Origin: an uncultured candidate division Zixibacteria bacterium
GTDB lineage: Bacteria > Zixibacteria > MSB-5A5 > UBA10806
Length of the DNA: 64,000 bases
Direction: 5' to 3'
Assembly (NCBI GenBank): GCA_963817915.1
Contig: CAWFQL010000017.1
Span: forward strand, 224,001 to 288,000
Notes under the pieces: generated by a model
Told to the model about the DNA's origin: nothing
Databases searched by the model: none
The model's input: the letters and a program-made list of their open reading frames with translations, nothing else
In this document: positions 1-64,000 of the stretch, piece by piece
Layout of the letters: the number at the start of each line of letters is the position of its first letter
How positions within the stretch are numbered: position 1 is the first letter of the stretch
Program-made: the position numbers and the translations under genes

Positions 1-1041
1 CAGTGTTGTTGAAAGCATCAGCGGGCGGCGGCGGCAAGGGCATGAGAGATAATCAATTCTCGCGAAGAGCTCAAAGGCGCGGTCGAGGCCGGAATGCGTG
101 AAGCGCAATCGGCGTTTGGAGACCCATCGGTATATCTTGAAAAATATATCACCAAACCCCGCCATGTCGAATTTCAGGTGCTGGCGGATAAACACGGCAA
201 CGCGGTTCATGTCTTCGAACGGGAATGCTCGGTGCAGAGGAGACATCAAAAGATTATCGAAGAAAGCCCTTCTACTATTTTAGATGATGATCTTCGCCGG
301 AGAATGGGAGCCACTGCGCTAAAGGTTGTTGAAGTCTCAAGATATTCCAATGCCGGGACTGTCGAATTCCTCGTTGATGAGAATCGCAATTATTATTTCC
401 TTGAAGTCAACGCGCGCTTGCAGGTCGAGCATCCCGTGACAGAATTAGTCTGCGGGATTGATCTGGTACATGCTCAATTGCGTGTTGCCGCAGGCGAGAA
501 ACTGTGGCTGAAACAGGATGATATTCATCAAAAAGGCCATGCCATTGAATGCAGAATTTACGCTGAAGACCCGGCTAACGGCTTTTTGCCATCGGCTGGC
601 AAAATCAATTATATGAGCGAACCATCAGGCCCGGGGATCAGGCATGATTGCGGTGTCTATTCTGGATGCGAAGTAACAGTCAACTACGACCCAATTCTTT
701 CCAAGTTAATTGCTTGGGCGCCAACCCGCGAAATCTGCTGCGGCAGAATGGCGGCGGCCTTGACTGACTTCCCCGTATTGGGCATAAAGACCAATATCGA
801 ATTTTTAAGAGACATCATCAATCATAAGGAATTCCGGGCCGGGAATACATTCACGGATTTTATTCCGACAAATATGAAGGACTGGGAGCCGCATTATAAT
901 GATGACGATATCAATAAAGCCCTGATCGCCGCTGCGATATACTCTGATAATATGAAAAATCAACATTCGAGCAAGGTCACTAAGGGCAGCCTGCCAACGC
1001 CATGGGAAACTCTTGGCGATTGGAAGATCGGAAAGCGATAG
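1..1041 (+). CDS. Biotin carboxylase subunit of an acyl-CoA carboxylase (5' truncated by window; apparent +1 frameshift at ~45-48)
   Basis: LKASAGGGGKGMR in frame 3 (nt 3-47) continues in frame 1 as IINSREELKG...MREAQSAFG. Motifs ERECSVQRRHQKIIEE, EVNARLQVEHPVTE and GHAIECRIYAED are present. Confidence 0.9.
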
Positions 1042-1071
1042 GATCGAAATCAGATTTCGAGAAATTGAACG

Positions 1072-1611
1072 ATGCAATACGAATTCAATATAAACGGCGA
1101 ACAACACGCCATTAGCATTGAAAAAGATAATCCGGGGACGATATCAGAATATAAGGCTACTATTGATGGCAAGAGTGTTCCAATTTCATATTCTAAAATC
1201 TCAGCCAACAGCTATGTTCTATTTTTTGAGAATACAAATAAGAAAATTTATGCGTCAACGATCAATGGCCAGCTTTTTGTCCATCTCGATGGCAAGGTAA
1301 TTACTCTTGATAAGGTTTTGGCTGATAAAAAGAATTTCGCGTCAGATTCGGGGGATTTCGGAGCCAAGGATCGTGTTGTTTCTCCGATGCCAGGTAGGAT
1401 TGTCAAGGTTCTCGTAAAAGAAGGCGACAAAATCGCGCTCAAACAGCCGCTCGTGATCGTAGAATCCATGAAAATGGAAAACGAAGTCAAATCACCATCG
1501 AATGGGACTGTCAAATCGATTCATTTTAAGACCGGTGATCTGGTAGAGGCTGGAAAGCCGATTATCATGATCACGCCGGACGAAGCCGCTGAAATAACAA
1601 AATCCAAATAA
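1072..1611 (+). CDS. Biotin carboxyl carrier (biotinyl domain) protein
   Basis: SPMPG...VESMKMENE biotinylation motif; follows the biotin carboxylase. Confidence 0.9.
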   Translation: MQYEFNINGEQHAISIEKDNPGTISEYKATIDGKSVPISYSKISANSYVLFFENTNKKIYASTINGQLFVHLDGKVITLDKVLADKKNFASDSGDFGAKDRVVSPMPGRIVKVLVKEGDKIALKQPLVIVESMKMENEVKSPSNGTVKSIHFKTGDLVEAGKPIIMITPDEAAEITKSK

Positions 1612-1616
1612 TATAT

Positions 1617-2928
1617 TTACCAGACTTTTTTTCCTGTAGCCTTATCCAGCGCATTCTTGCTGACAATGTAATTGTATATGGCCTTTAAATGGATCAGCTT
1701 TGCCTGAGCCAATGTCGTTTGAGTATCGAGCAAATCGAGATTGGTGATCACTCCGGCCTCATAGCGGGTTTTTGCCATGGAGACAGCTTCCGAGGCCTGC
1801 CTGACCTGAATATCCGAATTTTGAATTTTATTAAGGCTCGCCTGTTCGCTTGAAATAGCCTGCTCCACTTCGGCTGTAATCATTCTGTTTAAATCATCGA
1901 TTCGAGACTGAATCATATTTAGATTTGCGCGTGATTCATTTACTTTATATCGAGTGCGATAGCCATTGAATAAAGGTATCTCCAACTGCAGTCCTGCCAC
2001 AATATTGAATTTCAACGCATTCAATTTTGGCACATATCCATTTTTGTATCCGGCATCGAACATGGCTCCCAAGATCGGTCTATCGCTCAATGATGCCATT
2101 TTCATTTGAAGCTCCATGCTTCTGGCGTTGTTTTTAGCGATAATAAGTTCCTGCCTTTGATCAAGGGCAGTACTTATCAACGAATCAGGATTAAATGATG
2201 CTGATGAATATGATAATTCACCGTTTAATAATACCGGCTTTTCCATTGGCAGCCCTGTTAATTGCCGCAAAGAAATTTCCTGAGATGATAGAGCGTTTTC
2301 GGCGTCGATAAGATCGTTCGTCGCTGCCGCGACCCTGACCTGGGTTGTAAGTACATCGAAATTTGTCGCGGAACCCGACGCGGCCTTTTTCTGGCTTATT
2401 TGTAAATGCTGATTAAGGGCATCAATTTGCTCATTTAATACGGATATGTTTTGTCTCGTTATTAGAATAGAATAAAAAAGTGAAATGGCCTGATACGCAA
2501 GATTGGTTTTTATCAGATTAAGGTTATCATTGGCTGTTTGAAGATTAGATTTAGCGTATTTTATTCCACTGGAGGTTCTGCCAAAATCATAAATCATTTC
2601 CTGAATTCCCAGATGCATGTCCCAATTGTTTTCAGGATATAATTTGAATTTTCCCATGTCAGGCAGACTAATGGTGGCAACCGGACTTAATCTAGCGTAG
2701 GAAGCATCTACCGAGATATCCGGATAATAACCGCTTTTGCTCATTCCAACTCGCGCATCCGCCGCTTTGATACCCTCTAATGCCTGATCGACCATTGGAT
2801 GGTTTTCGATTGTCATTTTAATTATCCGGTCAAGAGAAAGCGAATCCGACGAATTAGTTTGGGAATTTGCCAAATACTGCGGAAAAAGCTATTAACAAAA
2901 AGATATTAATGACTGAAAATTTTCTCAT
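1617..2928 (-). CDS. TolC-family outer membrane efflux protein (apparent +1 frameshift in the signal peptide, ~2874-2890)
   Basis: OEP repeat pattern (RYEAGVITNLDLLDTQ). The ATG at 2928 gives the signal peptide MRKFSVINIFLLIAFSAV, one base out of frame with ORF 1617-2873. Confidence 0.85.
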
Positions 2929-2935
2929 AACTCAC

Positions 2936-4576
2936 CTATTCGATATTTGTCTGGACATGCTTTGGCTCAACCATTCCAGCTGATTTATTCTTTCTACTAT
3001 ATTTCAAAAGGAATACCGGCAAAACGCTCAATAAAATAATCACACCAGCAAGCAGGAATACGTCGTTGACCGCCTGAATAAATGCCTGTTTTTGGGCGAA
3101 TTGCCCTATCATCGATTTGGCTTTGGTTGCGGCGGCCGCGGTAGTACCTCCGGTACTCTGGAGCGCATGATATTGGAGTCTGATGATTGCCTGCTTGTAA
3201 CTGTCGGAGTTTGAATTTAATTGCTGTCCGTACATTGCTCCGTGAAATATCGTTCTCTGGATCAGAATCGATCCGAAAATCGCGACACCAAAACTACCGC
3301 CTAATTGCCTGATGACATTGAAAAGACCCGAAGCCTGCGCCATTTTGTGGTTGGGAATTTCAGAGATCGCCAGAGTAGTAAGTGGGGCGAACAAAATTCC
3401 CATGGCAAATCCCCTTATATACAATGGAAACATGATCTGGGCTTTTTCGGTCATGAACGACAAAAAGCTGAATTGATAAAATGTTATCGCCATAAGAACC
3501 AATCCAAGAATTGCCGGAATTTTCGGGCTATATTTATCCGAAAATATCCCCGCGATCGGCGCCGACAACCCCTGCAGGATTCCGATGGGGAGAAATACCA
3601 ATCCGGCTTGAAAAGGCGTATAGCCGAGCGAATTTTGAAGATAAATCGGCAATAAAAATGTGCTGCCGAACATTCCCATACCGAAAAGAAATAGCACAAC
3701 ATTGCTGACCGCGAAGTTGAAATTCTTTAATAGATTTAATTCTATCAGAGGATGCTGTACTGTAAGCTCAGTCGTTAGAAAAATAACAAGTCCAACCGCC
3801 GATATTCCAAAACATGTTAGAATATAAGTCGATGTCCAGCCTCCCGTATTCCAGGCCGAGTTGCCATTGGATAATGCCAGAAGCAAAGTCGTAAGGAAAA
3901 TGGCGAGGGTTGCAAATCCCAATAAATCAAATGATCTTACATGGTCGGATTTATGTTCGCGAAGAACGATAAGAAGAATCACGATTCCTACGATGCCGAT
4001 CGGAATATTGACATCGAATATGGTATGCCATGAATAATTATCGATAAGATATCCGCCAAGGGACGGCCCGAGCGACACCGAGGCCGATGCTGCAATTGTC
4101 CAGAATGCAAGGGCAATACCTCGTTTCTCAGGCGGGAATTCCCTGGTAATAATAGCCATACCAACAGGCATTAGAAGGCCCGCCCCGATGCCTTGAATTA
4201 TTCGGAATGCAATTAAAATATTAAGATTCCAGGCGACACTGCAAAGAAATGACCCGAAAGTGAATAATAATAGCCCCATGATAAAAACGAATTTATATCC
4301 CCAGTGGTCGGCAAACCATCCGGATGACGGCAAGATAACTCCAAAAATGAGCAGGTAGCCTGTCAGCACCCATTCGACCTGATCGACCGAAACCCCAAAT
4401 GATGACATTAATTTCGGCAATGCTACATTGACGATAGTGACATCCAAGACTGCCATAAATGTGGCAATCATGACGCCGGATAAAACCAGCCATTTATAGG
4501 TAGGATTCGCCGGATTTAATTGAGGATATTCATCAACCAGAGTTTGACGAAAATTTGTCCATCTTGAAAATCTCAT
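2936..4576 (-). CDS. emrB: DHA2-family MFS efflux permease (EmrB/QacA-like)
   Basis: FMAVLDVTIVNVALP motif, many TM segments, RQLGGSFGVA. Confidence 0.9.
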   Translation of the reverse strand: MRFSRWTNFRQTLVDEYPQLNPANPTYKWLVLSGVMIATFMAVLDVTIVNVALPKLMSSFGVSVDQVEWVLTGYLLIFGVILPSSGWFADHWGYKFVFIMGLLLFTFGSFLCSVAWNLNILIAFRIIQGIGAGLLMPVGMAIITREFPPEKRGIALAFWTIAASASVSLGPSLGGYLIDNYSWHTIFDVNIPIGIVGIVILLIVLREHKSDHVRSFDLLGFATLAIFLTTLLLALSNGNSAWNTGGWTSTYILTCFGISAVGLVIFLTTELTVQHPLIELNLLKNFNFAVSNVVLFLFGMGMFGSTFLLPIYLQNSLGYTPFQAGLVFLPIGILQGLSAPIAGIFSDKYSPKIPAILGLVLMAITFYQFSFLSFMTEKAQIMFPLYIRGFAMGILFAPLTTLAISEIPNHKMAQASGLFNVIRQLGGSFGVAIFGSILIQRTIFHGAMYGQQLNSNSDSYKQAIIRLQYHALQSTGGTTAAAATKAKSMIGQFAQKQAFIQAVNDVFLLAGVIILLSVLPVFLLKYSRKNKSAGMVEPKHVQTNIE

Positions 4577-4579
4577 AAT

Positions 4580-5545
4580 TTATTTTGAGTTCGTATGAAT
4601 TCTAACTTCGGCAGACATTCCCGGCAGGAGAATCAACTTATCCTGACCGAGATTCAAGCTTGTTTTATTCAATGAAATCTTTATCGGTACTCGTTGGGTA
4701 ACTTTGGTGAAATTGCCGGACGCGTTATTTGGCGGAATCAATGAAAATTGCGATGCAGCCGCGGCCCCTATTAATATCACTTTCCCTTCGAAATGAAGAT
4801 CAGGATAGGCATCAACAGAAACATCGACTACGTCATTTGGGTGTATCAATGATAATTTTGTTTCTTCGAAATTGGCCGTTACCCATGTATTCTCAAGATC
4901 ATAAATGGTAAATATAGGCTGTCCCGCCTGTGCGATATCACCGGGCATGAGCCATTTTTTGGCAACAATTCCGTTAATCGAAGAAATTATCTGGGTATTC
5001 TTCAACTGAGTGTCTATGACATCGATCTGAGCCCTGGAAGAGGCCACCTGCGCCCTGGCTACATTGGATTGGGCTCGTGCTGTTTCGAGAGCCTTCTTGG
5101 CATGATCGAATTGTTCTTGAGAAATTATATTGTCTTTGTACTGAATTGAGGATCTATCAAAGTCGTCCTGCGCCTTTTGCAGATTAATTTCGGCCAGAGG
5201 CACATTTTGCTCCGCCAATGATAAATTGGCCTCGGCCTGGGCTTTTTGCGCCTTGAGATCACTATCATCCAATTGAATCAGTAACTGCCCCGAATTCACC
5301 GAATCGCCTTCGTCCACGGTCAGTTGACTGATTCTGCCAAGTATCTTAGAGCTCAATGTCACCGGATCGCTGTCAATATAAGCGTCATCGGTTGAAACAT
5401 ATCCGCGCAAATATACAAACCAATACACCGCGATTGCCCCGCAGGCCAAGATTAAAATCAGCATTGGCAAAATAAACCGTTTTCTTTGGTATAATTTGGG
5501 CTTGCGTTCTGAATTATTATCTATTTCGCTTTGATTCAATGGCAT
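4580..5545 (-). CDS. emrA: HlyD/EmrA-family membrane fusion protein
   Basis: N-terminal TM, STDDAY, and FSLIPPNNASGNFTKVTQRVPIKI signature. Confidence 0.9.
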   Translation of the reverse strand: MPLNQSEIDNNSERKPKLYQRKRFILPMLILILACGAIAVYWFVYLRGYVSTDDAYIDSDPVTLSSKILGRISQLTVDEGDSVNSGQLLIQLDDSDLKAQKAQAEANLSLAEQNVPLAEINLQKAQDDFDRSSIQYKDNIISQEQFDHAKKALETARAQSNVARAQVASSRAQIDVIDTQLKNTQIISSINGIVAKKWLMPGDIAQAGQPIFTIYDLENTWVTANFEETKLSLIHPNDVVDVSVDAYPDLHFEGKVILIGAAAASQFSLIPPNNASGNFTKVTQRVPIKISLNKTSLNLGQDKLILLPGMSAEVRIHTNSK

Positions 5546-5584
5546 ACCTTATCTTCCTCTTGTTATTAATGCATATCAGGATTT

Positions 5585-6055
5585 TCAATTTTCAATTAGA
5601 TTCTCAGATTCATCTATTTTCATCATTTTCAGCAGCTTTTCCATAGCGTCGCACAAACGACGCAATTCCCCCAACGGCATCTTTTCGAGGCTTTGTACCA
5701 TGCTGCCGAAACTCGAAGCCGGCGCCCGCTGAATAATTTCCCTGCCTTTGTCGGTTAAATTTAGATAGACGACCCGTCTATCATCGCTGCCCCTTAGTCG
5801 AGTCAGGTATTTCTGAGATTCCAATCTATCCACAATCCCCGAAACAGTGCTGATATGGAGATATATTTTATCGCTCAATTCGCCCAAAGTCATATTGGGA
5901 TTCAGGGAGATCAGCCGCAAAGTCCCGAGCTGCGGGCCCGTAATCTCAAAATTCCTGTATAATTCCTTGGAATATCGCTCAATTGAATTCCTGATAATCC
6001 GTATGGAATTTACAATCTGACTTATCTCTTTTTGCCTATTTATATTCCGTGCCAT
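5585..6055 (-). CDS. MarR-family transcriptional regulator
   Basis: Winged HTH (STVSGIVDRLE...DRRVVYLNLTDKG); heads the efflux operon. Confidence 0.9.
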   Translation of the reverse strand: MARNINRQKEISQIVNSIRIIRNSIERYSKELYRNFEITGPQLGTLRLISLNPNMTLGELSDKIYLHISTVSGIVDRLESQKYLTRLRGSDDRRVVYLNLTDKGREIIQRAPASSFGSMVQSLEKMPLGELRRLCDAMEKLLKMMKIDESENLIEN

Positions 6056-6071
6056 GTTCTAATCCAAAACA

Positions 6072-6102
6072 ATTTTGAGCTCATACGTTTTGAATTCAAA
6101 AC
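6072..6102. promoter_or_regulatory. Tandem palindromic operator, probable MarR autoregulatory site
   Basis: Perfect 16-bp palindrome GTTTTGAATTCAAAAC (6087-6102) beside an imperfect copy ATTTTGAGCTCATACG (6072-6087), just upstream of the marR start. Confidence 0.6.
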
Positions 6103-6453
6103 AATAATAAAAGGTTCCGTTCAAGTAAAGCGGAATAATAAAAATATGAGATTCTCGACGATTTTGTCTTCGAAATCTTATTGACTTGACAGATTACTTC
6201 TTAATGTTTATATATATCGATGTTAGGCGTATTCTTCGCGCCATCCGATGGCATTAACGAATCGGGTTGATGAAACAAGCATTCAAAGAGATTCTTCTAT
6301 CAGGGGTTTGGGGTTTGCAATATTTGGCTTAAGTTGCTAAGATTGCGTCCCGCTGGGTCTTCATGCGCTTTAATTTAGTTCGAAATAAAAAACACAAATT
6401 ATATATAGATGTAAATGGATGATAATTTCCAATAACATCAGGGGAAAGGCACA

Positions 6454-9400
6454 ATGAGAGGATCTATTCGACTCATCAGTATTATAATCGCAGTATTGAT
6501 TATGCTGGGGTTGCCATTGTCTGCTTATGCCGCGAATTCCGCGGAGAAGCAGGCCGCATTTGACAAATTAAATGCTGATTATCCGGGAGTGCAGTTTTAC
6601 AGGGACGGCGATCGGATTGGCCGAATTTACGGCGTTCAATTTGGCGGGGGAGCAAGCCCGGAAGATGCCGCCGACCGTTTCACTCAGAATTATGCCAATA
6701 TATATGGAGTCGATAGCAAAGACTTGATAGCCGGCGCCATAATGGATCAGGGATTAAAGAAGGTGCCGCTGATGTATGACCAATCCAATGGTCAATATAA
6801 ATTTACGCTTGTTTATTTTTCTCAGTATAAAGATGGAATTCCAGTGTATAAATCGGACCTTAGAGTATTGGTGAAAAATGAGGCAGGTTACCCGGTCGTT
6901 TGGGCGGCTTCTGCCTTGAAAAATCTGGGTTTATTTCAAGTCGATCAATCGATTGCATCGATTAGCCCCGTACAGGTTCAGCAGACATTTGCATCGACTA
7001 TACCGTCTATGCCCAATTTGACAGAACCCAAAATGGTAATATGGGCAGGGAATGACGAAACCCAAAAAGTGACGCCGACATTGGGTGTTGAATTTATAGC
7101 TGCGGATGGCGAGCCTGCCACCGAGCGAAAAGAATTTATCATCAACCCTCTTAATGGCGAAAAGCTTTACGAAGAAGATCTTGTAATTGATATTAATGTT
7201 ACCGGGCAGGTTAACGGTCTGGGCACCGAGCAATTCCTGGCGGAACAATGCGGCAACGAAATCAGCAGACCATTGCCTTACGCCCAAGTGGCAATCACGG
7301 GCGGCAACAGCGCCTACGCGAATGAGATCGGTCAATTTACAATTACCAATAGCGGAAGTACTCCGGTAACGGTTACTTCTCAAGTTCGAGGTCATTGGTT
7401 TATCTCTCATAACCAAGCTGGTTCCGATGCGCTCCTTTCGATGTCAGTGACTCCTCCAGGGCCCGCGAATTTTCTTCATAATCCGTCAAATACGGAATAT
7501 GTCCGGGCGGAAGTTAATGCCTATATTCAAGCAAATATCGTCCGCGATTACGCGTTAACATATAATCCATCTTATCCAGTGATCAACACCCAGACTAATT
7601 TCCCATTGTATGTCAACGACAACACCGGTTATTGTCCCGGAAACGCCTGGTACGATGGAGTATCGTTAACTTTCTGCAGGGCTGCCAGCGGCTACCCCAA
7701 TACGGCGTTTTCGACTGTCGTTCATCATGAATATGGTCATCATCTGGTAGCAGTCGCCGGAAGCGGCCAGGGCGAATATGGCGAGGGCATGGGCGATGTA
7801 GTAGGTAACTTGATCACCGATGATCCCGGCGCTGCATGGGGATTTTACGGACCATGCAATCAAGCGCTCAGAAATGCCGACAATACGATGCAATACCCGT
7901 GCAGCGGCGAAATTCATTATTGCGGTCAATTGATATCAGGATGTGTCTGGAGCACGAGAAATGAATTACAGGCGACGCATCCTCTTGAATATAGAACCAT
8001 TATTTCCGATCTCGCCATAAATTCAATATTAATGCATTCCGGCAGTTCAATAGCTCCGGATATTACAATAGATTATCTGACTTTGGACGACGATGACGGG
8101 AATATTAATAACGGCACACCTCATTGGTCTGAAATATGCGCCGGATTCGGGGCACATAGTATGGATTGCCCTACATTATCGCTACTTTCATTCGCCTATC
8201 CTAATGGCAAACCAAACTTTATAAATCCCAGTGGTGGCACAGCCATGCGAGTGACAGTCAGCGGTCTCGGTGGCACACCCCAACCAAATACGGGGAAATT
8301 ATATTATAATAGCGGTTCCGGCTGGTTGAATATTTCGATGACCCAAATCTCTCCAAACGTTTACGACGCCATTTTCCCAGCGTTCCCCTGCGGCACTTCA
8401 GTTCAATATTACGTAAGCGCACGGACGACCGCAAATTTCGAAGTTAAAGATCCTGCGGACGCCCCGGCGACAACATTTTCCACTATCAGCGGTACAGGAT
8501 TGGTAACGCTCTATCTGGACGATTTTTCAACCAATCAAGGATGGACGGGCATAGGCGGGGCAGGCGAATGGACAATTGGAGCGGCAACAGGTGGGAGCGG
8601 CTCCGATATTTACGGCGGACCAGACCCCGCTGTCGATCATAGTCCCACAACCGATAACCGAGTCTTGGGAAATGATATCACGTCCGCAGACGGGGATTAT
8701 AGCGCCTATTTGGGACAAACCTATTGGGTCACTTCTCCTATCATAAATTGCTCCAACCGCAGCGGCGTGAATTTGTCGTTCTGGCGGTGGCTGGGTGTAG
8801 AACGAAACCTCTATGATCATGCTTATATCGAAGTATACAATGGTGCTTCCTGGATAAGTATTTTTGAAAACGGTGCAACCACAATCGATGAATCCGCCTG
8901 GTCTCAATGGAATTACAATGTTTCCGCTTATGCCAATAATAATGCCAATTTCAGAATCAGGTTCGGACTCGGCACAACCGATGTGGCATGGGAATATTGC
9001 GGCTGGAATATTGATGATATATCTGTTACCGCTGTTCAATGCGATACAGTAATTAACGGCATAATCGCGGGAAATGTCACAGATAATGTTGGCGCAGTGG
9101 CAAATGCGATAGCCCATGCCACCAATGGTGCCGGAATCGATCGCTATGATACGACCGCATCCAACGGAACATATTCTGTTTCAATTCCGGCCGGAACATA
9201 TAGTGTATCCTTTACCCAAATTGATCATCGAGATACCACGGCCACCGGGATTGTGGTTACAGCAAGCAATACCACTACTCTTAATATGACGATGTCCAGA
9301 TTGCCGGGAGTAATCAGAGGCACGGTGACACACTTGCCGTCCGGCGCGGTATCCGGCGCGATAGTTACCGCGATTGGAACTTCAAGAATTGATACCAGCG

Positions 9401-11395
9401 GAGTAACAGGCGCTTACATTTTACCAGGAATCACTGATGGAATCTACAATGTTTCATTCTCTCAAATCGACTATCGCGATACGACAGCCAATTCTATTGC
9501 GGTGACTCCCGGCGACACAACGACTCTCAATGTGGTAATGAGAGATAAAGCCGGGCTGGATAAGTGGCATTATAAGAGATACTTCCGGCGTGATAATGCC
9601 AAATGTGTTTGTCAAGATCGGAACAATCGATTCCATGTTCACTGACGTTAATGGATATTATATTTCATATATACCGACAGGCTCATATAGTGTTCGCTTT
9701 ACGCATTCAGGATATCGTGATACAACAATCACTGGCGCAGTGGTAACCCCTAATGATACGACGAATGTATCGCCACGGATGACGCCAACCAATTATCCTC
9801 CTGTAATTACATCACCCGATACTTCTACTGCTGTGGAGCATCAGCAATACTATTATCTTGCGACGGCGACAGATCCGAATGGCACGACGCCATCGATAAG
9901 CTTCCTGAATGTTCCATCGTGGGCTCAGGTTCAGGGGAATTCAATTACAGGTATTCCCGGCGATCTCCAGCCTAATACGACTTTTACGATTTTAGCATCT
10001 GATGGTCATCTCTCTGACACAATGGCCGTGAATTTGACTGTAATTCAGGTTAATGATCCTCCGCACATAGTATCGCTCGATACTGCAACTGCGGTTGAGC
10101 ATCAAAGATTCAAGTACGTGCTCTTGTCGGTCGACCCCGATGGTCCTATTCAAACAAGAAGCTTCAGCAATTATCCATCATGGCTTACCGTTTTGGCGGA
10201 TTCGATATTTGGATATCCTCCCGAAACAGCGTCGGATACGTCATTTTTTGCTTCTGTAACCGATGGACAATATACTGACACCATGACCGTATCTCTTCAT
10301 GTAATCATGATAAATGATCCGCCAATCATTACTTCGCCCGACACAATTTCGGTTTTGGAGAATGAATTATTGCGGTATGTCGCTTTAGCCCACGATCCTG
10401 AAGGCGGTTCAGCCGCGTTAAGTTTCATCAGAATGCCTCACTGGCTAAGCGCGGTCGGAGATACTGTCTCCGGCATTCCCGGCGACGCCGATCCTGATAC
10501 CGTATTTTCAGTAGTTGCCTCGGATGGAACTGTCGCGGACACAATGGTCGTTTCGGTTAATGTTATTCAAGCTAATGATCCTCCGCAAATAACTTCGCCA
10601 GATTCGGCTGTGGCTACCGAGCATCAATTATTCTCCTATACGGCCACGGCCACAGATCCTAATGGAACGACTCCCGCCATTAGCATTATTCACATTCCGA
10701 GTTGGATGAGCCTCGATAATCATACGGTGTCCGGGACCCCTGGAGAATTCACTTCCGACACGTCATTCACGGTTATAGCGACCGATGGCTCACTCGCAGA
10801 TACCATGGGAGTTAATGTCAGAGTAATACAGATAAATGACGCGCCCGTGATAACTTCATCGGATTCGGCGAATGCTACTGTCAATCAGCCATTCATATAT
10901 GTCGCGACAGCAATTGATCCCGAGGGCACAACGCCGCTGATTTCCTTTATAAATTATCCGAGCTGGAGCTATGTATCGGATAATATTATCTCCGGCATCC
11001 CGCCACTGGGATCAACCGATACTTCGTTTGTTGTGCTGGCATCGGATGGTTTGTTGACTGATTCGCTAATAGTGGATCTACAAGTTACAGGGGCTTGCTC
11101 TTATACGGCCGGCGATGTTAACGGATCAGGGGCATTCAATGGTCTCGATGTGACATTCATGGTGGGCTTCTTTAAAGGCGGAACTGCTCCGACCGTGGAA
11201 TGTGATTGCCCTCCGAACGGTACAATATATGTGCAGGGAGATGTCAATGCGTCTTGCTCGTTCAATGGGCTGGATGTCACTTACAGCGTGACATATTTCA
11301 AAGGTGGGTCAAGCCCCGTATCGTGCCCGGATTGTCCTCCAACCGGAGGGCCCGCATTGTCCAAAAAGGCTAAACAAAATTTACAGGGCAATTAG
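6454..11395 (+). CDS. Large secreted zinc metallopeptidase (M4/M36-like) with carboxypeptidase-regulatory-like domains, Ig/cadherin-like repeats and a C-terminal dockerin; split by an apparent +1 frameshift at ~9541-9544
   Basis: Signal peptide; CPGNAWYDG...HHEYGH...EGMGD. After 9544 the other frame reads IKPGWISGIIRD, matching the preceding repeat SRLPGVIRGTV. N(D/Y)PP.ITSPD repeats; paired GDVN..NGLDVT dockerin motifs. Confidence 0.8.
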
Positions 11396-11426
11396 CCAAT
11401 AACACCAAAAAATCGATTTTTAAGTC

Positions 11427-11454
11427 AAGGGGCGTTGAATAAACGCCCCTTTTC
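11427..11454 (+). terminator. Intrinsic terminator
   Basis: AAGGGGCGTT-GAATA-AACGCCCCTT hairpin followed by T residues. Confidence 0.75.
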
Positions 11455-11613
11455 TATTCAAATTTGAAGACGAGAATTATTTCATTTAATGGTAATAAGC
11501 GATCAGTAATTTCGCCGTATTATCGACCGAAATTACCTATATATAGCCATATTCCTCTTGACTACAAATGCTAATACTATTTATTTGAATTAGAGGGGAA
11601 AGTGTTGTCTGAA

Positions 11614-11631
11614 TTGTGAGAAATTTCACTA
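11614..11631. promoter_or_regulatory. Rex/CRP-type palindromic operator ahead of cytochrome operon 1
   Basis: TTGTGAGAAATTTCACTA against Rex consensus TTGTGAANNNNTTCACAA (2 mismatches). A TTGACT -35-like hexamer lies at 11558-11563. Confidence 0.6.
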
Positions 11632-11642
11632 ATGGGGCAAAA

Positions 11643-12074
11643 TTGAAAAAAATAATTCTGATCTTAATGACGATAGCAGTCGGGCTTTCGTGCAATACGG
11701 AAGTGAAGGAATTGACTATCAGGGTCCGCAGCAGGATGTACCCGGATTTCAAAGAGGACCATAAAGTAAAAATGTATGAAAAATTTCCTATATCGGATAC
11801 TGATATGGAAGGCGTTGTCGTTGAATTTATACCCGATTTCGCGATAGATACATTGGATCATAAAGTAATTTCTCGTTCCGATACCCTAAGAAATCCGGCA
11901 GTCAAAGTATTGATTATTAAGGGTGGCGAGAAAAAGGAAGAGGAGTGGGCCTTTGCTCCCGGCCTAATGGCTCACTATTCGCCCAAATCATTCATTGGAT
12001 TCGAATTAATGGATTTTAAGACTGGCAGTAAATACAAAAAACCGGCAGCCAAAAAGATTGAAACGGGAAAATAG
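11643..12074 (+). CDS. Lipoprotein with a ResB-like/DUF2155-like periplasmic domain
   Basis: TTG start, lipobox GLSC; EFIPDF...SRSDTLRNPAVKV...WAF resembles the F.PDF...S....NPA...W.F segment of ResB/DUF2155-type domains. Confidence 0.5.
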   Translation: MKKIILILMTIAVGLSCNTEVKELTIRVRSRMYPDFKEDHKVKMYEKFPISDTDMEGVVVEFIPDFAIDTLDHKVISRSDTLRNPAVKVLIIKGGEKKEEEWAFAPGLMAHYSPKSFIGFELMDFKTGSKYKKPAAKKIETGK

Positions 12075-15000
12075 ATGAGAAAAAAGTTACTATTTTGGGG
12101 ATTTATATTTCTTCTGGCATTTTCATATCAACTTTCTTTCGCTCAGAAAAAAGAATGTTATGACTGTCATAAGGATTTAAAAAAGGTATTCAGCTCCTTT
12201 AAATATTCACATGATCCAATTAAGAAAAATGATTGTTATAGCTGTCATGATTCTCACGGATTTTCCAGAGGATTGGTCCTCAAGGCCAACAACAGCACTC
12301 TTTGCTCCAAATGCCATCCTAAATTCGGCGCGGGATTTCCCGATTCTACCGCGGTAAGCATCCATGTGCCCGTGGTAAAGGGAGTCTGCTGGTCGTGTCA
12401 TGATCCTCATGGATCGAATAATCCCGGGCTTATTCGCGATGTGGATAAGGAACTGGTCTGTTTTGCCTGCCATACGGAGATGGCGGCTTTAAAAACCAAG
12501 ACTGTACAACATAAGCCATTTGCCGACAAATTCTGTTCATCCTGCCATGAAGCCCATACAGGTAATCAGCCCAAACTGCTTTTAAAAGAAACAAATCAGC
12601 TCTGTAGCGGATGCCATGATAATAACGACAAAAATTATCAGAAGAACCATTCCATAGCCGGAATCGACAAAATAAAATGCACAGATTGTCACAACCCCCA
12701 CGCTTCCGATAAGGCGGGGCTGATAAACTCAAACGCTCACCAGCCGATGGTCGAAGGAAGCTGCCAGACCTGCCATGCCAATATAGACAAGGGCGATACA
12801 ACTTTGGCGATGACGCCCAAAGAGCTTTGCACGACCTGTCATGATGATATAAACTCCAAGATCGCCATGGCAACAAGCCACCCGCCGGCGGCGGATGGAG
12901 ATTGCCTTGGCTGTCATTCAGGCCATAAAGGCAAAGAAAAAGCGCTATTAAAATCCCCGGTTAAGGATATCTGCCTGAATTGTCATAGCGACTTCGCGGA
13001 TACGGTAAAAGCGGAAGGCGCTCATACTGCGGTGAGGGCGGGTCAATGCGACGCGTGTCATGACGCCCACGGTTCTCCCAATCCGAAACTGGTAAATGAT
13101 TCTACGAATGAGCTCTGCTTAAAATGCCATACCGGACTTAAAGAAAGCATGGCCGCCGCCACCAAAAAACATCCAGCGGTCGAAGAGAAGAAATGTCTCG
13201 ATTGTCATGTGCCGCATGCATCCAAGAAGACATCGCTTCTGGCCGATGATGAACGGGTTATTTGTGCCAAATGCCATGATAATCTCGCCATTGAAACCAA
13301 GGCAAAATTCGGACATCTGCCATTCATGGCGGGGCAATGCGGCATGTGCCATGATCCCCACGGTTCTTCTCAACCGGCAATGCTTAGGGCGGAGGTTCAG
13401 AAGGTTTGTATTAGATGCCACCCCAATATCGGCAAGAGCATAACATTGCCTGTCGCCCATGCCCCGGCGAGCCAGGGCGAATGTTTGACATGCCATAAGC
13501 CGCATTCCTCGGATAACCCTGGTATGCTTCAAAAACCGCAAGGTCAACTTTGCGGCGATTGCCATGGCGATGCCAATGGAACGCTGGCAGTCAAGAACCT
13601 GCATACACCGGTCAAAGAGGGGAAATGCTCATCTTGTCATGATGTTCACGGCGGAGAACAGGCTAAATTACTTTCGGGTTCAGGAAAGAAACTGTGTTTG
13701 TCATGCCATACAAGCATGGCCGAAGATTTGAAAAAGGCGGTCGTGCACAAGCCAATCGCCGATGGAGAATGTACCACATGTCATTTGGCCCATGGATCAA
13801 ATGAGAGAAATAACCTTGTCAAGCCGGTCGCCGAGCTTTGCCAGGGATGCCACGATACCAGCATCGAAAAGATAAAAGCCGCGCATGGCGGATACGTTGT
13901 TAAAGAATCCCGTTGTACGACTTGCCATAATCCGCACGCTTCCGACCAGCCGAAATTGGTAAATAAATATCAGCATCCTCCATTCGCTGAAAAGAGCTGC
14001 GATTCTTGTCATCAAGGGTTGGGTGAAAGCGGCCAGGTGAAGCTTATTGCCGAGGGGAACCAGCTTTGCGCGCAATGTCATGATATTGTAGGGACAATCA
14101 TGGCCCAAAAGGAAATCCATTCGCCTATCAAGCTGCAAAAGGGTTGCATAAGCTGTCATGACCCTCATGCTTCGAGCAATCCCAAGATGTTAGTTGACGC
14201 CCCGCCAACGCTTTGTTACACGTGCCATAGCGAAAAGCAGGCAATGTTTACGTCAGATAAGGCGCATACGCCGGTAAAAAATGGCGATTGTTTCGCGTGT
14301 CATGAAAAGCATTCGGGTGCCAACACGAGTCTTTTGAAGACAAAGAAGACACAATTATGTTACAGTTGTCACACCGCTGAAAAGGAACGTTTTGCGAAGG
14401 AAATAGCGCATAAGCCAGTCGCGGATGGTAATTGCAATAAATGTCATGATTCGCATGGAACAGTCAATAATTTCATGCTGGTCAAGGCGCCGGATGAGCT
14501 CTGCCAAACCTGTCATATGGTTTCGACTCCGTCATTCAAGCAGACCCATTACAATTTCCCGATGGAAAAAGTAAAATGCGCTAAATGTCATGATCCTCAT
14601 TCGACACCAAAGACTTCATCGAAATTACTCTATCCTGATCAGCATTCGCCTTTTAAAGGTAGAAATTGCACTGCTTGTCACGCGGGCCCCGGCAATCTCG
14701 CTACCAAAAAGGAAGGCAAGTTATTATGCATGCAATGTCATACCAAGGCCGAGGGCCTGATGTCAAAGAAGATTGTCCACAAGGCGCTCACGGCCAAAGG
14801 CGAATGTCTTAATTGCCATTCACCGCATACAGGTTTCTCATCGAAGATATTGCTGAAGCCAGGCGGCAAGGTTTGCTATAACTGTCACGACAGACAGCTT
14901 TTTGAAGCGAAAAACAAGCATAAACCGGCAGCCGAAGATTGCAATATATGTCACGATGTCCATTCATCTGATAATGCCGGGTTGCTGAAGGTGCAGGATG

Positions 15001-15194
15001 AAATAGCTCTTTGCTCTCAATGTCATGACGCCGCCAAGACCCATCTTCATCCAATGGGGAAGGACACCAAGGATCCGAGAACCGGAAATCCTTTGGTCTG
15101 CTCAGGATGTCATTCGCCGCATTCCAGCGATTACGAAAATATGCTGTGGGCCGATAAACAAAGGGACCTCTGTGTCCGTTGCCATACGATGTAA
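12075..15194 (+). CDS. Giant periplasmic multiheme c-type cytochrome (42 CxxCH, doubled-CXXCH repeat type)
   Basis: Sec signal peptide; 42 CxxCH motifs counted by hand in repeating H.P....CxxCH.PH......L....CxxCH units. Confidence 0.95.
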   Translation: MRKKLLFWGFIFLLAFSYQLSFAQKKECYDCHKDLKKVFSSFKYSHDPIKKNDCYSCHDSHGFSRGLVLKANNSTLCSKCHPKFGAGFPDSTAVSIHVPVVKGVCWSCHDPHGSNNPGLIRDVDKELVCFACHTEMAALKTKTVQHKPFADKFCSSCHEAHTGNQPKLLLKETNQLCSGCHDNNDKNYQKNHSIAGIDKIKCTDCHNPHASDKAGLINSNAHQPMVEGSCQTCHANIDKGDTTLAMTPKELCTTCHDDINSKIAMATSHPPAADGDCLGCHSGHKGKEKALLKSPVKDICLNCHSDFADTVKAEGAHTAVRAGQCDACHDAHGSPNPKLVNDSTNELCLKCHTGLKESMAAATKKHPAVEEKKCLDCHVPHASKKTSLLADDERVICAKCHDNLAIETKAKFGHLPFMAGQCGMCHDPHGSSQPAMLRAEVQKVCIRCHPNIGKSITLPVAHAPASQGECLTCHKPHSSDNPGMLQKPQGQLCGDCHGDANGTLAVKNLHTPVKEGKCSSCHDVHGGEQAKLLSGSGKKLCLSCHTSMAEDLKKAVVHKPIADGECTTCHLAHGSNERNNLVKPVAELCQGCHDTSIEKIKAAHGGYVVKESRCTTCHNPHASDQPKLVNKYQHPPFAEKSCDSCHQGLGESGQVKLIAEGNQLCAQCHDIVGTIMAQKEIHSPIKLQKGCISCHDPHASSNPKMLVDAPPTLCYTCHSEKQAMFTSDKAHTPVKNGDCFACHEKHSGANTSLLKTKKTQLCYSCHTAEKERFAKEIAHKPVADGNCNKCHDSHGTVNNFMLVKAPDELCQTCHMVSTPSFKQTHYNFPMEKVKCAKCHDPHSTPKTSSKLLYPDQHSPFKGRNCTACHAGPGNLATKKEGKLLCMQCHTKAEGLMSKKIVHKALTAKGECLNCHSPHTGFSSKILLKPGGKVCYNCHDRQLFEAKNKHKPAAEDCNICHDVHSSDNAGLLKVQDEIALCSQCHDAAKTHLHPMGKDTKDPRTGNPLVCSGCHSPHSSDYENMLWADKQRDLCVRCHTM

Positions 15195-15197
15195 AAG

Positions 15198-15725
15198 ATG
15201 AAGAATCAGCGAAAAAAATATTTTGTGAAGGAAGGCAATCAATGGGGCCTCCTGGCCGGGGCGGTAACATTGATATTTATATTGGCTATTGTCGCCTCCG
15301 GGTTATTCTATATTATCGCCAATCGTAATCTCGAAAACGCTACTTACAGGGCTCATTTTACTGCATTGCATAATACCATGCAGCTTCTTCTGCCCTGGCT
15401 GATTCTGGTAAATCTGATTGGCCTGATTATTGTTGTTATCCTCGCGATCTTCTATACTCATAAGATCGCGGGGCCTACTTTTCATATCATGAATGATCTG
15501 AAAAAACTTGGCGAGGGCGATTTAACTACAAGGACGAATCTTCGAAAGAACGACCGTTTGCAGGAACTGGCCAAGAGCCTGAATAACGCTATCGAGGGAA
15601 TTCAGCAAAATGTCATGGAAGCTAAAAGCCACGTAACTGAATTAGAGAAAACTGCCGATAATTCTTCTCAGATAAAACAAAAAATAGATAATCTTAATAA
15701 GGCGATTAACAGGCTGAAGACCTAA
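15198..15725 (+). CDS. Small membrane protein with 2 TM helices, a HAMP domain and a short coiled coil
   Basis: Two hydrophobic segments, then HKIAGP...GEGDLT....RKNDRLQELAKSLN (HAMP); no output domain. Confidence 0.7.
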   Translation: MKNQRKKYFVKEGNQWGLLAGAVTLIFILAIVASGLFYIIANRNLENATYRAHFTALHNTMQLLLPWLILVNLIGLIIVVILAIFYTHKIAGPTFHIMNDLKKLGEGDLTTRTNLRKNDRLQELAKSLNNAIEGIQQNVMEAKSHVTELEKTADNSSQIKQKIDNLNKAINRLKT

Positions 15726-16297
15726 TGAAGTATATTGCAATCGGCGCGGCAGGCTGCATTATCTTATGCGTTTCTGTAAGGCTTTGGGGCTTCCCTCAGG
15801 AGCAAATTGTATTGCCATCTCATCCCGGCGCGGCGGCCGAATCGATTGTGGTACAGGATAGCTGCAAAATTTGTCATAATGATCCTACAAGCGCCATAAA
15901 TATTCAGGGACATCAGCAATGTTACGGCTGCCATAAATCGGTTGAGGAAAAGAACGCCAAATTATACAGGCATATAGAAATATTGAATGAAAAATTCCCT
16001 GCTATCGATTGCGCCGGATGTCATAAACTTCATAAATCGGAGGGCAAACCTCTTCTAGCCACTGATGAATTAGGGCTATGCCGGTCATGTCACTCTGAAA
16101 CTCAGGAAGGCTTGTCTCATCCAGTCGTGACATTCACCGACGAATTTGGCCGTCAGGGCGAAATATTCGGGCAGGACGCGAAGTTGATAACCTGTGCTTC
16201 CCATTGCCATGATGTGCACGGCACCGATTACCAGTATTTTTGCCGCCAGAAGCCAGGCAGGGAACTTTGTATCACCTGTCATAAGGATTATCAGTGA
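15725..16297 (+). CDS. Multiheme c-type cytochrome (5 CxxCH plus 1 CxxxCH)
   Basis: CKICH, CYGCH, CAGCH, CRSCH, CASHCH, CITCH; hydrophobic N-terminus. Confidence 0.9.
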   Translation: MKYIAIGAAGCIILCVSVRLWGFPQEQIVLPSHPGAAAESIVVQDSCKICHNDPTSAINIQGHQQCYGCHKSVEEKNAKLYRHIEILNEKFPAIDCAGCHKLHKSEGKPLLATDELGLCRSCHSETQEGLSHPVVTFTDEFGRQGEIFGQDAKLITCASHCHDVHGTDYQYFCRQKPGRELCITCHKDYQ

Positions 16298-17193
16298 GAA
16301 ATTATTTGAAAATCTTTTTAGGCGTAGTGGTATTGATTGCGTTTTACTCAGTTTTGGCAATTTCAACTTCTAACGCTCAATTTATTGAAAAGAAAATCGG
16401 CCTTCCCTGTGAAGATCGGGGCTATTTCAGTATGCCATCAGCGATTAGTTATGATCAATTGCGCAATAGATTGGCGGTATCCGATAAGGCACGCGGATTA
16501 ATTTATATATTCGACCTTACTGATATGAGCAGTGATATTATCGGTCAGAATATTCAAATCAAAGAACCGGTCGGGCTGGCATTTAATGGTAACGGCGATA
16601 TTTTCATCGCACAAAACGGTCTGCCATTTATCCTTCATTTCAAATATGATTCCGATTCCGGGGATTCAATATTTTTAGATCAGGCCGATTCAGCAAGAGC
16701 TGCTAATCCCGCAAAAATTTATATCGATTCACAGGGGCGGATGTTTATAATCGACAAAAGCGATAATTCAATTACTATTTATAATGATAAAGGCAAGTAT
16801 ATAAAAAAACTCGACTTCAAATTTAAAAATCCGGGCGGAATTTTGGTGAATTCGTCAGGCGATATTCTCATAAGCGACAAAGGCTACGATCCGATAATGA
16901 TATTCTCGAAGGACGGCTCCTTTAATAGAAGACTGACGCGGCCGGAGTCGACAACCGATCAATATAGTTTTAATGCTTCTGGATTGGCTATCGATCAACG
17001 AGGCTGGATTTATACATTGGATGTCTCAAGAAACAAATTGATGTCGTATGACCCGACTGGAATTACCAGAACATCATGGGCGCCCTCTGAGTCGCCGTTT
17101 TTCCCTGTCGATATTGCAATTGATCGAAATGACAATATCTACGTACTAGAGTCGGGCAATGGGAATATTAGAGTTCTTTCGAGGGGTTTTTGA
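16294..17193 (+). CDS. Exported NHL-repeat beta-propeller protein
   Basis: Signal peptide; repeats such as PVGLAFNGNGDIFIA, GLAIDQRGWIY, PVDIAIDRNDNIYV. Confidence 0.85.
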   Translation: MRNYLKIFLGVVVLIAFYSVLAISTSNAQFIEKKIGLPCEDRGYFSMPSAISYDQLRNRLAVSDKARGLIYIFDLTDMSSDIIGQNIQIKEPVGLAFNGNGDIFIAQNGLPFILHFKYDSDSGDSIFLDQADSARAANPAKIYIDSQGRMFIIDKSDNSITIYNDKGKYIKKLDFKFKNPGGILVNSSGDILISDKGYDPIMIFSKDGSFNRRLTRPESTTDQYSFNASGLAIDQRGWIYTLDVSRNKLMSYDPTGITRTSWAPSESPFFPVDIAIDRNDNIYVLESGNGNIRVLSRGF

Positions 17194-17194
17194 T

Positions 17195-18076
17195 ATGAAT
17201 AAAGCGTTGATATTGTTATTGGCCGCCATGATTTTGCCGGCGGCATCGCCTTATGACCTTAATCTGATTGCTACCACCAATTCTAATATCAACGGTCTCC
17301 CAATGGCAGATCCTCAGGGATTGGCGGTTAATACCAAAGGCGAGGAGTTTGTTATTGCCGATACCCGGAATGATCGGATTATAGTGGTTGATACGCTGGG
17401 CAAGGAGGTCTTTTCGTTTCCGGTCGGAGGCGAACGCCATACGCCATTCGGAGTTGTTGTCGATTCAATGGGACAGATAATTGTAAGCCCCATGGACGCA
17501 TCGGAGCTTTGGGTTTTTGATTATAACGGGCAATATTACGATACAATCATACTGCCCGATAAGTTCGCTCCCGGCAGAATGTCTATAGATAAAAATGATT
17601 ATATCTATGTAATCGATCGCTCCGGAAAAGGTATTATTGTCATTGATCATTCCGGCAGAATCATAAAAAGATTCGATTCTGCGGATAATCAGTGTAAGCC
17701 ATCAGGAGTCACTTTCGACAGAACAGGTAATGTCATAATGACATCGGCGGGCGGCGATGCCATCACTATATTTTCGCCCAGCGGAGAAATCCTTAGAAAA
17801 TTTGGGCAGCATGGAGAGCAAGTTTCGGAATTTTCCCATCCCACATCATCGCTGGTCGATAACAACGGCATGTTATGGGTGGTTGACTCTTTCAGACATC
17901 AATTAATTCTATTTGATGATAACTATAAATTTGCCGATATTATTGGAATGAAGGGTAGTAAAACAGGCGAATTTTTTTATCCAGTTGACCTGAAAATTAC
18001 TCCAGGGGGTAAATTAGGAGTGTTGGAAAAAGGAACAGGCAGATTAGATATTTTCAGGGTGAAAAATGTTAAATAA
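17195..18076 (+). CDS. Exported NHL-repeat beta-propeller protein
   Basis: Signal peptide MNKALILLLAAM; NHL repeats (PQGLAV...IADTRNDRI, GEFFYPVDL). Confidence 0.85.
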   Translation: MNKALILLLAAMILPAASPYDLNLIATTNSNINGLPMADPQGLAVNTKGEEFVIADTRNDRIIVVDTLGKEVFSFPVGGERHTPFGVVVDSMGQIIVSPMDASELWVFDYNGQYYDTIILPDKFAPGRMSIDKNDYIYVIDRSGKGIIVIDHSGRIIKRFDSADNQCKPSGVTFDRTGNVIMTSAGGDAITIFSPSGEILRKFGQHGEQVSEFSHPTSSLVDNNGMLWVVDSFRHQLILFDDNYKFADIIGMKGSKTGEFFYPVDLKITPGGKLGVLEKGTGRLDIFRVKNVK

Positions 18077-19049
18077 GAGTCTGAAATATATTTGGGTGTT
18101 TTGGGCGGTTGCTTCATTGGCTTATGCCGGAGAATATCACGCACAGGCGGATATTTTATGCAGCGATTGCCATACATCACATTATAGCGAGCATGGGCTC
18201 TTGCCTGAGCGAGCGGAGCCAGGCGGGCCATTCAGCGAAATGCTTATAGTCGGCTCAGTTGATAGATTATGTCTCTCGTGCCATGATGGCACCGACCCGT
18301 CGGCGCCGGATGTCTTGGCTCCCGTGACAATGTATAACGGCTCAGGCTCGGAATTTTCCTCAGCAGGATTTTTTACGGCGCAGGAGGGCATAGTATCGAG
18401 CGAGGCTCATGATCTTGGTTTGGATAGTCCGATTCCTTATTCGAATCCGCCAAAGACCAAGAAGCTTTCATGCGCGAGTTGTCACAATCCTCATGGGAAC
18501 GCGACCTACCGCAATCTAATTCCCGACCCCGACAGCGCTGGAATCGATGTCAATATAGTTCTCGGGGCGGACGTGTTCGAGCAGAATCATCCGGCAAATC
18601 CGCCTACCAGAAGCGCCAGTATCGATGCCTATAAATCCGGAAATATTGGATTTAGATCCAATGTCATTCAGTGGTGCGAGAAATGCCATAATGGTTTGTC
18701 AAACACCGAGCCCGGCATGCTTCCGGCTCATTTCCAGAGGCACCCGATAGGCGTCGGATTAGATGCCGCAAATTATCATGTGGATGGCGCTCACTGGACC
18801 GCCGGTACAGGCGATGGTTTTGGAACTGCCACCGGTGATGGTATGGAAGGCATACCGCGTTTGAGATTTATGGCTCCATTGGCTACTGATTATAATACAT
18901 CAAAGTCAGTCGGGAATACGAATCAGGTATTCTGTTATTCATGCCATTTCGCGCATGGGGGGCCCAATACGTCTTCAATGGTTTGGCCATTTAAAAATCA
19001 ATTATCGGCGGATTTATATTCGGGGTGTCAGCAATGCCATTACAAATAA
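18066..19049 (+). CDS. Hexaheme OmcS-like c-type cytochrome (paralog A)
   Basis: Signal peptide, then GEYH..CSDCHTSH, CLSCH, AHDL, CASCHNPHG, WCEKCH...RHP, CYSCHFAH and terminal CQQCH; same order as Geobacter OmcS. Confidence 0.8.
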   Translation: MLNKSLKYIWVFWAVASLAYAGEYHAQADILCSDCHTSHYSEHGLLPERAEPGGPFSEMLIVGSVDRLCLSCHDGTDPSAPDVLAPVTMYNGSGSEFSSAGFFTAQEGIVSSEAHDLGLDSPIPYSNPPKTKKLSCASCHNPHGNATYRNLIPDPDSAGIDVNIVLGADVFEQNHPANPPTRSASIDAYKSGNIGFRSNVIQWCEKCHNGLSNTEPGMLPAHFQRHPIGVGLDAANYHVDGAHWTAGTGDGFGTATGDGMEGIPRLRFMAPLATDYNTSKSVGNTNQVFCYSCHFAHGGPNTSSMVWPFKNQLSADLYSGCQQCHYK

Positions 19050-19060
19050 TAAAGAGATTG

Positions 19061-20614
19061 ATGCGCGCAAAATCTGCGTTCATAGCAGTTATCGCCATAA
19101 TAATTTTAGTGTTTGCGGCTTTAAATGGTTACTCGGATTCGGGATCATATAAAACCAGCAAGCATGGAAATTCGCAGATAGGTGTTAATAGAGATTCCAA
19201 TTCCGCGAGAGGTAGTTGCGCCCAATGTCACCTTGAGCACGACGGCGACATGCCTTTCGACTTCGCGCTTTTTACTAACGATGATAACACGCTTTGTCAA
19301 ACAACTGGCTGTCATGATTTTGCTTATCAGTGGCCATCAGGGGATTATTATTGGCCGTATCCCGGAAATGTGCCCGACTGGTACAATTCAGGTCATGGAC
19401 GATCAGCCGCATCATTCCCTCCGGGGAGTCAGCGAACTGTAAGTCTTTGCGTACAGTGCCATAATCCTCATAGTGCCGCGGATTCGACAGCGGGGACAAT
19501 TCCCTCATCGCTTTCGAGACTCGAGGAAAAGGGATGCTTTTCCAATGACGGTACCTCCGGTAATGGTTGTCATGGCAATAACAGCGGTAACAGACCATAT
19601 GGTGCACTTGATATCTATACTCAAATGCTGAAGACATCGCGACATAATGTTTTCGCGCAGTCAAAGAAGCATTCTTCGGACTGGCTGCCAGGATATCCTT
19701 ACGGCCGGGAATCACGCGTAATTAATTCTGGGTTTTTCTCGGGGACAAATCGTCATGTCGAATGTGTTGATTGCCATAATCCGCATAAATCTATCGCGGG
19801 AAATCACACACCTGGATCGAATAATATCGGCGGATCATTGCTTGGAAGCTGGGGAGTATCGCCCATCAACGGTGGCGCCTGGACAATCCCCTCAGTATTC
19901 AGCGCGACAGATTTCACATCAACCGCTCAATCCAAAGAATTTCAGCTATGCTTTAAATGTCATAGCTATTACGCGTTCGGAAATACCTCGCCCTCCGGCT
20001 ATACCGATATTGCCAGAGAATTCAATCCAGCCAACTCATCCTATCATCCGATTGAGGATTATATTCGTACAAATTCATATACATCGCCTTCGGTCAATAA
20101 TGGCCAGAGGGAGACCATGGAAGCCCCATGGGATAATGGAATTCATGATCTGATGACGTGCTCCGATTGTCACTCATCGGAAACCAGTACAGACCCCGCT
20201 GGGCCTCACGGTTCAAATCAGCCGTATTTGCTGATAGCGTCGCCGTCAGCAACAGACAGGACGTTCTGCACTAAATGTCACAAGGCGTCGGTATATGCCC
20301 CGACAATCCGCCCCGGAACTAATGTCGATACAGGCAGCAGGTTCGATGAGCAGACAACACGCGATGGAGACGCAAGTCACTGGTTTCATGTAACTGCAGA
20401 AGGATATAGTTGCAGACAGTGTCACGGCTCTCGCCAGACACCACCGCCAAGCTCGCCAGAGAGAAGAACACCATACCCAATTGAAGTAGGGTCATCTCAT
20501 GGCTCGAATACATTCAGCGGCCTTGTAAATGGCACGAATATTTACCGTTATACCCCTGGCCGCTGCTGGCCCACTTGCCACGAAGAACAGACTTATACTG
20601 CGGGGCCGGAATAA
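19061..20614 (+). CDS. Multiheme c-type cytochrome (7 CxxCH plus 3 extended CxnCH motifs)
   Basis: CAQCH, CVQCH, CVDCH, CFKCH, CSDCH, CTKCH, CRQCH, plus CQTTGCH, CFSNDGTSGNGCH and CWPTCH; N-terminal signal/anchor. Confidence 0.9.
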   Translation: MRAKSAFIAVIAIIILVFAALNGYSDSGSYKTSKHGNSQIGVNRDSNSARGSCAQCHLEHDGDMPFDFALFTNDDNTLCQTTGCHDFAYQWPSGDYYWPYPGNVPDWYNSGHGRSAASFPPGSQRTVSLCVQCHNPHSAADSTAGTIPSSLSRLEEKGCFSNDGTSGNGCHGNNSGNRPYGALDIYTQMLKTSRHNVFAQSKKHSSDWLPGYPYGRESRVINSGFFSGTNRHVECVDCHNPHKSIAGNHTPGSNNIGGSLLGSWGVSPINGGAWTIPSVFSATDFTSTAQSKEFQLCFKCHSYYAFGNTSPSGYTDIAREFNPANSSYHPIEDYIRTNSYTSPSVNNGQRETMEAPWDNGIHDLMTCSDCHSSETSTDPAGPHGSNQPYLLIASPSATDRTFCTKCHKASVYAPTIRPGTNVDTGSRFDEQTTRDGDASHWFHVTAEGYSCRQCHGSRQTPPPSSPERRTPYPIEVGSSHGSNTFSGLVNGTNIYRYTPGRCWPTCHEEQTYTAGPE

Positions 20615-20615
20615 A

Positions 20616-22223
20616 TTGAAGCGGTTTTTCTTTATAGCGCTTTTGTTCTTCCCAATTGCCTCTCAGGCAGGTCTTAGAGGGAATTTGAATTTGAATTATT
20701 TGCAGAGCAATGCGGCTGGAGGCCTCAGCACCACTACTTCCGGCCAGATTCTCAATCTTTATATAACCGACAGAATCTTTTATTCGAATGATATGACTTT
20801 AGGGGCGTATATCTTTCGATCCAAAGCGTCGCTGAGAAGTCATGTTGATTTCCGGGTGAGATATACACTTAATATGAGCGGCTATCGATACATATTTTAT
20901 TCATCATATACACCCTACAAAATTTATGGTAATATTGAAGGCCCTTTGTCTTTCAGAGTATTTCAGGCGGCCTTAAATCTTCAGCCACGATTCCTTCCGG
21001 CCATATCATCGAGTTATTCTTCTACCAGACAATTTTCCAGCGATCATCCCCGGAAAACCAATTCCTTCAGTAATACCTGGAATATCGGTACGATGACCTC
21101 TCAGATATTCGGCAATTTTCGGGCGAATTATCAACGGCAGACATCCAGGGCGGATGTCAATAAAACTGCCAGAGATCTTCTGCAAATAGTGAATTTATCA
21201 TATGATATCAGCAAACAATGGCCGGCAAAAATAAGCTGGGCGACAAGCTACAGCTACACGGGCAGCAGAAACGATCAGGTGACGAATCTAAGAAATACTA
21301 ATAATACCCATAATGCAGCAGTCCAGGCGGGCCGTGTATTTGGAAAATGGCTGGTGCTATCCGCGGCGACCTCAGGCAGGCAGGCCGATTTCTCCCGCGA
21401 TAGTCAAAAATCGACTATCCAGGATTTTTTCGCGAGCGCGTCGAGTGTCGTTAATGTCAAAGAAAATATCTCGGTGGTATTCTTAAGGGGATATAGCATA
21501 AGTAAGACCAAGAATGACACGACAACCAGTCTGTCCAATGACTATATTAATCTTTCCGGCAATTATCGTTTTTTGATGAAGGGCGATAAGCAGGGGAATA
21601 TATCGCTTTCAAGGACAGTCTACTTGCAATCGGCATTGGGCAGATCTACGGTAGATAACGGTAATCTGGTATTTGATTTGGGTGTCTATCGCGAGACGAA
21701 CGCTACGTTGAATTTTGGAATTTCGCGCAACAGCCGGGTCGCTCTGGGAAGCGGCAGATTCCAGATTTCACGAAGTTTAACATTAACATCGCAGCCTACG
21801 CCGAAAATGTCGGTTAATTTTAATTATCAATCCTCGTATGTGGCGGATAAGATTTCACTGATAAAAGGCAATAATGATAACATGACATTGAGCCTCACTC
21901 ATGCCCCCAAAACCTATTTCAATTATACATTTACATATGACCTTACTATTATGAGAGTCAATGTGAGAAATACAATTTCATCTATATCGGTTGCCCTCAA
22001 TTTTCAACTCTCTTCCCGAATGTCGTTCCTAACGACATATACCCACAGAGATAATGGGCACACCGGTGCCACCCTGGGAAGACAAATAGATCAATCGGCT
22101 ACTGCTCGATTATCATGGAATATAGGAAGAAGAAGCACTATCACAGTAAATTACGCGATTTCAAATTTCAACACAGATCGCCAAAGCGATGAAATCGGCG
22201 GATATTATTCACTAAGTTTTTGA
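20616..22223 (+). CDS. Outer-membrane beta-barrel protein
   Basis: TTG start with signal LKRFFFIALLFFPIASQA; alternating amphipathic beta-strands; ends GYYSLSF (terminal-Phe beta signal). Confidence 0.8.
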   Translation: MKRFFFIALLFFPIASQAGLRGNLNLNYLQSNAAGGLSTTTSGQILNLYITDRIFYSNDMTLGAYIFRSKASLRSHVDFRVRYTLNMSGYRYIFYSSYTPYKIYGNIEGPLSFRVFQAALNLQPRFLPAISSSYSSTRQFSSDHPRKTNSFSNTWNIGTMTSQIFGNFRANYQRQTSRADVNKTARDLLQIVNLSYDISKQWPAKISWATSYSYTGSRNDQVTNLRNTNNTHNAAVQAGRVFGKWLVLSAATSGRQADFSRDSQKSTIQDFFASASSVVNVKENISVVFLRGYSISKTKNDTTTSLSNDYINLSGNYRFLMKGDKQGNISLSRTVYLQSALGRSTVDNGNLVFDLGVYRETNATLNFGISRNSRVALGSGRFQISRSLTLTSQPTPKMSVNFNYQSSYVADKISLIKGNNDNMTLSLTHAPKTYFNYTFTYDLTIMRVNVRNTISSISVALNFQLSSRMSFLTTYTHRDNGHTGATLGRQIDQSATARLSWNIGRRSTITVNYAISNFNTDRQSDEIGGYYSLSF

Positions 22224-22237
22224 TATTCGGAGGAACA

Positions 22238-22822
22238 ATGAAAAATAAAATCTTTATTGCCGCAATTGCAATTATGCTCGCAGCGCTTTCTTGCGCTGGT
22301 CCATCGACCTTTATCAATCAAGATACCGACTGGACATTCTACAAACGGATCGGGGTGCTTCCACTCTCGAATCTTTCGCAAGACCGATTTGCGGGCGAAA
22401 AATTCCAATCCGCGCTGATAACAGAGCTTTTCCTGACTCGAAGATTCGACGTTGTCGAGCCCGGTGAATTCAATAGCAAAGTCGCAGAAGCTCTCAAGGC
22501 CGCCAACGTGCAGCCAGGGCAGGAATTATCACTCGATCTTATCAAAGCGATCGGCCAAAAAGCCGAGGTGCAGGCAGTGATTGAAGGTGTAATCAGAGAA
22601 TATACTACTGTGCGCGTGGGGCAGTCCGAATATCCATTGATAAGCGTTAATATTCGCATGATCGATGTTCCGACCGGCACCGTGATCTGGATGACATCGT
22701 ATACCAAAAAAGGCGGTCCCAAACTGCCAATCATATCATTGGGTGAGACTCATACTCTTGGGGAATTAACTCAAAAGACCTGCCATGATATCATCGAAGA
22801 TTTTATCGTAAAAGCATTTTAG
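22238..22822 (+). CDS. CsgG/LpoB/GNA1162-like lipoprotein
   Basis: GGAGG RBS, lipobox ALSC; RIGVLPLSN...AVIEGVIREY...IRMIDVPTGTVIW pattern. Confidence 0.7.
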   Translation: MKNKIFIAAIAIMLAALSCAGPSTFINQDTDWTFYKRIGVLPLSNLSQDRFAGEKFQSALITELFLTRRFDVVEPGEFNSKVAEALKAANVQPGQELSLDLIKAIGQKAEVQAVIEGVIREYTTVRVGQSEYPLISVNIRMIDVPTGTVIWMTSYTKKGGPKLPIISLGETHTLGELTQKTCHDIIEDFIVKAF

Positions 22823-22831
22823 GGGGCCGAA

Positions 22832-23404
22832 ATGAAAAAAAGTATATTTTCCATACTCATATTTTCGGCGATATTATTCAGCTGCGGCTCCAAACCCGAT
22901 ATATATGTTCAATCGAACGGTAATATCCAATTATCGAAAACAATGGTGGTTTTGCCTTTCGCTAATTTTTCAGGAAAAGAGGATGCCGGTAAACAGGTAT
23001 ATAATGCCTTCCTGTTAGAGCTCCTAAAAAAACGACAATACAATATAGTGGAGCCTGGAGAAATTGATAATATTTTAAGAGAAGAGAGAATAAGAATTAC
23101 CGATCGTATCGACAATGCCTCGCTGGAAATTCTCAAGAATCGCCTGAACGCCAATTACGTCTTGATTGGCGCGGTCAATGAATATGATTATGTTCAAAAT
23201 GCCGCCCGCCCGATTCCATATGTGGCATTTACGATCCGTATTTTGGATGTCTCCAATGGTCGCATAGTGTGGGCTGCCGATCAAAGCCGCAGGGGAGATG
23301 ATGGCGAATTTTTGTTTGGCTGGGGGCTGGTTTCGTCGATATCAAAACTCACTACCAAAAGTGTCAAACAGGTTATTTCAAAGATTAAATTGGATTCTAA
23401 GTAA
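22832..23404 (+). CDS. CsgG/LpoB/GNA1162-like lipoprotein (paralog of the preceding gene)
   Basis: Lipobox LFSC; VVLPFANFS...YVLIGAVNEY...IRILDVSNGRIVW. Confidence 0.7.
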   Translation: MKKSIFSILIFSAILFSCGSKPDIYVQSNGNIQLSKTMVVLPFANFSGKEDAGKQVYNAFLLELLKKRQYNIVEPGEIDNILREERIRITDRIDNASLEILKNRLNANYVLIGAVNEYDYVQNAARPIPYVAFTIRILDVSNGRIVWAADQSRRGDDGEFLFGWGLVSSISKLTTKSVKQVISKIKLDSK

Positions 23405-23559
23405 CAGCAGAGTATTAAAATAGCCCAATAGGATAATACTGTCCATATTAATAAAAATATTGTCAACTAATTCAAAAAAATGCTTGACTTAATAATAAAA
23501 ACGACTATTTTTATGATAAATATCATAGATTGGATTTAGCAAATTTTTGCTACTCCAAT

Positions 23560-23577
23560 TTGTGAAAGACTTCACTA
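23560..23577. promoter_or_regulatory. Rex/CRP-type palindromic operator ahead of the NHL + OmcS-like unit
   Basis: TTGTGAAAGACTTCACTA, 1 mismatch to Rex consensus, 7 nt before the ATG. A TTGACT -35-like hexamer lies at 23484-23489. Confidence 0.65.
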
Positions 23578-23584
23578 AGTTGAG

Positions 23585-24553
23585 ATGAAAAACCAGGGGA
23601 AAAATTCAAGTTTAGCAGGGTTTATTTGTATTATGTTTACTCTTGGTTATTATCCTGTTGCGGCAGAAAACATTATTCAACCTGATATAAAATTGACCAC
23701 TATCGTAGCCAGTTATTCAGATCAGCAGCAATTTGGTCACCCCATAGGCATATTTTTTGATGCTATTAAGGATGAAATCTATCTGGCGGATAGCGAAAAT
23801 CATCAAGTGGGGATATTTGACATGAAGGGCACATCAATCTGGTCATTTAAACATTGGGTCGATGATAGCCGTTCGAATGAACGGGTTCTTGGCGATCCCC
23901 GCTCGATTGTCGTGAATTCTGCCGGCGATATTATTGTCAGTGATAACCGGGCTGATTATCTGGATATCATAGATTATCGCGGCGGCCAGCTCGAGAAAAT
24001 TGAACCTAAGGATTATGAAAATATCGATTCTTTCAGGGGCTCTTCTCTGGCCATCGATTCACTTGGAAATATCTATGTCGGAACTGTTGTGACAAAGCCG
24101 GAAATACTGAAGTTTGATAGAGATTATAAATTACTTTCTCGTTTCGGTGAAGTCGGAGACAGCCTTGGCGGCTTAAAAAATATTTCTGGCATTTGGGTGG
24201 CAGCCGACGGCAGGATATTTGTCTGTGATATTTTTTCAATTCCGGCTATCAAGATATTTTCTCCCGAAGGCAAATATCTTTCGGGCTTTGGAGATCACAT
24301 GGAACTTAAAACCGATTTCTCGTATCCCGCCGGTATTACGATAACACGCGGCGGCAGGGTATGGATTGTCGATTCTATCAGGCAGGTCGTAAAATGCCTT
24401 ACGGAAAATGGCGAATTCATCACCATGATTGGCGGATTCGGGAGTGAACCGGGTGATATGATTTATCCATCGTCGGTGGCGTCGGATGGCGACACCTTAT
24501 TGGTTGTCGCAGAGAAGAATGGGAATAGATACCAGCAATTTGTAATTAAATAG
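23585..24553 (+). CDS. Exported NHL-repeat beta-propeller protein
   Basis: Signal peptide; repeats FGHPIGIF..IYLADSENHQV, FSYPAGITI..VWIVDS, GDMIYPSSVA. Confidence 0.85.
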   Translation: MKNQGKNSSLAGFICIMFTLGYYPVAAENIIQPDIKLTTIVASYSDQQQFGHPIGIFFDAIKDEIYLADSENHQVGIFDMKGTSIWSFKHWVDDSRSNERVLGDPRSIVVNSAGDIIVSDNRADYLDIIDYRGGQLEKIEPKDYENIDSFRGSSLAIDSLGNIYVGTVVTKPEILKFDRDYKLLSRFGEVGDSLGGLKNISGIWVAADGRIFVCDIFSIPAIKIFSPEGKYLSGFGDHMELKTDFSYPAGITITRGGRVWIVDSIRQVVKCLTENGEFITMIGGFGSEPGDMIYPSSVASDGDTLLVVAEKNGNRYQQFVIK

Positions 24554-24667
24554 GTGAATAAAATGATTAAACTTAAACAATACCCAAAAGGAGGTAGCGA
24601 GAATTCAAAAGAGACTTTCATGAATGATTCGCATTTAATGAATTTTCTAACGAAAGAGGACTTAACA

Positions 24668-25717
24668 ATGAAACGTGTATTAGTTCTGATGTTGGGGGGA
24701 TTGCTGATTTTTTCATTGACGTCGTTCGCGGGCGAATATCATAGAGGATCAAGCTTGAGCTGCTATCAGTGTCATACCATGCATTTTAGCCAGAGCCACG
24801 CTTTTGGATATTCTCATGAAACATATCCTGGTTATTTGGGCGCAGCCGGCCCATATAACGGCTTGCTCAAGGGCCCGGTAAACGACTTGTGCCTTTCCTG
24901 CCATAACGGCGGCGACGTAATTGATGTTTATGGTGTTTCCGAAGTCAATCCGACAGTGAATAGAGAAGCCGGCGCCCTCAATAGACTCGGCGATGGCAAT
25001 GAAAATAATGGTCATACCCTCGACGCTCTTTCCGAAGCTCCTGGCAGCGTTCCTGCATGGTCAGATGCCAACGGTTTGAATTGCGCCGACTGCCACAACC
25101 CACATGGTTCAATCGGAAGAAATATCAATAACTATCCCGATTCAACCAAGGGTCAGTGGAGAAATCTTAAAACAAATCCGGGCAACGCCACATTGCGTTT
25201 CCTTAACTACGACAAGACAGGCGAAACGGTTTATCCGAATCCAGCCCGCGACATTCATTGGTCTGCAGCAAGTGTCCACGCGGCCGATGCGTATGAAACT
25301 GACGCGGTCAATTTCTTCGAACCGTCACAGACTGAATCCCGTTTTGGCGCATGGTGCCAGGGCTGCCATACCAATTTCCATGGCAATTCAACCGATCCTA
25401 ATATGGCCAATGGGGATGGCTGGCTTCGTCACCCAACCGCTGACGCCAATATTGGCGGTTCTCGTTTGACTCAGTTCGCAAATCACCTCTACAGACCGCA
25501 AGTCATGAGCTCGACAGGCGATTGGGGAACTCAGGGAACAGCATGGAGCAATCCTCCAGCGGATCTGACCCCGAGCTGCTTCACATGCCATAAGGGTCAC
25601 GGCAACGGCAACGCATTCGGTCTTATGTATATGACCGGTGATGCCGCGAGAAGTGAAAACGGCGACGGTACAAGAATTACCGCCACTTGCTCAGTTTGCC
25701 ATACACAGGGCAATTAA
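24668..25717 (+). CDS. Hexaheme OmcS-like nanowire-type cytochrome (paralog B)
   Basis: GAGGA RBS; signal MKRVLVLMLGGLLIFSLTSFA; GEYH..CYQCHTMH, CLSCH, GHTL, CADCHNPHG, WCQGCHTNFH..LRHP, CFTCHKGH, terminal CSVCH. Confidence 0.85.
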   Translation: MKRVLVLMLGGLLIFSLTSFAGEYHRGSSLSCYQCHTMHFSQSHAFGYSHETYPGYLGAAGPYNGLLKGPVNDLCLSCHNGGDVIDVYGVSEVNPTVNREAGALNRLGDGNENNGHTLDALSEAPGSVPAWSDANGLNCADCHNPHGSIGRNINNYPDSTKGQWRNLKTNPGNATLRFLNYDKTGETVYPNPARDIHWSAASVHAADAYETDAVNFFEPSQTESRFGAWCQGCHTNFHGNSTDPNMANGDGWLRHPTADANIGGSRLTQFANHLYRPQVMSSTGDWGTQGTAWSNPPADLTPSCFTCHKGHGNGNAFGLMYMTGDAARSENGDGTRITATCSVCHTQGN

Positions 25718-25728
25718 TTTGATTTTTC

Positions 25729-25760
25729 GGGAAGGAGTTAAATCTCCTTCCCCTTGTTTT
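25729..25760 (+). terminator. Hairpin/terminator 1 after the OmcS-like gene
   Basis: GGGAAGGAG-TTAAAT-CTCCTTCCC followed by a T-rich tail. Confidence 0.7.
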
Positions 25761-25825
25761 TGTGATGTGCTGATGTGATGTGGAATTTTTTAGATTCATT
25801 GAAGTGTGTTAATTGATGCATGATA

Positions 25826-25856
25826 AAGCCCCCATTAATTTGGGGGCTTATTTTTT
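25826..25856 (+). terminator. Intrinsic terminator 2 after the OmcS-like gene
   Basis: AAGCCCCCA-TTAATT-TGGGGGCTT followed by ATTTTTT. Confidence 0.75.
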
Positions 25857-26182
25857 GAGTATGTTGCTCGGTAATTCAAAATCTGAAATAAATATTAAAA
25901 AGAATTCTATAATAATCCTTTTCGCTGACTTAAAATTCAGCCCTCTTAATAAAATTAATTTACTGATAATTTAATAGACTAAATAAGGCATGTTTGGCAT
26001 TAAATGGGCAAATTGGCGACGCTTGTGAAAAAAAGAACTTGATTTAATGGTTTTAGTAACCGATATTTTTAGCAAGACGAATTATCCAGGTCTAAGCAAG
26101 AAAATGATTTGGCAGGATGGGTGAATGAAAAATGATGATGCGGGTGAAGCTAAGAGTTTGTGGATAGAAAGGGATGATTTGA

Positions 26183-27091
26183 ATGACATTAAATAGGCGT
26201 GATTTCTTTCGATTGGCCGCGGTTGGCTCAACGACTTTGATCGCTGGCAAGGCGATGGCCGAAGAAAAAGGAATCAATACGAATTACAGCGACGCCATGA
26301 GCGTACTGGTCGATACGACATTTTGTATCGGTTGTCGAAAATGCGAATTCGGGTGCAACCAAGCCAACAATTTACCATCGCAGCCCCTGAAAGCATTTGA
26401 TGACAAATCAGTTTTTAAGCAGCACCGAAGGCCCAGCGAATCGGCGTATACGGTCGTAAATTCAATCGACGCGCCTGAAGTGAGTCCTTCTCCTATCTAT
26501 TTAAAGGTTCAATGCATGCATTGCAATGACCCGGCGTGCGCATCGGCCTGTATTGTCGGCGCGTTGAAAAAGAATGAAAAAGGGCCTGTTGTCTACGATG
26601 CCTGGAAATGTATCGGGTGCCGCTATTGCATGGTGGCTTGTCCATTCCAGATACCGGGATATGAATACGCGAACGCGCTTACTCCTCAAGTCAGAAAATG
26701 CACATTTTGTCTTGAACGAGTTACGAAAGAGGGAAAGAAACCGGGATGTGTCGAAATCTGTCCAAACGAGGCTTTAACATTCGGCAATAGAAAAGATATT
26801 CTGGAATTGGCCCACAATAGGATAATGCAATCCCCTGGCCGCTATGTCAATCATGTCTATGGCGAGAAAGAAATCGGCGGTACAAGCTGGATGTATATAT
26901 CGGGAGTCGATTTCGAAAAAACGGAATTGCCACGACTCGAAAATGAAAATATACCGGATAAGACGGAAATTATCCAGCACGGCATATTCAAATCATTCGT
27001 GCCGCCCGTGGCATTGTATGGGCTTTTGGGATTGGTAATGTATTCGCTGAGGAAGAGGAACAGTGCGGGTGGAGGAGGCAGCCATGAGTAA
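26183..27091 (+). CDS. Tat-exported 4Fe-4S dicluster protein (NrfC/HybA/HmcB family)
   Basis: NRRDFF twin-arginine signal; CIGCRKCEFGC, CMHCNDPACASAC, CIGCRYCMVACP, KCTFC...CVEICP; C-terminal TM. Confidence 0.9.
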   Translation: MTLNRRDFFRLAAVGSTTLIAGKAMAEEKGINTNYSDAMSVLVDTTFCIGCRKCEFGCNQANNLPSQPLKAFDDKSVFKQHRRPSESAYTVVNSIDAPEVSPSPIYLKVQCMHCNDPACASACIVGALKKNEKGPVVYDAWKCIGCRYCMVACPFQIPGYEYANALTPQVRKCTFCLERVTKEGKKPGCVEICPNEALTFGNRKDILELAHNRIMQSPGRYVNHVYGEKEIGGTSWMYISGVDFEKTELPRLENENIPDKTEIIQHGIFKSFVPPVALYGLLGLVMYSLRKRNSAGGGGSHE

Positions 27092-28340
27092 TCATGAAAT
27101 AGCGATGCCAATGAAGGCAAAATTTATTACAAAAGGGACTTCCATTCTCATGGCCATTGCCGGGGCAGGAATAGCGGTATACTTATACCGTCTCCTATTC
27201 GGATTGAAATCTGTGACAAATTTAACGGATCAATATCCCTGGGGTATCTGGATTTCGATCGATGTCGCGACAGGAGTGGCTTTGGCCGCGGGCGGATTTA
27301 CATCCGCTGCCCTGGTTTACATCTTCCATAACAATAAATATCATGCCCTCGTGCGTCCCGCACTTCTGACCGCGATGCTGGGCTATACATTCGTCGTGAT
27401 TGGGCTCCTGGCGGATTTGGGCCGTTACTACAATGTCTGGCATCCTATGCTGCCATCGATGTGGCAGGGGAATTCTGTACTTTTTGAAGTCGGTATGTGT
27501 GTAATGATCTATCTGGCGGTGTTGTATATCGAATTTGTGCCGATTGCCGTCGAGCGATTCAAAGGGAAGGTCAATCTGCCGCCGCCGATTTCCGGATTCA
27601 ATAAGTTATTTGAGACATTGATCAATATCGCCGATATGACTCTTGGCAAATTCATTTTTATATTCATAATCGCCGGCGTAGTTTTGTCGTGCCTTCATCA
27701 ATCATCATTAGGCACGTTGATGCTCATTGCGCCGACCAAAATGCATCCATTGTGGTACACACCGGTTTCGCCATTGATGTTTCTGCTTTCGGCTATAGCG
27801 GTTGGGTTTCCGATGGTGATATTCGAATCGATACTGGCCTCGAGATCATTCAAACTAAAACCGGAAATGGACTTGCTTTCATCGATATCTCGATTCATTC
27901 CACCGTTATTGGGCTTATATCTCGCGGTCAAGGTTATCGATTTAACATTGCGCGGAGCATGGCCGCTTGTTTTTGAAGGTTCGGCCGAGTCAACCTTATT
28001 CATTATAGAAATTGTCGGAGGAGTGATTATCCCTTTGTTGATGCTGTCGTCCGATAAGATTAGGCATTCGATTGGTGGTCTCTTCAGCGCGGCTTTCCTG
28101 GTAGTATTGGGAGTAGCGTTAAATAGGATCAACGTTTTCCTGGTTTCTTATAAGCCTCTATACGCCGACAAGCCGTATTTCCCGACAATTTACGAAATAC
28201 TGCTAACGTCGGGATTGATCTGTTTGCTGGCGCTTGTTTATCGCGCCGTGGTGATGATTTTCCCGGTGATTTCCGCCCCTGTCGAAGGGCAGAGCAAGAC
28301 GTATCAGGTCAGGGAAAATCTTTCAATGAGAACGAAGTGA
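27084..28340 (+). CDS. NrfD/PsrC-family integral membrane quinol-interacting subunit (HybB/HmcC-like)
   Basis: TNLTDQYPWGIWI..DVATGVALAAGGF, DLGRYYN, SVLFEV, LHQSSLG motifs; multiple TM helices. Confidence 0.9.
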   Translation: MSNHEIAMPMKAKFITKGTSILMAIAGAGIAVYLYRLLFGLKSVTNLTDQYPWGIWISIDVATGVALAAGGFTSAALVYIFHNNKYHALVRPALLTAMLGYTFVVIGLLADLGRYYNVWHPMLPSMWQGNSVLFEVGMCVMIYLAVLYIEFVPIAVERFKGKVNLPPPISGFNKLFETLINIADMTLGKFIFIFIIAGVVLSCLHQSSLGTLMLIAPTKMHPLWYTPVSPLMFLLSAIAVGFPMVIFESILASRSFKLKPEMDLLSSISRFIPPLLGLYLAVKVIDLTLRGAWPLVFEGSAESTLFIIEIVGGVIIPLLMLSSDKIRHSIGGLFSAAFLVVLGVALNRINVFLVSYKPLYADKPYFPTIYEILLTSGLICLLALVYRAVVMIFPVISAPVEGQSKTYQVRENLSMRTK

Positions 28341-28351
28341 GGTGGGGGGAT

Positions 28352-29500
28352 ATGATGAATATAAATAAATTTTTGAATTTGTTCTTGGTTACCATTTTAT
28401 TTGTAATTATGTCAACTGCGGCTAATGCCAAACAGCAGGATAATGCGAAAGCCGATAGCCTCGATTGCAAGCAATGCCATTCTTGCCCGGATCCGAGCGC
28501 GGACAATGTCTGCCTGAAGGCATGCCCCAGCCTTTTTACCGCCAATAGCACGAGCGCGCATAAGCTGATTGAGGCGCCAGATTCTATGCTTTTGGATGCT
28601 CTTGTAGATCAATACGGACCGGTTCATTTCAATCATAGAATTCACGCCAGAATGTCGGAGATGTACCAGGGTTGTCCGACCTGCCATCACTTCAGCCCCG
28701 AGGGAAGGATACCGCCCTGCAATGAATGTCACGGAGGCAAGGCGAATCCAGCCAATCTTAGGCAGCCAAGCCTCAAGGGCGCTTATCATCGGCAATGTCT
28801 TACCTGCCACCGCGAATGGAGCCATGATACCAAATGTGTTATCTGCCATCTGCCGACAGATAAGAATATCCTGAAGTCCGCGACTATTGATACGACCGAT
28901 ATTATCGGCGCTAAGCATCCGCTGGTTACGGCGCCGACTCAAAAAACATACTATACTCCTTATAAAAAAGGGCCGATAGTGACATTCTTCCATAAAGAGC
29001 ATATTGATCTTTTTGGTTTACGATGTGTCGATTGCCATCAAAAGGAAAATTGCAGCTATTGCCATGACTTGGAAAAACCGACAACAGGCGCCAAGACGAT
29101 GGAGCAGGTGCATGCCATTTGCTCGGGATGTCATCAAAGCAATAAATGCGATAAATGCCATGACACCAAAGAGAAGCCCGAGTTTGTCCATGCTGTTACT
29201 GGATGGCCATTGAATAGATTCCACGCGTCATTGGATTGCCGCGCCTGCCATCCGACCGGCAAGAAGATCTCGAAGCTTAATTCGAATTGTACGTCGTGCC
29301 ACGGCGGCTGGAATCAAGAAACATTCCGCCACGCGGTCACAGGTCTGCAGCTTGATGAATCTCATTCCGGGCTTGATTGCGGCGATTGCCATGCGGAGAA
29401 AAAGTATTCAGCTAATGTCAATTGCTCGAATTGCCATGACGACGGCAGAAATGCCAAGAAGAATCCGCCCGGCAAATATGTAAAGCTTGTTGAGAAATAA
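28352..29500 (+). CDS. Cytochrome c3-type multiheme cytochrome (13 CxxCH)
   Basis: Signal peptide; c3 motifs PVHFNHRIH, LKGAYHRQCLTCH, VTFFHKEH; 13 CxxCH counted. Confidence 0.9.
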   Translation: MMNINKFLNLFLVTILFVIMSTAANAKQQDNAKADSLDCKQCHSCPDPSADNVCLKACPSLFTANSTSAHKLIEAPDSMLLDALVDQYGPVHFNHRIHARMSEMYQGCPTCHHFSPEGRIPPCNECHGGKANPANLRQPSLKGAYHRQCLTCHREWSHDTKCVICHLPTDKNILKSATIDTTDIIGAKHPLVTAPTQKTYYTPYKKGPIVTFFHKEHIDLFGLRCVDCHQKENCSYCHDLEKPTTGAKTMEQVHAICSGCHQSNKCDKCHDTKEKPEFVHAVTGWPLNRFHASLDCRACHPTGKKISKLNSNCTSCHGGWNQETFRHAVTGLQLDESHSGLDCGDCHAEKKYSANVNCSNCHDDGRNAKKNPPGKYVKLVEK

Positions 29501-29521
29501 AGGAAATTACATTTTTTGAAT

Positions 29522-29553
29522 AATGCGGTCGGATCAGGCGATCCGGCCGCATT
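29522..29553. terminator. Strong hairpin between convergent genes
   Basis: AATGCGGTCGGATC-AGGC-GATCCGGCCGCATT. Confidence 0.7.
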
Positions 29554-29887
29554 TAGTTTATATAGCGTATATTTTATTCTTTTGCTTTTTGATTATTATC
29601 GAAGTCTTTGCGAATATATGCAAGACGATGCGCGTTCGATTCCAATTCGGTCTTTGGAAGAGCTTTCGAGTTCTTCATTCATTAAGGCGTTAATAGTGTA
29701 TGATATTATGCTGCCAAGAATTATAGAAATATGATATGGAATTTATTACTTTCCATATTATCCTTATTATCATATCTTGATAATCCCTATTAATACGCCA
29801 AACAATAATATCGAAGCTTTTGATATTTTTTGGTAATTTTATCTCCTTTGGTTCCCTCTCTATAAGCTTCAATTTTCCTGGCCTTAG

Positions 29888-30049
29888 CTATCGGCTTCGT
29901 CCAAAAACCGGGTTCCGCCTGGATTTCATGGCGTCGCGCGGAACATGGTTGAAAGAATTACATTTTTCGCATTCAACTGCCTCATCGACTTCCAGGTTTT
30001 CGCCTGAAATAAGCGCGCCACATTTGGAACACCAGAATTTAACTGTCAT
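29888..30049 (-). CDS. Small zinc-ribbon protein, possibly the 5' part of a longer frameshifted or degraded gene
   Basis: Hand translation MTVKFWCSKCGALISGENLEVDEAVECEKCNSFNHVP..., two CxxC pairs; below the ORF-track length cutoff. Confidence 0.5.
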   Translation of the reverse strand: MTVKFWCSKCGALISGENLEVDEAVECEKCNSFNHVPRDAMKSRRNPVFGRSR

Positions 30050-30091
30050 ATCTTTCTATCTTTAATTATATCCTTCAATCAATAATCATCA

Positions 30092-31213
30092 TCAGAATCG
30101 AAATGCCAGCGAAAATAACCCGAAAGCGATATCTTCATAATAATATGTGTCGTAGTGGTAATGGCCCATATTGCCATCATAGTTGTATGCCGTACCATGG
30201 GATTTTGTTGGCCTAATATTCCCTTGATAGCCAAATGAAGCTTCAATTGCCACATTGCATTTTCGATTGCGAATGATAGAAGTCCCAACCCCAATGTTCG
30301 CCAGCCACCCTCCTTTGCTCAAAAAGGATTGATCATACCAAGCAGGCGAGTATTTGCGGGTAGTTGGATAATAGTAGCTAAATGAATAGCCCCCCTCAGC
30401 TACAAAGTATGGACTTAAAGTCGCATTATTAATGTGATATCTCAAATCTGCAAATACAGGAACCATCAAAACATTATCTGCACTTTCCAAGCCGGCACCT
30501 GCTCCGACTGTAAAATGCCTACTCAGCCATATCCCGCCAATCACACTTGAATTATATATATTAAAATATTGATTTGTAATTCCGAAGGCGGCACCAGTCC
30601 TAAAGATTATGAACATTCCCGAATTCTCATCGGAGTATCTTGAGTTGAATCCGATGTCATTGTCTGATTTACTGCTTTCAAGATATTTCCCGATTCCCAG
30701 ATATCCCGAATCAATTATAAATTCGTCGGGGAATGATGATCTCAAAGAGAAATTGATGAAGTAGCCGGAAGGATATTTGTAATTGATTCCGGCAAATACA
30801 TGACCTTTGGCAGCGTACTTTACTTTGGTCATAGTCCCCAGTCTGCTTTTTGCGGTGGAGTGTGAACTTAAATTATGCAAGCCTGCGCCAACCGCAAGAA
30901 ATGGATATATATTAGTTTCGCCGATTTCAGATTCGTATTTTGCGAGCAGATAAGCGGACGAAGTGAATAAAAAAATGCTGCCGCTATAATCGATATTTTT
31001 CTTTAACGAAAATGATCCATGATACCTCAATTCTGGTTTTATGGGGAAATTGATGTCGGGCTCCAAAAACCATGATCCATTTAATGTCCAATCGAGGTAT
31101 CCCTTCGGAGCGCCAATCTGGCCTATAATACCCATTTGATGAGCACGCGAAAAATCGTAAGAGACGAATTGAATGATAGCCACAAGCGTTAGGACAATTA
31201 TTCTATTTCGCAT
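30092..31213 (-). CDS. Outer-membrane protein, apparently two small beta-barrel domains in tandem
   Basis: Signal peptide from MRNRIIVL; YPFLAVGAGL and SPYFVAEGGYS strands in each half; ends SLAFRF. Confidence 0.6.
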   Translation of the reverse strand: MRNRIIVLTLVAIIQFVSYDFSRAHQMGIIGQIGAPKGYLDWTLNGSWFLEPDINFPIKPELRYHGSFSLKKNIDYSGSIFLFTSSAYLLAKYESEIGETNIYPFLAVGAGLHNLSSHSTAKSRLGTMTKVKYAAKGHVFAGINYKYPSGYFINFSLRSSFPDEFIIDSGYLGIGKYLESSKSDNDIGFNSRYSDENSGMFIIFRTGAAFGITNQYFNIYNSSVIGGIWLSRHFTVGAGAGLESADNVLMVPVFADLRYHINNATLSPYFVAEGGYSFSYYYPTTRKYSPAWYDQSFLSKGGWLANIGVGTSIIRNRKCNVAIEASFGYQGNIRPTKSHGTAYNYDGNMGHYHYDTYYYEDIAFGLFSLAFRF

Positions 31214-31232
31214 ATTCTCTCCATCGCCTCGT

Positions 31233-31625
31233 TTAAATCTCGAACCAAAAAGTGTCGTCGTTCGAGAATCCATAAGAACCATAGAAGAAAACAAAAGCAT
31301 AAATTCCCTTATCGACCGGGTTGTTATTGGAATCAGTCAAATTCCATTCGAGAGTATGATATCCAGCTTCCAGACCCCCGTTTATCAAGGTCTTAATCCT
31401 TTCTCCAGTGCTTGATATGACATAAATTTCCACGTAACGATTTCGATCAAAATAGAAATGATAATAGGCAATAGTCCGCTCGGCATTCATATAGTAGTTT
31501 TTATCCCTATTGATTTCATTATCAGCTGGGTAAAAGCGCGGTTCGACGATATTTTTCTTATCGCAGGTAAATGTAAAAAGAACTGAAAGCAAAAAGATGG
31601 CGGGAATCAGTTTTTTCATCATCAT
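31233..31625 (-). CDS. Small lipoprotein with a FlgD Ig-like domain
   Basis: Lipobox-like TFTC; GERIKTL...AGYHTLEWN..D....V..GIY. Confidence 0.65.
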   Translation of the reverse strand: MMMKKLIPAIFLLSVLFTFTCDKKNIVEPRFYPADNEINRDKNYYMNAERTIAYYHFYFDRNRYVEIYVISSTGERIKTLINGGLEAGYHTLEWNLTDSNNNPVDKGIYAFVFFYGSYGFSNDDTFWFEI

Positions 31626-31691
31626 TGTTCTCCTATTACTCGCTAAATAGGCGATGCAGATAAATTCAGATTACCATTTTATTACAATTAG

Positions 31692-32449
31692 CTATTTCTT
31701 CTGTCTGATAATAATCAGCATATTTCTGATTTTTTCGGCCCATTCGCCTGCGGGTTCTTTTTCGAGGTAGCGGTTGAACCACTGTTCCGCGTAGTCGAAT
31801 TTATTCTGATTAAAATATAGCAGGCCCAGCATATACATCGCCTCGGGCATATCGCCGACCTTGACAGCATCCTGAAATTTAGCTTCGGCCTCCGTGGAAT
31901 CCCCAAACACGAAAGCGATCAATCCCAGACCGTAATAGGCCCTCGGATAAGTAGCATCGACCGAGATCGCCTTATTGAAATAAATCTTAGCCTGATCATA
32001 CTCTTTACGCAAATACCAGATAGTCGCCATGTTATTATAAGAGCGGGGATAAAGAAAATCGACCTGGGTGGCGCGGTCGTAATAGCTAAGGGCGTTATCG
32101 TAATCGCGCTGCAGATAGTATATATTGGCGATCGATTGATAGGCATCGACATCGCGGGGGTTAAATACGATGGCGGCCTCGTAATTGGCGATAGCCGCGG
32201 AATCGTTATTGATCTGCTGGTAGCAGACCGCCAATTCATGATATGCGGGAGCAAATTTCTGGTTATTCTTGATCGCCTTTTCATAGAGAGGTATCGCCTT
32301 GCCGGGTTGATTTTGAACCATGAAATCATGAGCCTTGGTATAATAATCCAAATATTCTGTTTTCGCCGCAGGCTTGGGGCCGCACGATATAGATAAGCAT
32401 GATTAATGCTGATATAATTGCTAGTCGCAGCCATATTGATATTTTTCAT
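31692..32449 (-). CDS. TPR-repeat protein, probably a lipoprotein (apparent frameshifts in the signal region ~32390-32446)
   Basis: Multiple TPRs in 31692-32351. Upstream, WLRLAIISALIML and SISCGPKPAAKTEYL lie in different frames from the ATG at 32449. Confidence 0.7.
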
Positions 32450-32475
32450 CTTCACCTCGAAAAATGGTCTAATAT

Positions 32476-32790
32476 TTAGTGACGTCCAAATATATGATTT
32501 AGCCTGTTAATAATCAAATTAAATTTGCCTTTAATACCAAGGCGGGAAAGCTTGCGGTGGATTTTGTCCGCGTCAGTGAGAGAGGGATTATATATTATTT
32601 CAGCCCGATCGATTTCTATTTTCGCTGATATAACACCTGCCAGCCCCTCCAGGGCGGCTCGAGAGATATTCGCTCATATAAAGCAGGGGAGCCCGGTAAT
32701 CGTGAAGATGGCAGTATTGCGGCCATCAGGGGAGTCGTTCACAGATACCAACATGACCTCGTATCGCTCAAAGACGCGTCTAAACATCAT
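32476..32790 (-). CDS. Putative selenoprotein: HMA (CopZ/MerP-like) domain with CxxU
   Basis: Hand translation ...AIFTITGLPCFI[TGA 32676-32674]ANISRAALEGLAGVISAKIEIDRAEIIYNPSLTDADKIHRKLSRLG. The HMA pattern continues in frame past the TGA, which sits at the second metal-binding Cys position. Confidence 0.7.
32639..32658 (-). promoter_or_regulatory. Putative bacterial SECIS hairpin
   Basis: GCCGCCC-UGGAG-GGGC(U)GGC; the G-containing apical loop begins 22 nt 3' of the in-frame UGA. Confidence 0.55.
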
Positions 32791-32814
32791 ATTCTATTAA
32801 ACTTCCAAAACGGA

Positions 32815-33498
32815 TCAATGCTTTCTGGCGATAATCTGGGCAAGCCCGTGCTGGTGGAATGCAGTCTGAGTACCGTGAGGCTTATCCCAGATCAAACCTT
32901 CATGATAATAGATAATTTCCCAATCCCTGAAATGTCCCGCCAAATACCCTTTATCAAGGAATGTGACCGAATAGCCGCGCTGATTGTGTTCGAGAGTCCG
33001 AGCAGATTCAGGCAGTCCCAATGATTTAAGATTTTTTGCGAATGATGGGTCTTCGATTGTAAACGCCTCTGCAGAAAAAATGCCTTCCGGCTCTACCAAC
33101 GATTTAAAATATTCGATGCGCTCGCCAATTGTATCTGGCGGAAGGAATTGAAGAATATTCATAAGAAGCACAAGATCAAATTTTCCCAGGTGGTTATGGG
33201 AATCGACAGCGTCAAGTTCAAACGTGCCAATATTCAGGTTAGTATCTTTTATAGTGTCTCTGATTTTCGTTAGCCCTGCTGCGGCGATTTCCGTGGCTAC
33301 TACGTCAAAGCCATGCCTGGCGAGAAAGAGGGCATCGCGGCCTTCGCCACATCCGATATCCAGCACGCGGATGCCCGGCGGCATCAAACTGCTAATAAGC
33401 GGTATTAACAGATTCGGTTGATCGCCCCAGTACGAAGCTGGCTGTGAATACTGATTATCGAAATAATCTCTGCTGGATTTGCTGTAGTTATTGTCCAT
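32815..33498 (-). CDS. Class I SAM-dependent methyltransferase (TehB-like)
   Basis: VLDIGCGEGRDALFLARHGFDVVATE; C-terminal H....H.H....IIARK typical of TehB-like enzymes. Confidence 0.8.
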   Translation of the reverse strand: MDNNYSKSSRDYFDNQYSQPASYWGDQPNLLIPLISSLMPPGIRVLDIGCGEGRDALFLARHGFDVVATEIAAAGLTKIRDTIKDTNLNIGTFELDAVDSHNHLGKFDLVLLMNILQFLPPDTIGERIEYFKSLVEPEGIFSAEAFTIEDPSFAKNLKSLGLPESARTLEHNQRGYSVTFLDKGYLAGHFRDWEIIYYHEGLIWDKPHGTQTAFHQHGLAQIIARKH

Positions 33499-33610
33499 TG
33501 ATTTGTCCTTCGCATAGTAATTACGCAAGAACTGCCTAACAGGCGATAATGATAGAATGGATAAAGTGAAAAAGGAAGATATTTCGGATTTCGATTTAGA
33601 GGCTTGGGCG

Positions 33611-33685
33611 TTATTTTAGCAATACCATTTTTCTGGTTTCCGATTTATCGCCTGCAGTTAAGCGGTAGAAATAAATGCCGGATGC
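33611..33685 (-). pseudogene. Orphan fragment of a C-terminal sorting domain
   Basis: ASGIYFYRLTAGDKSETRKMVLLK* begins 2 nt after the stop of the upstream gene and has no start codon. Confidence 0.7.
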
Positions 33686-33687
33686 TT

Positions 33688-35183
33688 CTATTTCATAAGG
33701 AGCATACGCTTAGTTGCCGAACCATATTCTGTTTTCAATTGATAATAATAAGCGAGGCGACATTTTGTCCAGAGCAATTTTTGCCATTCCAGGTAATACT
33801 ATGGATACCCGAATCGCGATAATCGTTATAAAAAGCCGTTACTTTTGTTCCCGTAATATCATAAATGTTCAGTTCAACCGCAGATGGCTTCGATAATGAG
33901 AATTCGATGTTGGTTTCAGCATTGAAAGGATTTGGATAGTTCTGACTAAGTTCGAAAGCAGCCGGAATCGGCGATTCCGGGATACCATTCTGATCGAATA
34001 TTACCGAATCCCGAGGAGTTTCAATAGTCGCGAGGCCATCAGAGAAACGGAAGTAATAATAATGAATGCCCGGGCTGGGCCAGGGGAGCGCTGTCCTAAA
34101 TTCCGATGAATCATTGTAGGTATGATCGGGAGAACCCATTCGAAACATGCCTCTATCGAACATGATATATGAAGTAACCGGCAAATTATTGTCAGCGTCA
34201 TTGTAGAGGCAGTAAGGGGTTATAGCCACATTCGGGATAACATCAAATCCGTAATTTGATAATGTCGGAGCTGTATTTGATCCTGTATTCAGGAATCCTG
34301 TCTGAGGTATAAAAGCAGAGGGATATATATAGTCATTGAGAGCGGGAGTTTGCGATGAGATTGTCAGAGTCAAACCCGATGTTAAGATATATCCGGCATG
34401 CGGAGGCCAGATGGGAAATTCAGGCTGGGATACAAGATCACTTATATTGCATGCCATGTAGAGATTATTGCCGGAAGTCTGATACTGGATATCGCCTATT
34501 CGGCTGAATGAAGTATCGGCCAAATTAATTCGAAAAAGGCCCGGCTGTATAAGAAATGGTACGGAGGCGTAAACAAGCGCAATCGTGGACAATTGTAGCG
34601 TATCGGGATTGATCAATGGGAAAACATAGGCATACATAGTCGTAAAGCCTTCGCTAGTCGGCCAGCCGCCGCCGACATTATTTAGCCGGACGAAAATCTT
34701 AGTATCTGAATAAGTAATTGCTGACCCGATTAGATCAAGAAATGGACCGGCTGAGCCGGGAGTCGTATCGCCGACCGCATCGGTCGCCAATGGCGCATAT
34801 AATACAGGAGCAGGCGGGAATTGGTTGGCGCGGTTAAAATATGATTGAGTCAGAACCAATGTATCACTCTCGACCCGGCCGTAAAACTGAATTTCCCCCG
34901 ATGGGTTAGGAAACCAGATTGTCCGCTCATAAGTATTTAAATAATTTGGGTCATCTACAAAATGCATCATAGTTACAGAGGTATCGGAATTGGCATTCCC
35001 AACTCTAGCATGAAGCTTTACATCAAATATTGGCAAGCCGAAGGGATCGATGAAGTCAAAATTGAATTTCGCAGAATCGTTAGTAGCCAGCGCGGATGAG
35101 CATATGTTATCGATTGGGGCGGATACGGCCGAAATCGACATGGCCGCCATCAATATTAAAATAAGTCCTATAGCATTTTTCAT
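33688..35183 (-). CDS. Secreted protein with a FlgD/T9SS-type C-terminal domain (apparent small deletion at ~33752)
   Basis: Signal peptide; FELSQNYPNPFN...QNVAS, continuing in another frame as YYYQLKTEYGSATKRMLLMK*. Confidence 0.75.
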
Positions 35184-35204
35184 CTTCACACCTCTTTATT
35201 AGAA

Positions 35205-35612
35205 TTACTTTTTTTGCTGTTTTAATTCGATCAGAATCCCTCCTGCGGATTCGGGATGAATAAAGGCGATCATCGATCCGCCCGCGCCTTTGCGAGGTTT
35301 CTGGTCGATCATCTTCACGCCTTTGGCTATCAATTCATTGACAGCCTTATTTATATCATCAACTGCCAGACAGAAATGATGGATGCCTGGCCCGCGTTTG
35401 TCAAGAAATTTCGATATTGCGGAATCGCTATCTGACGACTTGATAAATTCAACTTCGGAATTGTCCAGGTCGACCATCGAAAGGCTGACCTTGCTTTCAG
35501 GATTATGTTCGATTTTACCGGATTTCAAGCCGAATAATGTGTTAAATATTTTGGAATATTTTTCGATATCATCGACCGCTATTGCAACGTGATGTAATCC
35601 CAATATTCTCAT
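35205..35612 (-). CDS. mce: Methylmalonyl-CoA epimerase
   Basis: [32 protein letters not shown]; adjacent to the mutase. Confidence 0.9.
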
Positions 35613-37186
35613 AAAGTAATATTCTCCTTATATTCCCCCCATATGGCCCTGAGGGTATCACATATCTCGCCGATAGTGGCATACGATTCAACGCATTCAA
35701 TAACACTCGGCATAATATTGCGGCCATTGGCGGCCGCGTCCTTCAATTTGCCCAGATACTTTTTAACATCTCCGGAATTTCTTTTTGATCTGATAGTATT
35801 CACAAATGCAGCCTGTCTGGTTTCGAGTTCGGGGTCGACTTTCAAGACATTGACAGATTCTGCGCTTTCATTATTGAATTGATTTACACCGACAACAATT
35901 CTTTTTTTCGCTTGTATATCTTTCTGATATTCATAAGCGGTGTTTTGTATTTCCTTCTGGAAATACCCGGCTTCTATTGCCTTCAAGGCTCCGCCAAGTT
36001 TATCGATTTCATCTATATATTTTTGCGCCCGCGTAATTATATCCGATGTCAGCGATTCCACATAATATGAACCGCCCAGAGGGTCAACTGTTTCGGCTAC
36101 CCCGGATTCATTGGCAATTATCTGCTGGGTTCTAAGGGCGATAAGGGCGCTTTTTTCGGTCGGCAGCGCCAGCGCTTCATCCATGGAATTCGTATGCAGC
36201 GATTGAGTGCCGCCTAATATTGCTGCCAGTGCCTGAATTGTCACACGGGCAATATTGTTTTCGGGTTGTTGCGCTGTTAAAGTAGAACCGGCGGTCTGAG
36301 TGTGAAAGCGAAGCATGCAGGAACGGTTATCCTTTGCATTGAATCGTTCCTTGATAATCTTCGCCCAGAGAAAACGAGCCGCCCTGAATTTGGCCACTTC
36401 TTCGAATAGATCATTGTGGGCATTGAAGAAGAATGATAACCGCGGGGCAAATTCATCGATATCGAGCCCGGCCTTGAGCGCATGCTCAACATAGCAAATG
36501 CCATCGGCCAGAGTAAACGCTATCTCTTGTGCCGCTGTCGAGCCGGCCTCGCGAATATGATAGCCCGAAATCGAAATTGTATTCCAATTGGGGATATTAT
36601 CTTTACAGAATGTAAAAATATCGGTAATCAGCCTCATTGAAGGCTGCGGTGGGAAAATATATGTGCCGCGAGCGATATATTCTTTCAATATATCATTCTG
36701 AATTGTCCCGCGAAGCTTATTGATGGGGACATTCTGTTTTTTTGCTACCGCGATATATAATGCCAGCAGAATAAACGCCGTGGCGTTGATAGTCATCGAT
36801 GTCGAAACCTGATCGAGCGGAATTTTATCGAATAGTAATTCCATATCGGCCAGGGAATCTATCGCGACACCGGTTCGTCCGACCTCGCCTTTAGCCATCG
36901 GGTGATCGGAATCATAGCCGATTTGCGTAGGTAGATCGAAAGCCACAGAAAGCCCGGTCTGCCCCTGCGATAGTAGGTAGCGGTAACGTTTATTCGATTC
37001 AATGGCTGTGCCGTATCCGGCGTATTGACGCATTGTCCAGGGCCGTTCACGATACATCTCAGAATAAATGCCTCGGGTGAATGGAAATTGGCCGGAGTCG
37101 GGAAGCTCGTGAGATAATTTCGCTATATCAGATTTATCGTAAATTCTATTAATCTGTATTCCAGATGATGTTTTCTTTGCTTTCAT
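35609..37186 (-). CDS. Methylmalonyl-CoA mutase, substrate-binding subunit (no B12-binding domain)
   Basis: [40 protein letters not shown]. The Tyr/Arg specificity pair is MCM-type. Confidence 0.9.
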
Positions 37187-37428
37187 ATTAAACCGCCGTT
37201 CTTAATAGCAAATATAGCATATTTCCTTGATTTTAAAACAGGAAAGTTTAACTAAACGGGCACGACTGTAAGTGTTGATTGCCAAATGAATTAGGAGCTG
37301 TCAAAAATAATGTTGACATGGTAACTCCAAATAAATATATGCCTTCATCTCCAGACCGGTATATTGATATCGGCGGGCTGAAGTGAAAATAAGCTAAAGA
37401 TTGAAAAACAACCAATAAAGAGGGAAGT

Positions 37429-38760
37429 ATGAGCGCAGAAAAAAACAAAGGTCAATCTGGAGCAGGATCAGGGCAGAATCCTGAAAGAATCACGGAAGGG
37501 CTTGAAAAAGCATCGGCATTCGATAATGCTATGCAGCAATTCGATCGCGCCGCGGGAATATTAAAATTATCCGCCAATCAAATAGCGGTGATTAAACAGC
37601 CACGCAAAATCGTAGAGGCTATTTTGCCGGTGCGGATGGACAACGGGTCAATTGAATTATTCAAATCCTACAGGGTTCAGCACAGTATCGCGCGCGGCCC
37701 GGCCAAGGGCGGTGTCAGGTTTCATCCCGATGTCAATATAGATGAAGTCAAGGCGCTGGCGTTCTGGATGACATACAAGTGCGCTGTAGTCGGAATCCCT
37801 ATGGGCGGCGGCAAGGGCGGCATCGTTGTCGATCCCAGAAAACTGAGCATAGGCGAACTGGAGCGGCTCTCGCGACGTTACTTCGCGGAATTGATTGATA
37901 TCTTCGGTCCCGACAGAGATATCCCGGCCCCCGATGTTAACACTAATCCGCAGATCATGGCCTGGTTCATGGATACTTATTCGATGCATCATGGCGATTA
38001 TATTCCCGCGGTTGTCACCGGCAAACCGATGGAATTGGGAGGGTCGGCTGGACGAAATACTGCTACGGCACAGGGGATGGTTTATTGTGTCGCACAGGCG
38101 GTCAAGCATTTTGGCCTGGAACTTTCCGAATTGACAGTCGCTATTCAGGGATTCGGCAATGCCGGATCATTCGCCGCTAAGCTCCTGCATGATCATGGCT
38201 GTACCATAAAGGGGATTTCCGATGTCGACGGCGCGTTTTTCAATGACAAAGGAATCGATCCCAATATCGCTATCGAATGGGTGAAGAAGAATAAATCATT
38301 AAAGGGATTCGAATCCTCCGGCCTGGCGGAGAAGATCGATGACGCTATGGCTTTGCTTGAATTGAAAGTCGATCTTCTTATACCTGCCGCGTTGGAAAAT
38401 CAAATTACCAAGAAGAACGCCGCCAAGATTAAGGCCAAGATGATTGCCGAATGCGCTAACGGCCCCTGCACTCCCGAAGCCGATGAAATTCTGGATGATA
38501 AAAATATCTTCATTATACCGGATATCCTTTGTAACGCCGGCGGCGTGACTGTATCATATCTGGAATGGGTGCAGAATCGCATGGGATACTACTGGAAAGA
38601 GGAACATATCCAACGCGACCTGCAGGAAATAATGGAAAGATCATTTCTCAATATTTTGGAGACATCCAAGAAATATAAAGTCTCCATGAGGACTGCGGCA
38701 TTTATCGATGGTATCAGCAAAGTCGCCAGGGCCGCCGAGCTCAGAGGACTCTACGCATAG
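37429..38760 (+). CDS. gdhA: Glu/Leu/Phe/Val dehydrogenase (glutamate dehydrogenase)
   Basis: GPAKGGVRFHP, GGGKGG, DIPAPDVNT, QGFGNAG, NAGGVTVSYLEW. Confidence 0.9.
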   Translation: MSAEKNKGQSGAGSGQNPERITEGLEKASAFDNAMQQFDRAAGILKLSANQIAVIKQPRKIVEAILPVRMDNGSIELFKSYRVQHSIARGPAKGGVRFHPDVNIDEVKALAFWMTYKCAVVGIPMGGGKGGIVVDPRKLSIGELERLSRRYFAELIDIFGPDRDIPAPDVNTNPQIMAWFMDTYSMHHGDYIPAVVTGKPMELGGSAGRNTATAQGMVYCVAQAVKHFGLELSELTVAIQGFGNAGSFAAKLLHDHGCTIKGISDVDGAFFNDKGIDPNIAIEWVKKNKSLKGFESSGLAEKIDDAMALLELKVDLLIPAALENQITKKNAAKIKAKMIAECANGPCTPEADEILDDKNIFIIPDILCNAGGVTVSYLEWVQNRMGYYWKEEHIQRDLQEIMERSFLNILETSKKYKVSMRTAAFIDGISKVARAAELRGLYA

Positions 38761-38783
38761 CTGAAACAAATTACAAAAATAAT

Positions 38784-38811
38784 AGCGGCGGTCAGATGAT
38801 CGCCGCTTTTT
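38784..38811. terminator. Intrinsic terminator
   Basis: AGCGGCGGTC-AGAT-GATCGCCGCT followed by TTTT. Confidence 0.75.
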
Positions 38812-38854
38812 CTTCTGCTAGAGCGGATGAGCCAACAATGCGAAAACTTCATCA

Positions 38855-40339
38855 TCAGTCCAAATCATTGGAGCACCAGCCCGGAATGGGCGGCGGCCCC
38901 AGACCTTTATAGTAGTTTACCATGTAGGCTATATCCAATAGATTCACCAAGCAGTCCCCATTAGCGTCTGCTCTCAAGCGTGGCTCAGGAATTGGCTCTG
39001 GATGATATTTTAAGTAGTTTACCAAAAAGATTATATCCAATCCGTTAGTTATGCCATCTGCGTTAACATCGCCCGGAAAATAACTTGAAGCTACTCTGAA
39101 GACATCGGTCAGCACTTGCGTAGATGTCTTGGGATTCAGGATAATATCGCGACTCCCTGGAATTTTGAATTTTCTAATATATGAATAATCGTTGGAAGCC
39201 CTGAATCTCAATATTTCATCCCAGGTATTATTGGCCGATGATCTTAATATTATTATATTGGAACCTGTGCACAATGCTATCTCGGATTCGCTTTCTCCTG
39301 TGAAATTACCAACTAATATATCCCCGGAAGAATACCAATTACCGCTAATAGCTTGCCTATAGACTAATTCAAATTGATTATCTCCAGAGGATTCAAATAT
39401 AGAAAATATATCTTGCCCGATAGATAAATTCTTTGCGGATACCATAAATTCATTCAGGCCATCATGATCAGTATCTCCAATGAATTCCGTCGAATAAGCG
39501 TTAGGGCCTCCGGCATTACCCAGCCAGACAAATTCAAATGAATCATCAGCTGCATTTTCAAACATGATTATTTCGCCGTGAATCCCTCCCGCGAATATCT
39601 CATTTTTGCCATCGCTATCGATATCTCCCCAGCTCGGCTCGCCTTCGTAATCATGCACATAATCGTCGAACCTGATTGCGGTCTTATATTCATAATCATG
39701 TTGGTCATTAATTCCGTAAATATAATATCCCAGCCAAACTCGACCGTTGGGATAAAACATTATTTCGTCTAATCCATCATTATCAACGTCGCCTAGTTTT
39801 TCGTTCAAGATGCAATCGCAATTTTGTCCTAATGACCATATCATGGTGTCCGGATAACCGTAGTAGCTGTGACTTTCATAAAGGGATAGCTGGTGATGAT
39901 TATATGTCAGAAACTCCATTAGACTATCTCCATCCGTTTCACCGTAAGTCGTCACCCCACCAATTTGACCCATGCTAAGAATATCGAAATTCCATGGCGA
40001 AGTTAGCGTGTCCATATACAAATATTCATGGTACCAGCCATAAATTTCATCGGTTCCTGAATGATTTAGATCCGCAGCTTCAAGTGCCGCATACCACGGA
40101 AGGGTTGTTAATCTTTCGAAATAGTACCATGGCCTTATTGAGTCTTCAGTAGTAATTTCCGGCGGAATTGGTTCTTCGTTTTTATGGCTGGCGGGTTCAA
40201 TTAAGTATGGCCTGCTGAAACCAGTTTGGGGGTCTCTAATCTCTATCCTATTGCTATCCTGGCTGACAATCTCATATCCCGGCGGGATATCAATCGCCAT
40301 CGCCATGACAGGAATCAGCCATATTAAAAGAGCTTTCAA
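38855..40339 (-). CDS. Secreted FG-GAP/VCBS-like repeat protein with C-terminal dockerin (copy 1)
   Basis: GGAGG plus TTG start, signal LKALLIWLIPVMAMA; GDxDxDGxxE repeats; paired GDVNADG/ADANGD dockerin motifs. Confidence 0.8.
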   Translation of the reverse strand: MKALLIWLIPVMAMAIDIPPGYEIVSQDSNRIEIRDPQTGFSRPYLIEPASHKNEEPIPPEITTEDSIRPWYYFERLTTLPWYAALEAADLNHSGTDEIYGWYHEYLYMDTLTSPWNFDILSMGQIGGVTTYGETDGDSLMEFLTYNHHQLSLYESHSYYGYPDTMIWSLGQNCDCILNEKLGDVDNDGLDEIMFYPNGRVWLGYYIYGINDQHDYEYKTAIRFDDYVHDYEGEPSWGDIDSDGKNEIFAGGIHGEIIMFENAADDSFEFVWLGNAGGPNAYSTEFIGDTDHDGLNEFMVSAKNLSIGQDIFSIFESSGDNQFELVYRQAISGNWYSSGDILVGNFTGESESEIALCTGSNIIILRSSANNTWDEILRFRASNDYSYIRKFKIPGSRDIILNPKTSTQVLTDVFRVASSYFPGDVNADGITNGLDIIFLVNYLKYHPEPIPEPRLRADANGDCLVNLLDIAYMVNYYKGLGPPPIPGWCSNDLD

Positions 40340-41863
40340 AAAGCCTCCAGATGTAACGTAAGTGGTCTTATCCATCCAAATCATTGGAGCACCAGCCCGG
40401 AATGGGCGGCGGCCCCAGACCTTTATAGTAATTTATCATGTAGGTTATATCCATTAGATTTACCAGACAGTCCCCGTTGGAATCTGCTCTCAAGCGTGGC
40501 TCAGGAATTGGCTCAGCATGATATTTTATATAGTTTATCAAAAAGACAATGTCTAAACCGTTGGTTACGCCATCTGCGTTAACATCGCCCGGAAAATAAC
40601 TTGAAGCTACTCTGAAGACATCGGTCAGCACTTGCGTAGATGTCTTGGGATTCAGGATAATATCGCGACTCCCGGGCATTTTGAATTTTCTAATATATGA
40701 ATAATCGTTGGAAGCTCTGAATCTTAATATTTCATCCCAGGTATTATTGGCCGAAGATCTCAATATTGTAATATAAGACCCGGTGCACAACGCTATCTCG
40801 GATTCACTTTCTCCAGTGAAATTACCAACCAAGATATCACCGTCAGAATACCAATAACCCCTAAATCCTTGTCTATAAACTAATTCAAAATCATTATCAC
40901 CAACGGCTTCAAAAATAGAATAGGTTTGGCCGCTCAAAAAATTTTGAGCGACCATGAACTCATTATTGCCATCATGATCGGTATCTCCAATAAATTCGGA
41001 TGAATAGGCGTTAGGGCCTCCGGCGTTACCTTGCCATACGAATTCAAATGAATCATCAACCACATTTTCAAACATGATAATTTCTCCATGAATCCCGCCG
41101 GCAAATATCTCAATCCTGCCGTCTCCATCAATATCCCCCCAACTTGGTTCGCCTTCGTAATCATGCACGTAATCATCGAACCTTATTGCGGTTTTATATT
41201 CATATTCATGCTGGCTATTTATGCCATATACTTGATATCCAAGCCAAACTCTTCCATTAGGATAGAATAGAATTTCGTCCAGTCCATTATTGTCGACATC
41301 CCCTAACTTGGCGTCTAAAATGCAGTCGCAATTCTGCCCTATTGACCATATTATTGTGTCCGGATAGCTGTAATAATTGCGACTTTCATACAGGCCTAAT
41401 TGGAGGTGATTATACGTCAAAATCTCCATAAGACTGTCTCCATCAGTGTCGCCATAGGACATGACGGCTCCTATTTGGCCCCGATTAAGTATATCAAAAT
41501 TCCAAGGCGCAATCAATGTATCCAGATATAGAAATTCGCGGTACCAACCATATATCTCATCGGTACCTGAATGATTTAGGTCCGCTCGCTTCAAGTGCCG
41601 CATACCATGGAAGGTTGTCAATCTTTCGAAATAGTACCAGGGTTTGATAGCGTCATCAGTGGCTATTTCGGGCGGTAAAGGCTGACCATTATCCTGGCCG
41701 GATGGGCCTATCCAGTATGGCCTGATAAAACCGGTCTGCGGGTCTTTGATTTCTATTCTATTGCTATCCTGGCTGACAATCTCATATCCCGGCGGGATAT
41801 CAATCGCCATTGCCATGACAGGAATCAGCCATATTAAAAAAGCTTTCAGAAAGCCTCCAGATG
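38859..41863. repeat. Tandem direct duplication, unit ~1.51 kb
   Basis: Near-identical DNA blocks at both gene ends (e.g. 40250-40330 vs 41760-41840) with a more diverged centre. Confidence 0.85.
40368..41849 (-). CDS. Secreted FG-GAP/VCBS-like repeat protein with C-terminal dockerin (copy 2; probable CTG start)
   Basis: Collinear paralog of copy 1; same GGAGG and signal peptide, with CTG where copy 1 has TTG. Confidence 0.8.
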   Translation of the reverse strand: MKAFLIWLIPVMAMAIDIPPGYEIVSQDSNRIEIKDPQTGFIRPYWIGPSGQDNGQPLPPEIATDDAIKPWYYFERLTTFHGMRHLKRADLNHSGTDEIYGWYREFLYLDTLIAPWNFDILNRGQIGAVMSYGDTDGDSLMEILTYNHLQLGLYESRNYYSYPDTIIWSIGQNCDCILDAKLGDVDNNGLDEILFYPNGRVWLGYQVYGINSQHEYEYKTAIRFDDYVHDYEGEPSWGDIDGDGRIEIFAGGIHGEIIMFENVVDDSFEFVWQGNAGGPNAYSSEFIGDTDHDGNNEFMVAQNFLSGQTYSIFEAVGDNDFELVYRQGFRGYWYSDGDILVGNFTGESESEIALCTGSYITILRSSANNTWDEILRFRASNDYSYIRKFKMPGSRDIILNPKTSTQVLTDVFRVASSYFPGDVNADGVTNGLDIVFLINYIKYHAEPIPEPRLRADSNGDCLVNLMDITYMINYYKGLGPPPIPGWCSNDLDG

Positions 41864-41968
41864 TTTGTATAAATTTATTATCGGATCAAAGGCTTGTCAA
41901 GTGAAAAAGGAGGTAAAAATCCTTAATATGTATTGATTGAGTCATTTCTCCTAATGCTATTGAAGTTT

Positions 41969-43258
41969 TTAGCTATGATTTTGGCCTGTTATCAGGCGCG
42001 CGCCGCGCTTGCGTGTGATGTAATTCCAGGCCCATTGAAATAAGACAAGCATTTTGTTATCAAATTCAATCAAATAACCAATATGCACGAATACCCAGAT
42101 CACCCATGCAAGGAATCCGCTGAATTTTAATAATCCGAAATCCGCTACGGCCGCGTTTCGGCCTATGACAGCGAGATTACCCTTATTGAAATAATGAAAC
42201 GGCTCAGACGATTTCCCTTTGATCCGATTTAATATAAGATTCGCGGCGTATCGTCCTTCCTGCATAGCGACCGGGGCGGTGCCAGGTAACAAATTGCCTT
42301 TTTTGTCTTTAAGAACTGCAAGATCGCCGATAACGATAATTTCAGGATGTTTAGGCAATGATAAATCAGGTGATACGAATAGCCTTCCCGCCCTATCGAC
42401 CGTTGCTCCGGTCTGTGCCGCGATAATTTGTCCCAACGATGAAGCCTTAATCCCGGCTGCCCATAAAATGCATTTTGAATTGATGATTTCCTCTTTGTCA
42501 CCAGACTTAATCATCACACTGTCTGAACGAACATCGATCACCATTGTATTGGTCTTCACCGACACTCCAAGGCGATTTAATGATTTCTCTGCCTTGAAAG
42601 AAAGCGATTCAGGATATGACGGCAGTATTCGGGACGCGCCTTCTATGAGATAGATTTTTGTATCCGCGGGATTTATATTTCGAAAATCATCTTTCAAAGT
42701 CTTAAATGCCAATTCGCCAAGCGCCCCTGCCAATTCGACACCGGTCGGGCCCCCGCCAATCACTATAAATGTCATCCATGCGGCTCTCATGGATGAATCT
42801 TTTTCTTTCTCGGCATTTTCATACATCTGGAAAATATGGCTTCTGATATTGATGGCGTCCTCGATTGTCTTAAGGCCGGGAGCGATTTTAGACCATTGAT
42901 CGTTGCCGAAGTAATGATGAGATGAGCCTGCCGATACGATCAACGAATCGTATGGATATTTATCATCGTCAACCAGCACATATTTTGCAGCAGTATCGAT
43001 AAATTTGGCTTCTCCCTGAATTACTCTGATATTCTTATAACGGTTGAGCACGGCGCGAAGAGGAGAGGCGATATCACCGGGTGATAATCCACCGGTTGCC
43101 ACCTGATATAGAAGCGGCTGAAATAAATGGAAATTTCGCTTATCGATAATTGTCACTTCGACTGGTTTGTCACCCAAAGTCTTGGCGGCATACAAACCGC
43201 CGAATCCTCCGCCGATAATAACCACTCGATGCCAGCTTTTATTTTCCTTAATATCCAT
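41969..43258 (-). CDS. ndh: Type II NADH:quinone oxidoreductase
   Basis: GGGFGG, HLFQPLLYQVATG, GGGPTGVELAG, APVAMQEG. Confidence 0.9.
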   Translation of the reverse strand: MDIKENKSWHRVVIIGGGFGGLYAAKTLGDKPVEVTIIDKRNFHLFQPLLYQVATGGLSPGDIASPLRAVLNRYKNIRVIQGEAKFIDTAAKYVLVDDDKYPYDSLIVSAGSSHHYFGNDQWSKIAPGLKTIEDAINIRSHIFQMYENAEKEKDSSMRAAWMTFIVIGGGPTGVELAGALGELAFKTLKDDFRNINPADTKIYLIEGASRILPSYPESLSFKAEKSLNRLGVSVKTNTMVIDVRSDSVMIKSGDKEEIINSKCILWAAGIKASSLGQIIAAQTGATVDRAGRLFVSPDLSLPKHPEIIVIGDLAVLKDKKGNLLPGTAPVAMQEGRYAANLILNRIKGKSSEPFHYFNKGNLAVIGRNAAVADFGLLKFSGFLAWVIWVFVHIGYLIEFDNKMLVLFQWAWNYITRKRGARLITGQNHS

Positions 43259-43309
43259 AAACTATGACTTGAACCAAATGCTATGAAGTGCTGTTCCCTG
43301 ATGAAGAAA

Positions 43310-44584
43310 TCAGATTTTGTTACTTATCATCTTAGCGCCGGAAATTCCCGCGAGGTAGCCGCTCGAGAATGCCCATTGCAGATTGAAGCCGCCCGTAGGC
43401 CCGTCGATATCGATTGTCTCACCCGCGAAGAATAACCCGTTAACAATTTTGCTTTCAAGCGTATTAGGGTTGATCTCTCTGATGTCGATGCCGCCACGGG
43501 TTGCCATAGCGTGCTGGAATCCCTCGCTTTTCGCGATATGCAATCGATGAGCCATGATCGATGATATCAATGACTGCATTTGCGGTTTTGTGAGATCGGC
43601 TACACGCTTGTCGGCAAGATTGCCTGCCTGATTACAGAGTATTTCGGCCAATGATGACGGTAGATATTGATCTATGATGTTTTTTGCCAATTTCTTTGGG
43701 GAATCCAATCTCGCCTGATTTATTTTGTTTTGCCATTGTTCCGCGGAAATATCCGGCGCGAAATCTATCCGAATCGGAACAGGATTTTTCTGGAGAAGTA
43801 ATTCCGCGACATCGCCTGAAATATCATGAACAACAGGCCCGGATAATCCTCGGTGAGTAAATACAAGATCGCCTGTAACTCCCGTCTTGTTTTGTTTAGG
43901 CAAATCGATCCAGATTCGAGCGGGCGAAATCGAAACTCCGGCGCATCTGCCCGGCCAATTTTCTCTCGCAATCAGAGGGACAAGGGCAGGCGTAGGGCTG
44001 ACAATTCTATGCCCGGAATCGGCGGCCATTTGATACCCATCGCCGGTCGCGCCTAAATGAGGATATCCTTTTCCGCCCGACGCAATTACAACAAATTTCG
44101 ATTTAATATCTCCATTCGACGAAATCACGCCGACGATTTTGCTGTTGGATATTTTTAATTTTTCGATACGCGTATTGTAGAAGATGCTAATACTTAAAGC
44201 CAGACATCGATTTTCTAAAGCATCCCGAACAGTTTTCGCCGAATCGGTCACCGGAAAGACATGATAGCCATCTTCAGCGATTGTCCTGACATTAATATTT
44301 GCTAAATATTTGATCAACGCTTTCGAATCGAATGACGAAATAGCGGGACGCATAAATTTGCCATGTTTTCCAAAGCGATTTAGAAACTCATAGTTTTGCA
44401 AGGTGTTGGTGATATTGCATCTGCCCCCGCCGGTTGCCAGAAGCTTAGTGCCTGACTGCTTGAGATATTCACAGATGATTACTCTGGCGCCATTTTCGGC
44501 GGCTGCGATTGCTGCCATTAATCCAGCGGGCCCCGCACCAATGACTACTACATCAGTCGATTCAATTTTGCTTTTCCTAATCAC
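43310..44584 (-). CDS. HI0933/BaiN-family flavoprotein
   Basis: GAGPAG, KLLATGGGRCNITN, GPTGGFNLQWAFSSG. Confidence 0.9.
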   Translation of the reverse strand: MIRKSKIESTDVVVIGAGPAGLMAAIAAAENGARVIICEYLKQSGTKLLATGGGRCNITNTLQNYEFLNRFGKHGKFMRPAISSFDSKALIKYLANINVRTIAEDGYHVFPVTDSAKTVRDALENRCLALSISIFYNTRIEKLKISNSKIVGVISSNGDIKSKFVVIASGGKGYPHLGATGDGYQMAADSGHRIVSPTPALVPLIARENWPGRCAGVSISPARIWIDLPKQNKTGVTGDLVFTHRGLSGPVVHDISGDVAELLLQKNPVPIRIDFAPDISAEQWQNKINQARLDSPKKLAKNIIDQYLPSSLAEILCNQAGNLADKRVADLTKPQMQSLISSIMAHRLHIAKSEGFQHAMATRGGIDIREINPNTLESKIVNGLFFAGETIDIDGPTGGFNLQWAFSSGYLAGISGAKMISNKI

Positions 44585-44622
44585 GAACAGATTATGACTA
44601 AATCCTGCAATGAGAGCAATAT

Positions 44623-44647
44623 AAAAAGAGGCCTCGAACGGCCTCTT
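44623..44647 (-). terminator. Intrinsic terminator after the malic enzyme gene
   Basis: AAGAGGCC-TCGAAC-GGCCTCTT with an A-tract on the left (U-tail on the minus strand). Confidence 0.65.
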
Positions 44648-44684
44648 GGAAATTTAGCATTCAAAGTCAGGGGCAGGTGTGATT

Positions 44685-46406
44685 CTAAATTCGTGCCCTT
44701 CTATACGGATAGTAATGGGGAATCCACATAGCTTTTCTAATCAATTCAGCCAGCCGTTCATCGGATACGATCATTCCAAGCCCCTCATCGCGGGCCTGCT
44801 TGGCCACTGCCATAGCGACATTAAAGGAAACTTCGCGAATATTATCGAGCGATGGCAATAGCTGACCTTCAGCTTTTTGCTGCGATGTAACCATTTCTGA
44901 TACCGCCTTGCTGGCGGCAGAAAACATGCTATTGGTGATCTTAGACGCCTGGCAGACAAGCGCTCCCAAGCCCATTCCGGGAAAGATGTACAGATTATTA
45001 CATTGAGAGCAAAATACCTTCTTGCCGTCCGGCCCCACAAATGGCTCAAACGGGCTTCCTGTCGCGATAAGCGCCTTTCCCTTGGTGGCTTTATAGATTG
45101 TTTCCGGCGACGCTTCGCATCTGGCCGTGGGATTGGAAAGCGCGAATACAATGGGACGTTCAGTATGCGACGATAATTCCTGCAATAAGGCATTATCGAA
45201 CGCTCCGGGTTGCGCCGATAGCCCGATCAGAATTGTCGCCCTGGAATATTTAATAACTTCCGCGAGATTCGGCGCGCGATCTTTGGGTATTGACCAATTT
45301 GCTATCGTCTCTTTAGGTTGTAGGAAATATTTTTGATAAGGATCGTCGGTGGAGCCTTCGATTAAAAGGCCGTTTTTATCGACCGCGAAAATTTGCCTCT
45401 TCCCCTGGCTCAACGGTGTGCCGTCTTCGCTTTGCATCAGATTAATAATGGCATTGGCGACTCCGCTCCCCGCCTGGCCAAATCCATAAATCACGATTCG
45501 TTCATTGGAAAGCGGGCAGCCCTTGATTTTGACAGCTGTTCTGAGTGCGGTCGCGGCGATAGCCCCGGTACCCTGGATATCATCATTGAAGCTCAATATT
45601 CTCTCCGAGTAGCGATTGAGAATTGTCATGGCATGGTCCTTGCCGAAATCCTCCCATTGGATCAAAGCTTTTGGGAAAACTCGCTGGACACCCTGAATCA
45701 TCCGCTCGATAACATCGAAGTAAGCTTCGCCGCTCAATCGTTTTTTGCGCACTCCGATATAAAGCGGATCATTCAACAGCTTCTCATTATTGGTGCCGAC
45801 ATCCACGCAGATTGGCAAAGTCGATGCCGGATGAATTCCTGCCGCGGCTATATATAAAGCTATTTTGCCAATTGGAATTCCCATGCCATCCGCTCCCAAA
45901 TCGCCGTAGCCAAGAATCCGTTCCCCGTCGGTCGCGACTATCAGGGAGATATTGGGCAATCCAATATTTTGGAGAATCTGCTCGATAGAATTTACATTCT
46001 TGGGTGTGACATAGATGCCCCGGAAGTGGCGAATAATATGGGACAACTCCAAGCATGCCAGGCCGACTGTGGGCGTATAGACAATTGGCAGCATTTCCTC
46101 GATATGACGGCTCAATAACGCGAAATATACTGTCTCATTACGATCGCGCAGGGCCATTAAATTGACATATTTCTCGAGATCGGTAGCTTTGGATTTATAA
46201 ATACCATAATTTCTATCGATCTGTTCTTCAAGTGTGCCAATCGTGTCCGGCATCAATCCGACCAAATCCAGCTCGACTCTTTCAGCCAGCGGAAATGAAT
46301 GTCCTTTGTTTAGCAAGGGATCCTGCAAGAGCGGCCGACCGGACAAAAACACATTGTAATATATTTCGTGGGTCAGGGGATCCACGCGCATTTCAAATCG
46401 TTTCAT
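44685..46406 (-). CDS. maeA: NAD-dependent malic enzyme
   Basis: PIVYTPTVG, ATDGERILG.GDLG, QWEDF, FNDDIQGT, ALSNPT. Confidence 0.9.
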   Translation of the reverse strand: MKRFEMRVDPLTHEIYYNVFLSGRPLLQDPLLNKGHSFPLAERVELDLVGLMPDTIGTLEEQIDRNYGIYKSKATDLEKYVNLMALRDRNETVYFALLSRHIEEMLPIVYTPTVGLACLELSHIIRHFRGIYVTPKNVNSIEQILQNIGLPNISLIVATDGERILGYGDLGADGMGIPIGKIALYIAAAGIHPASTLPICVDVGTNNEKLLNDPLYIGVRKKRLSGEAYFDVIERMIQGVQRVFPKALIQWEDFGKDHAMTILNRYSERILSFNDDIQGTGAIAATALRTAVKIKGCPLSNERIVIYGFGQAGSGVANAIINLMQSEDGTPLSQGKRQIFAVDKNGLLIEGSTDDPYQKYFLQPKETIANWSIPKDRAPNLAEVIKYSRATILIGLSAQPGAFDNALLQELSSHTERPIVFALSNPTARCEASPETIYKATKGKALIATGSPFEPFVGPDGKKVFCSQCNNLYIFPGMGLGALVCQASKITNSMFSAASKAVSEMVTSQQKAEGQLLPSLDNIREVSFNVAMAVAKQARDEGLGMIVSDERLAELIRKAMWIPHYYPYRRARI

Positions 46407-46787
46407 TAATAGAGCTCCTTAAATTGAAAAAATCACTTATTGTGAAAAATAATGCTGATTATTACTCAGCATTAATTGTCAGAAATGCTGCCAATGGGGT
46501 ATATCATCTAAAATATCTTTGCAAAAGGCTCGCATTTCTCCAACCCATCATCTACCCATTATTGCATATTATCTTTTTTAATTTCAATGTCAATTTTAAA
46601 CTTATTTTATTGTTTCGGCGTTATCGCTAATTGGCACTGATTTAATATCTGGAAAAAGCATTGTGTATATCGTACAACTATTCTTGAGAAAGGTTGAAGT
46701 ATGCGCACCCAAACGCCGATTACCATAACAGCTTGCAATAATCGCGGGTAAATTGAAAATAGCCATTTAATAATAAAGGATGGGAAA

Positions 46788-47711
46788 ATGCCATTAGTGC
46801 CACTGAATGAAATATACTCGGATGCCAACAAGAAATTTTATGCGATTGGCCAATTTAATGTCAATGATCTGGAGTTCGTGCAGGCGGCATTAGAGGCGGC
46901 CGAAGAGCTGAAATCGCCCGCGATATTGGCGGCTTCCACAAGCGCGCAGAAATTCGCGGGGCTCGATTATCTTTCCGCCATTGTGAAGACGGGTGCGAAA
47001 AAGGTCTCTGTTCCGATTGCGCTGCATCTCGATCACGGGGCGACTTTCGATGACGCCGAAAAGTGTATCGAGGCCGGATTCACATCGGTGATGATCGATG
47101 GGTCCCATCTATCATTGGATGAGAATATCAAACTGACTCGCCAGGTAGTCGAGCTTGCCCACAAGCATAATGTCACGGTCGAGGCCGAGCTCGGCAGACT
47201 TGGCGGAATAGAAGATGAAATCAAGGTCGATGCCCACGAGGCCAATCTGACCGATCCCGATGACGCGGAACGTTTCATCAAAGAAACAGGTTGTGATTCT
47301 TTGGCTATAGCCGTGGGTACAAGCCATGGCGCCTATAAATTCAAGGGAGAAGCGAAACTTGATTTTAATCGCATCGAGATAATCAAAAAACGTCTGGGGA
47401 TACCCCTGGTACTTCATGGAGCCAGCGGAGTGCCGGAAGAACTGATAAATAAACTCACTAAATACGGCGGCAAGGTCCCCGGCGCGAAAGGCGTGCCGGA
47501 TGATGCCTATCGTGAGGCCATCAAACGAGGGATTAATAAAATAAATATCGATACCGATTTGAGACTGGCATTTACGGCCTCGATCAGGGAGACATTTGCC
47601 ACTAAGCCGGAAGAATTCGATCCCAGGAAAATACTCGGTCCGGCCCGGCAGGCTGTTAAAGATATTATTAAACAAAAGATTCAATTATTCGGGAGCGCAG
47701 GAAGGGCATAA
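46788..47711 (+). CDS. fba: Class II fructose-1,6-bisphosphate aldolase
   Basis: LHLDHG, GFTSVMIDGS, GTSHGAYK, LVLHGAS, KINIDTD. Confidence 0.95.
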   Translation: MPLVPLNEIYSDANKKFYAIGQFNVNDLEFVQAALEAAEELKSPAILAASTSAQKFAGLDYLSAIVKTGAKKVSVPIALHLDHGATFDDAEKCIEAGFTSVMIDGSHLSLDENIKLTRQVVELAHKHNVTVEAELGRLGGIEDEIKVDAHEANLTDPDDAERFIKETGCDSLAIAVGTSHGAYKFKGEAKLDFNRIEIIKKRLGIPLVLHGASGVPEELINKLTKYGGKVPGAKGVPDDAYREAIKRGINKINIDTDLRLAFTASIRETFATKPEEFDPRKILGPARQAVKDIIKQKIQLFGSAGRA

Positions 47712-47722
47712 TTGGGGGCAAA

Positions 47723-49240
47723 ATGAACAAAGGTTTAAATATCGCATCCTACGGTGAGAATGTGACAATCTCAAAACAAAAGAAGGCGTCAGGTAAAAGC
47801 GGGGAATTTAATTACAACGAGAGTTTTGTCAAAGACAACACGATAAAGCTCGACATCACCTATATTTTGAATTCGCCGGAGAAATATCCATTTATATCGA
47901 AAGATGATTTTGACCGGATCGCCCCCGAAGTAATAAAAAACCATATTCTCCTTTCCGAGGGAAAAGGCGATTGTATGGATGGCAATATCTCGATGCTTGG
48001 CTGGCAAAGCTTTCCCGATGAAATCGCCAATAGCCATCTCGATGATATTACCAATACCGCGAGGACGCTTTCAAATAAAATCGACGCCTTTGTATCATTG
48101 GGCATCGGCGGCTCATATCTCGGAATCGAAGCGACATTCAAAGCCTTGACTCATAATTATTACAATCAGCTTTCCCGCGAAGATCGCGGGGGATTGCCGG
48201 AATTCTACTTCCTGGGCCAGAATATGGACCCCGACTATTTCAGAGATACGCTCGATATGCTCAAAGGCAAAAGAGTAGCAATCAATGTTATATCCAAATC
48301 TGGTACTACTACCGAAACTGCAATCGCATTTAGAATAATGCGTGACTTGATAGAAAAATGGGCTGGCGATAAATCATCGGAATATATTTTTGCCACTACC
48401 GATAAGGCGAGGGGAGCGTTGAAAAAGCTCGCAGATGAAAAACGGTATAAGACTTATGTCGTGCCCGATGATATCGGCGGAAGATTTTCGGTTTTGACCG
48501 ATGTTGGCCTTTTCAGCCTGGCAGTTGGCGGCATCGATATTTATGAATTTGTCGCCGGATTTCGGCATATGAAAAAGATCGTATCCACTGATAATTTCAT
48601 GACAAATCCCTCGATGGTTCATGCCGCTATCAGGCATCTGGCCTTCACAAAAGGCAAGAAAATCGATGTTGTCGCTGCCAACTCAGCTTCAATCTATCAA
48701 CTGACCAGATGGATGGAGCAACTATTCCCTGAAAGTGAAGGGCATGAGGGGCATGGCATGTGGGTATCGCCGACGATGTATTCCGAGAAGCTCCATGCCA
48801 ATGGCCAGATGGTGCAGGATGGCGAAAGAGATATTCTCGAAACATTCATCAGGCTTCTGAATCATGACAACTCCATTTCAATTCCGTCGGATCAATCGAA
48901 TCTCGATGGGCTGAATTATCTTTCTGATGGTGGCAAAAATATGAATTTCGTCAATAATATCGTAGTCGATGCTCCAGCCTATGCGCATTTTCAGGGCGGA
49001 GTCCCGAACATGATCATCGATTTTCCCAGACGAAACGCCTTCAATATCGGCCAATTGTACTATATGATGGAAAAATCGGTGGCTCTCTCGGGATATTTGA
49101 TGGGTCATAATCCATTTACCCAGCCCGGAGTCGAGGCTTACAAAAAGGCAATGTTTGCTATGGCAGGGAAGCCCGGAAGCGAAAAAGACAAATCTACGCT
49201 TGATGCCTCAATAAAAAGGCTAAAACGCATCATAATCTGA
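47723..49240 (+). CDS. pgi: Glucose-6-phosphate isomerase
   Basis: GIGGSYLG, SKSGTTTET, DIGGRFSVL, PFTQPGVEAYK. Confidence 0.95.
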   Translation: MNKGLNIASYGENVTISKQKKASGKSGEFNYNESFVKDNTIKLDITYILNSPEKYPFISKDDFDRIAPEVIKNHILLSEGKGDCMDGNISMLGWQSFPDEIANSHLDDITNTARTLSNKIDAFVSLGIGGSYLGIEATFKALTHNYYNQLSREDRGGLPEFYFLGQNMDPDYFRDTLDMLKGKRVAINVISKSGTTTETAIAFRIMRDLIEKWAGDKSSEYIFATTDKARGALKKLADEKRYKTYVVPDDIGGRFSVLTDVGLFSLAVGGIDIYEFVAGFRHMKKIVSTDNFMTNPSMVHAAIRHLAFTKGKKIDVVAANSASIYQLTRWMEQLFPESEGHEGHGMWVSPTMYSEKLHANGQMVQDGERDILETFIRLLNHDNSISIPSDQSNLDGLNYLSDGGKNMNFVNNIVVDAPAYAHFQGGVPNMIIDFPRRNAFNIGQLYYMMEKSVALSGYLMGHNPFTQPGVEAYKKAMFAMAGKPGSEKDKSTLDASIKRLKRIII

Positions 49241-49301
49241 AAAATCTTCCGATAATACAATTGAAGATTGAATATATGATGTTTATTTAATATTGGGGGA
49301 T

Positions 49302-51911
49302 ATGATGCCTAAGGCGTTTGAGTCATTTCAAGTGAAGGCAACATTGCCAGGCAAGTTGTGGGTTCTAAAAGAATTAGCTTATAATCTATACTGGACCTGG
49401 GATTTTGAAACAATCGAGCTATTCCGACGATTGGATCGCGATCTCTGGGATGCAACGGGTCATAATCCAATCAAAATGCTTGGCAAAATTAAGCAGGACA
49501 AGCTCAGCCAGGCCGCCAATGACGAAGGATTCATGGCTCAACTGGAGCGCCTCTATTGGAGCCTGCAGGATTATCTAAATGGCTCGACTTGGTTTGAAAG
49601 CAACTTCGGAAGATTCGAATCTCCCAAGATAGCTTATTTTTCCATGGAATTTGGGCTTACTGAAAGCCTTCCGATCTATTCCGGCGGATTAGGAATATTG
49701 GCGGGAGACCATCTCAAATCGGCCAGCGATTTGGGACTGCCCTTGGTAGGTGTCGGACTTCTCTATCAGCAAGGATATTTCCAGCAGTATCTCAATGGCG
49801 ACGGTTGGCAACAGGAGACTTATCCTGACAATGATTTCTTCAGCCTTCCGGTCCAGCTCGAATGTGATGAAAATGGTCAACCGCTCAAGGTTGCAGTGCA
49901 ATTTCCCGGACGCCCGGTGATATGCCAGATTTGGCGGGCTCAAGTCGGCAGAATTCCGCTTTACCTTTTGGACACAAATACAACTGAAAATCAGGAACGC
50001 GATAGAAAAATTACATATCAGCTTTACGGCGGCGATAGCGAGACTCGTATTCAACAAGAATTAATTCTTGGGGTAGGCGGCATGCTGGCATTGAGATTGC
50101 TCGATATTCATGTTCGAGTTTGCCATATGAATGAGGGCCACGCTGGGTTCATGGCATTTGAAAGAATAAGACACAGAAAAGTAACCAATAATCTCAGCAC
50201 CGATGAGGCTATCCAAATCGCCAGAGGTGGTACGATATTTACGACCCACACTCCAGTCCCGGCCGGGATCGACGAATTCCCGCCATGGATGATAGAAAAA
50301 TATCTGGGTCATTATCTCAACGCCGCGGGCATCGAGCAAGAAAAAGTCTTGAAATTGGGCAAATATAACGGCCATGATATCAAAGAACCGTTCAATATGG
50401 CGCTAATGGCATTACGAACGACTGCGTATGCCAATGGAGTCAGCAAGCTTCACGGCGAAGTATCCAGGAAAATGTGGAAATCGATTTGGCCCAATGTTCC
50501 AGAGCCAGAAATACCGATTGATCATGTCACCAACGGCATCCACACTCGCAGTTGGATTTCGCATGAGATGTCGGAGCTTTTCTCCAGATACCTGGGACCT
50601 GATTGGATCAGAAAGCCCGCGGACCAAACAGTTTGGCAGAGGATCGAACGAATTCCTGATGTGGAATTATGGCGTACCCATGAAAGACGGCGCGAACGTT
50701 TGGTGGCATTCACAAGAAAACGTCTTGCTGAGCAGTTAAAGCGCCGCGGCGGGAATACTCGTGAAATCAATTCGGCCGGCGAAACCCTGAATCCGGAAGC
50801 GTTGACTATCGGATTTGCGCGACGATTTGCTACCTACAAGCGTGCCTCGTTGCTTTTCAAAGATATGCAAAGGCTAAAAAGGCTTCTAACCGATCGCGAA
50901 CGACCAATTCAATTCATATTCGCGGGCAAAGCTCATCCACATGATAACGGTGGAAAAGACTTGATTAAGCAGATAATTCATTTCGCCCGCCACGATGATG
51001 TTCGGCGAAGCGTTGTATTTTTGGAAAATTACGATATCAATGTCGCCAGGTATTTGGTACAGGGAGTCGATATCTGGCTGAATAATCCGCGAAGACCATT
51101 AGAAGCCAGCGGCACGAGTGGAATGAAAATTTTGCCGAATGGCGGGCTGAATCTAAGCGTTCTCGATGGATGGTGGTGCGAAGGGTATCAGACAGATACG
51201 GGCTGGGCAATCGGCGCGGGCGAAGAATACGATGATCCTGAATTGCAGGACGAAGTCGAGAGCAAGGCTTTATATGATGTATTGGAAAATGACGTCATTC
51301 CCATATTTTACGATAGGGGAAAAGATGATCTGCCGCGGCATTGGATTTCAAAAATGAAATCATCGATGATAAAACTCTGCCCGATGTTCAATACAAACCG
51401 AATGGTCCGCGAGTACACTGAAAAATTCTACATGAAAGCTCATGCCTCGTGGAAAAATCTTTCTGCCAATGATTTTGCCAAAACACGAGAACTGGAACAA
51501 TGGCGAACCTATGTAGAGCAAAATTGGGGGAAGGTCCATATTTTAGATTCCAGCTCGGAGAAAAAGGATATCGAGGTCGGCTATGCATTAAAGATTACCT
51601 GTGAAATTGCGCTTGGGGCTTTAAAGCCGGAGGATGTTATTGTACAGATATATAGCGGGCCTCTTGATTCCGATCAGAATATAATTCACGATACCACTGA
51701 AACAATGAATTGCGTATCTTCAACGGATCATTCTCATCTTTACGAGGGATTCTTGCCCTGTGATGAAAGCGGCCGCTTTGGATATTCAGTCAGGATAATG
51801 CCAAATAATCCCGATATGCCGGATCATTTTAATCTGGACCTGTTGCGCTGGATCGGCGAATATTCACCCGAAAAGGCATCCAGGAAAATCGAGAGCGCAA
51901 CGTTAGTATAG
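49302..51911 (+). CDS. glgP: Alpha-glucan (glycogen) phosphorylase
   Basis: YFSMEFG, YSGGLG, GFARRFATYKR, EASGTSGMK (PLP lysine). Confidence 0.95.
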   Translation: MMPKAFESFQVKATLPGKLWVLKELAYNLYWTWDFETIELFRRLDRDLWDATGHNPIKMLGKIKQDKLSQAANDEGFMAQLERLYWSLQDYLNGSTWFESNFGRFESPKIAYFSMEFGLTESLPIYSGGLGILAGDHLKSASDLGLPLVGVGLLYQQGYFQQYLNGDGWQQETYPDNDFFSLPVQLECDENGQPLKVAVQFPGRPVICQIWRAQVGRIPLYLLDTNTTENQERDRKITYQLYGGDSETRIQQELILGVGGMLALRLLDIHVRVCHMNEGHAGFMAFERIRHRKVTNNLSTDEAIQIARGGTIFTTHTPVPAGIDEFPPWMIEKYLGHYLNAAGIEQEKVLKLGKYNGHDIKEPFNMALMALRTTAYANGVSKLHGEVSRKMWKSIWPNVPEPEIPIDHVTNGIHTRSWISHEMSELFSRYLGPDWIRKPADQTVWQRIERIPDVELWRTHERRRERLVAFTRKRLAEQLKRRGGNTREINSAGETLNPEALTIGFARRFATYKRASLLFKDMQRLKRLLTDRERPIQFIFAGKAHPHDNGGKDLIKQIIHFARHDDVRRSVVFLENYDINVARYLVQGVDIWLNNPRRPLEASGTSGMKILPNGGLNLSVLDGWWCEGYQTDTGWAIGAGEEYDDPELQDEVESKALYDVLENDVIPIFYDRGKDDLPRHWISKMKSSMIKLCPMFNTNRMVREYTEKFYMKAHASWKNLSANDFAKTRELEQWRTYVEQNWGKVHILDSSSEKKDIEVGYALKITCEIALGALKPEDVIVQIYSGPLDSDQNIIHDTTETMNCVSSTDHSHLYEGFLPCDESGRFGYSVRIMPNNPDMPDHFNLDLLRWIGEYSPEKASRKIESATLV

Positions 51912-52094
51912 CATGAATATTATTTCCTGATTCATTCGGGATATTGAATTAACCAATAAAAAGTGCGATGATTAATTTCATTGCACTTTTTTTGGCATCA
52001 GAGACGATGATTGTTACAACTTATATTGACAATCAGGACAAATATACTATAATTAAAGGAGAACTGGGCTGTGAGAGCTCTATTAGGAGGATTA

Positions 52095-54233
52095 ATGAGA
52101 AAATTCGTATTGTTTTTGGCCCTGACCTTCTTTTCGGCGGTGTCCGTAGAGTTATTATATGCCGAAGATTCTCAAGAAGTTAAGGATATTCAGAAGATGA
52201 TTGAGGAAAATGGTCTCCATTGGACTGCTCGCCAGACCTCGATGATGGATATACCGCTCGAAGAAAGACGTCAGCGCCTTGGGATTAAAATACCTGATGA
52301 TGTCAAACAACGATTCGCCCACCTGGACAGTCTTCCTCCGCCAACTCTACTTAATACCCAAGCCATATTTGATTGGAGATTGCTCAATGGCGTAACTCCG
52401 GTCAAGGATCAAGGTCAATGCGGGTCATGCTGGGATTTCGCGGGTACAGGCGCATTTGAAGCGGCTTATCTTCTTGCCGAAGGTGTAGTAGCGGATTTTT
52501 CGGAGCAGCAGGTTTTATCCTGCAATGGTGGTGGATCCAGCTGCAGCGGCGGATGGATGCAAGACGCATATCTGGTTTATATGAACTATGGTGCCATAGA
52601 CGAAACCAACATGCCATATCAGGGATCGGACGATGTTCCCTGTCTTCAATATCAATATGACCCTATTGCGACTCTTGAAGGATTTGAAGATATACCAAAT
52701 AATGTTAATTCGATCAAGAATGCGCTGTTGAGCGGACCGCTTTCCACAACTTACACCGTGTATGATGATTTCTATGGCTATAGTGAAGGATGCTATGATC
52801 ATTCAAGCGGCGATAATATTAATCACGCAGTCGTCATTGTCGGTTGGGACGATAATATGTGCGATGGCGAGGGTGCCTGGATTGTAAAAAATAGCTGGGG
52901 CCCGGCCTGGGGATTAGACGGATATTTTTATATAAAATATGGAGCGGCGCGTATTGGAAGCTATACCCAGCGTCCTATTTATGGCGTTCAGGGTGTGCCT
53001 GTCATGGCGGTATCGGTTGATACGCTTGCGGATGGTTCATACGTTCCGATTGAAGAATTTTTGCCACAAAATAATTCAAGCATCAGAACCGTCCAATTAT
53101 CCAATATTGGGGACGGCAATCTATTCTATCGTACTACTGCGATGCCTCCGCCCGATCAGGATGAATTTGGATATTACTGGCGCGATTCCAATATGTCGGA
53201 TGGTCCGACATTTAATTGGATCGATATCACTAGCATCGGCCAGCCAATTAGCTTCCCATATGACCAGGATAATGGTAATTCCGGGACAAAGTATCTGGGA
53301 TTCAGTTTTAATTATTATGGTAGGTCTGTGAATCGTCTGAGATTCTGCGTAAACGGCTGGGCAACATTCATGAACGCGATTTTCTATAATTGGGAAAATA
53401 TGCCGATTCCCGATCAATCGTACCCCAACGATCTTATGGCGCCCTGGTGGGATGATTTGACATTGGAATACGGCGGCCAGATCTTTTATTACACCAATAA
53501 CGCCGATACCGCGATAATATCATGGAATGGTATTTCAGATACCCGTAGAGCAGGAACCTATACATTCCAGATTATTTTGGTAGCGCCGTCGACAATCAAA
53601 TTCCAATATCTCAATATGGGCCCTGGTCGTCTCAATGAGGCTACTGTGGGTATCGAGAACCGCGAGGGTACTACCGGTCTGCAAATGGCTTACAATTCCA
53701 GCTATATGCATGATTCACTGGCCACGCAATTCTATCTTGGAGCTCATGTAATTTCCGAATGGCTTTCTATTAGCCCTGCCTCTGGGAATATTTTCGGAGG
53801 AACCTCCGCGCCGATAAATATCAATTTTGCATCGGGCGATCTTCCCTCCGGGGCTTATCAGGCATCCTTGAAAATTCTAACCAATGACCAGGATAATATT
53901 ACGACTATAATTCCCATAACTTTGCATGTCGGGTTAGTTGGAATAGATGAAAAGTCAATCGAAATGCCGGCAAAATTTGGGCTAAGATCAGTTTATCCCA
54001 ATCCATTTAATCCTTCCACCAACATAAGTTATAGCCTTTCGGCCGCTGGTCGTGTGCGATTGGACATATATAACCTCTTGGGACAAAACGTAGCCAATTT
54101 ATTCGATGATTACCAGCAGGCTGGCGAGCATGTTATAACTTGGAATGCAGAACGATATGGATCGGGTGTATATTTCGTTAAATTATCCGATGGTCAAAAA
54201 ACATCAACTTCAAGACTGCTATTCCTGAAATAG
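52095..54233 (+). CDS. Secreted papain-family (C1A) cysteine peptidase with a FlgD/T9SS-type C-terminal domain
   Basis: VKDQGQCGSCW, NHAVVIVGW, WIVKNSWG; C-terminal YPNPFNP...GVYF. Confidence 0.9.
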   Translation: MRKFVLFLALTFFSAVSVELLYAEDSQEVKDIQKMIEENGLHWTARQTSMMDIPLEERRQRLGIKIPDDVKQRFAHLDSLPPPTLLNTQAIFDWRLLNGVTPVKDQGQCGSCWDFAGTGAFEAAYLLAEGVVADFSEQQVLSCNGGGSSCSGGWMQDAYLVYMNYGAIDETNMPYQGSDDVPCLQYQYDPIATLEGFEDIPNNVNSIKNALLSGPLSTTYTVYDDFYGYSEGCYDHSSGDNINHAVVIVGWDDNMCDGEGAWIVKNSWGPAWGLDGYFYIKYGAARIGSYTQRPIYGVQGVPVMAVSVDTLADGSYVPIEEFLPQNNSSIRTVQLSNIGDGNLFYRTTAMPPPDQDEFGYYWRDSNMSDGPTFNWIDITSIGQPISFPYDQDNGNSGTKYLGFSFNYYGRSVNRLRFCVNGWATFMNAIFYNWENMPIPDQSYPNDLMAPWWDDLTLEYGGQIFYYTNNADTAIISWNGISDTRRAGTYTFQIILVAPSTIKFQYLNMGPGRLNEATVGIENREGTTGLQMAYNSSYMHDSLATQFYLGAHVISEWLSISPASGNIFGGTSAPININFASGDLPSGAYQASLKILTNDQDNITTIIPITLHVGLVGIDEKSIEMPAKFGLRSVYPNPFNPSTNISYSLSAAGRVRLDIYNLLGQNVANLFDDYQQAGEHVITWNAERYGSGVYFVKLSDGQKTSTSRLLFLK

Positions 54234-54259
54234 CCTGACTATACATTTTCGAAATTTGC

Positions 54260-54285
54260 AGGGCGTTCACAAGGACGCCCTTTTT
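54260..54285 (+). terminator. Intrinsic terminator
   Basis: AGGGCGT-TCACAAGG-ACGCCCT followed by TTTT. Confidence 0.7.
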
Positions 54286-54504
54286 CGTTTTTATGAATTA
54301 AATTACCTGTTAAATATAATTTGGAAAAATTGCATATTTAATTATATTGATTTCGCATGAGTTAATTGGAGATGCCGACAGGTACTGCCTGTTTAGGGCA
54401 GGATTACGAACAAAGGCAGAAATATGCCTGTTATTGAATCGCACATAATATCATATTTAAAGTACAAATTCTATCTGATTTGAATAATTAAATTGGAGGA
54501 TAAA

Positions 54505-57264
54505 ATGAGAAAAATGCTAATGATTTTTTCCGCAATCGCGCTGTTTTATGGCGGAATAGCTTTCGGGTCGGACGGCAAGCAGTCAATGGAATTTTCCAAT
54601 TCCAATGGATTGAAGTCTGTCAGGATAGTTACACCCAACGAAGGGTACAGCCAGACGGCATTTGATCGTCAATTGCCGATTCGAAATCCCCATATACTGT
54701 CACAGGTTGTTTGGGTTGATCGCAATCATGAAAACGCGATAGCTAACGACGTCGCTGTCAGCCCCGATGGCGCGAGCATATTTGCGGGGTGGTGGCTGAA
54801 TAATATGCGTTTTGCGTCCTATGTTTCAGCTGGTTTGGATGCGCCGCTCTGGCGTTATAATGTAACCACTCAATGGCAAATGCCGGTCAGCGCCAGGGCA
54901 AATAAATATGCAGGCACGGGATCGAGTTTGCCTGCATTGGCCTGGGGGAACGATTCACCACTGTATCAAAATTCATTTAATTATGATGCTGGCTATATAG
55001 GAGCAAGCGTATCTCTTTCAGGGAATGGAGAGCTATTGGCAGCGGCATCTTGGATTAGCGCGGATGACGCCATTCTCACGGTATACGATCTGGGTTCCAG
55101 TGACACTATATTTGTGCGCCATTTCGTGCCGACTCAAGGGCTTCAGGGAGTCGATTTTTCGCGTGATGGATCGAGAGTATTGGTCACGAACTACGGCGGG
55201 CTGTTGGTTTACAGTGTCCCTAATGGCGACCTGCTTGGCCAGCTTCCGAATTATTCCCAGACAATCGCGAAAATTTCGGGCGATGGAAATCATGTCGTAA
55301 GCGGATCATTTACAGGAGCCGTGGAATATTATAATTGGGATGGCTCTTCCTATGTAAGAAGATGGATAAGAGCTACCGGTCATGATTGGGTGACTGCAGT
55401 AGCTATATCGGCTGACGGATCTACATTCGCCTGTGGAACATTGGATTTCGTAAATGGTCAAATCGCTGGCGGAAAATTCGAAATGTGGGATGCGTCGAAT
55501 GGGAATACCCTTATCGATTATCGGGATTACGGCGACGAGGTCGGATCGGTGGCGCTCTCAGCCGATGGCCGTTATGCGATTGCTGGCTGCTGGGGTGCTT
55601 ATGCCAGAACTTATGGCGATGTCGTTACAGTATTTATACGTGATACCGATGTCCCGATATTTCAATTGCTTGATGATATAGACGAACCCGGTTCGATTTT
55701 TGGAGTAGCTATCTCCGATTCAGGCAACTACGCGGCCGCCGGTGGAAAAGCAGTTCATGCCAGAGATTGGGGCAATGGCGGCATGCTTTATTCTATAAAA
55801 ATCAATGATCCGGTTCAGCATGATGTTGCAGTATCATCAATCGATGCTCCCGGAGAATTAGTAAATCCCGGCGATACTTTTTCACCAACTGCCACATTCA
55901 TTAATGTGGGATTGGAAACGGAGAGCTTCACCGCGAACTGCAAAATCACCGATATGGGACTCGATACGATAATTTATGAATCGTCATATAATATCAACAG
56001 CCTGATGTCATTCGGAACAAGTCAGGTTTATTTCGAGCCGCCATTCACTCTTCAAAGAAGTGGAAGATACAGGATTGATTTTTCCGCGCTTCTTCCGACA
56101 GATATGGACACTGCCAATAATACACTGTCGCTGACATTTAGAAGCTGGCACGATATAAAGGCCATTTCAGTAACCAATCCTTTCAATGAAGCCACTGTCA
56201 ATTGGTCAGGAATACCCTCCGCGATTTTCAAGAATTTCGGTTCTTATGATGAATCAGTCGACGTCACTCTCTCGATATTTGACTCGACCGGAATCGAAGT
56301 GTATACGTCGATAGCTAATATTTTTGGCCTGAGTCCTTACGCGTCGGAAGAGGTTCACTTTGATCCTTGGATTCCCGATCTAATTGGTACTTTTAGAGCG
56401 GTTTTTAACGCTGAAGTGCCCGATGACGCGTCTCCAGAAGATAATACGATAACCAAATACATCTCCGCTGTTCAGGAGATGATGTATGACGATGGCCAAT
56501 TTGACGCGACATACTGGGTGGGGTCGTATCCTGACGCCGACAATCGCAAGTTTCTCCAGGTTTTTGATCCGAATGTTTCGGCTCCGTTCACAATTGAGAA
56601 TGTCAGATTTTACCAGCCGCCTACCGCCTACGACGGCTATCTCGATTACCTGGCCATAGCTCTTGATGTAAACGATTTACCGGATACATTGGATTATCTT
56701 GCGAAGATACCTTTTCCGGAGCTCGCAGGACCGGGACAATGGTCAGGCACTGATCTGAATGTTCATGTTCAGGAGTCGACACCCTTATGGGTAATTTTAC
56801 ATTGGCCGGATGAACCACTGAATGGGCCGTTTATAGGTGCCGATGCTACCGGATTGATAAATTGTAAATCATGGTGGTTTTCGAACACCGGCGGTTACAA
56901 TAGCTGGCCATTTAATGATTGGATGATTCGCATGACCCTGCAAAGCGCAACCGGAGTGGAATCCGATTATCTCAGCGGCCTGCCGAATAAGATATCTCTA
57001 ATGCAAAATTACCCCAATCCATTCAATCCAACCACTACTATCAAATTTGCTATGCCGGTCCCCGGAAATGCCAGGATCGAGATCTTTAATTCTCTGGGCC
57101 AGAGAGTAAAATTACTCGCCGATTCTCATTTTGACACAGGATATCATTCTATTGTCTGGGATGGTAAAAACGACGTGGGAATCAGTGTTTCGTCCGGTAT
57201 GTATTATTATCGCCTGACTGCTGGCGACGCGAATATTTCCAGAAAAATGCTGATGCTAAAATAA
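54505..57264 (+). CDS. Secreted WD40-like beta-propeller protein with CARDB-like domains and a FlgD/T9SS-type C-terminal domain
   Basis: Signal peptide; VAISADG-type blade repeats; HDVAVSSI...NN repeats; QNYPNPFNP tail. Confidence 0.75.
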   Translation: MRKMLMIFSAIALFYGGIAFGSDGKQSMEFSNSNGLKSVRIVTPNEGYSQTAFDRQLPIRNPHILSQVVWVDRNHENAIANDVAVSPDGASIFAGWWLNNMRFASYVSAGLDAPLWRYNVTTQWQMPVSARANKYAGTGSSLPALAWGNDSPLYQNSFNYDAGYIGASVSLSGNGELLAAASWISADDAILTVYDLGSSDTIFVRHFVPTQGLQGVDFSRDGSRVLVTNYGGLLVYSVPNGDLLGQLPNYSQTIAKISGDGNHVVSGSFTGAVEYYNWDGSSYVRRWIRATGHDWVTAVAISADGSTFACGTLDFVNGQIAGGKFEMWDASNGNTLIDYRDYGDEVGSVALSADGRYAIAGCWGAYARTYGDVVTVFIRDTDVPIFQLLDDIDEPGSIFGVAISDSGNYAAAGGKAVHARDWGNGGMLYSIKINDPVQHDVAVSSIDAPGELVNPGDTFSPTATFINVGLETESFTANCKITDMGLDTIIYESSYNINSLMSFGTSQVYFEPPFTLQRSGRYRIDFSALLPTDMDTANNTLSLTFRSWHDIKAISVTNPFNEATVNWSGIPSAIFKNFGSYDESVDVTLSIFDSTGIEVYTSIANIFGLSPYASEEVHFDPWIPDLIGTFRAVFNAEVPDDASPEDNTITKYISAVQEMMYDDGQFDATYWVGSYPDADNRKFLQVFDPNVSAPFTIENVRFYQPPTAYDGYLDYLAIALDVNDLPDTLDYLAKIPFPELAGPGQWSGTDLNVHVQESTPLWVILHWPDEPLNGPFIGADATGLINCKSWWFSNTGGYNSWPFNDWMIRMTLQSATGVESDYLSGLPNKISLMQNYPNPFNPTTTIKFAMPVPGNARIEIFNSLGQRVKLLADSHFDTGYHSIVWDGKNDVGISVSSGMYYYRLTAGDANISRKMLMLK

Positions 57265-57305
57265 GATCAAACACTGATTTTCGATTAATTGGAGCAATTG
57301 AAATT

Positions 57306-57338
57306 GAAAAGGCGACATTAAGCGATGTCGCCTTTTTC
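57306..57338. terminator. Intrinsic (bidirectional-type) terminator
   Basis: AAAAGGCGACAT-TAAGCG-ATGTCGCCTTTT. Confidence 0.8.
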
Positions 57339-57405
57339 ATTGAAATTACTCGTTTGAAAGCTTTTTGATTGCATATATTTCCGCTATAACTTATAAGTAA
57401 TTCCG

Positions 57406-60400
57406 ATGAAAATTAGCCCGATACACGTATCATCAAATATGAGGTGGTTGCTTAGAGGGGTTCTGTGGGTATTATTTTGCCTGCCATTTTCGGCGAATGC
57501 TCAGGATAAGACTGGTCCGTTAGTTCTCGAGCACGCTGATCGCTTGCTTTCCAGCGGCACAAATGGTGACATAGTTAATCTAATCGGCAACGTTCATCTT
57601 TCGCATGAGGGAGTTGATCTATACAGCAGCAGGGCAACCTGGTACAGGCTTGCCGGGCTCGTGCAATTTATCGATTCGGTAAAAGTAATAGACGAAAATC
57701 GCGTAATCACCGCGCATTCCATGACCTACTATCGACGTGATAGAAGAGTGACGGCCATGGGCGATGTCAAAATCGATGATTCCAAACAAAAAGTTCAGCT
57801 TTGGGGCGATAAAGTCGATTATTATAGACTTTCCAAGCAGATGGAAGCCACCGGTCATCCTCATTTGATCATAAATCCGGAAGACGATTCCGCCAGAATG
57901 GATATCAAAAGCCTGAGAATGCAATATTTCGATCAGGACAGTAAAGGGATCGCCTATGATTCGGTAGTCATTACCCGCCGGGATATCGTAGCCAGGGCAG
58001 GGCAGGCTATTTTTTACAGAGAACCGGAAGGAGCGGTTTTATACAAGGACCCATCCTTGACGCAAAGTGAAAACAAACTTACCGGCGATACAATTTCTAT
58101 TTATACGAAGGATAAAAAAATCGACAGGCTCCTGGTGATTGGAAATGCCAAAGCAGTCTATAAGACTCAGCCTGATACTCTGGTCGAGGCCTATACCACC
58201 GCGGAATTGACGGGCAAAGAACTTGAAGCTTTTTTCTTCAATGAGAAAATCGATAAGGTAGTTACCAGAAAGAACGCGATCAGTGTCTATACGCCGGCTA
58301 TCACGGATACGCTAACGACCGGCACCAATACGGCTTCGGGGGATTCGATTACATTATATTTCGTGAAAAGCTCGATCAAACGAGTATTTATTTCTGGCGG
58401 GGCAGAGGGTCAGTATGCTGAGACCAAAGCAGATTCTCTTGGTAAAGCGCATGTCGATACTACCTATTATTCAGGCAATACAATCGATTATGACATGGAT
58501 AAGTCCGAAATAAATCTTCTCGGCAGCGGGTCACTTAAATATCAGGAAATGGCGCTGACCGCGGGAGATATTCGATATAAAACAGATACGAAAATACTGA
58601 CTGCCAAAGGTATTGAAAGCGATACCGGAAAAGCGAAGGAGCCTCCCATATTGAAGCAAGGGAGCGAGCAGCTCGATGGCCAGCGAATGACTTATAACTT
58701 GAATACAAGAAAAGGTCAGGTCAGGATGGCTCGCACCAAATACGACAGCGGATTTTACACGGGTGCCACTATCAGAGAAGTCACGAACAAAGAATTATTA
58801 GTGTCTTCCGGTACCTATACTTCATGCGATTTGGAGGAGGGGCCTCATTATCATTTCTATAGCACCAAGATGAAGATGATAAATAAGAATAAGGTCGTGG
58901 CAAGACCTGTCGTAATGTTTATCGGGCAACTGCCGGTATTCGCGATTCCATATTATGTTTTTCCAGTTAAAAAGGGACGGCATTCGGGTTTCACTTCATT
59001 CGAATTCGGTGATTTACGAAATAAACAACGGTATATAAGAAATGTCGGCTATTATTGGGCGGCGTCGCAGTACTGGGACACGCAAGCTCAAATAGATTAC
59101 TACGAAAATGTGAGGACAATTTTCAGGTATGATATCGCGTTTGTCCTGCGTGACAAGATAAATAGTCACATCAACGCCGAATATGATCACGAAGCCAACT
59201 GGCAAAATTATAGCCAGAGGATAAGAAAACGATGGAAGATCGACTATTTTCATTCTCAGAAAATCAATAAATCATTAAGTCTCTCGGGTTCGGGCAGTTT
59301 CGTTTCGGACAAAAACTATATTGCTGATAATATCCTTGATCCTTCGCAAAGACTCGAAAGGACTATCCGTTCCACTGGAAGCCTTTTTAAACGTTGGGAC
59401 TCTGCAGCACTAAATATAGGTTTCAATAACACTTGGAATCTTGATACTGGCGTCAAGGTGGCAGTGCTGCCTTCATTTAGCTTTTCGAAAAACCAATTTC
59501 AAATTTTCCCTGAAAAAGGCAAAACAACTAAAAAGAAAAGAGTCAGGCCAGGAGAAGAAACTGAAGAAGCTATCGTAAGATTTTACAATAAAACAATGCT
59601 GCAATTCACAATCGATGGACAGAATCTACGGCAGACACTTCGGACAATTGGCATTTCAGATACGACATATTACCATAAAAATTATCAGTACATCAATACC
59701 GGTGCGTTGATTAACAGCCCGCAAAACATATCAAAGTATTTGACAGTCACGCCGGGTATTACTCTTGGCCAAACTTTATATAGGTTGGAACCCAATACCA
59801 AAGTCGATAGTCTCGGCTTGAAAGCAAAATATATCGCAACTCGGGAAACTTATAGCCTCACACTTGATAGCAGAACTACGATGTATGGCACTGTAAATCC
59901 TAATATTTTCGGACTTATCGGACTTCGCCATGTAATGAGCCCATCAATAGGATATCGTTTTACTCCTGAGACAAAGAAGAATCAAGGATATTACTCGTAT
60001 ACTGGAGTCGGCGTAGCATCTGGCCGTTCCAAATCGCTAACATATTTGCTGGGCAATCAATTTCAGGCTAAATACAAATCAGGAGAAACAGAAAAGAAAA
60101 TTGATTTGTTCAGGCTCACATTTAGTACCGGATATTCTTTTACTGCTTTGACCCGCAGAATTGCGCCGCTCTCTACGTCTCTTGAGTCTAATTCTATTCC
60201 TAAACTTAATGTCTCATTTCGTTCTACACATGACTTTTACAATGAAGATGACAGCCGCAGATCATTATTACGTCCTCGCCTTGACAAGTATGTCAATCAC
60301 AACCGGCACCGAATTCAAGTACCACCCGGGGACAAAATCGGAGAATGAAGGCGCCGCACCCGAGAAAGAATCGCCAAATATAACGGCATTTCCTTCCAAA

Positions 60401-60751
60401 AAGCAGGGCGAAGATATGTCGAATATCGGTCTTGATGTTAAATTAACCCATTATTATTCTTGGAATAGAGTTGGGAAAAATATAAGCAAGATACAATGGA
60501 TCGGAGTGGGCATTTCGCTTCAGCCAACTACCCGCTGGAAGGTCAGCTATAATTTCCAGTATGATATTCAAAATAAAATAATGACATCGGGAACAGTGAA
60601 TGTCACGCGAGACATGCATTGCTGGCAGGGAATGCTGGTCTGGGTCCCGTCGGGTGTAACTGCCGGTTATTATGTGCGAATTTATATAAAAGCAATACCT
60701 GATATCAAAGTAGAATCTACGCAGGGCGGCCTCAGGGGCCAATATTATTAG
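57406..60751 (+). CDS. lptD: LPS-assembly protein LptD with an extended OstA-like N-terminal jellyroll (apparent +1 frameshift at ~60279)
   Basis: YTSCD..PHYH, RHSG, GYYWA, RHVMSP. After RPR the other frame reads LTSMSITT...RDMHCW...DIK, the FCB-type LptD C-terminus. Confidence 0.85.
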
Positions 60752-60830
60752 TCGTTTCCTCGTAGATTATATTGACATTATGATTCTTATGGCATAAAAA
60801 TCCAATATAGTATTGGGATTGGAGCGAAAT

Positions 60831-61103
60831 ATGACCAAGAGTCAATTAATCGATTTGATCGCGAAGGATGCCGGGATTTCGAAGGCGCAATCCAGCAAAG
60901 CATTGAATTCCATGCTTGCGAATGTGACCAGGAGCCTTCGAAAAGGCAGCAGTGTTTCATTCATCGGTTTCGGATCATTTGATGTCAAGCGACGGAAGGC
61001 ATTCATCGGGCGAAATCCGCGAACCGGCGAAGCGATAAATATCCCGGCAACGAAATCTCCGAGATTCCGGCCCGGCAAAAATCTGCGCGACGCGATCAGA
61101 TGA
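60831..61103 (+). CDS. hup: DNA-binding protein HU
   Basis: MTKSQLI, GFGSF, GRNPRTGE..IPA, F.PGK.L. Confidence 0.95.
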   Translation: MTKSQLIDLIAKDAGISKAQSSKALNSMLANVTRSLRKGSSVSFIGFGSFDVKRRKAFIGRNPRTGEAINIPATKSPRFRPGKNLRDAIR

Positions 61104-61233
61104 ATCTACAATCGAATTCTTCCTATAATATCAGATGCTCTTTAGTGATTTTATCATAAAAACTCTTGCATAAATTTCAATATTGACCGATATAATAGTT
61201 GCAGAGCATTTTTGGGGAATTAGATTGTTTAAG

Positions 61234-63531
61234 ATGAAGCTTTTAAAGGAATTAGAGAAAGACACCAGGGACAAGATATTGGGGCTGCTCTTTGTGGCTC
61301 TTGCCCTTCTCCTTTTCATCAGCCTGCTCACCTACGATTTTACTGAAGATCACGTTAATCTACAGGCGGCCCTCAATGGCGGTTCGCTTACCGATGTCAT
61401 GGGGACATTGCATAATAGCGGAGGCCTGGTTGGAGCTCTTATAGCCTATTTTCTATTTTCTATCTTCGGATTTTGTGCCATAGCTGTTCCGATATCGCTG
61501 TCTGCATGGGGTGTAAATCGCTTTTTCGCGAAACCATCAACCGCGCAAGTGCGAAAATGGACGTTAATAATCGGCGGATTTATGCTGGCATTGATGACGC
61601 TCATTTCGCTTCCTCATGGCCAGGATTCGCTTGCCGGGCTTGGGGTAACATTTGGAGGAATTATAGGCCACGCCATCGCGTCTTTGCTCCTGACAATGTT
61701 CGGCGCGGTGTTCTCGTATACGCTGGTAATCTCGTCAATTATAACCGGATTAATGTTGGTTATTCCTTCGGCAATGAGCAAATGGAGCAACAAAGCGGCA
61801 ATAGTCGCTCGGACTATTTATTCCAAAATTGCCATTGCGATAAAGTCCCAAAAGAAGATCAAGACAACAGTAATGACTGAGAAGGCGGTATCGGTTGACA
61901 GTTCTTCCCATGAGAAGAAAGGTTTATTGAGAAAGCTCATCTTCATCAAGAAGAAAACGCCTGCCGTTGAAAACATCGCGGCCGATGCAGCGCAGCCGAC
62001 TATTCAGGAAGAAGAGGCCTCTTCTAATACTACAGATGATATCTCTCAAATGATCAAGGACAAGAAGGTGGTCAACCGTATCAAGCCGAAAATAACCCAA
62101 CAGGCGATCGGTTTGTATCATCTTCCAACCGTAGATCTTTTGGATGATCCCCCCGATGGCGGACCTGCAATCGATGAATCGTATTATCGAAAAACTGCGG
62201 AAGCGTTGAGACATACATTGCTGACATTCGGGGTCGAGATAGAGGGGGGAGAAGTAAATATATTCCCCGGCCCGATTATCACTCGATTTGAATTCAAGCC
62301 CGCCAGCGGTATTAAGGTTGCCCAAATCGTGAATCTTGCCGATGATCTGGCGCTATCGATGCAGGCGGAACGTATTAGAATTGTCGCGCCGATTCCGGGA
62401 AAACCGGCGGTTGGCGTGGAAATTCCCAATAAAGTTAAACGCGGAATTTTCGTTAAGGAAATTCTATCATCGAAGGCATTTAAGGAATCCGATTCCAAGC
62501 TGTTGATAGCGTTAGGGAAGACTATTTCCGGCGAATCGTACTGCGCCGATCTGGCAAAAATGCCTCACCTGCTTATCGCCGGTTCGACCGGCTCAGGAAA
62601 ATCGGTCTGCCTTAATTGTATTATCACGAGCCTGATCTTCAGGCTTCATCCGGATGAAATCAGATTTATATTGATCGATCCCAAGCGACTTGAGCTTTCA
62701 ATTTATGACGGCCTGCCCCATCTGGAAAAGCCGGTTGTTACCGAAATGAAAGATGCCGAAAAGCTCTTAACTGATGCGGTACTTGAAATGGAGAATCGTT
62801 ATAGAAAATTGGCGCGGGCTGGAGTGCGCAATATCACCGAATACAATCATAAAGAAAAAGAGGTTCTGCCGTATCTTGTGATTATAGTCGACGAGTTGGC
62901 GGATTTAATGATGACAGGCTCTAACCGGGTCGAATCATTGATCACTCGATTAGCGCAAATGGCGCGCGCGGTGGGAATTCATCTGATACTTGCCACTCAG
63001 AGGCCATCGGTCGATGTCATCACCGGATTGATTAAGGCCAATTTCTCTTCCCGAATAGCATTTCAGACAGCCTCGAAGGTCGATTCCAGAACAATTCTTG
63101 ACGCAAACGGTGCAGAAAAGCTTTTGGGCCGCGGCGATATGCTCTTCTCAAGCCCGGGTTTCCCGGAAGCCATGAGGATACATGGTGCATATATATCCGG
63201 CGGGGAAACAGAACGATTAGTCGATTATATCAGCCAGCAGGAATATCGAACCCGGCCAATTGAGACATTCGAAAAAAGCCTTTCCGATACGATTCCAGGA
63301 TTCGATCCGGCATCCGATCCGCTATTCAATGAAGCAATCGAATTGGTTATCCGACACAAGCAAGGTTCGGTTTCACTGTTGCAGAGACGATTGGGTGTTG
63401 GATACCAACGAGCGGCACGGCTGATAGATCAACTCGAACAGGCGGGGGTCGTTGGGCCCTATGACGGCAGCAAAGCACGCGAAGTGCTGGTCGATGAAAC
63501 CTATCTCAGTTCAAGAGAGAAGCGAAGTTGA
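61234..63531 (+). CDS. ftsK: DNA translocase FtsK/SpoIIIE
   Basis: N-terminal TMs; MPHLLIAGSTGSGKS, IVDELADLMM, ATQRPSVDVITG, gamma domain LLQRRLGVGYQRAAR. Confidence 0.95.
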   Translation: MKLLKELEKDTRDKILGLLFVALALLLFISLLTYDFTEDHVNLQAALNGGSLTDVMGTLHNSGGLVGALIAYFLFSIFGFCAIAVPISLSAWGVNRFFAKPSTAQVRKWTLIIGGFMLALMTLISLPHGQDSLAGLGVTFGGIIGHAIASLLLTMFGAVFSYTLVISSIITGLMLVIPSAMSKWSNKAAIVARTIYSKIAIAIKSQKKIKTTVMTEKAVSVDSSSHEKKGLLRKLIFIKKKTPAVENIAADAAQPTIQEEEASSNTTDDISQMIKDKKVVNRIKPKITQQAIGLYHLPTVDLLDDPPDGGPAIDESYYRKTAEALRHTLLTFGVEIEGGEVNIFPGPIITRFEFKPASGIKVAQIVNLADDLALSMQAERIRIVAPIPGKPAVGVEIPNKVKRGIFVKEILSSKAFKESDSKLLIALGKTISGESYCADLAKMPHLLIAGSTGSGKSVCLNCIITSLIFRLHPDEIRFILIDPKRLELSIYDGLPHLEKPVVTEMKDAEKLLTDAVLEMENRYRKLARAGVRNITEYNHKEKEVLPYLVIIVDELADLMMTGSNRVESLITRLAQMARAVGIHLILATQRPSVDVITGLIKANFSSRIAFQTASKVDSRTILDANGAEKLLGRGDMLFSSPGFPEAMRIHGAYISGGETERLVDYISQQEYRTRPIETFEKSLSDTIPGFDPASDPLFNEAIELVIRHKQGSVSLLQRRLGVGYQRAARLIDQLEQAGVVGPYDGSKAREVLVDETYLSSREKRS

Positions 63532-64000
63532 GTTTTTTTCTAGCCCTAATAGTTTTTATAAATTCTCCCGATTCCACAGCTTTTGATAAAATTGCGCGTC
63601 TGTATTCATCCGCTTCGGGAATTTCCTGGACAATTCAATCGATTACGAATTCAACTGTTTTTGAAGAATCGGATACATCCGAAGTCATTTTCAAATTTAA
63701 CCCGCCTGATACCATATATATGAAAAGCGAAGTCGAGGAAATAATCGGTATCGGCGACACTCTCTGGACGATGTCGAAAAAAAATAAGCAGATCCAGAAA
63801 AAACTGATGGGCGATTTCGTGATGCCGTCGGATTTGATAATCGGTTGGGATAGACAGTATGAATTGGCAAAAGTTACCGCAAACGACGGCACTCGTGAAT
63901 TTCAGCTAATGGGGAAAAAGGGAGTATTCCCGTCGGAGGTTCGTATAGTCGCGAATCCGGAAAATAAAATAGTAAAAATATTGTACAAGAATTCAGCAGG
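63528..64000 (+). CDS. LolA-like outer-membrane lipoprotein carrier (3' truncated by window)
   Basis: Open frame from a TTG overlapping the ftsK stop; hydrophobic leader, then FNPPD...GIGDTLWTMS..NKQ; ftsK-lolA synteny is common. Confidence 0.55.
   Translation, partial: MSFFLALIVFINSPDSTAFDKIARLYSSASGISWTIQSITNSTVFEESDTSEVIFKFNPPDTIYMKSEVEEIIGIGDTLWTMSKKNKQIQKKLMGDFVMPSDLIIGWDRQYELAKVTANDGTREFQLMGKKGVFPSEVRIVANPENKIVKILYKNSA

Follow-up and report, generated by a model that had tools for sequence, protein, structure and literature searches.

We propose that genes g1 to g13 (11.6–25.7 kb) of the window, a 64,000-nucleotide stretch of DNA from an uncultured bacterium, encode a compact, rearranged "type B" variant of the published osc system of Geobacter (probability about 0.7). 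The three genes that follow, g14–g16, form a separate quinone-linked unit that resembles Hmc and HybAB and is a chance neighbor of the osc-like cluster. The contig's ribosomal protein L2 places the DNA in Zixibacteria, as had been suggested, and not in Desulfobacterota.

The locus has 16 co-directional ORFs on the + strand between 11616 and 29500. An earlier reading of the DNA, made from the sequence alone (the sequence-only reading), reported 16 + strand genes with 79 canonical and 4 extended heme motifs, and our ORF and motif counts agree. The 79 CXXCH motifs are in six cytochrome genes (42 in g2, 5 in g4, 6 in g7, 7 in g8, 6 in g13, and 13 in g16), and the extended sites are a CX3CH in g4 and a CX4CH, a CX3CH, and a CX10CH in g8. 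The division into three units is also plausible, given gaps of 181 nt (23404–23585) and 466 nt (25717–26183) and the terminator-like hairpins. The features are:

11427..11451, + strand: terminator-like hairpin; ends the upstream gene and marks the start of the cluster
11616..12074, + strand: g1, 152-aa lipoprotein of unknown family, with lipobox ...GLSC at the N-terminus
12075..15194, + strand: g2, 1039-aa cytochrome with 42 CXXCH; OscI counterpart
15198..15725, + strand: g3, 175 aa, membrane-anchored, with a HAMP-like coiled coil
15725..16297, + strand: g4, 190-aa cytochrome with 5 CXXCH and 1 CX3CH
16294..17193, + strand: g5, NHL beta-propeller with a signal peptide
17159..18076, + strand: g6, NHL beta-propeller
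18066..19049, + strand: g7, 327-aa OmcS-superfamily hexaheme with 6 CXXCH, in the OscC position
19025..20614, + strand: g8, 529-aa decaheme with an N-terminal membrane or signal helix
20529..22223, + strand: g9, outer-membrane barrel with 28 predicted strands; related to OscE but lacking the insert
22220..22822, + strand: g10, lipoprotein; OscF counterpart
22832..23404, + strand: g11, lipoprotein; OscG counterpart, lacking the longer tail of the Geobacter protein
23585..24553, + strand: g12, NHL beta-propeller
24554..25717, + strand: g13, OmcS-superfamily hexaheme
25729–25752 and 25826–25849, + strand: two terminator-like hairpins; close the osc-like cluster
26183..27091, + strand: g14, iron-sulfur protein with a Tat signal, a relative of HmcB and HybA; outside the conserved cluster
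27063..28340, + strand: g15, membrane subunit of the NrfD family, a relative of HybB and HmcC
28337..29500, + strand: g16, 387-aa cytochrome c3-type protein with 13 CXXCH
29522..29553, + strand: terminator-like hairpin of 14 pairs; ends the g14–g16 unit

The osc cluster of Geobacter sulfurreducens, which serves the assembly and export of conductive OmcS cytochrome filaments, is GSU2504–GSU2493, and Shen et al. (2025, Cell Chem Biol 32:239) describe this machinery in their title as widespread and ancient. The sequence-only reading stated that this omcS-companion cluster has a similar gene mix; the clusters are in fact homologous, and the novelty that it claimed is overstated, with the osc machinery already published in 2025. 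We ran the comparison through Geobacter sp. AOG1 (L089) and Desulfuromonadaceae UBA5613 (L037), where Osc letters were set by gene order and third-party descriptions. The AOG1 genes encode, in order, a hexaheme, an NHL protein, a 514-aa propeller, a 775-aa barrel, lipoproteins of 203 and 370 aa, a 590-aa prolyl isomerase (PPIase), a 26-heme and a 16-heme cytochrome, and another NHL protein. This agrees with the osc descriptions in the available parts of PMC13194489 and bioRxiv 10.1101/2025.11.06.686851.

As in osc, an OmcS-superfamily hexaheme precedes the outer-membrane module of the Zixibacterial cluster. The giant paired-CXXCH cytochrome g2 (21 Paired_CXXCH_1 stretches from Pfam; 447.9 bits for the DmsE family of NCBIfam) is similar to the 26-heme protein of AOG1 (phmmer, E = 6e-122). 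Lipoproteins g10 and g11 match the 203-aa lipoprotein (E = 8e-24) and the 370-aa protein (E = 9e-25) of that cluster, and the families of g9 and of OscE-like barrels are homologous (hhalign, 99.5%, E = 3e-22 across 524 columns). Both clusters have several NHL-type propellers: g5, g6, and g12, already recognized as such, score 60, 50.8, and 64.1 bits for Pfam's NHL, and they match an OscD-like profile (E = 4.9e-41, 2.7e-39, and 4.8e-29).

A search with the profile of g7 found 79 loci, of which 20 have a g9-type barrel and 13 have an OscE-type barrel. g1 belongs to no Pfam or NCBIfam family and has relatives in 11 of the 79 loci, adjoining the 42-heme gene. g3, whose NCBIfam matches are confined to the HAMP regions of sensor proteins, has relatives in 8. 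A barrel-first survey gave 16 loci from genomes of the Zixibacteria phylum. All 16 have a g8-like cytochrome, 15 have an OmcS-family gene, 15 have both lipoproteins, and none has a PPIase. Conservation of the barrel and lipoproteins thus goes along with that of the hexahemes. Two Gram-positive loci (L026 and L028) keep the 42-heme, NHL, and OmcS-like genes while the barrel and lipoproteins are missing, consistent with these two components acting at the outer membrane. The type B variant is also present in Ignavibacteria, Gemmatimonadota, Nitrospirota, Anaeromyxobacter, and others. Within the Zixibacteria phylum, the barrel is an accessory trait: it was found in 45 of 201 sampled genomes, and of 9 other genomes from the family to which the window belongs, 1 has it.

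The hexahemes g7 and g13 had been called OmcS-like, and their relationship to OmcS is borne out at the level of families and fold. Searches with either single sequence against solved structures gave no OmcS match, but the g7-family profile (21 proteins) matches OmcS (6EF8) with E = 1.4e-14, and the g13-family profile (52 proteins) matches mature residues 1 to 338 of OmcS with E = 1.6e-21. The true start of g13 is most likely at residue 39 (nt 24668), giving 349 aa, because homologue matches align from there. The predicted structure of g13 (pLDDT 85.8) adopts the OmcS fold, and OmcS is its sole clear fold match (Foldseek, E = 2e-7). VIA aligns model residues 24–348 with OmcS chain residues 1–407 (Z = 15.1, rmsd 3.7 Å, 255 aligned residues, 26% identity). 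Furthermore, the histidine after the first CXXCH (CHTMH in OmcS and g13, CHTSH in g7) aligns with His16 of OmcS; it is invariant in all 21 g7-family rows and conserved in at least 90% of the 52 g13-family rows. A quick tree of 79 rows places g7 in its own clade (16 rows) and g13 in another (23 rows), both apart from a clade of 10 Geobacter and Desulfuromonadaceae hexahemes; each of the three has support of 99. Judging from these sequences, the g7 and g13 clades are sister to the Geobacter OmcS/OscC clade.

In our proposal, electrons from the periplasmic carriers g2 and g4 would reach the outer membrane, where the decaheme g8, the barrel g9, and the lipoproteins g10 and g11 would pass electrons, hexaheme subunits, or both to the cell surface. 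g7 and g13 would be terminal extracellular cytochromes, possibly OmcS-like polymers. We put polymerization into OmcS-like filaments at somewhat short of even odds. In the available text of bioRxiv 10.1101/2025.11.06.686851, OmcS is the sole Geobacter wire-former known. Electrons might instead be taken up, with Fe(II), minerals, or partner cells as donors to the periplasm, rather than flow out to metals. Multiheme chains are reversible; however, sequence sets no direction, and the studied Geobacter homologue is described as serving electron export (Shen et al. 2025). We consider uptake improbable.

We also considered that the outer-membrane module might be a porin-cytochrome conduit without a filament, with g8 inside the barrel g9 as MtrA is inside MtrB. 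The previous count of 7 canonical and 3 extended heme sites in g8 holds up: its CX10CH (C171...C182-H183) aligns with a canonical CXXCH in its relatives, so g8 is a decaheme. g9 is in no Pfam family, and AlphaFold models it (pLDDT 85.5) as a 28-stranded, all-beta barrel, as expected from the outer-membrane barrel proposed before. (The protein probably starts near ORF residue 27, ahead of a predicted signal helix.) By TM-score, the g9 model comes closest to MtrB of 6R2Q (TMq 0.51). A multiheme cytochrome gene is immediately upstream of 31 of the 35 type B barrel ORFs (a g8-family cytochrome in 28, a 12-heme protein in 3 more), and in these pairs the genes are mostly at most 16 nt apart or overlapping. 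Also, at locus L101 the barrel is accompanied by an 11-heme cytochrome, while the hexaheme and lipoproteins are missing within 9 kb. If g8 and g9 are such a conduit, the lipoproteins might stabilize them, and the hexahemes might work as monomers, either as terminal or as periplasmic cytochromes; OscC, to which g7 corresponds by position, is tabulated as periplasmic (in the available part of PMC13194489). We think that both the conduit and these accompanying roles are rather unlikely. g8 has no specific relative among solved structures: its similarity to MtrA is at the level of motifs (30 bits), and it scores 24.8 bits for the DmsE family, with a cut-off of 192. OscE, a homologue of the barrel, has been suggested to be a component of a secretion channel (same source), and an OmcS-family gene accompanies the barrel in 15 of the 16 barrel-first loci, as described above. 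A conduit would also be compatible with a filament on top, so it is not exclusive of one.

The lipoproteins g10 and g11 are paralogous (25% identical). Their description as CsgG-like is right for the N-terminal part of the CsgG profile and does not extend beyond it. In Pfam, they have weak matches to CsgG, LpoB, and GNA1162, and the CsgG score of g10 (20.6 bits) is under the cut-off (20.8).

The sequence-only reading also proposed that one locus encodes the whole path. In such a co-evolved, self-contained locus, the quinol pool would be connected by an NrfCD-type module and its 13-heme protein to the 42-heme wire, the outer-membrane complex, and an OmcS-like nanowire. All of the parts are co-directional and within 18 kb, and the NrfC/NrfD pair is real. 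g14 is a 4Fe-4S dicluster protein with an N-terminal RRDFF motif and a Tat signal (HmcB, 340 bits, cut-off 420; HybA, 259.9 bits, cut-off 263, both NCBIfam). g15 is in the NrfD family (PF03916, 68.1 bits; HybB-type, 350.8 bits, cut-off 450), and g16 is a c3-type 13-heme cytochrome (HmcA, 48.1 bits, cut-off 400). Therefore, the module could link quinones and periplasmic cytochromes. It could also supply the periplasmic electron pool or draw on it. Another Zixibacteria locus (L003) has relatives of g14 and g15 nearby. However, the 466-nt gap and two terminator-like hairpins separate g13 from g14. The closest full relative of the locus (L002) has no relatives of g14–g16 within 10 kb. Within the stretches fetched, neither do 15 of the 16 barrel-first loci of the phylum, and the sixteenth (L103) has just a weak match to g14 (73 bits). 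Relatives of g14 or g15 are in just 4 of the 79 loci. Because g14–g16 is a separate unit and is missing from the fetched stretches at 15 of 16 related loci, the single self-contained path is unsupported, and we consider it very unlikely.

g14–g16 resembles HmcABC and NhcABC of sulfate reducers and HybA/HybB of hydrogenase 2: an iron-sulfur subunit that is exported stands with a membrane subunit of the NrfD type and a c3-type cytochrome with multiple hemes. It differs in that all three proteins are under the curated cut-offs and the gene order is B-C-A. Also, g16 has 13 hemes instead of the 16 of HmcA (NCBIfam description), and neither HmcDEF nor hydrogenase genes are beside g14–g16.

MtrCAB from Shewanella (PDB 6R2Q) likewise couples a decaheme gene to a large barrel gene, and the barrels are similar in size. 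MtrB has 26 strands, close to the number predicted for g9. However, neither g8 to MtrA/DmsE nor g9 to MtrB gives a family-level sequence match, and two lipoproteins and OmcS-type cytochromes replace MtrC.

g7 and g13 share with OmcS (PDB 6EF8, 6NEF) six CXXCH motifs, profile-level homology over nearly the whole chain, the fold (as modeled for g13), and a conserved histidine where OmcS has an inter-subunit ligand. Their mature forms are shorter (about 305 and 325 residues instead of 407), and they are separate from the Geobacter hexahemes in the tree.

Compared to osc, the Zixibacterial cluster lacks the prolyl isomerase OscH, a folding chaperone in the published osc model as far as its available description goes; elsewhere in this genome there are only generic PPIase relatives. 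The barrel is without the insert of about 200 residues in OscE-type barrels. Immediately before the barrel is the decaheme g8 instead of Geobacter's OscD-like propeller (which is immediately upstream of 8 of 12 type A barrels). The giant cytochrome g2 carries 42 hemes instead of 26, a second hexaheme (g13) is downstream of an NHL gene, and g1 and g3 are additional.

There are 16 ORFs (g1-g16), all on the + strand and between positions 11616 and 29500 of the window, as the sequence-only reading had it, and its count of 79 canonical and 4 extended heme motifs was right. The 79 CXXCH motifs are in g2 (42), g4 (5), g7 (6), g8 (7), g13 (6), and g16 (13). The extended motifs are one CX3CH in g4 and a CX4CH, a CX3CH, and a CX10CH in g8. 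Because the CX10CH of g8 aligns with an ordinary CXXCH in more distant relatives, and given its seven CXXCH and the other two extended sites, g8 is a predicted decaheme cytochrome. Pfam and NCBIfam show NHL repeats in g5, g6, and g12, and describe g14 as an iron-sulfur protein, g15 as an NrfD-family membrane protein, and g16 as a c3-type cytochrome; neither database has a family for g1 or g9. The genes form three units, set apart by gaps of 181 nt and 466 nt. Terminator-like hairpins lie directly before g1, directly after g13 (two), and directly after g16. The true start of g13 is probably residue 39 of the ORF, giving 349 amino acids. Sites in the window and elsewhere in its genome (G000; C3 is its contig 3) are:

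Window 15198-15725, + strand: g3, a small membrane-anchored protein made up of a HAMP-like coiled coil alone, without any output domain; its gene lies between those for the 42-heme and pentaheme cytochromes and is kept in 8 of 79 compared loci.
Window 19535-19573, + strand: the CX10CH, the predicted fourth heme site of g8 (residues 171-183), with the same spacing in L002, the closest full relative of the cluster.
Window 6454-11395, + strand: two large ORFs (1063 and 601 aa) that overlap by 56 nt; they may be one frameshift-split gene, because both have a CarboxypepD_reg domain at the junction.
G000:C3:112101-113288, - strand: a third OmcS-family gene (395 aa, 7 CXXCH), away from the cluster.
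G000:C3:91826-98896, + strand: seven overlapping ORFs with 20, 8, 14, 15, 14, 9, and 10 CXXCH (90 in total), which resemble the pieces of a single giant multiheme cytochrome, or of two, broken by frameshifts or misassembly.

The window is part of contig 17 of a 3.33-Mb assembly (completeness 93.9%, contamination 2.7%). Ribosomal protein L2 is encoded on the same contig, and of its best 120 relatives, the six with an organism name are five Zixibacteria or Zixiibacteriota and one "bacterium". The nearest named relatives of g7 (61-62% identity) are also from Zixibacteria. The placement in Zixibacteria therefore holds, and the contig is not from Desulfobacterota.

The hexahemes g7 and g13 had been described as similar to OmcS, the nanowire subunit of Geobacter. 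With six CXXCH each and lengths of 327 aa (g7) and 349 aa (g13, from its probable start), both are within the range of the OmcS superfamily (roughly 300-430 residues), and in both, a signal-like N-terminus stands before GEYH. They are paralogues of each other (29% identity, E = 9e-18). Searches of solved structures with the single sequences of g7 and g13 gave motif-level matches only and no match to OmcS. Profiles of the two families do match OmcS (PDB 6EF8), with E = 1.4e-14 for the g7 family (21 proteins) and E = 1.6e-21 for the g13 family (52 proteins), and the latter alignment spans mature residue 1 of OmcS through the fifth heme motif. The AlphaFold model of g13, which was built from the 52-protein family alignment and without hemes, has a pLDDT of 85.8 and a pTM of 0.83. 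Its sole clear match among solved structures is OmcS (Foldseek E = 2e-7, TMq = 0.49), and the VIA-align superposition with OmcS spans both proteins (Z = 15.1, rmsd 3.7 Å over 255 residues, 26% identity). So, homology to OmcS stands for both hexahemes, and the OmcS fold stands for the model of g13 only. The suspicion that the hexahemes lack the OmcS fold thus does not hold for g13.

All members of the g7 family, and no less than 90% of the g13 family, have a histidine at the third residue past the first heme motif. It aligns with His16 of OmcS, which we take to be the residue that OmcS gives to the next subunit's heme. In OmcS, a histidine of the neighbouring subunit ligates a heme (PMC9473688, in part). 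A histidine at the place of the inter-subunit ligand thus appears to be conserved in both families, and conservation does not prove that it is used in the same way. The predicted homodimer of mature g13 scored 0.01 against a mark of 0.42, which is evidence neither way. A look-up of public sequencing data returned no run for window positions 18066-25717.

We also computed a quick maximum-likelihood tree with 79 OmcS-family rows (the careful search is unfinished, and OmcS itself is absent). The rows comprise ORFs that are 280-559 aa long and contain 5-8 CXXCH, taken from loci L001-L045 and seven later loci, along with L089 (Geobacter sp. AOG1), three genes of the window's genome, and the solo gene of L073; all other rows were excluded. 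g7, g13, and the third copy from the window's genome each belong to a different clade (support values of 99, 99, and 100), and the hexahemes of Geobacter sp. AOG1 and the Desulfuromonadaceae form yet another, of 10 rows (support of 99). Neither g7 nor g13 joins the Geobacter hexahemes in this 79-row tree without OmcS, as an orthologue of OmcS should. Because the orthologue of the third copy directly follows the orthologue of g13 in L002 and L096, the last gene of the cluster has apparently been moved or split in the window's genome. Would these proteins form filaments? In Geobacter, OmcS alone is known to polymerise (bioRxiv 10.1101/2025.11.06.686851, in part), and oscC is listed as periplasmic (PMC13194489, in part). 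For these reasons, and because of the separate clades, we infer filament formation by the window's candidate hexahemes only tentatively, at somewhat less than even odds.

To find related clusters, we scanned reference genomes with the g7 profile, which gave 79 loci. The g9-type barrel (type B) is present in 20 of these and the Geobacter-type barrel (type A) in 13. A peptidyl-prolyl isomerase (PPIase) is encoded in none of the 20 type B loci, versus 8 of the 13 type A loci. (Jackhmmer searches with cytochrome queries drifted to all multihemes, so that g2, g4, g7, g8, and g13 each matched in 79/79 loci, and those counts were discarded. Our counts rest on non-cytochrome profiles, first-pass phmmer, and curated alignments only.)

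Because the 79 loci had been chosen through the hexaheme, we took a second sample that started from the barrel. Its profile matched 45 of 201 sampled genomes from the window's phylum, representing 22 of 108 genera, and only one of the nine other genomes from the window's own family. From the strong matches, we hand-picked 16 barrels from 16 genomes across families and considered 9 kb on each side. An OmcS-family gene was present in 15 of the 16 loci, both lipoproteins in 15, a g8-like cytochrome in all 16, a 42-heme protein in 12, and the PPIase in none. Gene order is conserved as well. The gene directly before the type B barrel ORF encodes a g8-family cytochrome in 28 of 35 cases and a 12-heme protein in three; the remaining four trace to split ORFs or to artefacts of the examined stretches. 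For type A barrels, the gene in this position encodes an OscD-like propeller in 8 of 12 cases and a g8-like cytochrome in one. Given the barrel-first and gene-order counts, the barrel and lipoproteins are co-conserved with the hexahemes.

By sequence comparison, then, the window's cluster is a member of a distinct, recurring variant. The swap of a multiheme cytochrome for OscD before the barrel, together with the loss of the chaperone, splits systems like osc (the omcS-companion cluster of Geobacter) into two architectures. According to the names in sequence records, type B occurs in Zixibacteria, Ignavibacteria, Gemmatimonadota, GN15, Eisenbacteria, Nitrospirota, Anaeromyxobacter, and "Deltaproteobacteria" MAGs. 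We also noticed that two loci from Gram-positive bacteria, L026 (Firmicutes HGW-14) and L028 (Thermincola ferriacetica), have 42-heme, NHL, and OmcS-family genes without the barrel or lipoproteins.

The AlphaFold model of g9 is a barrel with 28 strands (pLDDT 85.5). By TM-score, it is closest to MtrB (0.51), with LptD next (about 0.4). The barrel could serve as an export channel, as proposed for OscEFG, could ensheath g8 in the way that MtrB surrounds MtrA, or could do both. The strict pairing of cytochrome and barrel favours some role as a sheath. So does L101 (G193:C1:1599700-1619100), which has that pair alone: a g9-type barrel at 8807-10672 (- strand) lies beside an 814-aa cytochrome with 11 hemes, and neither an OmcS-family gene nor lipoproteins of the OscF/G type were found within 9 kb of the barrel. 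L101 may represent a free-standing porin-cytochrome pair that derives from this barrel family. As for MtrAB itself, the score of g8 is 24.8 bits against the DmsE family, whose cut-off is 192.2, and 30 bits against MtrA of 6R2Q. Single-sequence and profile searches of solved structures with g8 gave heme-motif-level matches only, and an Atlas look-up found generic multiheme clusters only. We considered that g8 might be another OmcS-family member, and rejected this, as the g8 profile has only heme-motif matches to the g13 family and to structures. The lipoproteins had been called CsgG-like, and neither has a full-length CsgG domain: g10 reaches 20.6 bits where the cut-off is 20.8, and g11 scores 35.1 bits but matches positions 26-103 of the 210-position profile only. 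The LpoB and GNA1162-like profiles weakly match the same region of g10 and g11.

We propose that the periplasmic multihemes g2 and g4 would deliver electrons to a unit in the outer membrane that combines the decaheme g8 with the barrel g9 and both lipoproteins (g10 and g11). OmcS-family cytochromes (g13, perhaps g7) would form the extracellular end, and the NHL propellers would serve as helpers. The proposal is built from parts whose homology and conserved order we observed. A bolder reading, to which we give about one chance in four, is that in this compact cluster type g8 is threaded through the OscE-like 28-strand barrel and gives an OmcS-type filament a base with an electrical connection; a single outer-membrane machine would export the subunits, hold them in place, and supply the filament with electrons from the 42-heme periplasmic cytochrome. 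If so, this would answer, for a lineage other than Geobacter, how cytochrome nanowires are attached to the outer membrane and receive electrons across it, which a 2025 review calls speculative (PMC12307469, in part).

At the inner end of the path, it is plausible that g14-g16 are a link to quinones. g14 carries a twin-arginine signal and resembles HmcB and HybA, g15 resembles HybB and HmcC, and g16 resembles the C-terminal part of HmcA. All are under the curated equivalog cut-offs: for g14, 340 versus 420 (HmcB) and 259.9 versus 263 (HybA); for g15, 350.8 versus 450 (HybB-type) and 293.2 versus 550 (HmcC); and for g16, 48.1 versus 400 (HmcA). The two hairpins after g13 separate this module from the rest, relatives of g14 or g15 are present in just 4 of the 79 loci, none of g14-g16 has a relative beside the cluster in L002, and only one of the 16 barrel-first loci has even a weak match to g14. 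The adjacency of g14-g16 to the cluster is not a conserved feature, and the claim that one locus encodes the whole, self-contained path was not borne out.

The osc machinery has been published already, by Shen et al. in 2025, under a title that describes it as widespread. The explicit split into two architectures, with a cytochrome in place of the propeller and the chaperone lost, may be new, as judged by comparison to others' descriptions of the osc system. In the literature that we found on osc-type clusters and OmcS in Zixibacteria, there was no description of an osc-type cluster in that group, just general statements about iron cycling. Zixibacteria are uncultured, are common in sediments and the subsurface, and have repeatedly been named as iron cyclers (PMC8478452, PMC7005843, PMC9769843, each in part). 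An osc-type system gives them a concrete, testable route for extracellular electron transfer. Furthermore, the compact type may be a simpler system for learning how cytochromes of the OmcS type get across the outer membrane and are wired through it.

For the comparison with Geobacter, we took the osc layout from descriptions in parts of PMC13194489 and of bioRxiv 10.1101/2025.11.06.686851. The former equates oscC with GSU2501, oscI with GSU2495, and oscJ with GSU2494, and it connects OscH with folding, OscD with morphology, and OscE, OscF, and OscG with secretion. The latter describes a block of eight genes after the GSU2501 hexaheme and gives GSU2495 26 hemes. Locus L037 (Desulfuromonadaceae UBA5613) has exactly this layout, including the PPIase and the 26-heme protein. 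In Geobacter sp. AOG1, the hexaheme is followed by an NHL protein, a 514-aa propeller, a 775-aa barrel, lipoproteins of 203 and 370 aa, a 590-aa PPIase, 26-heme and 16-heme cytochromes, and another NHL protein. Two features of osc differ in the window's cluster. Where OscD directly precedes the barrel, the window has the decaheme g8 instead, and relatives of the OscD-like family are elsewhere in the cluster (g5, g6, and g12). OscH has no counterpart: there is no rotamase domain in the 16 genes or their flanks, the OscH profile matches nothing in the cluster, and across the rest of the genome it finds distant PPIases only.

The other components correspond. g2 is similar to the 26-heme, OscI-type protein of AOG1 (E = 6e-122), g10 and g11 are similar to the two AOG1 proteins after the barrel (OscF and OscG; E = 8e-24 and 9e-25) and likewise to those in L037, and the NHL propellers match those of AOG1 with E = 1e-10 to 4e-17. 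Phmmer and jackhmmer found no link between g9 and OscE, and we had considered that they might be unrelated, but the profile-profile comparison overturned this: hhalign aligns the g9 family (18 rows) to the OscE-like family (10 rows) over 524 columns (99.5%, E = 3e-22). In the Geobacter-type barrel, about 200 additional residues form a central insert that g9 lacks. (The insert is conserved in L037:8238-10442 and in other OscE-type barrels, and has no match in Pfam.) Thus, the osc-like gene mix of the sequence-only reading holds up for the barrel, the OscF/OscG lipoproteins, the giant OscI-type cytochrome, and the NHL propellers, and the cluster departs from osc in the position of OscD and in the absence of OscH.
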